Positions 1-64,000 of a stretch of DNA of 64,000 bases are shown in pieces. The notes under the pieces were generated by a model. It was not told the DNA's origin and did not search any database. It saw only the letters and a list, made by a program, of their open reading frames with translations. The translations under genes and the position numbers were made by a program. Every line of letters starts with the position of its first letter. The stretch's first letter is position 1. The DNA comes from an uncultured Verrucomicrobiae bacterium. Lineage in GTDB: Bacteria > Verrucomicrobiota > Verrucomicrobiia > Limisphaerales > Palsa-1400. Where the stretch lies: contig OY969763.1 in the NCBI GenBank assembly GCA_963702845.1, positions 5,664,001 to 5,728,000 on the forward strand. Direction: 5' to 3'.

Positions 1-3000
1 AACACAAACAATAACTATCAGGGGCAGACCCGAATCTCTGCTGGCGAAGTCCGATTGGGCACCAACCAGGTTCTGCCATCCACGACGACGATTAACATCA
101 ACGACAGCACCAGCTTGGCTGGCACAGGCAAGCTGAACTTATTCGGGTTTACCAATCGCGTTACGAAGGTCATCCTCGATAGCACAGGTGCTTCATCGGT
201 TATTGACTCCGGCGGCACCGGAGCGAGCCTGGGCCTATACGCGAACGAAGTTGAATTGCGGAACAGCACGGCTGCCCCGGCAGTCAGCGCGACTCTGGCG
301 GGTAGCGGCACATTGCGCAAGACGACCTCCGGCACGATCTTGATCAGCAGCACCAACACTTACACTGGTGACACTAGCATCGAGGCCGGAACTCTTGTCC
401 TGACGAACAACGGTACCATTTCCGGGTCGTTCAGCAACAGCGCGAATATCGCTATTTATGCTGGCGCAATCTTGAAGGCCACCAACCGCCTCGACGGAAA
501 ACTCACCGTCGAATCGGCGCAGAACTTGAACGGTAGCGGAACCGTCCACGGCCCTGTTGTCCTAAAGGGAAATGTTAAACCAGGAACCAACGGATATGTC
601 GGCACACTGAACGTTGTCGGCGACACGACGTGGAGCGGTGGCTCGAAATACACCTGGGACGTCAACCAGGCGGGCGGCACGGCGGGGACGGATCCCGGAT
701 GGGACCAGCTCAATATCACCGGCGGGTTGACCATTACAGCAAGTCAAGGCAGCCCGATGACTATTTACGTGACTTCGCGCACGCTTGCGGATGCGCTCGG
801 ATTGGTCTCTGATTTCAACAATGGCACTCAATACAGTTGGAGCATTGCCAAGACGACGACTGGTATCACCGGCTTCGATACCAACGCGTTTGTGATTGAT
901 TCCTCCGGCTTCAGCAACCCGCTGGATCCGTCCGGTGTATTCCGCGTTACGACCAATGTGACTGATATTCTCCTGGTCTATACGTTGAGAACTTCCCAGA
1001 GCATTACCTTCAATCCTCTGTCAAATCAGCTTTATGGCGACACGTTCAATCCGGGTGCGACGGCGTCGTCCGGCCTGCCTGTGACTTACTCAATTGTGTC
1101 CGGGCCGGCATCAGTTTCAGGAAACAACGTGACGGTAACGGGCGTGGGCAGTATTACGGTCAGGGCTTCGCAAGCAGGCAACTCTACATATGCGGCTGCG
1201 GCAAACGTTGACCAAACCTTCACTGGTTTGGCTGCACCGCTGACTGTCAGCGCTGCCGCTGTTTCGCGTGCTTACGGTTCGGCCAACCCATCGTTCACGG
1301 CCACCTATACTGGCTTCAAATTGAGCGAGACATTGGGAACAAGTGATGTGACTGGTGCTCCGACATTGGGAACGTCGGCGACTTCCAGCAGTGTGCCGGG
1401 CAACTATCCGGTTACAGTCAGCGCCGGAAGCCTGAGCTCATCCCATTATGCGTTGAGTTACAGCGCTGGAACATTGACCGTCACCCAAGCGGTGTTGACG
1501 GTTACGGCGGATAACCAGACCCGGTCATATAACACAGCCAATCCGACATTTACTTATACGATCATAGGATACGTACTTGGCCAGAACGCCGGTGTCGTCA
1601 GCGGCACGCCAACCCTTAGTACGCCGGCGACCATCGGCAGCAACCCTGGGCAATATTCGATTACAGTCACTCAAAACACCCTGTCGGCGGCCAATTACAC
1701 ATTTGCATTTGTTAGCGGAACACTAACCGTGCAGGGTTTCCCGCTGACTGTGACGGTAGTGAACACCAACCGCGCCTATGGCGATACCAACCCCACATTC
1801 ACGGTCACATACAGTGGTTTCGTTGAGAGCGATAACGCAAGCGTGGTCAGCGGATCGCCGGCGTTTACAACAACGGCCACGAACACAAGCACCGTTGCTG
1901 GCAGCCCCTACACGGTTTCCGCGTCGGTGGGGACACTGACGGCAGCCCGTTATTCGTTTACAACTTTTGTGGATGGACAATTGACCATTACCAAGCGGCC
2001 GTTGACCATTACGGCCAATAACACCTCAAGAGCCTACGGCGCTACGGATCCGACCTTCAGCGCGAGCTATTCCGGTTTTGTTAATAGCGACAATTCGTCT
2101 GTGGTTCAGGGTGCGCCGCAATTTTCGGCAACGGCCACGGCGACCAGCACCGTCGCGGGTGGTCCCTATGCGATCACACCGTCGCTGGGAACTCTTAACG
2201 CGGACAACTATTCGTTCGGCAGCTTTGTTAATGGGCAGTTGTCGATCACTCAAGCTCCGTTAAGCGTGACGGCTGACAACAAGCTGCGTGTGGTTGGAGT
2301 AGGTAATCCGACGTTCACCGGCGTTATCTCTGGTACTCTAAACGGCGATAGTTTTAGCGCTACCTACAGCACGCCTGCCGACGTAAACAGCCCTATCGGC
2401 ACCTACGCGATTATTCCGGCTTTGGTGGATCCCGACAGCAAAGCTGGCAACTACAACGTCGCCTTGAACAACGGAACGCTGACGGTTACGAATGACCCGG
2501 CGATCACCGGTCAACCGACCAGTCGCACGAATGTCGCTGGCACGACTGCGACTTTCACCGTGATCGCAATCACCGCGACCACAGTACAATACCAATGGCA
2601 GAAAGGCGGCGTGAACCTCGCTAACGGGACGGATTCAGTGTTGACGCTCGCCAACGTTTCTCAGACTGATGCCGCCTCTTACTCGGTTATTGTCAGCAAC
2701 CTGGCCGGTTCAGTCACCAGTTCATCTGCCAAACTGACGGTGATTGATCCGATAATCATCACGTCAGGCCCAGCCAATACAACCGTGCCCTACAACACTC
2801 CCGCAACGTTCACGGTCCAGGTTACTGGCACGTCGCCCAAATATCAGTGGCGCAAAGACGGAAACAACCTGGTCAACGGTGGCAATATCGCTGGAGCAAC
2901 CACAGCCACCTTGAGTCTTACCAACGCAACGTCGGCGGACCTCGGTAACTACAGTGTGGTAGTGACCAATCTAGCCGGCGCGGTAACGAGTGGAACGGCT

Positions 3001-6000
3001 GCCCTCAGTCTGTCTGATCCTGGCATCGTCACGCAACCAGCTAGCCGCACCAACAATGTTGGCGATAACGCGTTCTTTTCAGTCAGTGCCGGAGGGGCCA
3101 CGGCTCTGGGTTACCAATGGAAATTCAACGGCAACAACATCGCTGATGCCACAAATTCTGCTCTTAATATAGCTGTGAGTGACAGCAGTAACGCGGGATC
3201 GTATTCGGTTGTGGTCACTGACGGCAACGGCAGCGCCACCAGTTCGGACGCGTTGCTTTCGGTGTTTTTCCCGACTCGGACAAAAATCGCGCAATTTAAT
3301 TTCAATAGCACGTCACCGGACGGCAACGTAGCAACCGGTGCGACGACTCCTTCGATTGGCTCATTCACGCAGACGATTGTCGGAACAGCCACCGCCAATG
3401 GTTTTAACACGGGGTCGACGTCGGATCCGAATATCTCAGACAATTCAAGCCGTCGCTGGAATGGTTTTCCGGCAACTGCGCCGAATAAGACGACCGGCTT
3501 GAAGTACGCGATCAACACGATGGGCTATAAGAACATTGCGTTCACCTGCGAATTATGGGTGACGACGCGTAGCTCGGCTTATTGGCGCGCCCAATGCAGC
3601 GTTGACAATGGGACCAATTGGATCGATCGCGGAGTCATTAACAGATTAAATGCCGGTGGCTTCGTCTATTTCGGCGACGATTTGACTTCGGTCTCCGGGG
3701 CACCAAACAATACGAACCTCCTCTACCAGATCGTGGCGGAGTATGAATCCACCGCTACCGGGAGTGGCACAAATGCTTATGTGTCAGTTGACCCGACCTC
3801 AACGTTCACCCCCACCAGCTCTCTGTTCGGTATGGACCTGCCGACGTTCTTGGCAGACGTCTATTCCCCGCCGGTCGTGCAGTCCTCGCCGACGAGTCAG
3901 ACCGTGACCGCCGGCGACACTGCGATTTTCAGTGCATCCGCTTCGGGCCTCGGAGTTACGGTTGTCTGGAAGAAAGATGGTAATAGCATCGGCACCGGAT
4001 CGGTATCGACGTCGGGCGGTGTGACCACCGCTACGTTGACCCTCGAGAATGTTCACGTTGGCGACGCGGGTGCTTACCTGGCGAGCTTCAGCAATTCAGA
4101 TGCTTCCGGCGTTAACAGCAGTTCGGCCACGCTCACCATCACGCCAGCGTCGCTCACGATCACTTCGGACAGCACGGGCAAAGTTTATGGCGATGCCAAT
4201 CCTACCTTCACCGGCAGTGTTTTGGGTCTGCTTTCTGGAGACAGCATTTCAGTGTCTTACGTAACTGTGGCGGATGCCTCCACTGCGGTTGGCTCGTACA
4301 GACATCACCCAAACGATCGACGACCCCAATGGAGTTTTAGCCAACTACTCGGTAACGACGAACAATGGGTCGCTTACCATTACTTCGGCTCCTCTGTCGG
4401 TCACCGCTGACAGCAAAATTAAAGCAACGGGCGCGCCGAATCCATCGCTCACCGGCACCGTCCAAGGGCTTAGAAACGGTGACAATATCACAGGTGCGTT
4501 TACGACCTCGGCAACCGACGCAAGCCCGGCAGGAGATTACACGATTGCGGCGGGGATCAATGATCCCGATGGGAAAGCAATCAATTACAACATCGCATAT
4601 CACAACGGAACTTTGTCCGTTGTTGATGTGCCGGCCATTACTGACCAGCCTGCAAGCCTCACAAAGGACTCCGGAGACAACGCTGTTTTCACCGTCACCG
4701 CTTCCGGCGCATCACTGGCTTATCAGTGGTATAAAGACAATGCGCCGGTCGGCAATACCGGAGAATTCTCGGGCGCACTCAGCAGCAGCTTGACGATTAC
4801 TTCTGCTACGGTGGCTGACGCAGGAAGTTACTACGTGGTCATTACAAATGCGGTGGGCGGCGTTACGAGTTCGAATGCGACCCTGACCGTCCAGTCTGCT
4901 CCCGGTCTTGCTGTGCAACCGCTGTCATCCACGAACAATGCCGGCACAGCCAAAGTGTTCAGTGTCAGCGCGACTGGTGCCGGGCCATTGATATATACCT
5001 GGTATCGCGGCGCGTCGCCCTTGAGTGATGGCGCGGATATTACCGGCTCGGCGTCGGCAAACCTGACTATTGGCAATTTGCAGCGCAGCAGTTCGGGCGA
5101 TTACTCTGTCGTCGTCACCAACGATTTCGGGTCGGTAACCAGCGAAACGGCGACGCTTACGGTAATTGATCCTGCGATTCTAAGCGATCCCGCCAGCACA
5201 TCGCTTATCGGCGGGCAAACCACCGTGCTTAGCGTGACGGCGGCAGGGACTCCTACGCTTCGTTACCAGTGGTATCAGAGCAATATCGTCGCGCACACCG
5301 TGGCCAAGCTTACGGGCAAAACAGCGGCGTCTCTGACTATTGGGCCCGCGACTGACGCTACTGCAGGCGGCTACTACTGTATCGTCACAAACCAGCTTTC
5401 CGCGCCGAATAGCGCCACCAGTGCGGTTGCATTGGTCGTTGTTTATACAACCGCTGAACTCATCATCAATACAGACTTGGGCACCGGCACTGGCGTCACC
5501 GCGCACGTCGGTTCCACGAAGTACGGAACGGTCGCCAATCACGCGATCTTGCAGCGTGGCCGAACCTATACCGTCAAGGCGACCCCTGCCAGCAACTGTA
5601 TTTTCAGCAACTGGACCGATGGCAATGGAAACGTTCTCACCAACAGCAGCATGTTGAAAAACTTTGTCATGCAATCGAACCTGGTGCTTAACGCAAACTT
5701 CATGACGAATGCTGCTCTCGCAGCAGGTGTCGAGGGCAAATACAACGGGCTCTTCTATGAAACGGTTAGCAGTCAGCCTGATATTAAAGTTGAATCTGCA
5801 GGTTTGTTGACCGGGTTGAGCGTCAAATCGAAAGCGCAAAAAGGGCCGAATAGCACAACCGTCGGTTATGGCCCGGTGAGCGGAAAGATATTTGTTGATG
5901 GAGGGACCAAGCCATTGGCCGGCATATTTGACCTGAACGGGAATTTGAAGAAAAACGTGAAGCTAGAGCCGGTCATCATCTCGCGCTCAAAGTTGGGCAA

Positions 6001-6823
6001 GCCGGACCTGGCGGTGACTTTGCACATGGATTTGGACGGAGGAACCCGGCAAGTCACCGGCACGATCTCAAATATGACCGCAGGCGGTTGGGTTGCAGAT
6101 GTGCGCGCCGATCTCGCGGTAAGTGCCGGTCTCGCCCAGTACACGATGGCAATAGACCACGGGACTAACACCACCGATTTCCCTGGAGGCTTTGGCTTTG
6201 CTACTCTCAGCGGCAAAGCATCGGGCCTGTTTACGCTCGGTGGCAAAGTTGCAGATGGCCAACCGATTTCGCAATCCGTCGCTCCTGACGTCCACGGTAA
6301 ATTGCCGCTCTACGTCAAACTGTATAACGGCGGCGGGCTGTTGCTCGGCTGGATCGACATGAACGGCGGCGCTCCCGCGGGCGATCTGACCTGGATTAAG
6401 CCGGGCGGTTGGTCGAGTCCGCACAACATCAACTACACAACTGGATTCACCAACACGTTCGCCATTTCTGGCTCGGTTTACAATCCACCTGCGGTAGGAA
6501 CTCGCATCTTGACCAGCGATTCCAATAGCTATGTCGTTACTGCAAGTGACATTGGCAGTGGCACAGAGACGAGCCTCTCCTGGATCGTGAACCTGACCAC
6601 AGCAAACAAGTTTGTCATTCTGCCGGGCAGCGCGACGAACGCTTTGAGCCTGACCGTCAAAGCGCCCACTGGCGAAATCGGCATGAAATTCCGGCCCACA
6701 GCGGCGGGTACCCATAGTGACAAAGTTGTCGACGGCGTCGTGCTGCAGGGAACCACCAATATGTTTGGTGCATTCCAGAATACTGGAACGATTGGCGGCG
6801 TGACCGTCCAACCGGCGCCATAA
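1..6823 (+). CDS. Giant secreted/surface protein A (5'-truncated): autotransporter-associated beta-strand repeats, MBG-type repeats, Ig-like domains, InlB-B-like repeat and a conserved C-terminal beta domain; one +1 frameshift at ~4300
   Basis: Frame 1 is open from base 1 (NTNNNYQGQTRISAGEVRLG...). Contains GSGTLRKTTSGTILISSTNTYTGDTSIEAGTL, repeated LTVTAD/N..R.YG..NP.FT..Y.GF (MBG-like) and YQW.K.G...D.G.YSVVV.N..G (Ig-like). ORFs 55-4410 and 4274-6823 join if one A at ~4300 is removed (GSY-DITQTIDDPNG). Confidence 0.85.
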
Positions 6824-6918
6824 CGAGCAATTTGGCAACTGCAGGTGAATTAACGTTGGTCTGGATCGGATCGACATTGGGTTGTCACCTCAGTTGCCTT
6901 TTTTTCGTCCAATCCAGA

Positions 6919-8715
6919 GTGGAAAATGTGCTGACCGATTTGCTGGAGTTTTCTCGAAACCGCAACGCGGTTCGAATTTGTCTCGCGTTGTTTTTGCTGT
7001 GCACTGGCCATGCGGCGGCAGCGAGCCGACCGAATATCGTTGTTATTCTTGCCGACGACCAGGGATGGGGTGATCTGAGCGTTTCCGGCAACACTAATCT
7101 CCACACGCCGAACGTCGACGCGTTTGCGAAACAAAGTGCGTCGTTCGATCGTTTCTACGTGTGTCCCCTCTGTTCACCCACTCGCGCGGAGTTTCTCACC
7201 GGCCGATATCATCCACGCGGCGGTGTACGCGGTGTTTCGACAGGACAAGAACGGTTGAATCTCGACGAGAAAACAATTGCCGACGCCTTCGAGGCCGCGG
7301 GTTACGCGACCGGAGCATTCGGCAAATGGCACAATGGCAGCCAATGGCCGTATCATCCCAACGCGCGCGGTTTCGATGAGTTCTTCGGCTTCACGTCCGG
7401 TCATTGGGGCGAGTATTTTGATCCGCCGCTCGATCACAACGGCCAACTGGTTCGCGCAAAAGGTTACGTTGCGGATGTTTTCACCGATCATGCGATCGAC
7501 TTCATTGAGAAAAATAAAGAGCGGCCGTTCTTTTGTTATCTTCCATTCAACACGCCGCATTCGCCTTTTGCCGTGCCGCCGGAATATTGGGAACGGTTCA
7601 AAAATGAACCGATCGCGATGCGTGCGCGAGCCGGTGATTCCGAGAACATCAACCAAACGCGGTGCGTGCTGGCCATGTGCGAAAACATCGATTGGAACGT
7701 CGGCCGCGTGTTGGGCAAACTCGACGAACTGAAGCTGGCCGAAAATACGATCGTGATTTATTTCTCCGACAACGGGCCGGCCGGATATCGTTGGAACGGC
7801 GATATGAAAGGCAGGAAAGGGCTCACTGATGAAGGCGGCGTCCGCGCTCCGTTCTTCATCCGTTGGCCGGGAAAAATCATACCCGCGACGGTGCGCGAAA
7901 TCGCAGGAGCGATCGACCTGTTGCCCACGCTCACTTCGATGGCGGGAATTAGCCGGGTTGGCGACAAAAAATTGGATGGAAAGGATCTGTCGCAGCTACT
8001 TGAGGGCCGCGCGGCCAACTGGCCCGACCGACTGATTTTTTCCTGCCGCAATGAAAAAGTCAGTGTTCGCTCGCAACAATATCGTCTCGATAGCGCCGGC
8101 GCGTTGTTCGACATGGCGGCCGATCCCGGCCAGCGCGTAGATTTGGCGCATGAGAAGCCCGAACTTGCCGCGAAGCTTTCTCGCGCAGTGGCTGATTGGC
8201 GCAAGGAAGTTTTTGCAACGCCGTCTTACGCCGTGGATGACCGTCCGTATCCGGTTGGTTACGCGGTGTTCCCGCGCACGCCGCTGCCTGCCCGGGATGG
8301 CGTGCCGCATGGTGGAATCAAACGCAGCGCGAACGCGCCGAATTGCTCATATTTCGTCAACTGGACCAGCCCGGAAGATGCGATGACGTGGGACATCGAC
8401 GTGGCCACTGCCGGCGATTATTTCGTCGAGATTCAATATACGTGCCCGATGGCCGACGCTGGTTCCACTGTTCAGCTCGGTTTCAGGGATAGCAAGCTCA
8501 CGGGTAAAGTCACTCCCGGTTGGGACCCGCAGCTTTATACCAATCAGGACACGATCGAGCGAGTTGGTGAATCGCGGATGAAAGAGTTTCATCCACTGAA
8601 CCTCGGAATCATTCATCTGGAAAAAGGCCGTGGTCTGCTGGCGTTGCGCGCACTGGACATCCCAGGCAAAACGGTGATGGACATGCGTCAGATTAATTTG
8701 ACGCTGAAAAAGTGA
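6919..8715 (+). CDS. Formylglycine-dependent arylsulfatase (S1 family) with C-terminal beta-sandwich extension
   Basis: PNIVVILADDQG, CSPTRAEFLTG (CxPxR), GKWH, SDNG motifs; signal-peptide-like N-terminus. Start uncertain (GTG 6919 or 6928; ORF open from 6832). Confidence 0.9.
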   Translation: MENVLTDLLEFSRNRNAVRICLALFLLCTGHAAAASRPNIVVILADDQGWGDLSVSGNTNLHTPNVDAFAKQSASFDRFYVCPLCSPTRAEFLTGRYHPRGGVRGVSTGQERLNLDEKTIADAFEAAGYATGAFGKWHNGSQWPYHPNARGFDEFFGFTSGHWGEYFDPPLDHNGQLVRAKGYVADVFTDHAIDFIEKNKERPFFCYLPFNTPHSPFAVPPEYWERFKNEPIAMRARAGDSENINQTRCVLAMCENIDWNVGRVLGKLDELKLAENTIVIYFSDNGPAGYRWNGDMKGRKGLTDEGGVRAPFFIRWPGKIIPATVREIAGAIDLLPTLTSMAGISRVGDKKLDGKDLSQLLEGRAANWPDRLIFSCRNEKVSVRSQQYRLDSAGALFDMAADPGQRVDLAHEKPELAAKLSRAVADWRKEVFATPSYAVDDRPYPVGYAVFPRTPLPARDGVPHGGIKRSANAPNCSYFVNWTSPEDAMTWDIDVATAGDYFVEIQYTCPMADAGSTVQLGFRDSKLTGKVTPGWDPQLYTNQDTIERVGESRMKEFHPLNLGIIHLEKGRGLLALRALDIPGKTVMDMRQINLTLKK

Positions 8716-8720
8716 GTTGG

Positions 8721-9722
8721 TTAGATCGTCTTCACTTTGCCCGCATGCGTTCTGCGGAAAGCATGAAGGCAATCGCCCGTCGAACTGATATATTGCACGT
8801 CGATGTTGTCGCGAGTGACGTGCAGGTGGACAAATCCAAATAGCTTTTCGGCAAAACCACGGCCCGGGCGTTTAATCGCGTATAGTCCGGCGCCACCTCC
8901 GCCGGAGACGACGAAGCTGGTGTTGTAACCTTCCACTTCGAGATGTTGTAGGTTGTGATCGTGGCCTGCCACGAAAAGGGAGATGTTGTTGGCTTTCAAA
9001 AGCGGGCCCCATTCGGCAATGAGACGTTTGCTGTCGCCCTTAGTCCCTGCGCTGAACATCGGATAATGGCTGATGACCCAACGCCATGGGGCGCGCGTTT
9101 CTTTTTTAAGCTCTGCTTCGAGGAAACGTTTCTGCTCAATTTTTTCCTGTGGCGTCAATGCGCCTTCGAACATATTCGCATCGAGGAAAATAATTTTGAG
9201 GATGGGATTTTGTGAGTCGGGAAATTCCACCGCATACCATTTGGCCGGCATCTTCCAGCGTGAAGATGGATTGCTCTTGGCGTAGTCCAGTTGCATCTGC
9301 GCTTTGGCTGGTCCTTGTTTGGCGTCGTAAGATGGGCCGTAATCGTGATTGCCCAAACAGGCGTAAAATGGGCAGGCCAGATGTTCTTTGGAGTACATGG
9401 CCTCGAACCCCGGGAGAAAGCGTTTCGGGGTCATTTTGCCGTAGAAGTTGTCGCCCAAAGCAAACACCGCGGTCGGCGGGTGCTTCAATTTTTTTGCGAC
9501 TTCCGCCATGGCATAAGCCACGGCGCGCTGGTTGACATTTCCAGTGCCAAAGTCTCCGAGCGCGAGGAAATCCAGTCCACCATCGGCAAATTCAGTTGAG
9601 GGAGGTTGTGCGGCAAGTTTCCAGGCGCCTGTCATTGTCAACAAACTGCTGCTGAAAAAAATCGTCTTCTTGACCGCTTCACGGCGACTGATGTAACTGT
9701 CGTTGGGCGGCGTTGGTTTCAT
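8721..9722 (-). CDS. Tat-exported metallophosphoesterase, purple/tartrate-resistant acid phosphatase-like
   Basis: SRREAVK twin-arginine leader; GDFG, GDNFY, GNHD and GHDH calcineurin-like motifs. Confidence 0.88.
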   Translation of the reverse strand: MKPTPPNDSYISRREAVKKTIFFSSSLLTMTGAWKLAAQPPSTEFADGGLDFLALGDFGTGNVNQRAVAYAMAEVAKKLKHPPTAVFALGDNFYGKMTPKRFLPGFEAMYSKEHLACPFYACLGNHDYGPSYDAKQGPAKAQMQLDYAKSNPSSRWKMPAKWYAVEFPDSQNPILKIIFLDANMFEGALTPQEKIEQKRFLEAELKKETRAPWRWVISHYPMFSAGTKGDSKRLIAEWGPLLKANNISLFVAGHDHNLQHLEVEGYNTSFVVSGGGGAGLYAIKRPGRGFAEKLFGFVHLHVTRDNIDVQYISSTGDCLHAFRRTHAGKVKTI

Positions 9723-9773
9723 AGCTTTGCTTACACGAACGAATTACAACATCGGTCCGCCGTCGTGCATAGT

Positions 9774-11045
9774 TCATTTTGCCGCACGCTTGCCGAGAAC
9801 CGCCGAGGCCGGTTCACGCACAACTATCAAAGAGTCAGCGCGTGTGCGTTCCCTGCCGCCGGGGATCGAATTGCATATCTTGCCCTGCTTCCAGAAAGTC
9901 GACGAGCCGCCGCCGTCCATATTCATCGCCTCGCGGCAGCCGAGGGTGGCCATAAACTCGGCCAACTCACGGGAATTCATCCCCATCGAGAGGTGTTTTT
10001 GTCTTCCGTCCACCACGACCATGAAGAAATAGCGATCGTTGAAGCCAATGGCCGTACGCGGATTCCGGTGCTGAATGACCGCGCCTGCGTCAAATGTCTC
10101 CAGCGGTTTGCCGTCGCTCACCACCGGGAACACGCCGTGGCACGCGGTGACCACGTTTTGCAGTGACGGAGAGGTCGATAGTTCGATTTGAATGGCGTCG
10201 CCGGCGTGAATGGCGCTTGCTTTGGGAGCCGCTTGCGCGCTGAAGCTCAGAACACAAACGGTGTTCGACAAACCTGAATTGCCCGCAGGATTGATGGCTT
10301 TGACTTGCATGACGCGGGTTTCGCCAACGCGCCAGGACAAACTCGAGTGCGCTGCGCTTTCAAGAACCAGTTCCAGATGATTTGTAGCGCGCGTTTGCTT
10401 GCCCAGCGTATGTGTGAAAAGCACGACCTCGCCCGCGAAACATTCGCGATTCAAGCCAATGGCCACTTTCTCGCCGCCCGGCAATTTTGCGTTGTAGGAC
10501 GATTTAATGTCGCCGATGTGCATCGACCTGTCCTCGTTGACCCAAAAACTGAACTTCGATGGAGCGCCGACGACTTCACCATCGACGATTACCATAGCCT
10601 CATGCGCGTCTTTGCCGATGCCGCGTGGCGCACCCATGTATGGGTTGGCGGTGCGAATGCAAAATCCCGCGTTGATTGCGACCAATGGCTCGCCCCTGGA
10701 TTTCGGAAATGAGCTCGCAATGGCGGATACAGGCGCCACGCCGAAAATTTCATTGTGCGCGAGATTCTCCGCAAGTCGTAATTCCTTGTGTGTGCGGTCG
10801 AGGCGCGCGATGTGAATCGACCACGGGTCGCCGCTGTTCCAGTTCGACATTTGCAAAGTAGCGTAATCGAGCCCGGGAACAACGGCCGTGTAATTCAGAG
10901 CCAGATTGTGTTTTGTCGCAGCCGATGCGACGTCGGCCCTACCAGCCAATAAAATGATGAGAAGGTATCCAACCGCCCTAGCCCAAGACCCGGTGGCCGA
11001 GGAGAATCCGTCAGGGCGCCGGCCAATTCGAAAGACAAGCTTCAT
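9774..11045 (-). CDS. Phosphodiester glycosidase family protein (NAGPA/DUF2233-like)
   Basis: AINAGF, NPRTAIG, VVVDGR, MNMDGGGSS motifs. Probable start MKLVFR at 11045, followed by a hydrophobic segment; the ORF extension to 11399 runs through intergenic repeats. Confidence 0.85.
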   Translation of the reverse strand: MKLVFRIGRRPDGFSSATGSWARAVGYLLIILLAGRADVASAATKHNLALNYTAVVPGLDYATLQMSNWNSGDPWSIHIARLDRTHKELRLAENLAHNEIFGVAPVSAIASSFPKSRGEPLVAINAGFCIRTANPYMGAPRGIGKDAHEAMVIVDGEVVGAPSKFSFWVNEDRSMHIGDIKSSYNAKLPGGEKVAIGLNRECFAGEVVLFTHTLGKQTRATNHLELVLESAAHSSLSWRVGETRVMQVKAINPAGNSGLSNTVCVLSFSAQAAPKASAIHAGDAIQIELSTSPSLQNVVTACHGVFPVVSDGKPLETFDAGAVIQHRNPRTAIGFNDRYFFMVVVDGRQKHLSMGMNSRELAEFMATLGCREAMNMDGGGSSTFWKQGKICNSIPGGRERTRADSLIVVREPASAVLGKRAAK

Positions 11046-11083
11046 TACGTGGACAGTTTGGCTTTTACACAGTGACAGGTCTA

Positions 11084-11099
11084 TCGTCCAAAAGAGTGA
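11084..11099 (-). promoter_or_regulatory. Degenerate copy of the 7-2-7 palindrome (minus strand TCACTCT-TT-TGGACGA)
   Basis: Partial match to consensus; -10-like CAAACT 23 bp downstream (11060-11055), ahead of ATG 11045. Confidence 0.4.
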
Positions 11100-11353
11100 T
11101 GACATTTCCATAGGCCTGTTTTTCGTTGTCGTGTTGCGGGTCGCGAAGTGCCTGAGCGGGCTGACTTTGCCGTGGTGTCGACGGGCTGTCTCCGGGCAAG
11201 GCAGTGCTGCTTCACAATTTGGGTGAAGCGGGACGATGGTATCGGTTTGTGGTCCTGTGCTCATGATTTGGTTCCTGTCATTTTGGTGCGAATTACCGCT
11301 AATTCGGCAGACGATCCGTTTTTTGCGTAAAGGGTGTTCATTTTTTATTTTGG

Positions 11354-11404
11354 TGCAAACCGCTGCAAGCGAGTGCAAACCACTGCAAATGGGCTGCAAA
11401 AACC
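11354..11404. repeat. 10-bp-period tandem array (TGCAA core x5)
   Basis: TGCAA at 11354, 11364, 11374, 11384 and 11395; T-tracts on both sides. Confidence 0.75.
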
Positions 11405-11506
11405 TTTTTTACATTTACGATGAGCGTTATTGCCCAGCGGTTCCGCCGTCGCCGAGGCTATGCGGACGGGTGGATTAGGTCAGGGAGTAGCTACTCGTCA
11501 AAAAAT

Positions 11507-11533
11507 GTAGGGAAAGGAGGGAAGTCAGGGAAA
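11507..11533. repeat. 9-bp-period array (AGGGAA x3)
   Basis: AGGGAA at 11509, 11518 and 11527. Confidence 0.55.
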
Positions 11534-11735
11534 GAAATGGCACTTTTTTGTGACGAAAACGTGCGTTGTTACGCGGTTGGCATGAAAGTTGAGGGGGTGT
11601 TCAACGCGAAGGCGCGAAGAAACAATGGCGCAGAAAGTAAACTCAAAATCAATACGCGAACGGCCTGCGTCCAGCCCAGCTCACAGAACACACAGATCAC
11701 AAAGAGAGATGGGGATTCATAAAATCACGCCAGCC

Positions 11736-13271
11736 TCAGTGGTCTTTTTTCCGATCATTGCTGATGGACTCTGGCGCATCTGTTTCAGTTTCCTTCACTT
11801 CGGTTCGCAACCGGGCAAGTTCTTTTTGTAATTGCTCCTGAATGCTCGCGTAACTTTTCTCGCCGTAAACATTGTTCAGTTCGTTCGGATCTTTCTTTTG
11901 ATCGATTAACGTCCAGTAATTGATGTCCGGTTCGTAAAAGTGGAACAACTTGTAGCGATCCGTCACCACGCCGTAATGCTTGCGGACTTTGTGGGGGCCG
12001 GGGAACTCGTAGTAATGGAAGTAGAAGCTGGTTCGCCAATCGCTGGGTGCCGTTCCGCGCAGGATCGGCATAAGGCTGCGACCTTGCATGTCGTCAGGAA
12101 CTTTGACGCCAGCGGCATCCAACAATGTTTCCGGATAATCGAGCACTGACACCATCGCTTTGCTTCGTGTGCCTGGTTTAATAACGCCGGGCCATCGGAT
12201 CATCAACGGAGTGGTGAGTGATTCCTCGTAAATCCAGCGTTTATCGAACCAGCCGTGTTCGCCGAGGTAAAACCCTTGGTCGGACGAATAAACAACGATG
12301 GTGTTGGTGGCGAGCCCTTCATCGTCCAAATACTTCAACAAACGTCCGACGCTTTCATCGACGGACAAAATCGTCCCAAGATAATCATGCATGTAGCGTT
12401 GGTAACGCCAACGCACGAGATCTTTGCCGGTCAGGTTTTCCGACTGCATTTTGGCATTACGCGGTTCGTAGTAGGCGTCCCAAACTTTCTTTTGTTCCGG
12501 GGTGAGTGAGGGTGGAGAAGTGAACTTTGCATCGCGTGCGGTGAACGTTTTCGCGATGGTCATGTCCTGCTCATGTTCAGCGCGACCGCGGCCTGAGTAA
12601 TCGTCAAACAATGTTTCAGGTTCGGCGAACTTTCTGTCCTTGTTCCAATTGAGATTTTTGAGATTGGGCGACCATTCGCGATGCGGCGCTTTGTGTTGGG
12701 CCATCAACAGGAATGGCTTTGATTTGTCGCGGTTTTTCAGCCATTCGATCGAAAAATCAGTAATGAGATCGGTGACATAGCCCTGGTGTGTCACTTTCTG
12801 TCCGTTCCGAATCATCGGTGGGTTGTAATAAATTCCCTGGTCGGGAAGTATTTCCCAGTGATCGAAGCCGGTCGGATCGGACACGAGGTGCCACTTGCCG
12901 ATGATCGCGGTCTGGTAACCGGCTTTTTGCAGCAGCTTGGGAAAGGTCTGTTGTGCGCCATTGAAGGTGTTGCCGTTATTGCGATAGAAGCCATTCAGAT
13001 GGCTGTATTTGCCGGTCAGAACAGTCGCACGACTCGGGCCGCAAATCGGATTGGGAACGAGACAACGTTCGAACAACATTCCTTCTTTGGCGATTCGATC
13101 GAGGTTGGGAGTTTCGACGAGTTTAAGCGGATTGTTATACGCGCTGATGGCCTGTCGTGTGTGATCATCTGTGAATATGAACAGGATATTCGGGCGCTGC
13201 GCGGCTTGTGTGTTTTGGAATAAAAGCGAGAGGACGATGGCGGCAACAAGCCGGCAGGTTTGCATTCTCAT
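11736..13271 (-). CDS. Formylglycine-dependent sulfatase (N-acetylglucosamine-6-sulfatase-like, DUF4976-type C-terminus)
   Basis: Signal peptide; [49 protein letters not shown]. Confidence 0.9.
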
Positions 13272-13331
13272 AAAGGATCGAATCGAATTTTTAACGATTC
13301 GTATGGTACTCGGAGGCGTTGTTTGCGACTA

Positions 13332-13347
13332 TCACTCAACCGAGTGA
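13332..13347 (-). promoter_or_regulatory. 7-2-7 palindrome TCACTCA-AC-CGAGTGA upstream of the sulfatase
   Basis: Near-perfect inverted heptamers; -10-like TACCAT 23 bp downstream on the minus strand (13308-13303). Confidence 0.7.
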
Positions 13348-13377
13348 TCAGCTTGTTGTATTGGCCGGAAAATCAAC

Positions 13378-14043
13378 TCAAACGAACGGGCGCAACTCTG
13401 CTTTTGCGACGCTCTCCGCATTGCGCAGATAGCGTGTCGCAGCTTCGGTGCGCGAACGGACGTGAAGCTTCTCGTAGATGTGACGCAAATGAGTCCGAAC
13501 AGTATCGAAACTGACGGAGAGCCGGTCGGCAATTTCCTTATTGGCATAGCCCTGGGTCAGCAATTCGAGAATTTCTTCTTCACGGGCGGTTAAGCCGGCG
13601 TCTTTGATAGTCACCGGAGCAGGGCGGCGGAATGATGCGATGACTTTTCGTGCGATTTCGCCGGTCATCGGCGCGCCGCCGTTCAAAACATCCTGAATGG
13701 CGCCGAGGAGTTCGGCTGGAGTCGTGCGCTTGAGCAGATAACCGCTCGCGCCTGATTGCAAGGCGGATAATACGCGATCGTTGTCGGCATGCACGGTCAC
13801 AATCAAAATCTGGACCTGCGGCATGGATTGTTTGAGTCGCGCGGTGCATTCGATGCCCGACATACCCGGCAGATTAATATCCATCAGCACCACGTCCGGG
13901 ACGGCTTGCGGCACCTTTTTAAGAGCATCTTCACCCGATCCGCATGCGCACACACATTGAAATCCTGGAGAGGCGTCAATGAGTTTTGCCCAATTTTCAC
14001 GGATTCCGCGAGTGTCTTCGACAAGGGCAACTTTGATTCTCAT
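13378..14043 (-). CDS. NarL/LuxR-family two-component response regulator
   Basis: REC domain (LVED, DVVLMDINLPGMSG, GYLLK) plus LuxR HTH (LTAREEEILELL..GYANKEIADRL..S..TVRTH..IYEKL). Probable start MRIKV at 14043. Confidence 0.95.
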   Translation of the reverse strand: MRIKVALVEDTRGIRENWAKLIDASPGFQCVCACGSGEDALKKVPQAVPDVVLMDINLPGMSGIECTARLKQSMPQVQILIVTVHADNDRVLSALQSGASGYLLKRTTPAELLGAIQDVLNGGAPMTGEIARKVIASFRRPAPVTIKDAGLTAREEEILELLTQGYANKEIADRLSVSFDTVRTHLRHIYEKLHVRSRTEAATRYLRNAESVAKAELRPFV

Positions 14044-14112
14044 GGTAGGGAGGAATCCGCGTCGTGCGGTTCGGATATGGGTTAGTGTGCGCAATTTGAT
14101 CTTCGGCGAATA

Positions 14113-14128
14113 TCGCTCAAACGGGTGA
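14113..14128 (-). promoter_or_regulatory. 7-2-7 palindrome TCGCTCA-AA-CGGGTGA between kinase stop and regulator start (autoregulation site)
   Basis: Matches consensus; -10-like CACACT 23 bp downstream on the minus strand (14089-14084). Confidence 0.65.
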
Positions 14129-14130
14129 CA

Positions 14131-17127
14131 TTATGATACAGGCGTCTTTTGGCCCACCAACGGTAGTATAAACGAGATGCGTGAGCCTTTTCCCGGCTCA
14201 GTAACGATTTCGGCGCGGCCCTGAATGGTTTCCATTCGCGCCAACATATTTCCCAGGCCGTTACCGCGTTCGGCTTCTTCGGTGAAACCGCATCCGTTAT
14301 CATCGACGGTGACGTTCAGTCGGTTCTCTCGCCACGCTATGCGCAACCAGACTTCGGCGGCGCCGGAATGTTTTACCGCATTGTTCAGGGCTTCCTTGAC
14401 GCTGAGGAAAAGATTGTGCCGCTGTTGCGCCGTTACCGGTATCGATGGCAAATTTTCCATCATGTCAATGCGGCAGCTCACGTTAGCAGCGCGCAGGAAT
14501 TCGTGAGCATGATCGGCAAGGTAACTGGCTAAATCAGGCAAAGAATCGTTCTTCGGGTTAACCGTCCACACAATTTCATCCATCGCCGTGGCGACCTGCC
14601 GCGCTTTTTCGGTGATGCCATCGAGTTGCGAGCGGATTTCAGTCGGCGGCACGTCCCCACCCGCCAATTCGCTCAACAGCATGATTTCAGTAATACCTGA
14701 GCCGAGATCATCGTGAAGATCTTGCGCGATGCGGCGACGCTCTTTCTCCATTGCTTGCTGCATTTCCAGGCGTTCCAGTTTTCGCCGCAATTTCGCGCGT
14801 CCGACAAAATGCGCTCCTGTTCCAACCATGCTGAGGACGAGCAGTCCGACCGTCGTCTGGAACCAGAGGGTTTCATAGTAATGGAGTTTGACGATCAGTG
14901 TCACGGGATTGGCTGTTTCGGTCCAATCATTGGCGCTGCCCGAGCAGATGACGTGGAAACGATAGGTCCCCGGCAGAAGGGCGCCGTAGGTCGCTTTGCG
15001 TTGGGCCCCGGCGTCGACGAACCGATCGTCCTGGCCCTCCAGTTGGTATCTGAACTTGAGTCGTCCCGGTGAATCGGCATCAGCGATCGTATATTGAAAT
15101 TCGACACGCTTCATCCCTGTGTAGATTTCCAGCGGCTTCGTCAAAGAGAATGATTGCTCCGCCTCGTCAACTTTCACTGCTTCAATCAGCACGGGCAACA
15201 AGGGACGATTTCGCAGCAATTCTTTTGGATTGAATGACAGAATGCCGTGTCCCACCGGAAACCAAAGGCGTCCATCCGGTGACTGCGCCGCGGATGGTTG
15301 GCCGCTGCCGACACTCCAATTCTCCACCTCGGACGCCGCGACTTGGATTAAGGGTAATGGTGTGCCACCGCGCCTGTTTGCAATTAAAGCATTTTTCGCG
15401 ACGCCAAACACACCGTCATTGGAACTGAGCCACAGGATTCCATTGGAGTCCTCGATAATCGAATGCACCCAGTCACTTGGGAACCCGTCCGTGCGCGACC
15501 AATAGCGCATGTTACCGCCTTTCATACGGTAAAGGCCTCGGGCCAGGGACCCAATCCAAAGCGCGCCGTCATCATCGCGATAAAGAGTCTCCACAGCCGG
15601 CCGTTGAAACTTCGCCGAGTGCTCGACCTTATCTTTGTGGATCCGGAAAAGACCACCGCTGCGCGTGCCGACCCACAATTCGTTGCGACCCGCGGCGATG
15701 GCGCGCACTTCTTTATCGTGTCCAGGATTTCCTAAAGTGTACGTTTTGATTTCATTACCACGCTTGCGTATCACCGCGCCGATGGTGCCGAACCACAAAG
15801 CGCCCTCCCGGTCCTGGAATAGCGCGGGCACAGGTTGGCCATGGATGACGGATTCCAGTTCTGGCTTCAGCCGATCATTTTCCAGCCTGAACAATCCCGA
15901 CAATGTGCCAAACCAAATTTGATTATCGCGGTCCTCGAAGATTGCCATCACGGTTGCGTTGGAACTACGCGAGGAAATATCGAACCGTGAAAAAACTTCT
16001 TCTTTGAATCGGTAGATACCATTTCCGTCGGTGCCGACCCACACCGTGCCGTCGTGCGCCACGCAGACGGTTTGCGGTACGTTTTCCTGCGTGACGGTTG
16101 GAAGAGATAAAAGGTTAAATAGCCGCGGTTTGATCTGGTGCAAATTGCCCGCGACAGTTCCCGCCCAAACCAAGCCTTCATTATCTTCATAAAAGCAGGA
16201 AACACCGCCGAGTGAACGCGACCTTTTTGGGGTAATCTCCCGCCAACCGGTTCCGGGAATAAGGCAATGAATTGCGCCATTGCGCGTGCCGGCCCACAAC
16301 CTGCCGGCGTGATCTTCGATCATGGCGCCGATGGAGGTTTGCGGACAAGCACCCGATGCATCAACCCATTCAAGGCGAAATTGATTGTTGGTTTCTAGCA
16401 GGCGTCCAACCGTTGTTCCAGCGGTCACCCAAAAACCGCCAAAGCGGCTGGCACAGTGAATGTCAGGTTTAATTTGCTTGTTGATGTCATCACCTAGCTC
16501 GATGACTTGATCTTGCTTAATGATGTAAGCATCCGAAGATCCCGCGACGAGCAGAGTTCCGTGCGGATCGCAAATCAGCCTTCGACGTCCTTTTCCTGCC
16601 GGCACATGCACTGTCGTGATTTTGCCATTCGCCATTCGGGTGATCTCATTGGTGCCGAACAGAGCCCAGATGGTCCCGCTTGAATCGCTGACCAACGATT
16701 TGACAACAGACTCCGGCGCGTTCTCCACCGGTTGAATTTCTGTCAGCCTTGCTTCGGTGCAACGAAATAAGCCTTTGGCAGTGCCGAGCCATAAATTTCC
16801 GTTGGTTTCGGCGAGCAACGTGGTGACTTTGTTGCTCTGGAGCGCAGGAATCGAATCCGCGTTCAGCAGGTTGAAACGCACGCCATCGAATCGCACCAGA
16901 CCTTTTTCAGTCGTCAGCCATAGATAGCCGTTCGCACTTCGCTGCACGTGGCTGATGACTGCGGCGGGAAGGTCATTGCGCCGGTCCCAACTTTTTAATT
17001 CGAACTGCGGCTCAACCGGATTGGCGACCACATCCGTCGGTATGGAAAATGCGACGAAAAGTGCCAATTGCAGCACCGAAAGGACTCTCAGGACAGCAAC
17101 GCGCATTTGTCGAATTATAAATATCAA
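14131..17127 (-). CDS. Sensor histidine kinase: periplasmic two-component regulator propeller repeats, Y_Y_Y domain, TM, HisKA_3 and HATPase_c
   Basis: Repeated D..G.LW.GT..GL motifs; FRYQLEG, YGALLPGTYRF; ERRRIAQDLHDDLG; KEALNNAVKHS, DNGCGF, GNGLGNM. Start at 17127 (TTG) or 17106 (ATG). Confidence 0.93.
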   Translation of the reverse strand: MIFIIRQMRVAVLRVLSVLQLALFVAFSIPTDVVANPVEPQFELKSWDRRNDLPAAVISHVQRSANGYLWLTTEKGLVRFDGVRFNLLNADSIPALQSNKVTTLLAETNGNLWLGTAKGLFRCTEARLTEIQPVENAPESVVKSLVSDSSGTIWALFGTNEITRMANGKITTVHVPAGKGRRRLICDPHGTLLVAGSSDAYIIKQDQVIELGDDINKQIKPDIHCASRFGGFWVTAGTTVGRLLETNNQFRLEWVDASGACPQTSIGAMIEDHAGRLWAGTRNGAIHCLIPGTGWREITPKRSRSLGGVSCFYEDNEGLVWAGTVAGNLHQIKPRLFNLLSLPTVTQENVPQTVCVAHDGTVWVGTDGNGIYRFKEEVFSRFDISSRSSNATVMAIFEDRDNQIWFGTLSGLFRLENDRLKPELESVIHGQPVPALFQDREGALWFGTIGAVIRKRGNEIKTYTLGNPGHDKEVRAIAAGRNELWVGTRSGGLFRIHKDKVEHSAKFQRPAVETLYRDDDGALWIGSLARGLYRMKGGNMRYWSRTDGFPSDWVHSIIEDSNGILWLSSNDGVFGVAKNALIANRRGGTPLPLIQVAASEVENWSVGSGQPSAAQSPDGRLWFPVGHGILSFNPKELLRNRPLLPVLIEAVKVDEAEQSFSLTKPLEIYTGMKRVEFQYTIADADSPGRLKFRYQLEGQDDRFVDAGAQRKATYGALLPGTYRFHVICSGSANDWTETANPVTLIVKLHYYETLWFQTTVGLLVLSMVGTGAHFVGRAKLRRKLERLEMQQAMEKERRRIAQDLHDDLGSGITEIMLLSELAGGDVPPTEIRSQLDGITEKARQVATAMDEIVWTVNPKNDSLPDLASYLADHAHEFLRAANVSCRIDMMENLPSIPVTAQQRHNLFLSVKEALNNAVKHSGAAEVWLRIAWRENRLNVTVDDNGCGFTEEAERGNGLGNMLARMETIQGRAEIVTEPGKGSRISFILPLVGQKTPVS

Positions 17128-17163
17128 TAGCTCGGCTTACAAGCTTCGCAGCGTCATGGTCGG

Positions 17164-17179
17164 TCACTCAAATGAGCGA
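17164..17179 (+). promoter_or_regulatory. 7-2-7 palindrome TCACTCA-AA-TGAGCGA in the divergent kinase / protein B spacer
   Basis: Best match to consensus; -10-like CACGCT at 17204-17209. Confidence 0.72.
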
Positions 17180-17245
17180 TGGACGCTGCTCGCGGCACTG
17201 TGACACGCTGGTACGTCCAGTTACCACACCGCCAAGCCAACAAAC

Positions 17246-20200
17246 ATGAGAACCCCTGCCTTCGTTGTGTTGACCGGATTGGTTTTTGGGCTTGTGTGCG
17301 GCTATCCACTCGCTCGAGCCGGTGCGGCAGGAGTTGGCGTTGAAGTGGAGTTTGCGGACAGCGCCACCGGTTACTCGCTGCAACCAGATGAAATTGTGGC
17401 TCATCCGCATCGCAACGGGGCAATTGAGCAACGATTTGGCCGGGCTCACACTGGTGCTGATGGTCGTGCAAAGATGCAATTGGAACGCGGTCGGCACACG
17501 GTCAGCGCCAGTATACCTTCCTATCATCCGCTCAGCGGCGAAGTGCAGGTCCGGGAGAATTTTCCCTACAAAGTTCGTTTCCTGCTGGATCCGATCGAGA
17601 AACCGCGTGAGCTGCAGGCTGACAATATCGCGGCCCGTCACCGCGACGATGCGACGCTCTTCCAGGGATTTGTCGTGTCAGATGAGACCGGGCGGCCGTT
17701 GCGTGGAGTTCGGATCAAATCGACGCCGAGTGGTGTGAGTGCTGTCACCGACGAGCGCGGTTTCTACGAGATATACGTGCCGTTGCAGGCACCAGCCAGC
17801 TTGGTTGTGGACAAAGGAGGTTACAAGGTTGAAGAGCGGCAGTACCTGGAACTCTCGCCGCGCGGGGATTGGACCTACAACTTCCGGTTGGAGCGAGGCA
17901 ATGGGAAGCAAACACTCGATGAACGCAGCCGGTTGCGCCAAGCCATCGAGCAAGACCCCACAGAGGAAGTGATTGCGCCCAAGGCGACATTTACTCAAAC
18001 GATGACACGGCTAGTCACTCCCAAATCCACGCTTCCCGCCAATGCGACCATTCGAGTTCCTCGGAACATTCGGGTGGAAGACGGGACCAATCTTTATTAC
18101 GTGACGATGAATTTCTATGAGAAGCACGTGTTGCCGCATGAATGGATTGCCTCATGGAACACCAACAGCTTGAATGCGGGCGCGGTGCCCGTGCGATGTT
18201 ACGCCATTGCGCGTATCAATGCCCGCGCGCCGGACAGCGATTTTGATATTTGCGGTGATAGCAATTGTCAGAACTTCAAGGCCAACGTTTCCTCCAGTTC
18301 GACTGATGGAGCGGTGGACTATACCGCTGGCTATGTAGTTATTAACGGTAGCGGTGATATTCCTAGCACCGAGTACTCGGCGGAGAACAACAGCCTTGGA
18401 AAACCGTGCGGAGACGGTTTTGCTGCGCCAAGCAGCGGGTGTCTTTACGATCCGATTTGTGCGGGACACGATCGGTCGGGCCACGGTAGGGGCATGTGTC
18501 AGCGCGGGACGCAGCGGTGGGGTTCGGGGGGCAACGGGTATCCGGTACGCGATTGGCTTTGGATGGTTGAACATTACTATCCCACCCTCACGCTCGTCAA
18601 AGGAGCCGAACTGGTCATCGGTGATGACGTGAAATCTACTTCCAGCGATTGCAGCGTGCGCGCTTGTGCGGGCGGGGGAATCGATAACGGAACTTTATGC
18701 GCGTTGATCACAAGCAAAGCCTCTGGCCAAACCGGCGTGATTATCGGCGGACCCATACTCGTGACCAACGACAGCAAAGGCTTCACGTGGTATCAAGTGC
18801 GTTGGAACGACGCTAGTTCGACGACGGGTTGGTCCTGCGAAAGCTATCTGGATCGAGTGGTATCGGCACCCACAGCGCCGACCGGTTTGACGGCGACGGC
18901 CAGTGGGTCGAGCCAAATAAACCTGAGTTGGACGGACAGCAGCAGCATCGAAGCAGGATTCTACGTCGAGAGAGCGCCCGCCTCGAGTGGGCCTTGGTTA
19001 CAACTCGCAACGCTTGTGGCGAACGCGGTGAGTTACTCGGACAAAAACCTTTATGCCAGCAGCACCTGGTTTTACAGGGTTCGCAGCTACAACTCGGCGG
19101 GGAACAGCAGCTATAGTAGTGTGGCGAGCGCGACTACTCCCAACAACGTCGCGCCAACCCTGGCTGCAATTCAAAATCGCGTCGTCGCTCCGGGAATACT
19201 GATCACGTTCACGAACACCGCGACCGCGCCCGACACCGTAAAATCGATCACGGATTTTGAAGCGTTTCAGAGCGAAACCGGAAACGGTGCGGTGTTGTTC
19301 GATACGCCAAACACGTCCAGCAGCACGAGCAACTTTCTGAACAATGCGCCGGAAATGGACATTGCCGTAATTACCGACACGCATCCCACCGGAGGACAAT
19401 CTTCGGGCAATGTGCTGATGCTGATTTGTCAGTTTACCAATGCGAACAATCCCTGGCTGAGACTAACGACGGCTGGCACGAGCTACTTTCCCGATGCGGT
19501 GATCGATATTACACGCAAGCTGCGCTTTGATATGTATGCGGACCAGTCGGTGCAGGTGGCGGTAGGATGTCGCGAGACTACGACGGCGGTTGGAACGGCA
19601 ATCGGAATGGATGGCGGGACTAGCGGCGCGATCGAATGGGCCGGAGTGACCAATGTGGCTGGAACCGCCCCGATGCCGACACGAACGATTACGCCGAACA
19701 CGTGGACAACGGTGACATTTGATTTTGCCAACGAACCGATCCGCAGTTTTTCTGGTGGCAACGGCGTGTTATCGACGACATCCGGTTTGGGTGTTCTCGA
19801 ACATCTCGCCATTGTTCCGCAGAATGGTACGAACACGTACACCTTTTACGTCGACAACTTCGCGGTGTTGTATCCTCGAACATTTACCTACAGCTTGGGT
19901 GCAGGTGCGCCGTCTGGAGCCACGCTTGATGCAAACACGGGTATTTTCTCCTGGACCCCCTCTCAAGCGCAATCGCCCAGCACGAACAACATTGCGGTAA
20001 TCGTCACCGACAACAGTTCCCCACCTTTGCGCACGACTAATACCTTCACGGTGACAGTCTCGCAGTCTTCGCCGACCGTTATAGTTACCCAACCACAGAA
20101 CGCCACTGCGAATGTCGGCTCCGACGCGGTGTTTAGCGTTGAAGCGAGTGGAACATCGCTGAAATATCAATGGCTGTTCAACGCGACGACTGTCCTGGCG

Positions 20201-23200
20201 GGCACAACAAATTCGACGCTGACCGTGACCAACTGCCAACTCACGAACGCCGGCAGTTACTCGGTGATCGTCAGCAACGCTACCGACAGCATTACCAGCT
20301 CCGATGCTACACTCGTGGTTTTCGCTCCGATTACGCTTTCAACTCCACCGTCCAACTGCACGAACAACATTGGAGACAATGCGCATTTTGCTGTCACCGC
20401 AATTGGAACGAACCTGACTTATCAATGGCAATTTCAGGCGAATGATATCGCTGGCGCAACGAGCAGCGCCATCGACATTCCGGTCAATGGCATAACCAAC
20501 GAAGGAGTCTACACAGTTGTCATCAGCAGCCCGGTCGCAACCAAGGTCACAGCGAGCGCTGCTCTATCTATTCCGTTTTTTGATTTGACGAAGATTGCTC
20601 AATGGGATTTCAACAGCGTTCCTGCGGATAACAATACTAACACGGGTGTAACCGCGCCGTCACTCGGGAGTGGAACTGTTGCGACAGTTGACGGCGCCAC
20701 GGCGTTGTTCGGCGACAGCGTTACCTCCGACATTGCGTCTCTGGGATTGGATAATACGTCATGGCTGATTACAAATTACCCGCCGTCCAGCACGGGAAAC
20801 AAAATCCGTGGCATTCAAGTGAACGTCAGTACGCTTGGCTACAACGAAATCGCCGTGACCTGGGAACAGCGAAACAATGCACGAGCCTCGAAATACGCGC
20901 GCTTTCAATACACTACCAACGGAACGGATTGGATCGACCGCGACGTGATCAACCACACCAGTTACGCTAACTTCCAGTTCAAGTTCGCTGATCTTTGGGA
21001 CATCGATGGCGTCAGCAACAATCCGAATTTCGCGTTTCGCATCCTTACCGAATGGGAGAACACAGCCACGGGCTCCGGCGCGGCTGCCTACGTTCCATCC
21101 AACCCGAGTAGCACCTATAATACTGACGCAGTAATACGCTTCGACATGATTACGATTCTTGGCTCAATCGCCGAGCCGGTCATCGTCAGTCAGCCGCAAA
21201 GCGTCACGCGACAAGTCGGACAAACCGCAGTTTTTAACGTTGCCGCTACGGGCATCAATCTTTCGTATCGTTGGCAAAAAGATGGCGTGGACTTGCAAAA
21301 TGACACTCGAATCACCGGCGCTGATACCGCCAGTTTGTCTGTCGCAAACATTGGCGATAATGATGCCGGATCGTTCACCGCGATCGTCAGCGCCGCAAAC
21401 GGGCTGTTCTCGATTCAAAGCGATCCCGCGACACTGTTTGTCTTCACACCCGTTTCGATCACGCAGCAACCACAAGGCGGCGCATTCAACGCTGGCTCGC
21501 CGATTGCACTGAGCGTTTCCGCGAACGGGACCACTCCAATCACTTATCAATGGAAGAAAAATGGCGCCATTATTTCGGGCGCGACTCAAAGTTCATTCGC
21601 AATCAACAGTTTTGAGTCTGCTAACGCAGGAACATACACCGTCATCGTTGACAATGGCGGCACTCCAATCGAAAGCGATCAAGCTATCCTGTCGATCAAT
21701 GTTGCACCCTTAATATCGGTAGAGCCTCATTCGATAACCATCGTTGCGGACAACATCGCGTCATTCAGCGTGACCGCCTCCGGCACCGCGCCGCTTGCTT
21801 ATCAATGGCGCAAAAACGCCGCGCCCATTTCCGGCGCGACCCAGAGCAGCTATACGATTGCGAGTGCGAAAACTTTGGATGCCGGCACCTATACCGTCGT
21901 CATTACGAACGTCGCCGGCTCGGTTACTAGTTCAACTGCCATGCTCGCCGTTACGATCGTGAAACCAGTAATAGTTTCGCAACCTCTTAGCGGAACGAAT
22001 GTGGTCGGTAGCACTGTCACTTTTAATGTTGGCGCGACGGGCGGCGCCCTCAGCTACCAGTGGCGAAAAAACGGAGCGAAACTGTTGAATGTCGGCCGCG
22101 TGTCCGGCGCGACAACAGCCTCATTGACGATTACTGGTGTGTATACAACTGACAATGGCAACTACAGCGTTGCCGTTTCCAACTCCGCAGGCGCCGTCGT
22201 CAGTTCCACCGCTGTGTTCAAGGCTTTCTTTGCACCCGATATTGCGACACAGCCAGCCAGCCGGACCAGTGCCGCAGGCACGACCGCGATCTTCCGCGTT
22301 GCCGCAGTCGGAACTGCGCCCCTGAAATATCAATGGCGCAAAGGAACGAACAATCTGGTCAACGGCATGGGCGTTTCCGGCGCGACCGGCGCGGCGTTGA
22401 CTTTGACTGGCGTTTCGACCGGAACTGTCGGCTCTTACAATGTCGTGGTCATCAACGCCGTCGGGTCCGCGACCAGCGACGCGGCCACCCTGGATGTAGA
22501 TACGAAACCTCTCATCGTCGGGCAGCCCGCCAGCCGCACGGACAACGAAGGGACCACCGTCAGCTTCCATGTCACCGCTACTGGCGGACACTTGCTCTAC
22601 CAATGGCTGCGTGGAACAAATCTCGTCGATGACGGAAATATCTCCGGTTCCTTGACTGATACGTTGACAGTGTCGAACATCACCACGAAAGACGCAGCAT
22701 CGAACTATAGCGTCAAAACTAAAAACGTTGCTGGTTCGGCTGTCAGCAGTTACGCCGCTCTCGCAGTTGTGGTGCCGGTGCGCATTGTCAGCGGTGCCAC
22801 CAATCAATTGGTTCTGTATAATTCCAAAGCAATTTTTGCGGTCGCAACGAGCGGCACCGCGCCGCTGGTGTATCAATGGTACAAAAACGGCACCAACAAA
22901 CTCGTGAATTTTCCCGGCCACATTTCTGGCGCGACTTCCAGCGTGTTAACGATTTCCTCGTGCGTCGAAACCGACGTCGCGAGCTACTCTGTTTTTGTCA
23001 CTAACGTCATTGGCACCGCGAACAGTTCGAATGCGGTGTTGATGATTGTGCCGAAGATTTCGATCTCTTCACCCTCCGCGAACGCGGCATTCAGTGTCCC
23101 GACGGTCAGCGTTACAGGCACCGCCTCCGATTTCAGCGGCAGCTCTATCGCGCAGGTTCAATGGCAACTGAACGGCTCACCTTTTTCGCTCGCCATCGGC

Positions 23201-24541
23201 ACGAGCAGTTGGTCCGCGACCATTTCGCTGCGTGCCGGCACGAATATTTTTGTGGTAAAAAGCATAAACGCAGCCGGCATCGAGTCCGCCGCTGTTTCGC
23301 GCATCTTCTTGTTCAACGTCAGCAGCCCGCTGATACTGACGAAGACCGGCACGGGCACATTCAGCGGTGTGGCAAATGGCCAGATGTTGTTTGTCGGCCG
23401 AAATTACAAAGTCACTGCCTTGCCGGGGAACGGCCAGGTCTTTTCCAATTGGACTGGCACAATCAGTTCCTGCACGAATCCGCTGACATTCATGATGCAG
23501 AGCAACATGACGCTCGTCGCGAACTTTGTTGCCAATCCATTTATTCCGCGTGCTGGCGTTTACAATGGCCTTTTTTACGAGACGAACACGCACAGTCATT
23601 ATAGTTCTGGTTTCTTCAGTTTTACGCTCGGCGCCTCGGGCGCATACAGCGGACGCTATTACGTTGCGGGTCTGAGTTACGCGATAACTGGCAAATTCAA
23701 CATTGAGGGCGAGTCGCTCGTCGTATTTCCGAACGCGCCGAAAGTTACCTTTGATCTAAAACTCGACCTAACATCAGCGGGTGACACCGTATCAGGAACG
23801 GTAACCGGCACAGATTGGGCCGCCACCCTCGCTGGCGGACGCGCAAGGTTCCTATATTCGCCGCCCGCGCCGCAATCCGGCAGCAATTACACATTGGCGT
23901 TTCCTGGCAGTAGTGATGGCCTTTTAAGTCCGGGTGGTGACGGCTTTGGAAATCTTGCCGTCACAACGGCTGGTCAGGTTCTGTTCAGTGGAAGAATGTC
24001 GGACGACTCCGCTCTGGTTCCACCGCTGACCTACATTACCGCGAATGGCGATTGGCCGTTCTACGTGGCGCTTTACGGCGGCAGGGGGGCGGTGATGGGA
24101 TGGCTTACGAACGTTACAGGCCAGCCTCGGAGTTATCAGGGCAATGTCAGCTGGATTAAGACGCGTTCGTACGGAACTAATTACCTCGCCGGTTTCACCA
24201 ATCAGTCCGTTGCGATCAGTTCTGTGCTGCCTTCGCTGTCCACTGGCATACCTGCATTCAATTCGCCGAATGCGATGATCATCTTCCACGACGGTATTCT
24301 GGCCGCGCCGATCACCAACTATTTTTCTCTTAATAACAACGTCGTCAGCCTTTTCGACGGCCAAACCAACGGCCTCGCTCTTTCGCTTAGCAAATCGACC
24401 GGCCAGTGGAGCGGCAGCTTCAATTATCCATCGACTGGCTTGAAGATGAATGTCAGGGGCATCCTCCTGAAGGACCAAAACCAGGCGCGCGGCTACTTCC
24501 TCGGCTCGCGAACGGGATATTTGTTTATCGAACCCTATTGA
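17246..24541 (+). CDS. Giant secreted protein B (2431 aa): carboxypeptidase-regulatory-like, SpoIID/LytB, SH3b-like, FN3, CBM-like, about 9 Ig-like domains and conserved C-terminal beta domain
   Basis: Signal peptide; YEKHVLPHEWIASW..NSLNAGAVPVRCYA, CGDSNCQ, GHGRGMCQRG and EHYYP match the SpoIID pattern. WYQVRW...TGWSCESYL is SH3b-like; APTGLTATA..INLSW..FYRVRSYN is FN3; many YQW.KNG Ig repeats. Confidence 0.85.
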   Translation: MRTPAFVVLTGLVFGLVCGYPLARAGAAGVGVEVEFADSATGYSLQPDEIVAHPHRNGAIEQRFGRAHTGADGRAKMQLERGRHTVSASIPSYHPLSGEVQVRENFPYKVRFLLDPIEKPRELQADNIAARHRDDATLFQGFVVSDETGRPLRGVRIKSTPSGVSAVTDERGFYEIYVPLQAPASLVVDKGGYKVEERQYLELSPRGDWTYNFRLERGNGKQTLDERSRLRQAIEQDPTEEVIAPKATFTQTMTRLVTPKSTLPANATIRVPRNIRVEDGTNLYYVTMNFYEKHVLPHEWIASWNTNSLNAGAVPVRCYAIARINARAPDSDFDICGDSNCQNFKANVSSSSTDGAVDYTAGYVVINGSGDIPSTEYSAENNSLGKPCGDGFAAPSSGCLYDPICAGHDRSGHGRGMCQRGTQRWGSGGNGYPVRDWLWMVEHYYPTLTLVKGAELVIGDDVKSTSSDCSVRACAGGGIDNGTLCALITSKASGQTGVIIGGPILVTNDSKGFTWYQVRWNDASSTTGWSCESYLDRVVSAPTAPTGLTATASGSSQINLSWTDSSSIEAGFYVERAPASSGPWLQLATLVANAVSYSDKNLYASSTWFYRVRSYNSAGNSSYSSVASATTPNNVAPTLAAIQNRVVAPGILITFTNTATAPDTVKSITDFEAFQSETGNGAVLFDTPNTSSSTSNFLNNAPEMDIAVITDTHPTGGQSSGNVLMLICQFTNANNPWLRLTTAGTSYFPDAVIDITRKLRFDMYADQSVQVAVGCRETTTAVGTAIGMDGGTSGAIEWAGVTNVAGTAPMPTRTITPNTWTTVTFDFANEPIRSFSGGNGVLSTTSGLGVLEHLAIVPQNGTNTYTFYVDNFAVLYPRTFTYSLGAGAPSGATLDANTGIFSWTPSQAQSPSTNNIAVIVTDNSSPPLRTTNTFTVTVSQSSPTVIVTQPQNATANVGSDAVFSVEASGTSLKYQWLFNATTVLAGTTNSTLTVTNCQLTNAGSYSVIVSNATDSITSSDATLVVFAPITLSTPPSNCTNNIGDNAHFAVTAIGTNLTYQWQFQANDIAGATSSAIDIPVNGITNEGVYTVVISSPVATKVTASAALSIPFFDLTKIAQWDFNSVPADNNTNTGVTAPSLGSGTVATVDGATALFGDSVTSDIASLGLDNTSWLITNYPPSSTGNKIRGIQVNVSTLGYNEIAVTWEQRNNARASKYARFQYTTNGTDWIDRDVINHTSYANFQFKFADLWDIDGVSNNPNFAFRILTEWENTATGSGAAAYVPSNPSSTYNTDAVIRFDMITILGSIAEPVIVSQPQSVTRQVGQTAVFNVAATGINLSYRWQKDGVDLQNDTRITGADTASLSVANIGDNDAGSFTAIVSAANGLFSIQSDPATLFVFTPVSITQQPQGGAFNAGSPIALSVSANGTTPITYQWKKNGAIISGATQSSFAINSFESANAGTYTVIVDNGGTPIESDQAILSINVAPLISVEPHSITIVADNIASFSVTASGTAPLAYQWRKNAAPISGATQSSYTIASAKTLDAGTYTVVITNVAGSVTSSTAMLAVTIVKPVIVSQPLSGTNVVGSTVTFNVGATGGALSYQWRKNGAKLLNVGRVSGATTASLTITGVYTTDNGNYSVAVSNSAGAVVSSTAVFKAFFAPDIATQPASRTSAAGTTAIFRVAAVGTAPLKYQWRKGTNNLVNGMGVSGATGAALTLTGVSTGTVGSYNVVVINAVGSATSDAATLDVDTKPLIVGQPASRTDNEGTTVSFHVTATGGHLLYQWLRGTNLVDDGNISGSLTDTLTVSNITTKDAASNYSVKTKNVAGSAVSSYAALAVVVPVRIVSGATNQLVLYNSKAIFAVATSGTAPLVYQWYKNGTNKLVNFPGHISGATSSVLTISSCVETDVASYSVFVTNVIGTANSSNAVLMIVPKISISSPSANAAFSVPTVSVTGTASDFSGSSIAQVQWQLNGSPFSLAIGTSSWSATISLRAGTNIFVVKSINAAGIESAAVSRIFLFNVSSPLILTKTGTGTFSGVANGQMLFVGRNYKVTALPGNGQVFSNWTGTISSCTNPLTFMMQSNMTLVANFVANPFIPRAGVYNGLFYETNTHSHYSSGFFSFTLGASGAYSGRYYVAGLSYAITGKFNIEGESLVVFPNAPKVTFDLKLDLTSAGDTVSGTVTGTDWAATLAGGRARFLYSPPAPQSGSNYTLAFPGSSDGLLSPGGDGFGNLAVTTAGQVLFSGRMSDDSALVPPLTYITANGDWPFYVALYGGRGAVMGWLTNVTGQPRSYQGNVSWIKTRSYGTNYLAGFTNQSVAISSVLPSLSTGIPAFNSPNAMIIFHDGILAAPITNYFSLNNNVVSLFDGQTNGLALSLSKSTGQWSGSFNYPSTGLKMNVRGILLKDQNQARGYFLGSRTGYLFIEPY

Positions 24542-24553
24542 TTTGTGTCATCC

Positions 24554-24569
24554 TCACTCATCTGAGCGA
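24554..24569 (+). promoter_or_regulatory. 7-2-7 palindrome TCACTCA-TC-TGAGCGA upstream of protein C
   Basis: Identical half-sites to 17164, with the same downstream TGGAC; -10-like GACAAT at 24593-24598. Confidence 0.72.
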
Positions 24570-24679
24570 TGGACACATTTGGCAGCGATTGAGACAATGT
24601 GCTGTCCCGATGACCTGTTTAGAAAATTCCCAAAGTCGAACGTCGACCTCGCCAAAGGGTTCATGCCTTGCCCAATGAT

Positions 24680-27600
24680 ATGACCACCCAACTATCGCAT
24701 CTCTCGAAAACTTTTACCGCCAGTGCATTTGCCCTGATTCGCCAAAGGACCTGCCAGGTTGTAACCTTGGGGTTGCTACTGTCGGCATTGTCAGCTGCTG
24801 CACAACCGGCCATTAGCACGCAACCGCTCAACCGCACCAACAACATCAGCGATCTCGCACAGTTTAGCGTAGTTGCCACGGGCGCCGCACCGGTGACTTA
24901 CCAATGGCGACGTAATGGTGCGAATATCAACGGCGCGACTGGGAGTGCTCTCAGTCTATTGGTCACTAACATCGGTAATGCTGGCACCTACAGCGTTGTG
25001 GTAACGGACAGCACAGCTCTTACCACTACCAGTTCTGATGCTGTTCTTTCCGTATTCTTCGCTGACCGAACAAGGTTTACGCACTGGAACTTTAACAGCA
25101 CTACATCGGACAATTCTGTCACTACCGGTGTCAGCAGTCCGGCAATCGGCTCCGGCGTGCTCACCGTTGTTGGCACGGGCATTACCGCCAATGGATTCAA
25201 CACAGGTTCCGCTTCAGACCCTAATTTGACGGATAATTCAAGCCGTCGTTGGAACAATTATGCTTCAACCGTGCCCAACAAAACCGGCGGCGCGAAATAC
25301 GCGGTTAGCACAGCGGGCTTCCAGAATGTTGCCGTCAGCGGTGAACTGTGGCTGGCGCAGCGCAGCTCCGCCTATTGGCGCGGGCAATACAGCATTGACG
25401 GCGGCACGAATTGGATTGATCGACTAGTCATTAGTAGGCACAGCGTGTCGCTTCAGAACTTCTTTTATTTTTCCGATGATTTGACTGGCGTCGACGGCGT
25501 TGCGGACAACTCAAACTTTGTTTACCAGATCGTTGGTGAATACGAAAGCACCGCCACTGGTAGCGGAGCCGCTGCTTACGTCTCTTGCGATCCCGCTTCG
25601 ACTTTCAACCCCACCAGTTCTCTTTTCGGGTGGGACCTTTTCAGCGTGTTCGGCACCGCAATTTCTCAACAGCCCGCGATCACTCAGCAACCGCGAAGTC
25701 ACACTAATTATTTAAACACAACCGGCGGATTCACCGTGAAAGCGACCGGTGGGAATCTCTCCTACCTGTGGTATTTCAACAATTCTCCAATTAATTCTGG
25801 CACTGGTTCGGATTTGGTTATAACCAACGTCCAATATTCCAATGCCGGCACCTATCACGTCGTCGTTTCCAATACCGCCGGAACTGTCACCAGCGATGAT
25901 GCGATCCTGACGGTCGAAGACGTCGTGCTCCCGCAAGGTGATCGTTTTTGGTCCGCCGATGGCGTAAACGCGGGTGTTAGCGGCGGCAATTGGGACACTA
26001 ATACACCGAATCGCTGGGGACAAAATATCGCTGGTCCGTTCAATCTCCAGTGGAACAACACCCGCCTCGATAACGCGATATTTCCTCCCGGTTCCGGCGT
26101 GATCACCAACTCGACGGGCGTAGCCGTGAACACCATCACGCTTACCAACGCTCCGAGTGCAGCCTACGCTTTTAACGGTGCTGGCAAAATCAGTTTTCTC
26201 GGGCCCGACTCTTCCATCTACGTCGCCGGCGCAAACAACTCGAACGCCAGCAATCTTCTGTCCAGCACCTGCGAATTCGCCGGTTCGATCATTACCAAGA
26301 ATGGAGGCGGCCGCTTGCATCTCGATAATACCAACAGCAACATCGGCCGCTGGGTTGTTAATCAGGGTTCAATTACCGGCAGCGCCGCGGCAAATCTTTT
26401 CGGGATTGCTCCCTCGCAATCGCTTTCAAATTTCATCACGCTCGATGGCGGTGGATTTGGATTCATCGCTTCCTCCGCGATGTCTCTGGGCACCAATCGC
26501 GGTATTTACCTTGGTCTGAACGGTGGCCAACTCGGCAATCAGGGCACTGGCGGCATCATCACAATTGACGCGCCGATCACCGGCCCCGGTTCACTGAACT
26601 TCCCCGGCAATACAGAATGGCCCAGCCAACTCCAGGGCGATAATTGCATCTTCATCGTAAGCAACACGAACAACAATTATCAAGGGATCACGCGGATTGC
26701 GACCGCCGAAGTCCGTCTCGGCGCCAATCAGGTGTTTCCAGCGACCACCACGCTGATGGTCAGCAATCTCTCTCTCAATGGCCGACTCAATTTGAACGGC
26801 TTCAATCAGACGGTGGCCACAGTGATTCTTGATAGCACCAGCGGCAACGCTCGTATCATTGACACTGTCGGAACAGGCAGTCTCACTGCAGCGCAATTCG
26901 ATTTGCGCCGTAGCGCTACGGCTACAAATGTGAGCGCGATTCTTGCCGGTCCCGGTACACTCACCAAAACGACTAGCGGCAATATCACTCTCGCCGCCCC
27001 CAACACCTACAGCGGCGATACATTCCTGCAGGCCGGAACGCTCACGCTCAACGCTTCGGGGCGTTTCGGCAATGGCGTCGGCACTCTCCACCTGCAAGGC
27101 GCTACGCTCACCGTTCCAGAATCACGGACCGATGCGACCGCTATTATCAATCCCACTTCCCTCGAGGCCGAGACGCTCGTGCAGGGGACCGCGAACGCCA
27201 CGAATAATATCCAGTTTATCCACGGCGGGACGTGGACGATGGGTGGAGGCGTTCTATACGTGTATAACCCGAATACGAACGGCTTCTTGTTTCAGGTTGC
27301 TTTAACGAACACGTTCAATTTTTCGCTTCCGATCGATATTGGGAACGGGTGCCACCTCGTTTCTTACAATCCTGCTGGAAGCGATCAAACCTTTAGCGGC
27401 GGCCTTTCCGGAGCGGGCGTATTCAGACGCGCTGTTTCGACAGGCAGCGGCGGACGCACCATCTTTAACGGGGATAATACCTACAGCGGCGGGACCATAG
27501 TTAGTTCTGGCACGTTGCTTGCGAATAACCAAAGCGGCGCCAGTGCGACAGGCAGTGGTACGGTCACTGTCACCGCAGCTGGTGTTCTCGGCGGAACAGG

Positions 27601-28525
27601 CACAATCAGCGGCCCAGTCGCTGTTACCAACGGCGGCAATCTTTTGGCTGCTGCTGCTGGCGGAGTTTTAACCTTGCAAGGCGGCCTTGATATGAGCGGC
27701 AGCGGAACAAACACATGGGAACTGGCCGCCTTGCAAGATAATAGCACCGGCATTGCCGGAACTGGTTTCGGCCAAATTGTCCTGACTGCTGGCGAATTAC
27801 AGTTGGGCGGCAGCTCTGTTCTGTCGCTGAAATTCTCCGGCGGCACTGCGCCAGATGGCTCCGTGCCGTTCTGGCAATCCACCCACCAGTGGAAAATCAT
27901 CAGTCTGATTGGCGGCCTGAACACAGCCAACGCCTCGTTTGCTTCTATTGCCAATGGAAGCTACAGCGCGGGTAACTTCTCAACTGCTGTTGATGGAAGT
28001 GGCAACATCATTCTCACGTTTACGGCGTCAGTTCAGTCGTCACCCACCATTACGAGTCACCCGCAAAGCCGGACCAATGTTGCTGGAACAACGGCGTCTT
28101 TCACGGTTGCTGCGAATGGCTCGCAGCCTCTCACGTATGCTTGGTTCCGCAGTACGGCTCCGTTTACGCCCATTCCGGGGGCGACAAACACCACCTTTAC
28201 TTTGGCGAACGTGCAGGCGGCAAGTGCGGGCAGTTACTTTGCTCGTGCTTACAATGGTCTCGGAAATGATACAAGCCAGCTTGCATCGCTTACAGTTGTG
28301 CCGTCACCATCGCTTCAACCCTTGTCCGGAGCCGGAACCGCGAATGTCGTGCTGAGTTGGAATACAGTCGCGGGCAACCAATACCAGGTGCAATACAATA
28401 CGAATCTCTCCACCGCTAACTGGATTCCGGTGACCACATTTGTGGGCGCTGGCGGCAACGTTTCGGTGACCAATCATCCACCCGTTGGTGATCCGCAGCG
28501 TTACTTTCGCGTGATTATCTGGTAA
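24680..28525 (+). CDS. Secreted protein C (~1280 aa): Ig-like domains, shared ~190-aa beta domain, autotransporter-associated beta-strand repeats, C-terminal RYFR-type domain
   Basis: Signal peptide ending ALSAAAQ; NTNNNYQGITRIATAEVRLGANQV (paralogous to the start of protein A); GPGTLTKTTSGNITLAAPNTYSGDT and GDNTYSGGTIVSSGTL repeats; ends QRYFRVIIW. Start at 24668 (TTG) or 24680 (ATG). Confidence 0.85.
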   Translation: MTTQLSHLSKTFTASAFALIRQRTCQVVTLGLLLSALSAAAQPAISTQPLNRTNNISDLAQFSVVATGAAPVTYQWRRNGANINGATGSALSLLVTNIGNAGTYSVVVTDSTALTTTSSDAVLSVFFADRTRFTHWNFNSTTSDNSVTTGVSSPAIGSGVLTVVGTGITANGFNTGSASDPNLTDNSSRRWNNYASTVPNKTGGAKYAVSTAGFQNVAVSGELWLAQRSSAYWRGQYSIDGGTNWIDRLVISRHSVSLQNFFYFSDDLTGVDGVADNSNFVYQIVGEYESTATGSGAAAYVSCDPASTFNPTSSLFGWDLFSVFGTAISQQPAITQQPRSHTNYLNTTGGFTVKATGGNLSYLWYFNNSPINSGTGSDLVITNVQYSNAGTYHVVVSNTAGTVTSDDAILTVEDVVLPQGDRFWSADGVNAGVSGGNWDTNTPNRWGQNIAGPFNLQWNNTRLDNAIFPPGSGVITNSTGVAVNTITLTNAPSAAYAFNGAGKISFLGPDSSIYVAGANNSNASNLLSSTCEFAGSIITKNGGGRLHLDNTNSNIGRWVVNQGSITGSAAANLFGIAPSQSLSNFITLDGGGFGFIASSAMSLGTNRGIYLGLNGGQLGNQGTGGIITIDAPITGPGSLNFPGNTEWPSQLQGDNCIFIVSNTNNNYQGITRIATAEVRLGANQVFPATTTLMVSNLSLNGRLNLNGFNQTVATVILDSTSGNARIIDTVGTGSLTAAQFDLRRSATATNVSAILAGPGTLTKTTSGNITLAAPNTYSGDTFLQAGTLTLNASGRFGNGVGTLHLQGATLTVPESRTDATAIINPTSLEAETLVQGTANATNNIQFIHGGTWTMGGGVLYVYNPNTNGFLFQVALTNTFNFSLPIDIGNGCHLVSYNPAGSDQTFSGGLSGAGVFRRAVSTGSGGRTIFNGDNTYSGGTIVSSGTLLANNQSGASATGSGTVTVTAAGVLGGTGTISGPVAVTNGGNLLAAAAGGVLTLQGGLDMSGSGTNTWELAALQDNSTGIAGTGFGQIVLTAGELQLGGSSVLSLKFSGGTAPDGSVPFWQSTHQWKIISLIGGLNTANASFASIANGSYSAGNFSTAVDGSGNIILTFTASVQSSPTITSHPQSRTNVAGTTASFTVAANGSQPLTYAWFRSTAPFTPIPGATNTTFTLANVQAASAGSYFARAYNGLGNDTSQLASLTVVPSPSLQPLSGAGTANVVLSWNTVAGNQYQVQYNTNLSTANWIPVTTFVGAGGNVSVTNHPPVGDPQRYFRVIIW

Positions 28526-28568
28526 CATCGTCTGCAACGATTGAGCGGGCCTATGCAGGCCAAACAAC

Positions 28569-31500
28569 ATGAGAATCCGTGCATTTGTTGCCTTGACGGC
28601 CCTGACGGTCAGTCTTGGGCTGCCTGTTTCAAATGTGCGGGCCGGTGAGACGCCACAGGAAGTCGATCTCCAGTTCTTCGATAGCGCGACTGGTTACGCG
28701 CTGCAGCCCGATGAAATCGTGGCTCAGCCACATCGCGACGGCGCAACGAGACAACGTTTCAATCGTGCCCACATGCGTGCGGATGGGCATGCAAAAGTTG
28801 CGTTGGAACACGGCCGCCACACGATCAGCGCGAATTTGTCGGCATATCATCCGCTCAGTGGCGAACTGCAAGTGCGCGACGCTTTTCCCTACAAAGTCCG
28901 TTTTCTCCTGGACCCAATTGAGAAACCAATCGAGCTTCAACCGGACAACATCACCGTGCGTCAACGCGATGACGCCACGTTGTTCCAGGGTTTCATTGTT
29001 TCCGACGATACCGGCGAGCCATTGCGCGAAGTCCGCATCAAATCAGAACCCAGCGGTGTAAAAACCGTCACCGACGCTCGCGGCTTTTATCAACTTTATA
29101 TCCCGCTGCAATCGCCGGCAAATCTCGTTGTCGAAAAACCCGGCTATCGCACCGAAGAACGGCAACAACTCGAACTCTCCCCGCGAGGAGACTGGACCTT
29201 CAACTTCCGGCTGGAACGCGGCACTGGAAAGCAAACCCTCGATGAGCGCAGCCCCTTGCGTTTGGCCGTCGAACAAGATCCGCCCACAGAAACAACGCAA
29301 ACATCACCAGCGTCGACAGTCGCGCCGCAGCCCTTGTTAATTACGCCAAAGATTCCGACCATTGGCACAAACGCAACACTTCGCGTTCCGCGCAACATCC
29401 GCGTCCAGGACGACACGAATATTTATTACGTGACCATGAACTTTTATGAGAAGCACGTGTTGCCGCATGAGTGGATCGCGTCATGGAACAGCAACGCTTT
29501 GAACGCCGGCTCGGTACCGGTGCGTTGTTACGCCATCGCGCGGGTCAATGCTCGCGCGCCGGACAGCGATTTCGATATCTGCGGCAACAGCGATTGCCAG
29601 AACTTCAAAGTCAACGTGTCATCCACTTCGACCGATCGCGCGGTTGATTACACCTCCGGCTATGTGGTGGTTAATTCGAGCGGCAACGTTCCCAGCACCG
29701 AGTATTCCGCTGAGAACAACAGCCTTGGAAAACCGTGCGGCGACGGCTTCGCCGCTCCAACTTCCGGATGTCTCTACGACCCCATCTGCGCTGGTCACGA
29801 TCGCTCTGGCCACGGGCGCGGCATGTGCCAGCGTGGAACACAACGATGGGGCGACGGCAACAATGGCTATCCCGTCCGCGATTGGATTTGGATGGTCAAT
29901 CATTACTACTCGACGCTTACGCTGGTCAAAGGCAGCGAACTCATCATCGGCGACAACGTTGAATCGACTTCGGGCGATTGCAACGTGCGCGCGTGTGCCG
30001 GGGGAGGCATCGGCAGCGGCGTGTCGTGTCCATTGCTCACCAGCAAATCGGCGGGCCAAACCGGCGTCATCATCGGCGGTCCCATCCTCGTGACGAACGA
30101 CACCAAAGGCTTCACGTGGTTTCAAGTGCGATGGAACGATGCGAATTCAACGACGGGTTGGTCCTGCGAAAATTATCTTGATCGCATCGTGTCACTTCCG
30201 GTCACACCTGCGAGTTTCACCGCGACGGCGATCAGCGGTAGCCAAATTAATCTAAGTTGGATCGACAGTAGCAATATCGAGGCGGGCTTTTATATCGAGC
30301 GCGCGCCGTCGTCCACCGGCCCATGGCTGGAAATCGCGACGATTTCAGCAAGCGTGACGACTTACTCCGATCGGAACCTATATCCAGGCAGCACATGGTA
30401 TTACCGCATGCGCAGCTACAACTCCTCTGGAAATAGCAGCTACACTGCTGCCGTCAGCGCGACCATTCCCAATAGTGTTGCCCCAACATTGGCCGCTGTT
30501 CAAAACCGCGCCGTTGCACCTAACACCTTGATTACATTTACGAACACAGCGACAGCGCCCGACAACGTCAAACTCATCACCGATTTCGCAGCATTCCAAA
30601 GCGAAACGGGCAACGGCGCAATTTTATTCGAAACGCCAAACACTTCGACCAGCACCTCAACCTTTCTGAACGACGTGCCGGAGATGGATCTCTCCGTCAC
30701 CACCGATACTCATCCGAACGGCGGCCAAGCGTCCGGCAACGTGCTTATGGTCCAATGCCAGTTCACCAATTCCAACAATGCATGGTTGAGGCTGACGACT
30801 GCTGGACCAACATGGTTCGCTGACCCGGTGATTGATCTGGCCAAAAAAATCCGCTTTGACATGTACTCCGACCTGTCGGTTCAGGTTGCCTTGGGCTGTC
30901 GTGAAACAACAACCCCTGTCGGAACCGCAATCGGTTCCGATGGCGGCACGAGCGGCGCGATTGAATGGGTCGGTGTCACTGGTGTTTCTGGCACTGCACC
31001 GGTCTGTACCCGAACTGTTACCTCTAACACTTGGACGACCCTGACATTCGACTTCACCAACGAACCGATCCGCAATTTCTCGGGCGGCAATGGCGTCTTA
31101 TCAACCGCATCCGGCCTGGGCGTGCTCGAACATCTGGCCATCGTTCCGAAAAGCGGGAACAACATCTACACGTTCTACCTCGACAACTTCGCTGTTCTCA
31201 CGCCACGCGTTTTCACCTATAGCTTTGGAACGGGCGCGCCGACCAACGCGACACTTAATGCCAGCACCGGCATTTTTTCATGGATGCCAACTGCTGCGCA
31301 AAGTCCGAGCACGAACCAAATTTCAATTATCGTTACCGACAACAGCATCCCAGCGTTGCGTGCGACCAATTCTTTCGTCGTAACCGTTGGCCAATCTTTG
31401 GCGAACAGTCCTCCTCTACTCAACCCGATTGATAACCGCACTGTCTATGCAGGGACGACAGTCGTCGTTACCAACTCGGCCTACGACCCGAATCCATCCG

Positions 31501-32501
31501 ACACGCTGACCTTCAGTCTCGGCACCGGCGCGCCGCCAACCGCCACCCTCAATTCCAGCACGGGCGTATTCAGTTGGACGACGACGACTGCCGACACGAA
31601 TTCTGTTCACAACATCACCATAAAGGTCACCGACAACGGTTCACCGCCGATGAGCGCCAGTGGAAGTTTTTCCGTGACAGTGCTTCCTCCTCCGCCTGCG
31701 AACAGCTCGCCACTGCTTTATCCGATCGACAACCAATCCATCCATGCAGGCGCGACATTGACGTTTACGAACCTTGCCTACGACGCCGACACCAACGACG
31801 TTCTGACTTTCAGCCTTGATCCTGGCGCTCCATCCGGCGCGACCATTCATCCGGTGACCGGCGTCTTTTCGTGGACGCCTCCCGATTCTGAAAGTAATAC
31901 TGTCAAATCTGTCACCGTCCGCGTCAGCGACAATGGTCAGCCGTCCAAAAGCGCTTCCAGCACATTTTCGGTCACGGTTTTGCCTCGTTTGCCGAACAAT
32001 CCGCCATCGCTATCGCCCGTGACGAACCTGACCGTCCACGCGGGAACCAGTATTGTGTTCACGAATTACGCGACCGATCCAGATCCTGATGATTTCCTTG
32101 GGTTCAGCCTGGGCGACGGCGCGCCCGAAGATGCACAAATCGATATTGTGACCGGCGTGTTTACGTGGACACCGACGGACGCTCATGCAAACACAACCAA
32201 CCACATCACGATACAAGTCACCGACGACGGCGAGCCGCCGCTGACCGCTTTCGCCCCGTTTGACATCATTGTCCGACCACGCCCCACCTTCACCACCGTG
32301 CAAGTTTCTGGGAATTCCGTTTTGCTGTCGTGGTCGAGCATTTCGAACAGAACCTATGACGTGTGGTTCAATAACGACCTTTCAGGATCGCAATGGCAAC
32401 CACTCGGCTCAGTGGTCGCGACAAACTCGCTGAGCACCATCACCGATTCAACGTTTCAAGGTGCGGTCCAACGCTTTTACCGCCTCCAGTTGGAACAATA
32501 A
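28569..32501 (+). CDS. Secreted protein D (1310 aa): paralog of protein B N-terminal half (SpoIID/LytB, SH3b, FN3, CBM-like) followed by cadherin/He_PIG-like repeats and an RFYR C-terminal domain
   Basis: Colinear with B for ~940 aa; repeated N.PP.L..I.N..V.AG......A.D.D...LTFSL..GAP..A.I...TGVFSWTP; ends QRFYRLQLEQ. Confidence 0.87.
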   Translation: MRIRAFVALTALTVSLGLPVSNVRAGETPQEVDLQFFDSATGYALQPDEIVAQPHRDGATRQRFNRAHMRADGHAKVALEHGRHTISANLSAYHPLSGELQVRDAFPYKVRFLLDPIEKPIELQPDNITVRQRDDATLFQGFIVSDDTGEPLREVRIKSEPSGVKTVTDARGFYQLYIPLQSPANLVVEKPGYRTEERQQLELSPRGDWTFNFRLERGTGKQTLDERSPLRLAVEQDPPTETTQTSPASTVAPQPLLITPKIPTIGTNATLRVPRNIRVQDDTNIYYVTMNFYEKHVLPHEWIASWNSNALNAGSVPVRCYAIARVNARAPDSDFDICGNSDCQNFKVNVSSTSTDRAVDYTSGYVVVNSSGNVPSTEYSAENNSLGKPCGDGFAAPTSGCLYDPICAGHDRSGHGRGMCQRGTQRWGDGNNGYPVRDWIWMVNHYYSTLTLVKGSELIIGDNVESTSGDCNVRACAGGGIGSGVSCPLLTSKSAGQTGVIIGGPILVTNDTKGFTWFQVRWNDANSTTGWSCENYLDRIVSLPVTPASFTATAISGSQINLSWIDSSNIEAGFYIERAPSSTGPWLEIATISASVTTYSDRNLYPGSTWYYRMRSYNSSGNSSYTAAVSATIPNSVAPTLAAVQNRAVAPNTLITFTNTATAPDNVKLITDFAAFQSETGNGAILFETPNTSTSTSTFLNDVPEMDLSVTTDTHPNGGQASGNVLMVQCQFTNSNNAWLRLTTAGPTWFADPVIDLAKKIRFDMYSDLSVQVALGCRETTTPVGTAIGSDGGTSGAIEWVGVTGVSGTAPVCTRTVTSNTWTTLTFDFTNEPIRNFSGGNGVLSTASGLGVLEHLAIVPKSGNNIYTFYLDNFAVLTPRVFTYSFGTGAPTNATLNASTGIFSWMPTAAQSPSTNQISIIVTDNSIPALRATNSFVVTVGQSLANSPPLLNPIDNRTVYAGTTVVVTNSAYDPNPSDTLTFSLGTGAPPTATLNSSTGVFSWTTTTADTNSVHNITIKVTDNGSPPMSASGSFSVTVLPPPPANSSPLLYPIDNQSIHAGATLTFTNLAYDADTNDVLTFSLDPGAPSGATIHPVTGVFSWTPPDSESNTVKSVTVRVSDNGQPSKSASSTFSVTVLPRLPNNPPSLSPVTNLTVHAGTSIVFTNYATDPDPDDFLGFSLGDGAPEDAQIDIVTGVFTWTPTDAHANTTNHITIQVTDDGEPPLTAFAPFDIIVRPRPTFTTVQVSGNSVLLSWSSISNRTYDVWFNNDLSGSQWQPLGSVVATNSLSTITDSTFQGAVQRFYRLQLEQ

Positions 32502-32532
32502 ACGCCCGATCTTCCTAGAGGTGCGGTTGTTT

Positions 32533-32615
32533 AGAGGGGCGAGGCTGCGCCGTCTCAGCCTTTGCAACACTTCGCACCGCTCCTGTAAAAGACTTAGCAG
32601 GAGCTTCGCCCTACC
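32533..32615. repeat. Degenerate REP/REPIN-like inverted repeat
   Basis: AGGGGCGAGGCTGCGCC ... GCAGGAGCTTCGCCCTACC arms between convergent genes; GTAG-type end on the minus strand. Confidence 0.5.
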
Positions 32616-32769
32616 GAAAAATAGTAACCACCACTTGTAATCACACCCTCTTCCCGGGCGGTGTGCGCAACTTCTCGCAATGCGCTAAGCGGAAGACAAG
32701 CGCGTCTCACTGTTGAGATGAAATAAGGAAAGGAGAATGTTTTTTCGACGAACCAAGTCGAGGCGAAAC

Positions 32770-33687
32770 CTACCTCATCCAAGTCGGAAAGAAGGTTGGC
32801 GGCGTGGTTTTATCGGTGTCGAAGCTCATGTGCCACTGGAGCTTCCAAAGATCTCGTGCACGGTAACGACGTGTCGAACCGTCGGCGAACACCATATTGA
32901 CGCCATTTCCGTGCCTAGCCATGGCAAAGTTCGCTATCTCATGAGTAGCGTCCAAGTACTCGCCGTTGAACTGCGGTGGTTGAGTAGCAATTGTAGGATC
33001 CCATTGCGGTGCGCCGCCGCGCCACATCGAATCCGCCATGAGTGGAATCAACGGCGGTTTCGTCAGGGCGCTGGTGGTGCGCCAAAAACTCGCCGCTGGC
33101 CAACTATAGAGGGTGCTGACCATTCCGGATTTTTTCGCATAATTGAACGTCCACACATTGGCTCCGTAACTAGCGAGGGCCTTGCGATGTTGCGGGTCCT
33201 GCGGATCGATGTACGGCTTATTGTCGGTTCCAATTTCGAAGCTGGTGGTTGGTCCTCCCTGAGTTTGCGCGTTCGCGCTTCCCCACGCAACTCGCGTCTC
33301 CGGTTGGCCAGCCGGTGCTCCGTTCTGCATCTCGCCAGCCGTCGGACAAAGTAACAAGAATGGTTTTCTCCCAACATAATTACTTAAACACCCCACCCAC
33401 TGAGCGCGTTCCGGGAAACTCGCCTGGTCCCCATCGCAGTATGATCCTCTGTTATCTTCAGTATAATATGACCACATCAGTCCCCACTGGTGCAGATTCG
33501 ACATACATTGTGCGGAGTATGCTTTTTGCTTCGCCCTTGCCAGTGCCGGGAGAAGCATCGACGCAAGGATTGCGATAATGGCGATGACCACGAGCAATTC
33601 AATTAAAGTAAATCCACGCCCGCGCTCGCAATTTCCTTTGGGTTGTTCGGTCTGCATAGGTGCTTGTGCCCTCAACTTCAGGGCCAT
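32770..33687 (-). CDS. Prepilin-type N-terminal cleavage/methylation protein with H-X9-DG motif (DUF1559-like pseudopilin)
   Basis: [45 protein letters not shown]. Confidence 0.93.
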
Positions 33688-33742
33688 TTAGCCAATGTGC
33701 TTTTAGTCTTGAAAATATTACGTAAATGACTCAGCGCGTATA

Positions 33743-33758
33743 TCGCTCGTTTGAGCGA
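33743..33758 (-). promoter_or_regulatory. 7-2-7 palindrome TCGCTCG-TT-TGAGCGA upstream of the pseudopilin
   Basis: Inverted heptamers flanked by A...T; -10-like TAATAT 22 bp downstream on the minus strand (33720-33715). Confidence 0.7.
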
Positions 33759-34100
33759 TGGGGTGGTTAGATTGTTGTTTTTATACTATCAATTCGATCG
33801 ATCCGAAACAACGTCATTGCGCGACTTGTCTCGTGACGCGATAAAAACAAGCTTGTTGAGAAATTCGGTCTCGAGGGCTGAGGGTTTGAACCCGCTCAAT
33901 GAGGTTGGTCGCGAGAAGTTGCTGCCAACCAGCCCCTCCCCTCCCTCGAATTTGTTGATCACTGTCGACAGTAGTTACTTCATCGTATAACGTGTGTTGC
34001 GAGCTGAAGTCGGCTGGCCGGAGTGCCGAATGCCGTTCGGTCGCACCCATGTTCTTTGAAAGTTAATCGGAACGGAGTTGCGTGTTACTGTTCATGGAAG

Positions 34101-34158
34101 TAAACCGAGGTTAACCAAACCTAACCGGGGCTAACCGAAGTTAACCGAACCTAAAAAA
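34101..34158. repeat. 10-bp-period tandem array (YTAACCGRRS-like x5) followed by an A-tract
   Basis: taaaccgagg ttaaccaaac ctaaccgggg ctaaccgaag ttaaccgaac ctaaaaaa. Confidence 0.8.
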
Positions 34159-34255
34159 GTTCAATTTCCTGGCCAACGGCGACGAAATGCAACCAGCGCA
34201 TCGAAAAGCGGTTCTGGCGCGCCTTAAATCCCGTTAAGTAGTTTCCGGCGCCAGT

Positions 34256-34320
34256 CTGCGCAAACCTATGCAAACCCATGAAGCCTAATGCAAAGTTATG
34301 CAAGCCTGCGCAAAGCTAGA
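34256..34320. repeat. 10-bp-period tandem array (CAAACCTATG-like x6)
   Basis: caaacctatg caaacccatg aagcctaatg caaagttatg caagcctgcg caaagctaga. Confidence 0.8.
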
Positions 34321-34419
34321 GTCAGCAAAATTCAGGCAAATCGATGCAAGGTAACATGCTGAGCGAGGTTCGAACATGTCACCAACGCGTCCGAGTTGCC
34401 TCATCGAGCCTGCAAGAGA

Positions 34420-34448
34420 TTGACAAATGCCTTTTTCCCCGCAAAATT
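34420..34448 (+). promoter_or_regulatory. Probable sigma70 promoter of tRNA-Lys
   Basis: Perfect TTGACA at 34420-34425; CAAAAT/AAAATT 16-17 bp downstream; about 15 bp before the tRNA. Confidence 0.55.
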
Positions 34449-34462
34449 GGTCGTTCTTGGTT

Positions 34463-34538
<76 letters not shown>

Positions 34539-34592
34539 CTTTTTTATTTCTCCCCATTTTTGACCTCCCGCGCAACTTTGGTAGGTTCACAC

Positions 34593-35687
34593 ATGTCTGA
34601 AACCAAACAACATCCGCCAACTTTGCTCGATCCGGTTCGTGTTGGCGCGTGGAATCTCCCCAATCGCATTCTGATGGCGCCGCTGACGCGGTCGCGCAGT
34701 GGTCCAGAACGCATTCCGAATGATTTGATGCGGGAGTATTATGTGCAGCGCGCTTCGGCAGGGATGATTTTTTCGGAAGCGACGTCGGTCGATCCGATGG
34801 GCGTCGGGTATGCGGAAACACCGGGGATTTGGTCGGATGAACAAGTCGCAGGTTGGAAGAAAATCACGGATGCGGTTCATTCGGCCGGCGGCCGGATGTT
34901 GTTGCAGCTCTGGCATGTGGGGCGTATTTCGCATCCGATGTTTTTGAATGGGGCATTGCCAATTGCGCCGAGCGCAATCGCCGCAAAGGGACACGTAAGT
35001 CATGTGCGACCACTGACCCCGTTTCCAATTCCGCGCGCACTCGAGTTAACCGAGATTCCTGGACTCATTCGGATCTATAGGCGAGGAGCGGAAAACGCGC
35101 AGCGGGCCGGGTTTGATGGCGTGGAGATTCATGGCGCTAATGGATATTTGCCCGACCAATTTCTTCAGGACTCGACCAACAAACGCACTGACGACTACGG
35201 TGGGCCGATTGAAAATCGGGCGCGGTTTTTGTTAGAAGTGACCGATACGGCGATTTCGGTTTGGGGACACGATCGCGTTGGCGTGCATCTCGCGCCGCGG
35301 GGTGATGCGCATGATATGGGTGATTCGAATCCGTTGGCGACGTTTGGACATGTCGCGCGCGAACTTGGTAAACGTCGCGTTGCATTCATTTGTGCCCGCG
35401 AAGCGCTCGGGCCGAATCGGATTGGACCGGAACTGAAAAAATTGTTTGGCGGTAGTTACATCGCCAACGAACGGTTCATTTGGGAGACGGGCAATCAGGT
35501 AGTCACGGTAGGTGAGGCCGATGCGGTGGCCTTTGGCGTTTCGTTTATCGCGAACCCAGATTTACCGGAGCGCTTCCTGCAACACGCGCCGTTGAACGCC
35601 CCCGACAAGGAAACCTTCTATTCGCGCGGGCCGCACGGATACACGGATTATCCAATTATGTTTCCTGCTTCAGCACGAGCCGTCTGA
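34593..35687 (+). CDS. nemA: Old yellow enzyme family FMN-dependent alkene reductase (NemA/XenB-like)
   Basis: NRILMAPLTR, QLWHVGR, GFDGVEIHGANGYL.DQFL, N.RTD.YGG, F.ANPDLP, GYTDYP. Confidence 0.9.
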   Translation: MSETKQHPPTLLDPVRVGAWNLPNRILMAPLTRSRSGPERIPNDLMREYYVQRASAGMIFSEATSVDPMGVGYAETPGIWSDEQVAGWKKITDAVHSAGGRMLLQLWHVGRISHPMFLNGALPIAPSAIAAKGHVSHVRPLTPFPIPRALELTEIPGLIRIYRRGAENAQRAGFDGVEIHGANGYLPDQFLQDSTNKRTDDYGGPIENRARFLLEVTDTAISVWGHDRVGVHLAPRGDAHDMGDSNPLATFGHVARELGKRRVAFICAREALGPNRIGPELKKLFGGSYIANERFIWETGNQVVTVGEADAVAFGVSFIANPDLPERFLQHAPLNAPDKETFYSRGPHGYTDYPIMFPASARAV

Positions 35688-35712
35688 GATGGCCGTAGCT
35701 GCTGTTGCGGCG

Positions 35713-35940
35713 TCAAGCTTCGACGAGTCCGGCAGCGGCGGCTTTCACTTCCTCGGTTGTGAACGGTTTACCGCCGTAACCCCAGTCGCCACTTTTGACT
35801 TCGTCAATGACGACAAGCGTGTACGGGCGCAAGTTTTCACCTTCGATTGCGACCATTGTGTCGGTGAGATTGCGAACCATTTCCTGTTTTTGCTCGGATG
35901 TAAAAACGCCTTCGATGACCTTAACATTAATTAATGGCAT
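35713..35940 (-). CDS. 4-oxalocrotonate tautomerase family protein
   Basis: Start Met-Pro (MPLINVKV), 75 aa, EQK..L...LT and V.I.EV...DW..GG pattern. Confidence 0.9.
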   Translation of the reverse strand: MPLINVKVIEGVFTSEQKQEMVRNLTDTMVAIEGENLRPYTLVVIDEVKSGDWGYGGKPFTTEEVKAAAAGLVEA

Positions 35941-36159
35941 ACCATTCCTTTCTTGCTGAGCTCGAACACTAGGCGCGGAGCTCCTGGGCAACAACCGGTT
36001 TACCGGCAATAGGAAAATGCCTATTCGTCGATCAGCCAGTTGAACGGCTCGAACCGGCGTTCACCGATGCGGTTTTACGGAGCGCCGCTGCTCTATTTAA
36101 ACGACGCGCTGATATTGAAAATGTCCATCGGGCGCGGGTCGTTGCCGGTGCAGAAACTG

Positions 36160-37626
36160 CTACGGGCGGCTGTGGCCTTGTTCGCGGGCTTCGCGCAAAA
36201 TTGAGATGAGTTCCTGCACCTTCTCTGGATTGGCGGCAGCGAGGTTCTTGGTTTCGCCGATGTCGTCGGCCAGGTTGTAGAGTTCGGGGCTGGCGCTTTG
36301 TTTTGCTTTTGCGCCTTTGCCAGCGAGGGCAGGGGTCAGCAGTTTCCACGAGCCCTGACGGACGCCCATGCGGCGGCTGTGTTCGATGAGTGAAGGGCGG
36401 ACGGTGATTTTCAGGTTGCCATCGATGATCGGCAACAGGCTGAAGCTGTCGGGAGCGGAGGTGGGTGGAAGTTTTTGTTTCGTGATCCCCGCGCAGGTGG
36501 CAAGAGTGTCGACGAGGCAGACGAGTTGGTCGGAGGTGGCGGGTTTGATTTTGGCAGGCCAACGCACGATGAGCGGAATTCGCGTGCCGCCTTCGTAGGC
36601 GGTTCCTTTGGTGCCGCGCAAGGGACCATTGAAGGCGTGGCCTTGGTTTGATTTGACGTCGCCATCGCGCTGCGGAGAATCGCCGAAATCGAGGATACCT
36701 CCGTTGTCGCTGCTGACGATCAGGAGCGTGTTGGTGGCGAGATTGAGTTTGTCCAAAGCTTTAACAACTTCGCCCACCGTCCAATCGAATTCCTGAATGA
36801 CATCACCGCGCGGACCGGCTTCGCTGGCGTGACGGAAACGCGCGGCGGGCACGCGTGGGACATGGATGTCGTGCGTGGCGAGGTAGAGGAAGAAGGGCTG
36901 GCTGCGATTGCGCTCGATGAATTGGACGGCTTGGGATGTGAGTGTTTCGGCGATTGCGTCGTCTTTCCACAGCGCGGATTTTCCGCCGCTCATATTGCCA
37001 ATGCGGCCGATACCAGCGATGACATTGGCATGGCCGGGAATGCAGTGTTCGTAATCGACGGTGATCGGGTCTTTGGGATCGTAGTTTACGACGCGATGGT
37101 CTTTGACGTAGACGCAAGGCGCACGGTCGCCGGTCGCGGGAATGATGAAACATTCATCGAAACCGATTTCGAGTGGGCCGGGTTTGAGTTCGATATTCCA
37201 ATCAGGAGCGCTGTCGCTGAGGCCGAGATGCCATTTACCGATGCAGGACGTTCTGTAACCGGCTTTTTTAAGAAGCGATGGAACGGTGACTGTGCCGGGT
37301 TTGATGCTGAGCGGCGCGTTGCCGGGCAGAATGTGGTCGCCGGCGCGATTGCGCCAGGCATATTGGCCGGTGATGAGCGCGTAACGCGAGGGCGTGCAGA
37401 CTGCGGAGGCGGCGTGGGCGTCGGTGAAGCGCAAGCCTTGCGAGGCGACTTTGTCGATCGCGGGTGTTTTGACCTTTGTCGCGCCGTAACAGCCGAAGTC
37501 GCCGTAACCGATGTCGTCACCGAGAATGACTATGATGTTTGGTTTTTGCGCGGACGATTCGGCGGCGGCAGCATGCAATAAGCTGCTGCATACCATTGCG
37601 ACTAAAGTTCGTAACAACCAATTCAT
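36160..37626 (-). CDS. Formylglycine-dependent arylsulfatase
   Basis: Signal peptide; PNIIVILGDDIGYGD, CTPSRYALITG, GKWHLG, SDNG, YEGGTRIP, ELYNLADDIGE. Confidence 0.93.
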   Translation of the reverse strand: MNWLLRTLVAMVCSSLLHAAAAESSAQKPNIIVILGDDIGYGDFGCYGATKVKTPAIDKVASQGLRFTDAHAASAVCTPSRYALITGQYAWRNRAGDHILPGNAPLSIKPGTVTVPSLLKKAGYRTSCIGKWHLGLSDSAPDWNIELKPGPLEIGFDECFIIPATGDRAPCVYVKDHRVVNYDPKDPITVDYEHCIPGHANVIAGIGRIGNMSGGKSALWKDDAIAETLTSQAVQFIERNRSQPFFLYLATHDIHVPRVPAARFRHASEAGPRGDVIQEFDWTVGEVVKALDKLNLATNTLLIVSSDNGGILDFGDSPQRDGDVKSNQGHAFNGPLRGTKGTAYEGGTRIPLIVRWPAKIKPATSDQLVCLVDTLATCAGITKQKLPPTSAPDSFSLLPIIDGNLKITVRPSLIEHSRRMGVRQGSWKLLTPALAGKGAKAKQSASPELYNLADDIGETKNLAAANPEKVQELISILREAREQGHSRP

Positions 37627-37670
37627 GGCGCGAGCTTACTTTGACGCGGATGCGGCGCAAAGGGTTTCAC

Positions 37671-38369
37671 TTAGATTTGCTTGCGCATGGCGAGCGACTT
37701 TTCCGTTGGGTAACTGAGGACTTTTTGGCCGGTTGGGCAAAGGTGTTTGACTTCGCAATTTGGACAGTCGGGTGTGCGGGCTAAGCAGCGGCGTCGACCG
37801 TGCCATATTAATAAATGGCTGAAGAGACACCATTCGTCGCGCGGGACGAGTTGCTGGAGTTCAGTTTCGATTTTTTCGGGCGTCGATTTGGTTGTCAGCT
37901 TCAGGCGATGTGAAAGGCGGTGGACGTGGGTGTCGACAACGATACCGACGTTGATATTGAAAGCGTTGCCGAGGACGACGTTGGCAGTTTTGCGGCCGAC
38001 TCCGGCGAGCGCGGTGAGTTCGTCCATGGTTTGCGGGACTTTGCCGTTGTGCTGCTCAACTAACGCACGACAGGCCGCTTGGATGTTTTTGGCTTTGGCG
38101 CGGTAGAGGCCGATGCGTTTGATGTCTTGTTCCAGTTCGGCGAGGGGGGCTTCGGCGAAGTCTTTGGCGGATTTGTATTTTTTAAAGAGATTTTCGCTAA
38201 CGATATTGACCTGCTTATCGGTGCATTGCGCGGAGAGGATGGTGGCGATGAGCAACTCAAGTGGGTTGGTGTAGTTCAATTCGCAATGCGCATCGGGATA
38301 AGCACGGCGCAGGCCAGCAATGATTTCCTTTGTGCGGGTGAGTTTTTGAGCTGTCGTTTGGCGTGGCAC
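37671..38369 (-). CDS. nth: Endonuclease III
   Basis: ELLIATILSAQCTD, HhH LAGVGRKTANVV, VDTHV, 4Fe-4S motif C-X6-C-X2-C-X5-C. Probable GTG start at 38369. Confidence 0.96.
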   Translation of the reverse strand: MPRQTTAQKLTRTKEIIAGLRRAYPDAHCELNYTNPLELLIATILSAQCTDKQVNIVSENLFKKYKSAKDFAEAPLAELEQDIKRIGLYRAKAKNIQAACRALVEQHNGKVPQTMDELTALAGVGRKTANVVLGNAFNINVGIVVDTHVHRLSHRLKLTTKSTPEKIETELQQLVPRDEWCLFSHLLIWHGRRRCLARTPDCPNCEVKHLCPTGQKVLSYPTEKSLAMRKQI

Positions 38370-38506
38370 GGTTGTGATTATACGGCGAACGACCAGCGGT
38401 ATGCACCCTGCGATTTTGCTGTACAAATCTTTCAGGGTTCAGTCACACGAAAATTCCGGCAAAAATCTTGATTAAAAGTGCGTCCGCGAGCATCTAAATA
38501 GGTGCA

Positions 38507-41500
38507 ATGATTCCCAATTTCGGCAAAGCGCGCGCTGTATTTTTGTGCCTGTCACTGGGCGGCTTTGTGCATTTGACGTGCACTGCTGCGGACGATGCGA
38601 AAAATTCCCCAAAGGTGAGCTATTACCGCGAGGTGCGGCCAATTTTGCAGGCCAATTGCCAGGGTTGTCACCAACCTGCCAAGAAAAAGGGCGGCTATGT
38701 GATGACGGATTTTAAACTGTTACTAGCCGGCGGCGACAGCGAAGGCGCAGCGGTGGTGCCGGGCAATCCGGAAAAGAGTTCAATTCTCAAGATGGTCACG
38801 CCCGAAGGACGGCGAGGTGCGGATGCCGAAAGGGAAAACGCCGTTGACGGACACGGATGTAACCACGATTCGCAATTGGATTGCGCAAGGTGCGATCGAC
38901 GACACGCCTGCGGATGCGAAGCGGCATTACGACACGGAACATCCGCCGGTTTATACGCGGTTGCCGGTGATTTCGTCGCTTGACTGGTCGCCGGACGGGA
39001 AGTTGCTTGCGGTTTCGGGATTTCACGAAGTTCTCTTGTTTGAAACGTCCACGAGCGGCACGCCGAAGCTTGCGGGGCGGTTGATTGGATTATCCGAGCG
39101 CGTGCAGTCGTTGCGGTTTTCGCCGGACGGCCAACGCCTGGCTGTGGCTGGCGGTGATCCAGCGCGCATGGGTGAGATTCAGGTTTGGGATGTGGAGAAG
39201 CGCAAATTGGTGATGTCGACGCCAGTCAGTTACGACACGCTTTATGGCGTCAGTTGGTCGCCGGATGGAAAGTTGCTGGCGTTCGGTTGTCCGGACAACA
39301 CTGTGCGCGCCATTGAAGCGGCGAACGGCAAGCTAGTCGTGCAGATGGGGTCGCATAGTGATTGGGTGTTGAGCACGGCGTTTTCTATCAAAAGCGATTA
39401 CATCATTTCCAGCGGACGCGACATGAGCGTGAAGTTGACGGAGGTTGCGTCGCAACGGTTCATCGACAACATCACCTCGATTACACCTGGCGCCTTAAAG
39501 GGCGGCATCATGGCGGTGGCGCAGCATCCGACGTTAGAGCATTTCGTGGCGGTTGGTTCGGACGGCACGCCCAAAGTTTATCGGACGTTTCGTGAGGTGA
39601 AGCGCGAGATCGGGGATGACGCGCAGTTGATTGCGGATTTGTATCCTATGACCGGACGCGTCTTTGCCGCGCGGTTCAGCGCGGATGGCAAACGTATCGC
39701 TTGTGCCGGCGGCATGGATCGCGTCGGCGAGTTGTTGGTGTGCAGTTACGATTACACGAATGATGTGCCGAAGGAATTGCGCGAAATTATGGGCAAAGTT
39801 CCGGGCGGCCGCAAGAAAGAGGAAAACGATCGCCTCGCAGAATACAAGAAACTGGGCATCCACGAAATCGCGCGTGCGTCGGTCCCGCAGGCGGAAATTT
39901 ATTCTGTAGCGTTCAATGCCGACGCCAGTCAAATCGCGGCGGCGGGATCGGACGGAATGATTCGTTTGTATAACGCGACCAACGGAAAAGTAGTTGTGGA
40001 ATTTCCCGCCGTCGTCCATTGCGACGAATTCGGAGGTGGCAAAAGCTTCGAGCAAACCGATCGATTACATTCGGGATGTCAGCCCGGTTATCGCGCACCT
40101 CGGGTGTAACGCCGGCACGTGCCACGGCGCGAAGGAAGGAAAGAACGGATTCAAACTTTCATTGCGCGGTTACGATCCGGAAACGGATTTGCGCGCGTTC
40201 ACGGACGACATGGCATCGCGCCGCGTCAATCTTGCCTCGCCCGACGACAGCTTGATGCTGCTAAAGGCGATTGCTGAAGTGCCGCATGAAGGCGGACGGC
40301 GCACGACGCGTGATAGCAATTATTACCAGATGCTCCGCCAATGGATTGCGGAAGGCGCGAAGCTGGACATGAAATCGCCCCGCGTGGTGAAAATTGAAAT
40401 TCTGCCGCTGAACCCAGTCGTGCAGGAGATCGGTTCGAAGCAGCAGATGCAGATCAAAGCGACCTACGCGGACGGATTTGTTCGCGATGTCACAGCGGAA
40501 GCATTCGTTGAAAGCGGCAATACGGAAGTGGCAACGATTGACACGAGCGCGATGATCACGACGATCCGCCGCGGCGAAGCCCCGGTGCTGGCGCGGTTTG
40601 AAGGCAATTACGTTGCGACGACGATTACGGTGATGGGCGACCGGACAGGTTTCGTTTGGAAGCAGCCGAAGACGTGGGGGAAGATTGACGAACTGGTCGC
40701 GGCCAAATGGGAGCGGATGAAAATCGCGCCATCCGGAGCTGTGCACGGACCTCGAATTTATTCGCCGCGTTTACCTGGATTTAACTGGTTTGCCGCCGAG
40801 CCCCGAGGAGATTCGGTCGTTTCTGGCGGACAAACGCCGCGACGCGCGTCAAACGCGATGCGTTAATCGATTCGCTCATCGGCAATTCGGATTTCGTTGA
40901 TTATTGGGCGAACAAATGGGCCGACATGCTGCAGTGCAACAGCAAGTTTCTCGGCAGCGAAGGCGCGGAGATTTTCCGCAACTGGATTCGTGATCAGGTC
41001 GACAAGAACACGCCGTTACGATAAGTTTGCGCGCGAAATTTTGACTGCGACCGGTTCGAACAAGGAAAATCCGGCGGCGAGTTATTGGAAGATTTTGCGC
41101 ACGCCGACCGAGGCGATGGAAAACACTACGCAGCTGTTTCTCGCGACGCGGTTTAATTGCAACAAGTGTCACGACCATCCGTTCGAGCGTTGGACGCAGG
41201 ATCAGTATTATCATTTGGCGGCGTTTTTCGCGCAGGTGTCTTTGGCGAAAGACCCGAAGAGCGGTGACCAGACCATCGGCGGCACGGCTGTTGAAGGCGC
41301 CAAGCCGCTGTTCGAAATCGTGAGTGATGCGAAGGAAGGCGAGATGAAACACGATCGCACGGGCAAAGTTTCTCCGCCGGAATTTCCTTTTGCCGCCAAG
41401 GTTGTGCTCGCGACGGCGAAAGCACCCGCACCGTCCAAGGATGGAAAAATTAAGGAACCATCCGGCGCAATGAAAGAATCTGACAAGCCACGTCGCGAAC

Positions 41501-43377
41501 AACTCGCTGATTGGATCACTTCGCCGGATAATCGCTTTTTCGCGTCGAGTTACGCGAATCGACTTTGGGGGTATATGCTCGGCGCCGGCATTATCGAACC
41601 GCTGGACGACACACGCGCGGGCAATCCGGCGCGCAATCCCGCGTTGCTCGAATATCTCACGCACGAGTTCATCAACAGCGGTTTCGACACGCGGCATATG
41701 ATGCGGTTGATTTGCAAATCGCGCACGTATCAGCTTTCGATTCGGGCCAACAAATGGAATGAGGAGGACAAGGTCAATTACTCGCACGAGATTGCGCGGC
41801 GGTTGCCGGCCGAAACATTGTTCGACAGCGTGTTCAGAGTGACTGGAACGATACCGGATATTCCTGGCGCAAAACCTGGTCAACGCGCGATGCAGCTCGC
41901 TGATGTGGCTATTGATAGCAACGGTTTACTCGCGACGCTCGGTCGTCCTGCGCGCCAGAGCGCGTGCGAATGCGAACGCAGCATCTGATATCCGCATGGG
42001 TTCGGTCATGGCGCTGTTGAGCGGACCGACTATTTCAACCGCAATCAATCAACCCACCAATGCGCTGGCCAAGCTCGTCGAAAGCGAGAAGGACGATCGC
42101 AAGTTGATTGACGACGTGTTCATGCGCGTTCTGAATCGACCTGCCACTAAATCAGAAGTGACGAACACGTTGGCATTGATGGCGGAAGTGGACCAGGACC
42201 GAGGGGTTGTAACGAATGATCTTTCCAATCTGGAGACGAAACTCGCGCCGTCCATTGCAAAACTGAAGACGGATCGCGAGGATGCAATCGCTCACGCGAA
42301 AACGAATCTGGCCGTCTACACTGAAATGACGGCGACATTGTTGCCGGAATTGGAGAAACGACATCAGAATGAAATCGCGTTGACGAAGCGCGAACTCACC
42401 GAATACGAAAAGATCGATTCCAGTGCAGGCAGCATTGCTCGAAACGAAGATACAATCCGGCGGAAACCAAAACGATTTGGGTGACCGTCGAACCAAAAAA
42501 AGTGTCGGCTGGGAAAAAGCAAAATGAAACTGACCAAGAATAGTGACGGTTCGGTTCTTTCGTCCAAAGGCAAAGGGCCGATCGATTACATCATCAATGC
42601 TTCGTCGCCATTGACGAACATCACGGGTGTGATGCTCGAAGTGTTGCCGGACGATTCGCTTCCCGAATATGGACCTGGCCGCGCGCCGAATGGTAATTTT
42701 GTTCTTATCTGAACTCGAATTGAAGTGGGGTGGCGGTACAAATTCGGCCAACACATTCGCAAAGTTCGTGGATGCTCGCGCGGATTTTTCGCAGCAAGAC
42801 TTCGATGTTCATAAAGCGATCGACGGCGTGACCAGCGGAGTCGAACGGCTGGGCGCTCGCAGGTGCGGCTGGACCGATGCGGCACACCGCCACATTCAAG
42901 TTGGAAAAGCCGCTCACCGACAGCAAAGGGCTCTCGCTTCGTTTCACTTTGAAGCAGCAGTTCGATCCAGAACACTTGATTGGCAAGTTCCGCATTTCAG
43001 TCACCAGCAGCGCCGATCCGTTGGATTTTGGATTCCCAGAAAACATTGTGAAAGCGGCGCGTGCTCCGGCCGGCCAACGCACGGCTGAGCAATCCGCTGC
43101 AATCATTGACCTCGTGCGCGTTTCCGATCCTGAATTTTGGAAGCGCAAAGGAGCGTTCGCAAAAGTTTCCGCGCCGTTGCCGGAAGACCCGAAACTTGCG
43201 GAACTCAAAGGCGGCCTAAAAAAAGCCGAAGAACCGATTCATCTCGATCCTGTCCTGGTGCAATTGCGCGAGGATGCGAAAGAGAGCATCAAACAAAGCG
43301 AAAATAAACGACTGACGGTAGTGCAGGACTTGACCTGGGCGCTGATCAACAGCCCCGGATTTTTGTTCAATCACTAG
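38507..43377 (+). CDS. Planctomycete cytochrome c, WD40, Ig-like and DUF1549/DUF1553 (PSD1) protein, broken by about 9 frameshifts
   Basis: Consecutive ORF fragments give [15 protein letters not shown]40 repeats (WSPDGK), [63 protein letters not shown] and [16 protein letters not shown]. Confidence 0.85.
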
Positions 43378-43386
43378 AAAGGTTTT

Positions 43387-44865
43387 ATGATTAGAATTGC
43401 TGGTGGAACGTGTAGCGATCTTTGTGATCCGCGAATGAAAATGACGCGGCGCGACCTCTTGCGCATTGGAGGCACCGGCATTCTGGGTCTCTCGCTCGGG
43501 TCGCTCTTGAAGCTCCAAGCGCTCGGCGCGCAAGGAACCGCAGCCGGCGGTCCCGGTTGGGGCGCGGCCAAGAATGTCGTGATGATTTATCTCCAAGGTG
43601 GCCCGAGCCATCTTGATTTGTGGGACCCAAAAGAGAACGTGCCCGATAACATTCGCAGCGCATTCAAACCGATTCCCACAAAAATTCCGGGCGTCAATTT
43701 CACCGAAATTCTGCCGGAACTCGCGAAGGTGAACGACAAGTTCACGATGATTCGTTCGATGAGCTACACGCCGAATGGATTGTTCAATCACACGGCGGCG
43801 ATTTATCAAATCATGACCGGTTACACGACCGACAAGGTCAGTCCGTCCGGCCAACTCGAGCCGCCGGATCCAAAAGATTTCCCGAACTTCGGTTCGCAAA
43901 TCGTCGCGCTTGCGTCCACTGACTGACCCGATGCTGCCGTTTGTCATGCTGCCGCGTCCGCTGCAGGAATCGGGCGTTGTCGGCAAAGGCGGCGGCGCAG
44001 GTTTCCTCGGCAAAGCCTTCGACCCATACACGCTCTATCCCGAAGGCGACGACATGGACATGAAGAAGATGGACAAGATTCGTGTCGACGATTTGAAGCT
44101 GCCGCCTGAAGTGTTTGCGCTTCGTCTGAAACGCCGCGCGCAGTTACGCGAGGCCATCGAGGCAAGCGATGCCCGACATCGACAAGGCCGTCGAAAACTA
44201 CAATCTCGACGATTACTACAAACGCGCCTTGGAACTGATCGTTTCCGGCCGCGCCCGCAATGCGTTCGACCTGACGCAGGAAACCGACAAGATGCGCGAC
44301 AGTTATGGACGCAACACCTTTGGCCAAAGCTGTCTGCTGGCGCGCCGCCTGATCGAAGCGGGCACGCGCGTTGTCGAAGTCATTTGGCCGAAAGTCGCCA
44401 ACTCCGACAATCATTCCTGGGATCATCACGTCGATTTCACCAAGCGCATGCGCGACTCAGTCCGGCGCCGATGCTTGATAAAGGTCTGGCCGCGTTTTTT
44501 GCCGACATGGATTCGACGCGGGCTTGCTCAAGGAAACGTTGGTCGTGGCCATCGGCGAATTTGGCCGCAGTCCGCAAAAAGGCATCAGCACTTCCGGAAA
44601 TCGCAAACTCGCGCCGATGGTCGCGATCACTGGCCCTATTGCTACACCTCGATCATTGCCGGTGCGGGAATCAAACGCGGTTATGTCCACGGCAAATCCG
44701 ACAAAACCGGCAGCAGCCCGACCGAAGACCCGGTGCATCCGACGGAGATTGCTCGCGACGATGTATCACGCCTTCGGCATCGAACCGGATACGATCGTCT
44801 ACAACCATCTCAAGCAACCGCGCGAATTGGTGAAGGCGAAAGCGGTCACGAAACTCTTCGCCTGA
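43387..44865 (+). CDS. DUF1501 family protein (Tat signal), broken by about 6 frameshifts
   Basis: [55 protein letters not shown] and RDHWP across fragments. Confidence 0.85.
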
Positions 44866-44868
44866 TAA

Positions 44869-44961
44869 ATGGCGCAGGTGCGTTTCGGGAACTCCAAACA
44901 ACACATCCGCGAGCACGGCGACGACATGCCGGAGATCCGCGATTGGAAGTGGAGCGCGTAG
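44869..44961 (+). pseudogene. Remnant of a phosphoketolase (Xfp-type) C-terminus
   Basis: Translates ...KQHIREHGDDMPEIRDWKWSA*, the typical phosphoketolase terminal motif; the rest of the gene is absent. Confidence 0.65.
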
Positions 44962-45030
44962 GGAAAGGGCGAAGCAGTCTAACGCTGCCGATGAGCGACG
45001 CGCATCGGCGCGTCCGCTCCATCAGGCTTA

Positions 45031-45456
45031 TTAGTCCTCCTGTCGAAACTTGTAGGGTGCGTTGGCATCGTGTGTCCTTCTCTGCGCGGGAGTCATACGC
45101 TCACGGATGACCCTCGTGGTATAGCCACCGACCAAATAGCCGTCTTCCACATACATCCAATCTGAAATATATGACGGCTCAAACTCAACCCTCTGCATGA
45201 ACTTCAACCTTGGCAAATTAGGCTCGTTGGAAATAACCCCGCTGGGTTTCTTGCCTGCAAAATCCAAATCGGCCAGCCAAATGTGCTCTCGTTGCTCCCC
45301 TTCATCAAACACTACCTTCACAAGGAAGCTCTTCTGTCCCTCGGTTGGATGGCAAAACGCCTCGATGAACTTCCTGAAACTTTTCTTTGCCTCGCGGATG
45401 GCAGCTTCCATCCGCTCATCCTCCGGCGAAAAGGGGACTGTTTTGTTGTCTGACAT
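45031..45456 (-). CDS. DUF2314 (YegJ-like) protein
   Basis: EDERMEAAIREAK, F.VKV.F, EHIWL, N.P, ISDWMY..DG.LVGGYT. Confidence 0.85.
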   Translation of the reverse strand: MSDNKTVPFSPEDERMEAAIREAKKSFRKFIEAFCHPTEGQKSFLVKVVFDEGEQREHIWLADLDFAGKKPSGVISNEPNLPRLKFMQRVEFEPSYISDWMYVEDGYLVGGYTTRVIRERMTPAQRRTHDANAPYKFRQED

Positions 45457-45708
45457 ACGCCTGTGGCTAACTATGATTATGCGACGGGGTGTCGCGGTCA
45501 TTTTGAGAGACGAACGGTTGGTTCATATTGGTTGAGCAGACTATTGTTCTGCTGCCGCTGCGAATCAAGCGCAACAAACACTTGACCTCACCTTGGGCCT
45601 TTGGCACAAACGCCGCCGGAAAATGTGGCGGGTTCAAAAAAGCACGGGTGGGCATTCCGGAATCGGTATCCGGAGCTTGGGCGCGACGTCTACTTCCTTC
45701 GTTCGTTT

Positions 45709-45792
45709 GTACAATCCCTCCGTTCAATTGCACAGCGGCTCCGTACTGTTGTACGGCGGCTCTGTACGGTTGTTCGGCGGCTCTGTACAAAT
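45709..45792. repeat. 21-bp tandem repeat, 3 good copies plus 1 degenerate copy
   Basis: gcacagcggctccgtactgtt / gtacggcggctctgtacggtt / gttcggcggctctgtacaaat. Confidence 0.75.
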
Positions 45793-46006
45793 CCTCCCAA
45801 CCTCCAAAAACTAGTCCTAAACAATGGTATAAACACTTAGAAACAAGAAACATATGCAAAGAGATGGATTCATTCCCCGTGGCGACGATGCCTTCCTGGC
45901 CTGGCACGCGCGGATGTTCTGACCGGATGCCCGCGCGTATCCCCAAACAGTTATGCCCAAAGACATCGACCAGGGGTTGGCGCTCCCCATTCACAAAGCT
46001 ATCTTT

Positions 46007-48301
46007 TCACAACTGCGGATGGATTGCCCATTGCTTGTTCGGTTCCGCGCCCATCGTGAAGATAATTGATCCGCCGTTTTTCAGTTCGTTGAAGGGCAGG
46101 AATGGTGAATCCCAGTTTTTGCCATTTAGACGGACGGATTGAATGTAGATGTTCTTGTCGGAAATGTTTTCGGCGGTCATCACCCAATCTTTTCCGTTGG
46201 AAAGATGCATCGTGGCTTTGGGCAGTTGCGGTGCGCCGATGACGTAGTAATCGCTTGCGGGACAGACGGGATAAAAGCCCATGCAAGTGAAGAGATACCA
46301 GGCGGACATCTGGCCGCAGTCGTCGTTGCCGCACAATGAATTTGGGGTGTTTCCGTATTGCGTGGTGAACACCTGATGCAACAGCTTCGCGGCTTTCCAT
46401 GGCTGGCCGAGATACGAGTACAAATAAATGATGTGATGGCTCGGTTCGTTGCCGTGCCAGTAATCACCGATGCAACCGCGTTGATCGTTCGGTGGCAAAA
46501 CTTTTGTGGCGCGATTGGTGGCGAACAGGTTGTCGAGCTTTTCGATGACCACATTTGTGCCGCCCATGAGTTTGACGAGACCGGGCACGTCGTGCGGCGC
46601 GTACCATGAATATTGAGAGCTGGTGCCTTCGGTTACGTCGGCGGGATAACGTCTGACGCCGCCAAAAGCGTACGGGTCGAAGTCTGCGGCCCATTTGCCA
46701 GCGGCGTCTTTGGAGTGCATCCAGCCCGTCGTCGCATTGAAGATGTTAGTGAACGAGCCGGCGCGTTTCATGTAGTAGGCGTAATCGCTTTCTTTGCCGA
46801 GAGCTTTGGCCATTTGCGCGATGCACCAGTCGTCGTAGGCGTATTCGAGTGTTTTGGAGACGGATTCGTTTTCCTGATCGGACGGAACCCACCCGAGCTG
46901 GCGGTAGGCGGCCAGGCCGTCGTAGTCGGGGTTCATGGCGGTGTTGGTGATCGCTTCGTAGGCGTGTTGCGGATCGAAGCCGGTGACGCCTTTGAGGTAA
47001 CCGTCGACGATAACGGGAACGGCGTGATAGCCGATCATGCACCAGGTTTCGTTGCCTTGCAGTTCCCACATCGGCAGGAGGTGATCGGCGCTTTGGTCGT
47101 AATGCGCCAGCAAGGAATTGATCATGTCGGAGTCGCGTTTGGATTGAATGAGCGCGAGCAACGGGTGCTCAGCGCGGAACGTGTCCCAGAGGGAGAAGAT
47201 GGTGTATTTCGTGAATTTATCCGCGCGATGGAAATTCTGGTCGAAACCGCGGTATTCGCCGTTAACGTCCTGATGCAGATTGGGGACGAGGAACGAATGA
47301 TAGAGCGAGGTGTAGAAGGTTTCCTTTTGCTGCTGGTTGCCATCGATTTCAATGCGCGCAAGTTCCTTGTCCCAGCGCGCGCGAGCGGTTTCATGGACTT
47401 TGTCGAAATCCCAATCTGGAATTTCGGAGTCGAGATTGTGCAGCGCATTGGCAGTGCTGACTGTCGAAACGGCGACTTTGACCTGGATGACTTCACCTTC
47501 GTGCGTGGCAAACTGACCGAGGAATTGCGCGCCAATGCCGCTTGAGGAAGCTTCTTTGCGGCTGTGGAAACGATAATACTGGTAGCTGTTGTAGAGGATC
47601 GCTTTGCCATTCACTAAAATATAGGCGTCATCGAATGGGCGTGAGAAACGGGCGGCGAAATATAAATAGCGTTCGGGCGCCCAGTTGTTGACGAGGTGAA
47701 AGCCGGTGACGGTTTGTTTGTCTTCGAGGCGCACGCGCGATTCGATGACGCGACCGCGACCGCCGTCGATGAAGTGATTGAGGTCGATGAGAATGCTGGC
47801 GGCGTTTGTGGCCGGAAAGGTGAAGCGCATCATTCCAGCGCGTTCGCCGGCGGTGAGTTCGGCGATGATTCCGGGGCGCAACAATTTAACTTTGTAGTAA
47901 CCGGCGGAGGCGACTTCGTCGGCGTGCGAGAAGGCCGATTGATAGCCGGCTTCGGGATGGTCTTTGGTGCCGGGAGTTCCGTAGGGTCCGCCTACCTGTG
48001 GTGCGAATAGAAAATCGCCCAGATCAGGACAACCGGTTCCGCTGAGGTGCGTGAGTGAAAAGCCGTGGATGGTCGGGTCGGTGTATTCGTAGCCGGAAGC
48101 GGTCGACCAGTTGGTGGTGTCGGTGTCGGGACTGATCTGGACCATGCCGAAGGGAGCGGACGGGCCGGGATAGGTGTTGCCTTCGCCTTCGGTTCCGACG
48201 AATGGGCGGATGTAGTCGGAGAGACGGGTGTCGGCGGTCGCGGCGGTGGCCAAGGCGAACAATGCGAGAGCGGTGGCGAACGCGATGGATTTCAATTTCA
48301 T
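46007..48301 (-). CDS. GH92 alpha-1,2-mannosidase family glycoside hydrolase
   Basis: Signal peptide MKLKSIAF..., GNTYPGP.APFGMVQISPDT, FSLWDTFRA.HPL, SKTLEYAYDD, HGNEPSHH, GNDDCGQMSAWY. Confidence 0.95.
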   Translation of the reverse strand: MKLKSIAFATALALFALATAATADTRLSDYIRPFVGTEGEGNTYPGPSAPFGMVQISPDTDTTNWSTASGYEYTDPTIHGFSLTHLSGTGCPDLGDFLFAPQVGGPYGTPGTKDHPEAGYQSAFSHADEVASAGYYKVKLLRPGIIAELTAGERAGMMRFTFPATNAASILIDLNHFIDGGRGRVIESRVRLEDKQTVTGFHLVNNWAPERYLYFAARFSRPFDDAYILVNGKAILYNSYQYYRFHSRKEASSSGIGAQFLGQFATHEGEVIQVKVAVSTVSTANALHNLDSEIPDWDFDKVHETARARWDKELARIEIDGNQQQKETFYTSLYHSFLVPNLHQDVNGEYRGFDQNFHRADKFTKYTIFSLWDTFRAEHPLLALIQSKRDSDMINSLLAHYDQSADHLLPMWELQGNETWCMIGYHAVPVIVDGYLKGVTGFDPQHAYEAITNTAMNPDYDGLAAYRQLGWVPSDQENESVSKTLEYAYDDWCIAQMAKALGKESDYAYYMKRAGSFTNIFNATTGWMHSKDAAGKWAADFDPYAFGGVRRYPADVTEGTSSQYSWYAPHDVPGLVKLMGGTNVVIEKLDNLFATNRATKVLPPNDQRGCIGDYWHGNEPSHHIIYLYSYLGQPWKAAKLLHQVFTTQYGNTPNSLCGNDDCGQMSAWYLFTCMGFYPVCPASDYYVIGAPQLPKATMHLSNGKDWVMTAENISDKNIYIQSVRLNGKNWDSPFLPFNELKNGGSIIFTMGAEPNKQWAIHPQL

Positions 48302-48324
48302 CGAGCGCCCAGCATAGCTACGGA

Positions 48325-48384
48325 AACTCCAAGCGCCAAACATCAAACTCCAAGGAAACTTCAAGCTCCAGGCTCCAAGCACCA
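48325..48384. repeat. 7-bp-period array (ARCTCCA-like)
   Basis: aactcca agcgcca aacatca aactcca ... agctcca ggctcca agcacca. Confidence 0.75.
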
Positions 48385-48493
48385 AATCGGAACAGTTGAA
48401 AAAACGTGCAAAAACAGGGGGTAAAATGACGTGTCGAAACTCACGAAACGCAAGCGGGCGTGGGGAATTCCGATTTTGAGTGTGTTTGATAGA

Positions 48494-48540
48494 TATTTTT
48501 TTGTAGGCGTTAGTAGGTGACAGTAGGTGATAGTAGGCGG
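48494..48540. repeat. 10-bp-period array (TAGTAGGTGA-like x4) next to a T-tract
   Basis: GTAGG at 48503, 48513, 48523 and 48533, preceded by a T7 tract. Confidence 0.8.
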
Positions 48541-48774
48541 CAGCCGGTGGCAGAGGGGCTCGGGTGATCACGCTTGAAAGAGATGAGTCTAACAAACGGC
48601 GCAACGAGCGCGAAGAGCGGGATGAATGCGCTGTCGCCGCGCCAAGGCACACCGCTGGTGTGATTTGGCTCCCTTGCTCCCGGTTGGCGATGTTGTTTGT
48701 CGTTTTCATCGCCTGGTATTGTAGTATGAAGTAGCTATTTGTCAATTAATGTAGTTACAAGGGGGGGCTAGTCA

Positions 48775-48806
48775 ACGCAAAGACGCAAAGGGGCAAAGGC
48801 GCTAAG
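48775..48806. repeat. 8-bp-period array (ACGCAAAG-like x4)
   Basis: acgcaaag acgcaaag gggcaaag gcgctaag. Confidence 0.7.
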
Positions 48807-48954
48807 AAAGGGAGATGTTTAACGAGCGAAATTGCACGAAGGAATCTACCGGGCGACTGGGAGGCAGCCGACGTATCTGCTGGAATCGGTTCTGGTGACA
48901 ACGTATTATTGATGAAACCAATCCTGTTTTGAATTGGTCTGATTCTTTGTCCGG

Positions 48955-51900
48955 ATGATCCGCGCTATGACCAAACGTTATGCAGTCGCTCTCGCCTTGG
49001 TGGTGTTATCGCCTTCAGCGGTCTGGGCGGCGGCGAGTGACAAAGATGCGGTGGATTTTGGGAAGCAGGTGCTGCCGGTTATTTCTTCGAAGTGCTTTCA
49101 TTGCCATGGTCAGGACGAGCATTCGCGTAAAGCGAAGTTGCGATTGGATGTGCGGGAGGAGGCGATTAAGGAGCGCAAAGATGGGGTGTTCGCCGTCAAA
49201 CCGGGAGATGTCTCCAAAAGTGAATTGGTGAAGAGGATTACGAGCTCGGACCCGGATGAGGTGATGCCGCCACCTAAAGAAGCGCATGCAGTCAGTGCAG
49301 CCGAAACGGCGCTGCTGAAGAAATGGATTCAACAAGGTGCGCCGTATCAAAAGCATTGGGCGTTCGTTGCGCCGGTGCGGCCGACTCTGCCCGCGGTGAA
49401 AAATAAGAAGTGGGCGCGCAATGATATTGATCGATTTGTTTTGGCACGGCTCGAGAAGGACGGATTGAAGCCGTCGCAGGCGGCGGAGAAGTCGATTTTG
49501 TTGCGGCGTGCTTCATTGGATTTAACGGGGTTGCCACCGTCGGCGGCTGAGTTGGAGGCGTTCTTGAAGGACAGGGCGCCGAATGCTTATGAACGCGTGG
49601 TAGATCGGTTGCTGGCTTCGCCGCGCTATGGCGAGCGGTGGGCGCGGATGTGGTTGGATATTGCGCGGTATGCGGATTCGGCGGGCTACGGTTCGGATCC
49701 GTTGCGATTGAATATCTGGCCGTATCGCGATTGGGTGATTAAGGCGTTCAATCGGAACATGCCGTTTGACGAGTTCACGATGGAACAGCTTGCCGGGGAT
49801 TTGATGGAGAATCCGACGGAGGAAGAGCGGACGGCGACGGCATTTCATCGCAACACGATGACGAACACGGAAGGCGGCACGGAGGATGAGGAGTGGCGCG
49901 TCGCGGCAGTGAAGGACCGAACGGATGTGACTGTGCAGGCGTGGATGGGGCTGACGATGGGTTGCGCGCAATGTCACTCGCACAAGTTCGATCCGATTTC
50001 GCAGAAAGAATATTACCAGTTCTTCGCAATCTTCAATCAGACCGAGGACAGCGATAAACCGGACGAGCGTCCGACGATGCCGCTCTATAAACCGGAGGAG
50101 CGAAAAAAAATTCAGGAATTGGACGCACAGATCGCGGCGAAGGAGCGAACGCTGGAGGCTTCGACTCCTGCAGTTCTCGCGGATTTGGCGAAGTGGGAGA
50201 AGGAGCGGCCGGATTCAAATGCATGGACGGTTTTGGAGCCGGTGAAATTTGAGTCTGACACTCACGGCGGGTTCAAAAAACTTTCTGATAATTCTTTGCT
50301 CGCGACGAATACGCCACCGGTCAAAGACAATTATACGGTGACGTATCACGCGGCGGTTTCGAATGTGTCGGCGTTGCGCCTGGAGGTTTTGGCGGATGAC
50401 AGTCTTCCAGCACGCGGGCCGGGGCGGAATGCGACCGGGAACTTTTTGTTGAATCACATTGAGGTCACGGTGAACGGCAAGGCGGCCAAAATTGCACGAG
50501 CGACGGCGACATTTACGGAAACGAACTACAGCGTGGCTGCTACCATTGAAGAGATGTCCAAGCCGAGGAAAGGCTGGTCGGTGGATGGCACGACGAATAA
50601 ACATCAAAGTGCGGTTTTCGAATTTGCAGAGCGATTGCCGGTAGGCGAAGTGAAGGTCAAATTGGTGCAGCAATACGGGAAGAAACAAACAATCGGACGC
50701 TTCAGAATTTCGGGAACGACGGTGGCGACGCCGGTGATTGTTGTGCCGGAAAAGCTCGAAGCGGTTTTGGCTATCAGCGCTGATAAACGCAGCGCCGATC
50801 AGAAGGAGGAGTTGGCAAAGTGGTTTCGGCCGTTCGTGAAATCCATCAAAGAACAGGTCAATGCGATCGCGGCGCTCAAAACGCAACGCGATGCGATCAA
50901 GCCGGTGGAGTTGCCGGTGATGCGCGAATTGCCGGCGAAGGAGCGGCGGGTCAGTCATATTTTGTTCAAAGGCAGTTATCTCGCTCCAGGTGACGAAGTA
51001 TCGCCCGGAGTGCTGGGGTCATTCAATCCGTGGCCGGCTGGAGCGCCGACGAATCGGCTCGGCGTGGCGAAATGGTTGATGAGCCCGGAGAATCCGCTGA
51101 CGGCGCGGGTGGTCGCGAATCGATTTTGGGCACAGATTTTTGGGCGCGGGATTGTTGAAACGGAAGAGGATTTCGGGACGCAAGGGACGAAGCCGACGCA
51201 CCCGGAATTGTTGGATTGGCTGGCGATCGATTTGCGTGACAACGGTTGGAACATCAAACAATTTCTAAAAACGCTCGTGATGAGCGCGACCTATCAACAG
51301 AGTTCGCGCGTGACGCCCGAACTGCTCGCGAAGGACCCGCGCAATTATTTGCTCGCGCGCGCGCCACGTCGACGATTGGACGCGGAATTCGTGCGCGACC
51401 AGGCTCTGGCGTTGAGTGGATTGTTGAGTCCGAAAATTGGTGGTCCGAGTGTTTATCCGCCGCAGCCGGATAATCTTTGGCGCGCGGCGTTCAATGGACA
51501 ACGCTCGTATCCGACCAGCACGGGCGAGGATCGATATCGTCGCGGCGTTTACACAATTTGGCGACGCACGGCGCCGCATCCGAGTATGGCGACGTTTGAT
51601 GCGCCGAGCCGTGAGACGTGCACGTTCCGCCGGTTGCCGACGAATACGCCGCTGCAGGCGTATGTCACTTTGAATGATCCGATTTATGTGGAGGCGGCGC
51701 AGTCGCTGGGGCGGCGATTGGCGAAGGTTGCGGCGGCGACGTTGCCAAAACGAATTGAGTATGGACTCAAGCTCGTGCTTTGCCGCCAACCCAGCAAGAG
51801 AGAAGTAGCATCATTGTGCGAGTTGTATGAATCGGAGGTCGCTCACTACAGCAAGAGCAAGGATGAAGCGGTGAAGCTTTCGACCAATCCGCTCGGACCG

Positions 51901-51993
51901 TTGCCGGAAGGTCTGACCCCAGCCGAAGCTGCGGCGTGGACAACCGTCGCCAATATCCTTTTGAATCTCGACGGCCTTTTGATGAAGGGATGA
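48955..51993 (+). CDS. Planctomycete cytochrome c and DUF1549/DUF1553 (PSD1) protein
   Basis: Signal peptide; CFHCHG, HWAFVAP, WLDIARYADS, CAQCHSHKFDP, NPLTARV..NRFW, HPELLDWLA, TNTPLQA. Confidence 0.92.
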   Translation: MIRAMTKRYAVALALVVLSPSAVWAAASDKDAVDFGKQVLPVISSKCFHCHGQDEHSRKAKLRLDVREEAIKERKDGVFAVKPGDVSKSELVKRITSSDPDEVMPPPKEAHAVSAAETALLKKWIQQGAPYQKHWAFVAPVRPTLPAVKNKKWARNDIDRFVLARLEKDGLKPSQAAEKSILLRRASLDLTGLPPSAAELEAFLKDRAPNAYERVVDRLLASPRYGERWARMWLDIARYADSAGYGSDPLRLNIWPYRDWVIKAFNRNMPFDEFTMEQLAGDLMENPTEEERTATAFHRNTMTNTEGGTEDEEWRVAAVKDRTDVTVQAWMGLTMGCAQCHSHKFDPISQKEYYQFFAIFNQTEDSDKPDERPTMPLYKPEERKKIQELDAQIAAKERTLEASTPAVLADLAKWEKERPDSNAWTVLEPVKFESDTHGGFKKLSDNSLLATNTPPVKDNYTVTYHAAVSNVSALRLEVLADDSLPARGPGRNATGNFLLNHIEVTVNGKAAKIARATATFTETNYSVAATIEEMSKPRKGWSVDGTTNKHQSAVFEFAERLPVGEVKVKLVQQYGKKQTIGRFRISGTTVATPVIVVPEKLEAVLAISADKRSADQKEELAKWFRPFVKSIKEQVNAIAALKTQRDAIKPVELPVMRELPAKERRVSHILFKGSYLAPGDEVSPGVLGSFNPWPAGAPTNRLGVAKWLMSPENPLTARVVANRFWAQIFGRGIVETEEDFGTQGTKPTHPELLDWLAIDLRDNGWNIKQFLKTLVMSATYQQSSRVTPELLAKDPRNYLLARAPRRRLDAEFVRDQALALSGLLSPKIGGPSVYPPQPDNLWRAAFNGQRSYPTSTGEDRYRRGVYTIWRRTAPHPSMATFDAPSRETCTFRRLPTNTPLQAYVTLNDPIYVEAAQSLGRRLAKVAAATLPKRIEYGLKLVLCRQPSKREVASLCELYESEVAHYSKSKDEAVKLSTNPLGPLPEGLTPAEAAAWTTVANILLNLDGLLMKG

Positions 51994-51999
51994 CCTGAT

Positions 52000-53448
52000 A
52001 TGACGAACTCCGATTTTGCCCACGGACGCGCGTTGACCCGCCGACAGTTTTTGCAGCGGGCCGGTTTCAGCCTCGGCAGCGTTGCGCTGGGTGGTTTGTT
52101 GGCGCGCGATGCGTTTGGCGCTGCGACGAGGCCTCTGGCGATAAAGCAGTCGATGATTCCGACGCGTGCAAAAAATATTATTTACCTGCACATGTCCGGC
52201 GCGCCGCCGTCGCTCGACATGTTTGATTACAAACCGAAGTTGAACGAGTTGAACATGCAGCCGTGCCCGGAATCACTAATTGCCGGGCAGAAGTTTGCGT
52301 TCATCAAAGGCGTGCCAAAGCTGTTGGGTAGTCCGCACAAATTCAAGCAGCACGGCAAAAGCGGCGCGTGGTTCAGCAACTTGATTCCGAATATCGCCGG
52401 GCTCGCTGACGACATTTGCATCGTGAAATCGATGTGGACGGATCAGTTCAATCATTCGCCGGCGGAGTTGTTTTTGTTTACTGGCGCACAGCGCGCAGGT
52501 AACGCGTCGATGGGTTCGTGGGTGACGTATGGGCTCGGCAGCGAGAACCAGGATTTGCCGGGGTTTGTTGTTTTGTTGAGCGGCGGCACCGACCCGACGG
52601 GCGGAAAAAGTCTTTGGGGCAGCGGATTTTTGCCGAGTGTTTATCAAGGCGTGCAATGTCGCACATCAGGTGCGCCGATTTTGTATTCGGAAAACCCGGC
52701 GGGGATGGATCGGGAGAGTCGGCGGCGCAGTCTGGATAAGTTGCGCGAACTGAATGAAGTCGAGGCGAAGCTTTATGGCGATCCCGAAACGCTCACGCGC
52801 ATCGAGCAATATGAGTTGGCGTATCGGATGCAAATTACGGTGCCGAATGTTTTCGATATTTCGAAAGAGCCCGAATCGATTCGCACGATGTACGGCGCGA
52901 AACCGGGCGAGGGTTCGTTTGCGAATAACTGTCTACTTGCGCGGCGGCTTGTGGAAAAGGGCGTGCGGTTTGTGCAATTGTTCGATTGGGGCTGGGACAT
53001 GCACGGCACCGCAGCTTCGAACGATTTGATTACCGGGCTGCCGATGAAATGCAAGGAAGTGGACCAGGCGAGCGCGGCGTTGATTGCTGATTTGAAACAG
53101 CGCGGGATGTTGGAGGACACGTTGGTGGTGTGGGGCGGTGAATTTGGACGCACGCCGATGAATGAAGCGCGCAATGGCTCGACGTTCCTGGGACGCGATC
53201 ATCATCCGAATTGTTTCACACTGTGGATGGCTGGCGGCGGTGTTAAGCCCGGTGTGGTACACGGCGCAACGGATGAATTTGGCTACAATATCGTGCAGGA
53301 CAAAGTGACGGTGCGCGATTTTCAGGCGACGGTTCTGCACTTGATGGGATTGGACCCGTATCGATTCAGCTATCAGTATCTCGGCCTCAATCAGCGGCTC
53401 ATCGGACCGACGGAAGAAGGGAAGATTGTGCAGCGGATCGTTGCGTAG
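52000..53448 (+). CDS. DUF1501 family protein (Tat signal)
   Basis: [55 protein letters not shown]. Confidence 0.92.
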   Translation: MTNSDFAHGRALTRRQFLQRAGFSLGSVALGGLLARDAFGAATRPLAIKQSMIPTRAKNIIYLHMSGAPPSLDMFDYKPKLNELNMQPCPESLIAGQKFAFIKGVPKLLGSPHKFKQHGKSGAWFSNLIPNIAGLADDICIVKSMWTDQFNHSPAELFLFTGAQRAGNASMGSWVTYGLGSENQDLPGFVVLLSGGTDPTGGKSLWGSGFLPSVYQGVQCRTSGAPILYSENPAGMDRESRRRSLDKLRELNEVEAKLYGDPETLTRIEQYELAYRMQITVPNVFDISKEPESIRTMYGAKPGEGSFANNCLLARRLVEKGVRFVQLFDWGWDMHGTAASNDLITGLPMKCKEVDQASAALIADLKQRGMLEDTLVVWGGEFGRTPMNEARNGSTFLGRDHHPNCFTLWMAGGGVKPGVVHGATDEFGYNIVQDKVTVRDFQATVLHLMGLDPYRFSYQYLGLNQRLIGPTEEGKIVQRIVA

Positions 53449-53454
53449 GTAAGA

Positions 53455-56289
53455 ATGAACTCGCAAAGATTACATTTTCTTCTGCTTTTGCCGCTGCTAG
53501 TTGTGCGGACGGTGTCAGGAGCGGTGGATGTTCAGGGGGCGACAAACGCCCCGGCGGTGAAGCATTGGTCGTATGTCGCGCCAGTCCGACCGGTGCTCCC
53601 GCGCGTCAAAAATCAAAAGTGGACAAGGAATGAAATCGATCGGTTCATCGTCGCGAGATTAGAGAAAGAAAAGCTGAAACCTTCGCCAGAAGCGGAGCGC
53701 GCGCGATTGCTGCGGCGTGTTTATCTCGACCTGATTGGGTTGCCGCCATCGCCGCAGGATGTCGAAAAATATTTTGCGGATAAAAGCCCCGACGCTTACG
53801 AGCAGGTCGTTAATCGATTGTTGGCATCGCCGCAATACGGCGTGCGTTGGGCGCGGCCATGGTTGGATGTGGCACGGTATGCTGATTCAGTCGGCTTTCA
53901 ACGCGATAATCTTTGGCAGCTCTGGCCGTATCGCGATTGGGTGATCAATGCATTGAATGCCGATGTGCCCTTTGATCAGTTTACGATCGAGCAACTCGCC
54001 GGCGATCTTTTGCCCAATGCGACTGTGGAACAAAAAATCGCGACCGGCTTCAATCGTTGCACGCCGATCAATGTCGAGGCCGGTTCAGACCAGGAGGAGA
54101 GTCGCGTCAACGAGGTTTTGGATCGCGTGAACACCCTTGGAACGGTGTGGCTTGGTTCGACGATTGAATGCTGCCAATGCCACAACCACAAATACGACCC
54201 GTTCACGCAAAAGGAATATTACCAGCTATTTGCTTTCTTTAACAATACACCGAAAGAATCCCGTTATGCCAACGCGCATACGACGATCGCGCTCGACTTT
54301 AATGGCCCGTATTTAAAGGTGCCCAATCCAAAAACCGACGAACAACGCGCCGCTATCGAAAAGCAAATTAGCGCGCTTGATAAGGACGCAGAGGTTGCGC
54401 GCAAAAACCTTGTTCTCGGGCAGGTAGCCTGGGAAAAGGAAACGCTGAGCACGATTTCAAACGTTGCGCAAATTTATGTTTTGGATGTCGCGAAATTTGA
54501 ATGCGAAAGCGGAACGGCTCACGAAATCCTCAACGACCAATCGATCATGCTTCATGACGATGACAATGACGCAGTTCCAGACCGCGATACCTATACCATT
54601 ACTGCCGAGACGAAGCTCACCGGCATCACAGGTTTTAAATTGGAAGTGCTCGCTGATCCTTCCCTTCACGGCGGCGGTCCGGGACGAGGCGATGCGCAGA
54701 GGCCTAATTTTATTTTGTCGCAATTTGAAGTGAGCGCGAAGTGCGGAAGCGAAAAGATGCAACCAGTCGCGATCCGAAAAGCGCGCGCCGATTTCAATCA
54801 GAAAAATTTCCCCGTCTTAAAGGCGATCACTCGCGACGCAAAGGCCGGGTGGGGCATCTCACCGCAATTTGGCAAAGATCATTGGGCGATTTTTGAAACA
54901 GCGTCGCCGATTGGTTCCGCGGCAGGAACAACGTTGACGTTCACGTTGGCGCAAAATTACGGCGGCTCACGTTTGATCGGACGACTACGGCTATCAGTGA
55001 TCACCGGAGATATCTCGCGCACAAATGTTCCCGCGGACGTGGTTACTATTTTACAAGTGCCCTCTTCCCAACGCAGCACCGCACAAGCAAAACGTATTGC
55101 CGATTACTACCTGAGTTGCCAGGCACCGCTACAAAAAATCGCAGCCGACCGCGCGAAATTGGAAAGCGAGCTAAAGACCGTTCAAACAACGACGACCCTC
55201 GCGATGGAGGAAATTCAATCGCGCGCGTCCACAATTTTCGTGCGCGGCAATTTTCTGGATAAAGGCGTTGTGGTTCAACCGGATGTTCCTGCGGTTTTGC
55301 CTCCGTTGACGGAAGAGCCGCGAAACCGTTTGACTTTGGCGCGATGGCTCGTCAGCACGAACAATCCTTTAACCGCGCGCGTCACGGTAAATCGATGGTG
55401 GACGGAGTTTTTCGGGCATGGACTGATTACGACGCCTGAAGATTTCGGCATCAAGGGCGATTTGCCCACACATCCGGAGTTGCTCGATTGGCTGGCGTGC
55501 GAATTGATGTCGCCACAAACGGATCTTCGCCCTGGCGAAAAACCGTGGTCGATGAAACACATCCATCGACTCATCGTCACGTCCGCAACCTATCGCCAGT
55601 CTTCACGGATCACTCCCGAACTTCGCGACCGCGATGATCTAAACAAACTTTACGCACGCGGCCCGCGCTTCCGCCTCGACGCAGAAATGATTCGCGACAA
55701 CGCGCTCACTGCCGCCGGCTTGCTGAGTTTGAAAATGGGCGGCGCGCCTGTGCATCCGTATCAACCGCCCGGTCTCTGGGAAAGCAAGGTCGGCGGCGTT
55801 CCGCTGCGATATGTGATCAGCGACGGCGAGGACCGGTATCGTCGCGGAATTTATACCGTAATCAAACGCACATCGCCTTACCCAAGCTTCATTACGTTTG
55901 ATGCTCCGAATCGAAATACGTGTGTCGTGCGGCGGTCTCGCTCAAACACTCCGTTGCAGGCGTTGACGACGTTAGACGACCCAGTTTATGTGGAAGCTGC
56001 CGGCGCGCTGGCAAAACGCGTTTTAGCGGAGAAATCATCGACGAGTGTTAAACAAAAGATCCAGTTTGCATTCGAGCTTTGCACCGCGCGTTTGCCTGAC
56101 AAATTTGAAGTCGCAGCTTTGCTGAAACTGTATCAGCAGCAATTGCAATCGTCGCAAAGCGCCGGGAACGACGCGCAAAAGCTGCTGCACGACAGTCGTC
56201 CTCCCGGAACGAACGCCGCCGAGTTCGCGGCGTGGTACAGCGTCGCTTCGGCAATCCTGAATCTCGATGAAACGATAACAAAAGGTTGA
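53455..56289 (+). CDS. DUF1549/DUF1553 (PSD1) protein lacking the N-terminal cytochrome domain
   Basis: Signal peptide then directly HWSYVAP; WLDVARYADS, CCQCHNHKYDP, NPLTARVTVNRWW, HPELLDWLA, SNTPLQAL. Confidence 0.92.
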   Translation: MNSQRLHFLLLLPLLVVRTVSGAVDVQGATNAPAVKHWSYVAPVRPVLPRVKNQKWTRNEIDRFIVARLEKEKLKPSPEAERARLLRRVYLDLIGLPPSPQDVEKYFADKSPDAYEQVVNRLLASPQYGVRWARPWLDVARYADSVGFQRDNLWQLWPYRDWVINALNADVPFDQFTIEQLAGDLLPNATVEQKIATGFNRCTPINVEAGSDQEESRVNEVLDRVNTLGTVWLGSTIECCQCHNHKYDPFTQKEYYQLFAFFNNTPKESRYANAHTTIALDFNGPYLKVPNPKTDEQRAAIEKQISALDKDAEVARKNLVLGQVAWEKETLSTISNVAQIYVLDVAKFECESGTAHEILNDQSIMLHDDDNDAVPDRDTYTITAETKLTGITGFKLEVLADPSLHGGGPGRGDAQRPNFILSQFEVSAKCGSEKMQPVAIRKARADFNQKNFPVLKAITRDAKAGWGISPQFGKDHWAIFETASPIGSAAGTTLTFTLAQNYGGSRLIGRLRLSVITGDISRTNVPADVVTILQVPSSQRSTAQAKRIADYYLSCQAPLQKIAADRAKLESELKTVQTTTTLAMEEIQSRASTIFVRGNFLDKGVVVQPDVPAVLPPLTEEPRNRLTLARWLVSTNNPLTARVTVNRWWTEFFGHGLITTPEDFGIKGDLPTHPELLDWLACELMSPQTDLRPGEKPWSMKHIHRLIVTSATYRQSSRITPELRDRDDLNKLYARGPRFRLDAEMIRDNALTAAGLLSLKMGGAPVHPYQPPGLWESKVGGVPLRYVISDGEDRYRRGIYTVIKRTSPYPSFITFDAPNRNTCVVRRSRSNTPLQALTTLDDPVYVEAAGALAKRVLAEKSSTSVKQKIQFAFELCTARLPDKFEVAALLKLYQQQLQSSQSAGNDAQKLLHDSRPPGTNAAEFAAWYSVASAILNLDETITKG

Positions 56290-56292
56290 ACG

Positions 56293-57735
56293 ATGAATCC
56301 TTTGGACGAGCATTTTTCACATATCAACCGGCGCTACTTTTTAAAGCGCACCGGTTTCGCGTTGGGCTCGATTGCTTTGGGCTCGTTGCTTGCAAAAACA
56401 TTTGGCCAAAATTCCCCACTGGCGAAACCCAGCCCACTGGCGCCAAAACAGCCGCAGTTTCCCGCGCGCGCCAAACAAGTGATCTACCTCCACATGGTTG
56501 GCGCTCCTTCTCAGCTCGACCTGTTCGATCACAAACCGTTGCTGGAACAGTATGACGATAAATTGTGTCCAGACGAGTTTATCAAGGGAAAGCGATTTGC
56601 TTTTTTGCGCGGACATCCAAAAATCGCCGCGTCGAAATTCAAATTTGCCCGCCATGGTAAAAGCGGTCAGGTCATTTCTGAACTTCTCCCGAATCTCGGC
56701 AACGTTGCCGACGACCTCGCGATTATCAACAGCGTGCGCACCGAGGAATTCAATCATGGTCCGGCACAATTGTTTTTACACACCGGCTTTGGCCGGCCTG
56801 GTCGCCCGAGTTTTGGCTCGTGGGTGACTTACGGGCTCGGCTCGGAAAATGAAAATCTTCCCGCGTATGTCGTTCTGCTTTCCGGCCCGCTCGCTGGCGC
56901 CGGGACGAGTTTGTGGTCCACCGGTTTTCTGCCAAGCATTTATCAGGGCGTGCAGTTTCGTTCGAGCGGCGATCCGGTCTTGTTTCTTTCCAATCCAGAA
57001 GGTCACTCTCGCGCTGATCGCAGACGCTTGCTAAATACAGTGTCGGCTTTGAACGAACATGCGCTTGCGGACGTGGGTGATTCGGAAATTGCCACGCGCA
57101 TTGGTCAATACGAAATGGCCTACCGCATGCAGACGTCCGTGCCCGAGTTGGCCGACCTTTCCAAAGAATCGCCGCAAACGCTGGCCATGTACGGCGCGAA
57201 GCCCGGCCAAGCCTCCTTTGCCAATAATTGTTTGCTCGCGCGACGCCTTATCGAACGCGGTGTTCGCATCGTGCAGCTCTTTGATTCGAGCTGGGATCAT
57301 CACACTGATATCGCTCATGGATTGCCGCGAAAATGTCGTGATGTTGATCAGGGCATGGCGGCGCTCATTGAGGATTTGAAACAACGTGGATTACTGGATG
57401 AAACGCTCGTGATTTGGGGCGGCGAATTCGGACGCACTCCCATGCAGCAGGTCCAGGCGGGCGACGGCAATAGTGCTAAGCCGGGGCGTGATCATCATAA
57501 GGACGCTTTCACCATGTGGTTGGCAGGCGGCGGGACAAAGCCCGGTATCACTTACGGCAGGACCGACGATTTCGGATATGGCGTCGCCGAAAATCCGGTT
57601 CACGTCCATGACCTGAACGCGACCGTATTGCACCTTCTCGGAATTAATCACGAGAAACTGACGTTCAAATATCAAGGGCGAGAGTTTCGACTAACAGACG
57701 TTCACGGCCAAGTGGTAAACGATCTTCTCGCGTGA
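56293..57735 (+). CDS. DUF1501 family protein (Tat signal)
   Basis: [62 protein letters not shown]. Confidence 0.92.
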
Positions 57736-57736
57736 G

Positions 57737-58231
57737 TTAGAGGGGCCCCAATTTTTTTCGCAGCGGCTCTAAATCAGCATCGGTTGCCACGAGTTCGGCG
57801 ATTTCATTTTTGTCGCCATTTTTGCGCGCCAAATCCAACCAATTCTTTCCCTCGTCAAGATTCCCGAGTTGAACGGCGTAACAAGCCATGTTGTATCGCA
57901 TCAACCACTCCTTCGGGAATCGGTCGAGAACCGACTTCAACGCATCGTAAGCCTCGCTAGTTTTTCGCAGTTCGTGCAGGGCGTAAGCGAGATGAATCCA
58001 GCCGAATGGGGCATTGGGATGTGTCGCTGTGATCGCTCGCGCCGCGGTGACGGCTTTTTCCCAAGCCTTTGTTTTCGCGTGAATCTGCCACTGCAGTTCC
58101 ATCACGATGAGGTGAGGTTTAAAGTGGGTGACTTTATCTAGCTCTGATTGCGCTTCGGCGGGATTGTTAAGTTCGAGCCAGCCTTGTGCGGCGTTTACGA
58201 AATGAATGTCTGGTGGCTCTAAATCTTTCAC
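57737..58231 (-). CDS. TPR-repeat protein
   Basis: AAQGWLEL, GWIHLAYALHEL, YNMACY helical repeats. Probable GTG start at 58231, 9 bp after the upstream stop. Confidence 0.8.
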   Translation of the reverse strand: MKDLEPPDIHFVNAAQGWLELNNPAEAQSELDKVTHFKPHLIVMELQWQIHAKTKAWEKAVTAARAITATHPNAPFGWIHLAYALHELRKTSEAYDALKSVLDRFPKEWLMRYNMACYAVQLGNLDEGKNWLDLARKNGDKNEIAELVATDADLEPLRKKLGPL

Positions 58232-58239
58232 TGGAGGTT

Positions 58240-60951
58240 TCAAGGCGATCTGAGGCGGAAGAACCCTTGGGCGGAGTTCGTGCCGAAGACGTTGGTGATT
58301 TGCAATTGTCCGGAACCGTTTGCAAAGTTGGTGCTCACGTCGATCCAGCCTACGAGGTCCGTGGACGCTTGCAAGACCCATGGTTGATTGGCGAACCCGG
58401 TCGCAGTGATCACAAAATTTGAGCTGCTTAGGATCTGGGCACCGGTGACAACAGGTGCCGGAAGATTTGAATAAACGGCGGTTACGGTCGCGTTGTTCGC
58501 GGGCATAGTGAAGAGGGTGGAGGGCGAGAACGCATTACTCACAGCGGCGCCGGTCCATTGGAAAAAGAACTGTCCTGCCGGCGCGGGATTTGCCGACAAC
58601 GAAACAATGCTGCCCGCGCCAACACTTCCGGAGCCGGAACCGTTGTTGACGGTGAGTGAGTAGGCGCTCGCCGCATTGGTGCGCCAGTAGCGAAGGAATT
58701 GGCGGAGCGCGAGGGGCGCGTTGGTGGGCGACGCGCGGCCAGCCTGATCTTTGTCGTTGATGCCATGGCAATTCGCACAGGTGCGGACTTCGCCAGCACG
58801 GAAATTCAGCCAGTAACGTTCCTTCACTATGCTTTCATTAGTGACGCCGGTAAGTTGCCAGGTCACGGCGCGTCCAGCGGGCACAATCGTGGCCTGCGAA
58901 CCATCGGACATGATCTGGGTGCCGCCGACCGGCGCATTGTTCGCGGCGCTGGGATAATTGAAGGCGGTCGTCGCATACATCGGCGTGGCAAGGATTCGCC
59001 GGCCGGGTTGCACGGTATTTAAAGAGCCAAAATTATAGCCGCGTAAATAATCGGCTTCGAGAAATTGCAGGTGCGTGATGTTGTAAATCTTTCCCGTATT
59101 GGTGCCGAGGGTGGTGACGCCTCCAGGAACGGAGAGATTGTACGGTTGCTGTTTATCGGCGGCATCGCGAGCGGTGACATTGCGGCTCACCACCAAAGCG
59201 AGGCCTCGTTGCGCAAGATCCGCTTGGAAAGTTGGCATATCCACGGACTCCGAGGCGAATACCTGCTGCTCGATTGTAGCTGGCGGCGTGACGACCAGTG
59301 GCGGAACGGGGCGAGCGCGGACTTCGACCGGTTGCAATTCCCAAAGCGGTCCGGCATTCGTGACGAGCGTACCGCCATCCCAATAGATCGCGATATTCGT
59401 CAAACCACCGGTGACAACGGCATTTGTCACCCAGGTCGCGCCGCTCTTGGTCAAAGTCATGAGCCGGAAGTGGTACATCGAAGTTGGTGCGCTGGCAGTG
59501 CCGAGATTTGTGTCCCAGCCGCCGAAGTTGGTGCCGGTAAATGTTCGCGTGTATGCCGCCAGCAACGAACCGTCGGACATCGGCAGTGGATTTCGAAAAA
59601 GGCCGACGGGATTATTCGGCCCGTTCGCGCCCGACTTGGGCGTGATGTAACTGATGTCCATGTTGGTCGGGTTCAGGCCCGCAGCGCCAGTGAGCGAAAC
59701 AATCTGACCGGAGGCATGCGCGCCGCCGAAGATCGAAATATCCTGCGCGTCCACCCCGAAATACGTGCCCGGATGGACGGGATCCTCCGTGATTTGAATG
59801 AAGTTCTGGATGTAATTGGTGTTCGAACTGTTGATGCCAAAGCTGGCACGCGCCGAAGGATTGGTGAACGCGATCAGGTTTGGATCATTGATGAAACTGG
59901 GCAAAATGTTTGGCATTAACTCGTGACGGCCCACGTGGTTGAGCACTTCCTCATTGCCGCCGACCTGGTCCAACGCCCAGGGAAGCAGCAAATTGAAGCC
60001 GTTGGGATTTACACCGAGGGACGCGGAATAGTTGGTGTCGAAATCCACCGGCTCGGGAAACGTCTCCAGTGGGTTTGATGCAAGAACAACTGCGTTCGAC
60101 GCCTCGCTGGTGAATGTGAAAGCACCATTGGTTGAGCGCCCGAGGCGATCGTCAGCGGCGCTCGAATCCTGCACCAGGTGATCCCAACGCGTAACAATTA
60201 ACCGTCCGAAACTGTCCACGAACGGATTAAATACGCCGCTGGGAAGATGCTCGAGCATCCGCAGGTCGCCCGTTAGCGGATCAAGACTGTACGTGCCGCT
60301 GACTGTCGGTGCACCTTTGTATTCGTCGCGTTGCGGGTAAAGCCAGGATACGCCATTGAACGGCCGGTCGCTCGTGAAGATGATGCGACCATCGGAACCA
60401 TAGCAGGGACTAACGTTGTTGTAGTTCGTCGGTTGATTCGAAACTTTTATGATCGCAGGAGTGGCGTTGGAGGCAATGACGGTTGCTAGATTCGTCAACT
60501 CGTAGAGTTGCCAGAAGAAGACGTTGGTGTCCCCTGCAAAACGGGGAGCGCCGACCACCATGCTAAAGAGAACGCGGCTGCCATCCCAATAAATTTGCGG
60601 ATCGCGCACGTCGATGCCATTTGTGTGTTGGACTCCATCGACGCCATAGCCGGCGGCGCGCGTGAGATTCAACAACGAGCCGTTCGTCTTCGCGAGCCAC
60701 AAATCTCCGCCACGCGCCGCATGGGCCGTGTCGGGCAGATGATTGCCGAAAATTGTAACGACCGACAGGAACGTGTTCGAAACGGTGCCGTTCAACTCGC
60801 GTGGGATGGGCGGTTGCGTCACAAACACGAGCGGATTCGGCAACGTAATGGCGTGCGCAGGAAGGATGAGCAACGCCAGCCAGAGCATCGCAAGCTGGTA
60901 TTTGCAGCATTGCCGCATGCCTTTCATCGTTGGAAATTTTGTTGACAACAT
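58240..60951 (-). CDS. Secreted beta-propeller protein resembling hydrazine synthase alpha subunit, with C-terminal CxxCH heme, InlB-B-like repeat and FFR-type C-terminal domain
   Basis: VRDPQIYWDGSRVLFSM, YNNVSPCYGSDGRIIFTSDR, DSFGRLIVTRWDH, GEVRTCANCHG; SLTVNNGSGSG...F.QWTG...FTMPA.N.TVTA.Y; ends QGFFRLRSP. Start 60951 (TTG) or a later ATG. Confidence 0.7.
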   Translation of the reverse strand: MLSTKFPTMKGMRQCCKYQLAMLWLALLILPAHAITLPNPLVFVTQPPIPRELNGTVSNTFLSVVTIFGNHLPDTAHAARGGDLWLAKTNGSLLNLTRAAGYGVDGVQHTNGIDVRDPQIYWDGSRVLFSMVVGAPRFAGDTNVFFWQLYELTNLATVIASNATPAIIKVSNQPTNYNNVSPCYGSDGRIIFTSDRPFNGVSWLYPQRDEYKGAPTVSGTYSLDPLTGDLRMLEHLPSGVFNPFVDSFGRLIVTRWDHLVQDSSAADDRLGRSTNGAFTFTSEASNAVVLASNPLETFPEPVDFDTNYSASLGVNPNGFNLLLPWALDQVGGNEEVLNHVGRHELMPNILPSFINDPNLIAFTNPSARASFGINSSNTNYIQNFIQITEDPVHPGTYFGVDAQDISIFGGAHASGQIVSLTGAAGLNPTNMDISYITPKSGANGPNNPVGLFRNPLPMSDGSLLAAYTRTFTGTNFGGWDTNLGTASAPTSMYHFRLMTLTKSGATWVTNAVVTGGLTNIAIYWDGGTLVTNAGPLWELQPVEVRARPVPPLVVTPPATIEQQVFASESVDMPTFQADLAQRGLALVVSRNVTARDAADKQQPYNLSVPGGVTTLGTNTGKIYNITHLQFLEADYLRGYNFGSLNTVQPGRRILATPMYATTAFNYPSAANNAPVGGTQIMSDGSQATIVPAGRAVTWQLTGVTNESIVKERYWLNFRAGEVRTCANCHGINDKDQAGRASPTNAPLALRQFLRYWRTNAASAYSLTVNNGSGSGSVGAGSIVSLSANPAPAGQFFFQWTGAAVSNAFSPSTLFTMPANNATVTAVYSNLPAPVVTGAQILSSSNFVITATGFANQPWVLQASTDLVGWIDVSTNFANGSGQLQITNVFGTNSAQGFFRLRSP

Positions 60952-61031
60952 CGGGTACGATGAGCAGATCCTATTCCATTCGCTTCCATTCTCACAGAAA
61001 TCGAAGAGGCACGTAAGCGGTTGATTACAAA

Positions 61032-61105
61032 TGGAGCGGGTGAAGGGAATCGAACCCTCGTCTCAGGCTTGGGAAGCCCACGTTCTACCATTGAACCACA
61101 CCCGC
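61032..61105 (-). tRNA. tRNA-Gly (anticodon CCC)
   Basis: Reverse complement GCGGGTGTGGTTCAATGGTAGAACGTGGGCTTCCCAAGCCTGAGACGAGGGTTCGATTCCCTTCACCCGCTCCA; 74 nt with CCA. Confidence 0.95.
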
Positions 61106-61122
61106 TTCAACAAGGCTGAATT

Positions 61123-61150
61123 CTAAAGGCTAAAGGCCAAAGTTCAAGGC
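61123..61150. repeat. 7-bp-period array (CTAAAGG-like x4)
   Basis: ctaaagg ctaaagg ccaaagt tcaaggc. Confidence 0.55.
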
Positions 61151-62109
61151 GCATCTCCCAACGCTTCTTTTGCAACCCAGCCGAAAACTGGATCGCAATT
61201 CGAGGCTTCAACGGCACCGTAAATAAACGTCATCGTTTTTGGCGCAAGTTCTTTGGCTTTCGGGTGGCGCAGTGGGTAGTAAGTCGGTTGGACAAATGGG
61301 CGGATGCCAATGGCAGGCCGGAACGTGAGTTGGTCGCTCAGCAAAAATGAATCGAGCCCCTGGCCACCCAGGCCGAATCCCGGGACAGAGTAAAGGACGT
61401 TGATCGTGCCACTCGGGCGCCGCAAGTAGTGCGACGGGGCAGGGCCGTTCGCTTCTTTGACGACAGCGAGTTCGCCGTAAGGTGTTTGATACGCGTTCGG
61501 ATCGCCCCCCGTAATTTTATAAACTGTTTTTGCCAACGGCAGCGAAGGCAATTTACCCAAGCCGACACCGAACCGTTCGAGCAACGTTTTCTTATCAACT
61601 ACATCTTCAGCGCGCAACCACGCGGACGTGCCTATCATCCCGTGAACAAATTGCGTCTTGTCCATTGGATCGATGACGCGCGGGTCGGGAACGATATCTG
61701 TCGCAAAGCAGTAAAGATAAAGTTGGCCGTTAATGACTTTGGACATTCCGTAGTTGAACTTGGCTCCGGGAAACGTCTTTCCTTCGTGATGTCCAACAGC
61801 GACCGTCCCGAGGCGCACGCCCGCGCCATCCACAACCTCCGTATTCGGACGAACCTCCCAAACGACGCTGTGCTTAGGCGTCAGGGCGGAGGGATTGACG
61901 ATCCGATTGCTGCGTAAAAAGCCGCGATGCGGCACGCCGAGAACGTGACCATTGAGTTCGCTGCCGTAACAAATGCGGCCGTTAGATTCGAACCGGCGAT
62001 TGTCCGGGAACTGTTTGATCAGCCGGGCGTCGTGGACATCGGAAATGTTCGACAGTGCGTGGACGCAACCGATCGCGAGAATCAAACAAACAAGCGCAGC
62101 CCGCATCAC
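61144..62109 (-). CDS. Secreted hypothetical protein
   Basis: 321-aa ORF with signal peptide; start overlaps the fabI stop; no family recognised. Confidence 0.7.
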   Translation of the reverse strand: MMRAALVCLILAIGCVHALSNISDVHDARLIKQFPDNRRFESNGRICYGSELNGHVLGVPHRGFLRSNRIVNPSALTPKHSVVWEVRPNTEVVDGAGVRLGTVAVGHHEGKTFPGAKFNYGMSKVINGQLYLYCFATDIVPDPRVIDPMDKTQFVHGMIGTSAWLRAEDVVDKKTLLERFGVGLGKLPSLPLAKTVYKITGGDPNAYQTPYGELAVVKEANGPAPSHYLRRPSGTINVLYSVPGFGLGGQGLDSFLLSDQLTFRPAIGIRPFVQPTYYPLRHPKAKELAPKTMTFIYGAVEASNCDPVFGWVAKEALGDAP

Positions 62110-62873
62110 ATCCCCATGATCTGATAACCCGAATCGACGTAGATAACCTGGCCGGTGATCGCGCCTGCGCCGTCGCTGGCGAGGAATGTTCCCGTCGCGC
62201 CGAGTTCTTCGGGCAGCACATTGCGTTTGAGTGGCGCGTGCGCTTCGTAGTGCTTGAGCATGTCCGTGAAACCGGCGATGCCGCGCGCAGCCAACGTATT
62301 CACTGGACCGGCGCTGATGCAGTTAACGCGAATTTTTTTCGGACCGAGATCGTAAGCGAGATAGCGCGTGCTCGATTCCAGCGCAGCTTTGGCCACGCCC
62401 ATAACGTTGTAGTGCGGGACAACTTTTTCAGAACCGTAGTAAGTCATCGCAACGATGCTGCCGCCGTCGGTCATCAAAGGTGCCGCGCCGCGTGCCAGAG
62501 CGATCAGCGAGTAAGCGGAGACGTCGTGCGCAACGCGGAAGGCTTCGCGGCTGGTGTTCACGAAATTTCCTTCGAGTGCTTCTTTTGGTGCGAACGCAAC
62601 CGAATGAAGGAGCAAATTGAGTTTGCCGAATTTTTTGCCGACTTCCGCAAAAACGTTGTCGATGTCGCCATCTTTAGTGACGTCGCACGGAATGAGCAGA
62701 GTGTCTTTGCCAAATGTGCCAGCCAGTTCTTCGACGTTTTCCTTGAGTCGTTCGCCTTGATACGTGAAGGCGAGGGTCGCGCCAGCTTTGGCCCACGCCT
62801 GTGCGATCGCCCAAGCGATTGACCGTTTATTAGCGACACCGACAACAAGACCGATTTTACCGTTCAGCAACAT
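62106..62873 (-). CDS. fabI: Enoyl-ACP reductase
   Basis: GLVVGVANKRSIAWAIA, YNVMGVAKAALE, ISAGPVNTLAARGI, ITGQVIYVDSG. Confidence 0.97.
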   Translation of the reverse strand: MLLNGKIGLVVGVANKRSIAWAIAQAWAKAGATLAFTYQGERLKENVEELAGTFGKDTLLIPCDVTKDGDIDNVFAEVGKKFGKLNLLLHSVAFAPKEALEGNFVNTSREAFRVAHDVSAYSLIALARGAAPLMTDGGSIVAMTYYGSEKVVPHYNVMGVAKAALESSTRYLAYDLGPKKIRVNCISAGPVNTLAARGIAGFTDMLKHYEAHAPLKRNVLPEELGATGTFLASDGAGAITGQVIYVDSGYQIMGM

Positions 62874-62915
62874 AGTTGGAATTGAGCAAGCGAGTGAGGC
62901 GATGTCAAGAAAACT

Positions 62916-62986
62916 GGTAGGGCGTGTCGCTCCGCGACCGCCTTATTTTTGTTGCAAACGGCGCGCCTGGAGCGACACACCCTACC
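62916..62986. repeat. GTAG-type REP/REPIN-like inverted repeat
   Basis: GGTAGGGCGTGTCGCTCC (62916-62933) pairs with GGAGCGACACACCCTACC (62969-62986), 17 of 18 matches. Confidence 0.75.
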
Positions 62987-64000
62987 TTCCTTTCCAACCC
63001 GGACCGCGCACGACTCGCCCAGGCATCGCGCCGGTGTGTTCACTATTCCTGATGACCTGAACGCCATTGACGAAAACGTGCTGCACGCCGGTGGCGAATT
63101 GTTGCGGATTTTCATATGTGGCGTGGTCCTGGATGCGCGCGGGATCGAACACCACGATGTCAGCGAAATAACCCCGCTTCAGCAAACCACGCTTTTTCAA
63201 ATGCAAGTTCTCGGCGGGCAGGCCACTGAGTCGACGGACAGCTTGTTCGAGCGGCAGCAAGTTTTCGTCGCGCGAATATTTGCCGAGCACGCGCGCGAAA
63301 TTTCCGTAAGCGCGCGGGTGCGGATGGGATTTTAGGAATGCACCTTCGGGCGCCATTGAGCCGGCGTCGGAACCGAAGCTGATCCAGGGAGTCTGTATTT
63401 CTTTGCGAACGTTTTTCTCATCCATCAGAAAATAAACAGTGTCCACGCGACTGTTGTCTTCAATCACCATGTCCATGGCAGCGTCTTCCGGCGAAGTGCC
63501 GCGCAGCTTCGCGACTTCAGCGAGCGTTTTGCCGGTGAGCGGTTTGAGCTTCGGATTTTTGAAGCCGCATAAAATAATTTTGTCCGGCGAACCTGCGGCC
63601 AAAAAAAAGTTTTCCCATTTATCGCTCGGCGTATCCATTTCCGATTTGACGCGCCTGCGAATTTCGGGATCGCGCAGGCGCTTGATCCATTCGCTCAACC
63701 CGCCTTCCTGGACCCACGGCGGCATCGCGGCGTCCAAGCCGGTTTCAGCGGCGGTGTAGGTATACATGTCGGCGGTGATGCGCAGGCCAGATTTGCGCGC
63801 GGCTTCGATTTTGGCAATGAGCTCGTCCATCTTTCCCCAATTCTTTTGGCCGGCGGCTTTGATGTGATAAATCTCCGCGGGAACATGCGCCGCGCGCGAA
63901 ATGGTAATGAGTTCGTCCGCCGCTTCCAGCAACTGGTTACCTTCACTGCGCATGTGCGAGATGTAATTGCCGCCGTACTTCGACGCTACCTTGCAGAGTT
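62982..64000 (-). CDS. N-acyl-D-amino-acid deacylase (D-aminoacylase), 5'-truncated
   Basis: YISHMRSEG, EIYHIK, ADMYTY.A, GSDA, HPRAYGNFARVLGKY, G.FADIVVFDP; frame is open to the window end. Confidence 0.92.
   Translation of the reverse strand, partial: LCKVASKYGGNYISHMRSEGNQLLEAADELITISRAAHVPAEIYHIKAAGQKNWGKMDELIAKIEAARKSGLRITADMYTYTAAETGLDAAMPPWVQEGGLSEWIKRLRDPEIRRRVKSEMDTPSDKWENFFLAAGSPDKIILCGFKNPKLKPLTGKTLAEVAKLRGTSPEDAAMDMVIEDNSRVDTVYFLMDEKNVRKEIQTPWISFGSDAGSMAPEGAFLKSHPHPRAYGNFARVLGKYSRDENLLPLEQAVRRLSGLPAENLHLKKRGLLKRGYFADIVVFDPARIQDHATYENPQQFATGVQHVFVNGVQVIRNSEHTGAMPGRVVRGPGWKGR

Follow-up and report, generated by a model that had tools for sequence, protein, structure and literature searches.

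The regulatory logic considered here is textbook, and the design of the switch is well known. Bacteroides hybrid two-component systems carry a fused AraC-type output. At the yeaR promoter of E. coli, NarL binds a 7-2-7 site centred at −43.5 and reads it through Lys188, Val189 and Lys192 (according to excerpts of PMC10853779). SpoIID, whose fold recurs among the genes described below, needs prior amidase action (PMC6221140).

We analysed a 64,000-nucleotide window (the whole stretch of DNA examined) from an uncultured Verrucomicrobiae bacterium, in which a sensor kinase and a response regulator lie among genes for secreted enzymes and surface proteins (Table 1). As in E. coli NarX/NarL, a NarL/FixJ receiver with a LuxR-type HTH is paired with a HisKA_3 kinase and 7-2-7 inverted heptamers and, as at yeaR in the excerpts of PMC10853779, a single site sits just upstream of the −35, here with a predicted centre at −43.5. 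Compared to the NarL of those excerpts, the regulator keeps the Lys174 equivalent but has Asp for Arg178, the αCTD contact; its half-site is TCRCTCA, whereas the yeaR site is TAACCAA-TA-AATGGTA; and its reading residues Arg183, Thr184 and Arg187 align with NarL Lys188, Val189 and Lys192. Its predicted targets are local glycan-enzyme genes rather than nitrate respiration, and its sensor is of the propeller/Y_Y_Y and not the NarX type. By score (149.6 compared to the NCBIfam NarL cut-off of 250), reading residues and sensor, it is not NarL/NarP proper of the nitrate regulon; its domains, HisKA_3 neighbour, 7-2-7 sites, their position and their co-occurrence place it in a candidate NarL/FixJ-type activator regulon.

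The sensor resembles those of Bacteroides PUL hybrid systems (PDB 4A2L, 3V9F, 3VA6), being a periplasmic Reg_prop + Y_Y_Y sensor (E 1e-39 to 4A2L) encoded beside sulfatases and glycan enzymes whose induction it would control. Unlike in those single-chain hybrids, kinase and regulator are separate, with HisKA_3 and a LuxR-type HTH, and no SusC/SusD pair occurs among the window's Pfam hits, which hold prepilin-type and PATR/Ig proteins instead.

Boxes at predicted activator positions

The initial annotation had listed six intergenic 16-mers followed by NAnnnT hexamers. All six sequences and coordinates proved exact, with the consensus TCRCTCA-N2-TGAGYGA; every site is intergenic, 38–110 bp ahead of an ATG, and the hexamers lie 22–24 bp downstream in gene direction. 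Its remark that no intergenic copy occurs beyond 34 kb also stood, as the five matches found there (up to three mismatches) all fall within called genes. A −35-like hexamer lies directly 3′ of each of the six boxes, and the promoter elements face the gene at 10 of 10 sites scored (in both directions at 33743). At 11084 the promoter part of the matrix score is 10.6 gene-ward compared to −6.5 away, and at 17164 it is 6.0 toward protein B compared to −4.8 toward the kinase. Since each box adjoins a −35-like hexamer and a −10 that faces the gene, the box centre is predicted, from the positions of these hexamers, at −43.5, a yeaR-type arrangement in place of the canonical class II centre near −42 that had been proposed.

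Table 1 Boxes, kinase promoter and genes of the locus. Positions are those of the window; mismatches are counted against the consensus, and bits are scores of the box, −35 and −10 matrix.
Feature	Position	Strand	Details
Giant PATR/MBG/Ig protein	1..6823	+	start lies ~830 bp upstream of the window; exact box at −988; a frameshift near 4.3 kb splits it
Second sulfatase	6919..8715	+	no own box
Calcineurin-like phosphoesterase	8721..9722	−	51 bp after NAGPA gene; directly boxed in G182
NAGPA-family phosphodiester glycosidase	9774..11045	−	behind weak 11084 box
Weak box TCGTCCA-AA-AGAGTGA	11084..11099	−	3 mismatches; TAGACC-17-CAAACT; 17.6 bits; 38 bp to ATG at 11045 (NAGPA gene)
Sulfatase, GlcNAc-6-sulfatase-like	11736..13271	−	closest to BT4656 GlcNAc-6-sulfatase, 548 bits
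Box TCACTCA-AC-CGAGTGA	13332..13347	−	1 mismatch; TAGTCG-17-TACCAT; 28.6 bits; 60 bp to ATG at 13271 (sulfatase)
NarL/FixJ-family response regulator	13378..14043	−	receiver with Asp55, GerE HTH; recognition helix SFDTVRTHLRH
Box TCGCTCA-AA-CGGGTGA	14113..14128	−	2 mismatches; TATTCG-17-CACACT; 23.2 bits; 69 bp to ATG at 14043 (regulator)
Sensor kinase	14131..17106	−	Reg_prop beta-propellers, Y_Y_Y, transmembrane segment, HisKA_3, HATPase_c
Kinase promoter, near-consensus sigma70-type	17114..17142	−	TTGTAA-17-TATAAT, 7 nt ahead of kinase ATG
Box TCACTCA-AA-TGAGCGA	17164..17179	+	0 mismatches; TGGACG-18-CACGCT; 32.9 bits; 66 bp to ATG at 17246 (protein B)
Protein B, 2431 aa	17246..24541	+	signal peptide, CarboxypepD_reg, SpoIID-fold domain (Glu299), fn3, Ig repeats; possible carbohydrate-binding domain
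Box TCACTCA-TC-TGAGCGA	24554..24569	+	0 mismatches; TGGACA-17-GACAAT; 30.7 bits; 110 bp to ATG at 24680 (C-D)
Protein C, Ig + PATR repeat surface protein	24680..28525	+	no catalytic domain found
Protein D, 1310 aa, second SpoIID-fold protein	28569..32501	+	43 bp after C; no own box
Prepilin-type N-methylation / H-X9-DG protein	32770..33687	−	behind 33743 box
Box TCGCTCG-TT-TGAGCGA	33743..33758	−	1 mismatch; TATACG-16-TAATAT; 32.4 and 31.8 bits; 55 bp to ATG at 33687 (prepilin-type gene); second promoter-like pair TGGGGT-17-TATACT on + side
tRNA-Lys(CTT)	34463..34538	+	marks right end of boxed block

Exact consensus matches number five in the 6.03-Mb genome, three of them within this locus, compared to 0, 0 and 0 in three order-5 Markov simulations. 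A matrix of box, −35 and −10, built from 24 sites of other genomes, gave eight hits above 25 bits (at seven places) compared to 0 in each of four simulations, its box part being non-independent because those 24 sites were chosen with this genome's consensus. Five of the six window sites are strong; simulations reach the score of 14113 in 0–1 hits per genome. The site at 11084 is at background level, which simulations reach in 1–4 hits per genome; homologs of the NAGPA gene behind it are boxed in two other records (G182 and L104).

The genes proposed as co-activated, namely the regulator, B, C-D, the 11.7-kb sulfatase, the pseudopilin and, through the weak site, the phosphodiester glycosidase, were retained, but the list was incomplete. 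An exact box lies 988 bp before the window start, ahead of the giant PATR/MBG/Ig gene; the second sulfatase behind that gene is likely co-transcribed with it and so probably belongs to the regulon, and the phosphoesterase gene likely shares a transcript with the NAGPA gene. Distant paralogs had also been missed: a site at C1:3102813 precedes the genome's sole other SpoIID-like gene, and the sole other genome match to the pilin (59%) has a weaker site in front of it, at C1:4320126. A perfect site at C1:4212973 stands ahead of a PurA-family gene, with no glycan link. Weak matrix hits at C1:3803232, 1059987 and 5010061 fall inside called genes and were treated as background; another weak hit is at C1:4318103.

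Apart from two tRNAs, no Rfam RNA was found, and the gap after 33758 has no meaningful similarity to the matching gap in G182. GC is flat across the window (52–57%), so that, despite the tRNA and a patchy distribution, composition gives no hint of recent transfer, and a genomic island was rejected on this ground.

The box and the regulator helix across genomes

The exact 17-mer occurs in 12 of the 401 genomes of the order, and at least two distinct exact sites in five (G000, which is the genome under study, G182, G127, G055 and G250). These amount to about four lineages, as G127 and G055 belong to the same genus. A regulator with helix SFDTVRTHL[RK]H is present in all five, and the genomes of the other four close homologs (62–67% identical, with different helices) are without a site; seven candidate regulators were scored per genome, so that carriers may have been missed. 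Among 194 regulator loci, five of the seven with this helix have a site in the locus (at most one mismatch), directly upstream of the regulator in four, compared to none upstream of the 187 other-helix regulators (at most two mismatches); the sole further locus-level hit is a second regulator inside the G250 locus. No site cluster was found among 301 genomes of the class except in G000. G182, from another family, has a regulator 84% and a sensor 50% identical to ours and 12 sites, 11 of which lie on the regulator's contig, ahead of homologs of window genes.

Footprinting relied on such other families because the genome's own family yielded no ortholog at E ≤ 1e-88 among 30 genomes. A per-clade motif search was usable for 108 of the 194 loci, those with 60 bp or more of upstream DNA outside the kinase gene, and the fixed dyad position recurs across the regulator paralog family. 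An unmasked palindrome search returned, for several clades, coding motifs of the kinase end, which we discarded. A site beside a regulator in G015 resembled conservation; the G015 regulator that was retrieved has another helix.

The box thus travels with the local regulator and is likely its operator. In the comparison that the annotation had asked for, genome-wide and with related genomes, exact matches exceeded simulations and the box co-occurred with the helix, and the proposal of a NarL-type 7-2-7 operator in activator position, probably read by the neighbouring regulator, is supported.

Autoregulation had been proposed for kinase and regulator alike and survives for the regulator. The box between the two genes, at the same position in G182, L104 and L105, forms with TATTCG-17-CACACT a predicted autoactivation promoter of the regulator; as three of the seven same-helix regulators (G127, G055 and G250) have no upstream box, this would not be universal. 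The kinase is probably outside the regulon, which would leave the regulator alone of the pair to activate itself, because it has its own promoter, no promoter elements were found on the kinase side of the box shared with protein B at 17164, and the G182 kinase has no box. That promoter is the best of five matches in 9.5 kb, its weight coming from its position since shuffles yield 5.4 matches.

It is scarcely credible that the sites arose by chance or are remnants of upstream DNA that was duplicated. Paralogy links B, D and the distant SpoIID gene, so that gene duplication may have carried some sites along, and 11084 scores like background; for the other five, simulations (five exact matches compared to none), matrix scores and conservation in other families refute this reading, and the boxes precede unrelated genes with unrelated flanks. 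It is also quite unlikely that another transcription factor reads the box, or that the local regulator represses from it. The genome does encode about 11 NarL-type regulators (only two of this subfamily, the second with a different helix), and the three same-helix regulators without an upstream box and the second regulator of G250 would fit another reader. However, the box tracks the helix over 401 genomes and 194 loci and keeps the same fixed dyad position across the paralog family, and it lies just upstream of poor −35 elements without overlapping them, a position from which NarL activates. We consider it very probable that the regulator at 13378–14043 activates the block from the palindrome.

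Predicted SpoIID-fold targets and the candidate substrate

The predicted structures of B and D have a SpoIID/SleC fold (pLDDT 94.6; Foldseek E 2e-8 to 1e-4), and their domains are 85% identical. The domain scores above the Pfam cut-off and below that of TIGR02669 (48.6 compared to 83.3); phmmer with the domain alone missed SpoIID in the PDB, whereas profile and fold searches found it. The fold is that of SpoIID/SpoIIP of Clostridioides difficile and Bacillus, SleC and chlamydial SpoIID, as far as excerpts of PMC6221140 and PMC6635528 describe them. Both proteins keep the catalytic Glu (Glu299 of B, equivalent to C. difficile E101), the two Cys and the GHG.G motif; of the C. difficile zinc ligands H134/C140/H145/C146, equivalents of C140 and C146 are kept and that of H145 is Asn. 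Unlike C. difficile SpoIID in these excerpts, the domain is a compact 200 residues, at 13–15% identity, and it sits on secreted Ig-repeat proteins of 1300–2400 residues, in a non-sporulating organism and under apparently inducible, predicted control.

In G000 and G182, the predicted targets comprise putative glycan lyases of the SpoIID fold, NAGPA-family and phosphoesterase proteins and a GlcNAc-6-sulfatase-like enzyme, among others. In G182, as in SpoIID systems, an amidase is genetically linked to a SpoIID-fold gene (Amidase_2, 64 bp after the D ortholog), and the sole off-island site precedes the gene for NamZ, a peptidoglycan exo-muramidase; of the five NamZ genes there, this is the only boxed one. 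The order of amidase, glycan cleavage and exo-glycosidase fits the NamZ/NagZ/AmiE salvage of B. subtilis as excerpted from PMC8054146; unlike there, control would be by a two-component activator, and the single NamZ of G000 is unboxed, as are its two amidase homologs, GHL10 homolog and second NAGPA. The target enzymes of the two genomes may point to cell-wall scavenging, which we hold tentatively, at somewhat under an even chance, and the same grade applies to peptidoglycan with attached anionic polymers as the substrate. In favour, the SpoIID-like domain is present in all five genomes that have this regulator. The unboxed wall-enzyme genes of G000 and the four unboxed NamZ genes of G182 speak against this reading, as does fusion to an amidase in only one of 46 long SpoIID-like homologs. 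The annotation's single surface degradation system matches what G000 and G182 show, but targets and sensor domain differ in the three other genomes that keep the box: the G055 sensor is 35% identical, that of G250 has its sensor domain replaced by a LamG domain, and, also against the wall reading, none of the SpoIID genes in G055, G127 and G250 is boxed, although these genomes keep the box elsewhere.

With the same regulator and box, the substrate could instead be a non-wall sulfated or phosphorylated GlcNAc glycan (heparan-like or an extracellular polysaccharide), the SpoIID-fold proteins acting on a peptide-free GlcNAc polymer or being late recruits; we regard this as possible but rather doubtful. 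Across genomes, the boxed classes comprise sulfatases, prepilin-type proteins and PATR proteins. The 11.7-kb sulfatase keeps its Cys-type motif and the Asp343/Arg345/His427 GlcNAc-6S triad; this triad, which in some members is used for L-galactose as well, and the closest solved relative place the enzyme with S1_11-type GlcNAc-6-O-sulfatases. Among few structures, the solved protein closest to the sensor is 4A2L, which we take to be the Bacteroides heparin sensor BT4663. The G250 locus has two GH89 alpha-GlcNAcases and a GH35, but as its sensor differs these say little about the signal here. A non-wall glycan leaves unexplained why G000 and G182 each have two or three SpoIID-fold genes with a box, and why G182 adds the amidase and NamZ. 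It is unlikely, in turn, that the hydrolases serve the cell's own envelope, reshaping it or reclaiming its material in a biofilm or under stress. The excerpted sources have characterised SpoIID proteins acting on the cell's own wall (PMC6635528, PMC6221140) and NamZ serving turnover in B. subtilis (PMC8054146). Against this stand the long Ig stalks, type IX secretion tails on 8 of 46 long SpoIID-like homologs, and the finding of the domain in only 31 of the 401 order genomes, unlike a housekeeping enzyme.

Proposed mechanism and its meaning

We propose that the kinase, made from its own promoter, would detect a glycan fragment outside the cell with its propeller/Y_Y_Y domain and phosphorylate the regulator at Asp55, as regulators of this family are. 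A regulator dimer would insert its recognition helix (Arg183, Thr184, Arg187) into each TCRCTCA half-site; the phosphorylated protein is expected to shift TCACTCAAATGAGCGA. The geometry suggests that the dimer brings RNA polymerase to the poor −35 next to the box, like NarL at yeaR, and would thereby activate weak sigma70-type promoters of its own gene and of the block of genes for surface proteins and secreted enzymes. Positive feedback through the box that separates the kinase and regulator genes would act on the regulator alone. The whole explanation, of operator, activation and possible cell-wall digestion, is in our judgement probable.

A broader joint reading, which is less than probable though conceivable, combines an inducible system, displayed on the surface of some Limisphaerales-type Verrucomicrobiota, for eating the walls of other bacteria with a natural helix-to-box code. 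SpoIID-fold lyases on Ig stalks, amidase, NamZ and sulfatases would act under one wall-fragment sensor, and GlcNAc-phosphodiester glycosidase and phosphoesterase would detach wall polymers. The regulator family is expanded, with up to 17 close paralogs per genome; each helix variant would read a 7-2-7 box of its own, always centred at −43.5, Val or Ile at the NarL-189 position pairing with TA-starting half-sites and Thr, Ser or Ala with TC-starting ones.

Gene regulation is barely described in this abundant, mostly uncultured group, for which the analysis yields a regulator and its likely operator with about ten predicted target promoters, testable with one purified protein. If the wall reading is true, it names enzymes and a sensor for the turnover of bacterial remains and gives the SpoIID fold a use beyond sporulation and division. 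With the paralog family, the targets of many orphan sensors, and thereby their substrates, could be assigned from sequence alone.

The palindrome and its predicted promoters

The six window copies of the palindromic box are all present as quoted in the initial annotation, lie in intergenic DNA with an ATG 38-110 bp downstream and are each followed 22-24 bp on by the NAnnnT hexamer listed there. Read towards its gene, each box directly abuts a -35-like hexamer with an initial T, from which 16-18 bp lead to the -10 element. Assuming a 17-bp spacer, the box would span -51 to -36 with its centre at -43.5. This predicted position equals that of the 7-2-7 site at -43.5 from which NarL recruits polymerase through alphaCTD at yeaR (PMC10853779).

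The genome-wide motif check supports the box: the consensus TCRCTCA-N2-TGAGYGA has five exact matches in the 6.03-Mb genome (G000) and none in any of three Markov simulations. Matches with one mismatch number five compared to 3-6 per simulation, and those with two mismatches 85 compared to 45-64 (n = 3 for both). Three of the five exact matches fall in the window's locus, including one 988 bp before the window start and ahead of a giant Ig/MBG gene. Three distant sites precede the sole other SpoIID-like gene of the genome, the sole other match to the prepilin-type gene (pilin) and a PurA-family gene.

A scoring matrix trained on 24 sites from other genomes has eight matches above 25 bits (at seven places) in the genome and none in four simulations; as the training sites were picked with the consensus of G000, only the promoter part of the matrix and the gene context are independent evidence. 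The promoter part is positive genewards and negative the other way at nine of ten sites, and positive in both directions at 33743. Sites 14113 (23.2 bits, borderline) and 11084 (17.6 bits, background level) are both backed by conservation; support for the weak 11084 site comes from a 1.5-kb metagenome contig (L104) with three sites, one of them ahead of a homologue of NAGPA, the phosphodiester glycosidase.

Features of the window (C1:5664001-5728000) and of other loci; positions are those of the window unless a contig (C1) or locus (L) is named
Feature	Position	Strand	Observation
Giant Ig/MBG gene	4274-4410		Split by a frameshift, which may be an assembly error or a true break
NAGPA gene	9774-11045		Predicted transcript leader of about 3 nt
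Regulator gene	13378-14043
Kinase -10 to ATG	17106-17119	-	Nearly leaderless transcript predicted
B, residues 660-880	19223-19885		Unnamed domain, present in D too; Atlas neighbours include SGBP_B_XBD and CBM30 (scores 0.92-0.94), a carbohydrate-binding lead only
Ends of C and D	28525; 32501		Similar terminal domain with R(F/Y)(F/Y)R-type tail
33743 box to tRNA-Lys	33743-34460	+	TGGGGT-17-TATACT faces about 700 bp without a called gene and is a possible divergent promoter of a small RNA; Rfam gives no match here, and comparison with G182 shows no conservation
PSCyt2/PSD1 and DUF1501 genes	39994-45110		Look fragmented; intact pairs at 48955-57735
Third, distant SpoIID-like gene	C1 near 3101400		Split by a frameshift, which may likewise be an assembly error or a true break
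Top-scoring box of the genome	C1:4212973 (L003:7973)	-	Before a 107-aa PurA-family nucleic-acid-binding gene, after which come two outer-membrane beta-barrel genes
Weak box variant TACCCCAATTGAGTGA	C1:4318103	-	Good -35; 2 kb from the boxed pilin paralogue and facing away from it
G250 locus	L226:10400-13164		Same helix and box, kinase with LamG sensor, amid GH89, GH35 and sulfatase genes; input apparently swapped and output kept

Regulator, recognition helix and box

Relatives of the NarL/FixJ-family regulator come mostly from Verrucomicrobiota records, many labelled Limisphaerales, the probable taxon of the window; outside this phylum, two Bacteroidota loci (L062 and L054) hold subfamily regulators with a TCACAC-N4-GGGTGA-like 7-2-7 box abutting a -35. 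The exact 17-mer TCRCTCANNTGAGYGAT is present in 12 of 401 genomes of the order, with one site in seven and two or more in five (G000, G182, G250, and G127 and G055 from one genus). All five multi-site genomes belong to the nine whose regulator match reaches E <= 1e-84 (seven candidates scored per genome), and their regulators have the recognition helix SFDTVRTHL[RK]H in common; the remaining four have other helices and zero sites. In the five of seven single-site genomes that were checked, the best regulator match has 52-60% identity where there is one at all; other helices are carried by the five regulator loci returned. Across 194 loci, the box lies directly upstream of four of the seven same-helix regulators (three are without it) compared to none of 187 with other helices, and a near-exact site occurs somewhere in the locus of five of the seven. 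No site cluster was found in any further genome among 301 of the class. G000 itself encodes about 11 NarL-type regulators, two of them of the window regulator's subfamily, the second with a different recognition helix.

Close paralogues of the regulator reach 17 per genome. Of 108 usable regulators, 21 have an upstream region that scores above 10 for a generic pattern of any 7-2-7 palindrome with adjacent -35 and -10 elements, compared to 2.1% of shuffles, an excess confined to arrangements with the same dyad centre. Box identity climbs with helix identity, from 5.2 to 11.8 of 14, while receiver identity climbs as well, and the helix-box correlation is weak among 362 distant pairs that are not independent (rho 0.14). 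Among 19 helix classes, all four that have Val or Ile at the NarL-189 position go with TA-starting halves, and eight of twelve with Thr, Ser or Ala go with TC in both halves (two mixed and two other). This pattern suggests a recognition code, without proving it.

The sensor kinase gene is the exception and is probably not autoregulated through the box as proposed. It has its own predicted promoter, TTGTAA-17-TATAAT, 7 nt ahead of the ATG; promoter elements are missing from the kinase side of the 17164 box, and the kinase of G182 has no box. As only about 64 bp separate the 17164 box from the predicted kinase start downstream, a modest effect on the kinase is possible.

Putative targets and the cell-wall reading

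G182, from another family, has orthologues of both proteins, with 84% identity in the regulator, 50% in the sensor and 69% in the kinase domain, and 12 sites, 11 of them on the regulator's contig. Boxes stand there in front of the genes for the regulator, the phosphoesterase (64%), sulfatases, a NAGPA protein, the pilin (49%), the surface proteins C (49%) and D (53%) and a giant Ig protein. The homologue of surface protein B (50%) comes after C without its own box, and the orthologue of the sulfatase at 11.7 kb of the window (79%) ends a boxed run of three genes. The one box outside the island lies in front of the gene for NamZ, which acts as an exo-muramidase in peptidoglycan salvage (PMC8054146). 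An Amidase_2 gene lies 64 bp downstream of the D ortholog.

Wall polymers are linked through a GlcNAc-1-phosphodiester. Some surface proteins fuse a calcineurin-like phosphoesterase to NAGPA, and PhoD, a phosphoesterase of this type, breaks down teichoic acid (PMC11488536). The sulfatase at 11.7 kb is nearest to BT4656 and retains its GlcNAc-6S triad (bioRxiv 10.1101/2021.07.23.453482; PMC10154612). B and D have in common a 200-residue domain with a confident predicted fold (pLDDT 94.6), whose modelled structure significantly matches only SleC and SpoIID; a profile from 68 homologues also retrieves SpoIID. The catalytic E101 of SpoIID aligns with Glu299 of B, and the domain keeps two cysteines of the zinc site but not H145; SpoIID cleaves strands once an amidase has stripped their peptides (PMC6221140). 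R(F/Y)(F/Y)R-type ends, possibly a sorting signal, occur in 45 of 4782 called proteins under a loose pattern.

The proposal that the boxed genes form one surface degradation system fits G000 and G182 and does not extend to G055, G127 and G250, where the boxed genes encode sulfatases, prepilin-type and PATR proteins and where a LamG domain replaces the sensor or the sensor has diverged (35%). Because boxed targets and sensor both differ there, the regulator-box module is portable. A cell-wall reading is tentative, falling a little short of an even chance, and is confined to the G000/G182 version. Several observations speak against a cell-wall role in general: boxes are missing from the SpoIID genes in G055, G127 and G250 and from the amidases, NamZ, GHL10 and second NAGPA of G000, just one of the five NamZ genes in G182 is boxed, and only 1 of 46 long SpoIID-like homologues is fused to an amidase.

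Relation to known systems

The window regulator would have the same working mode as NarL at yeaR but differs in its sub-cut-off score, its reading residues and its sensor; on the input side the system is like a Bacteroides glycan sensor, although it is not a hybrid. In the mainly open-access literature covered, we found no account of the regulator, its motif or the set of enzymes. We conclude that this is a real, previously undescribed regulon of an ordinary kind, to which a cell-wall-scavenging role and a paralogue code, both only possible, add interest.
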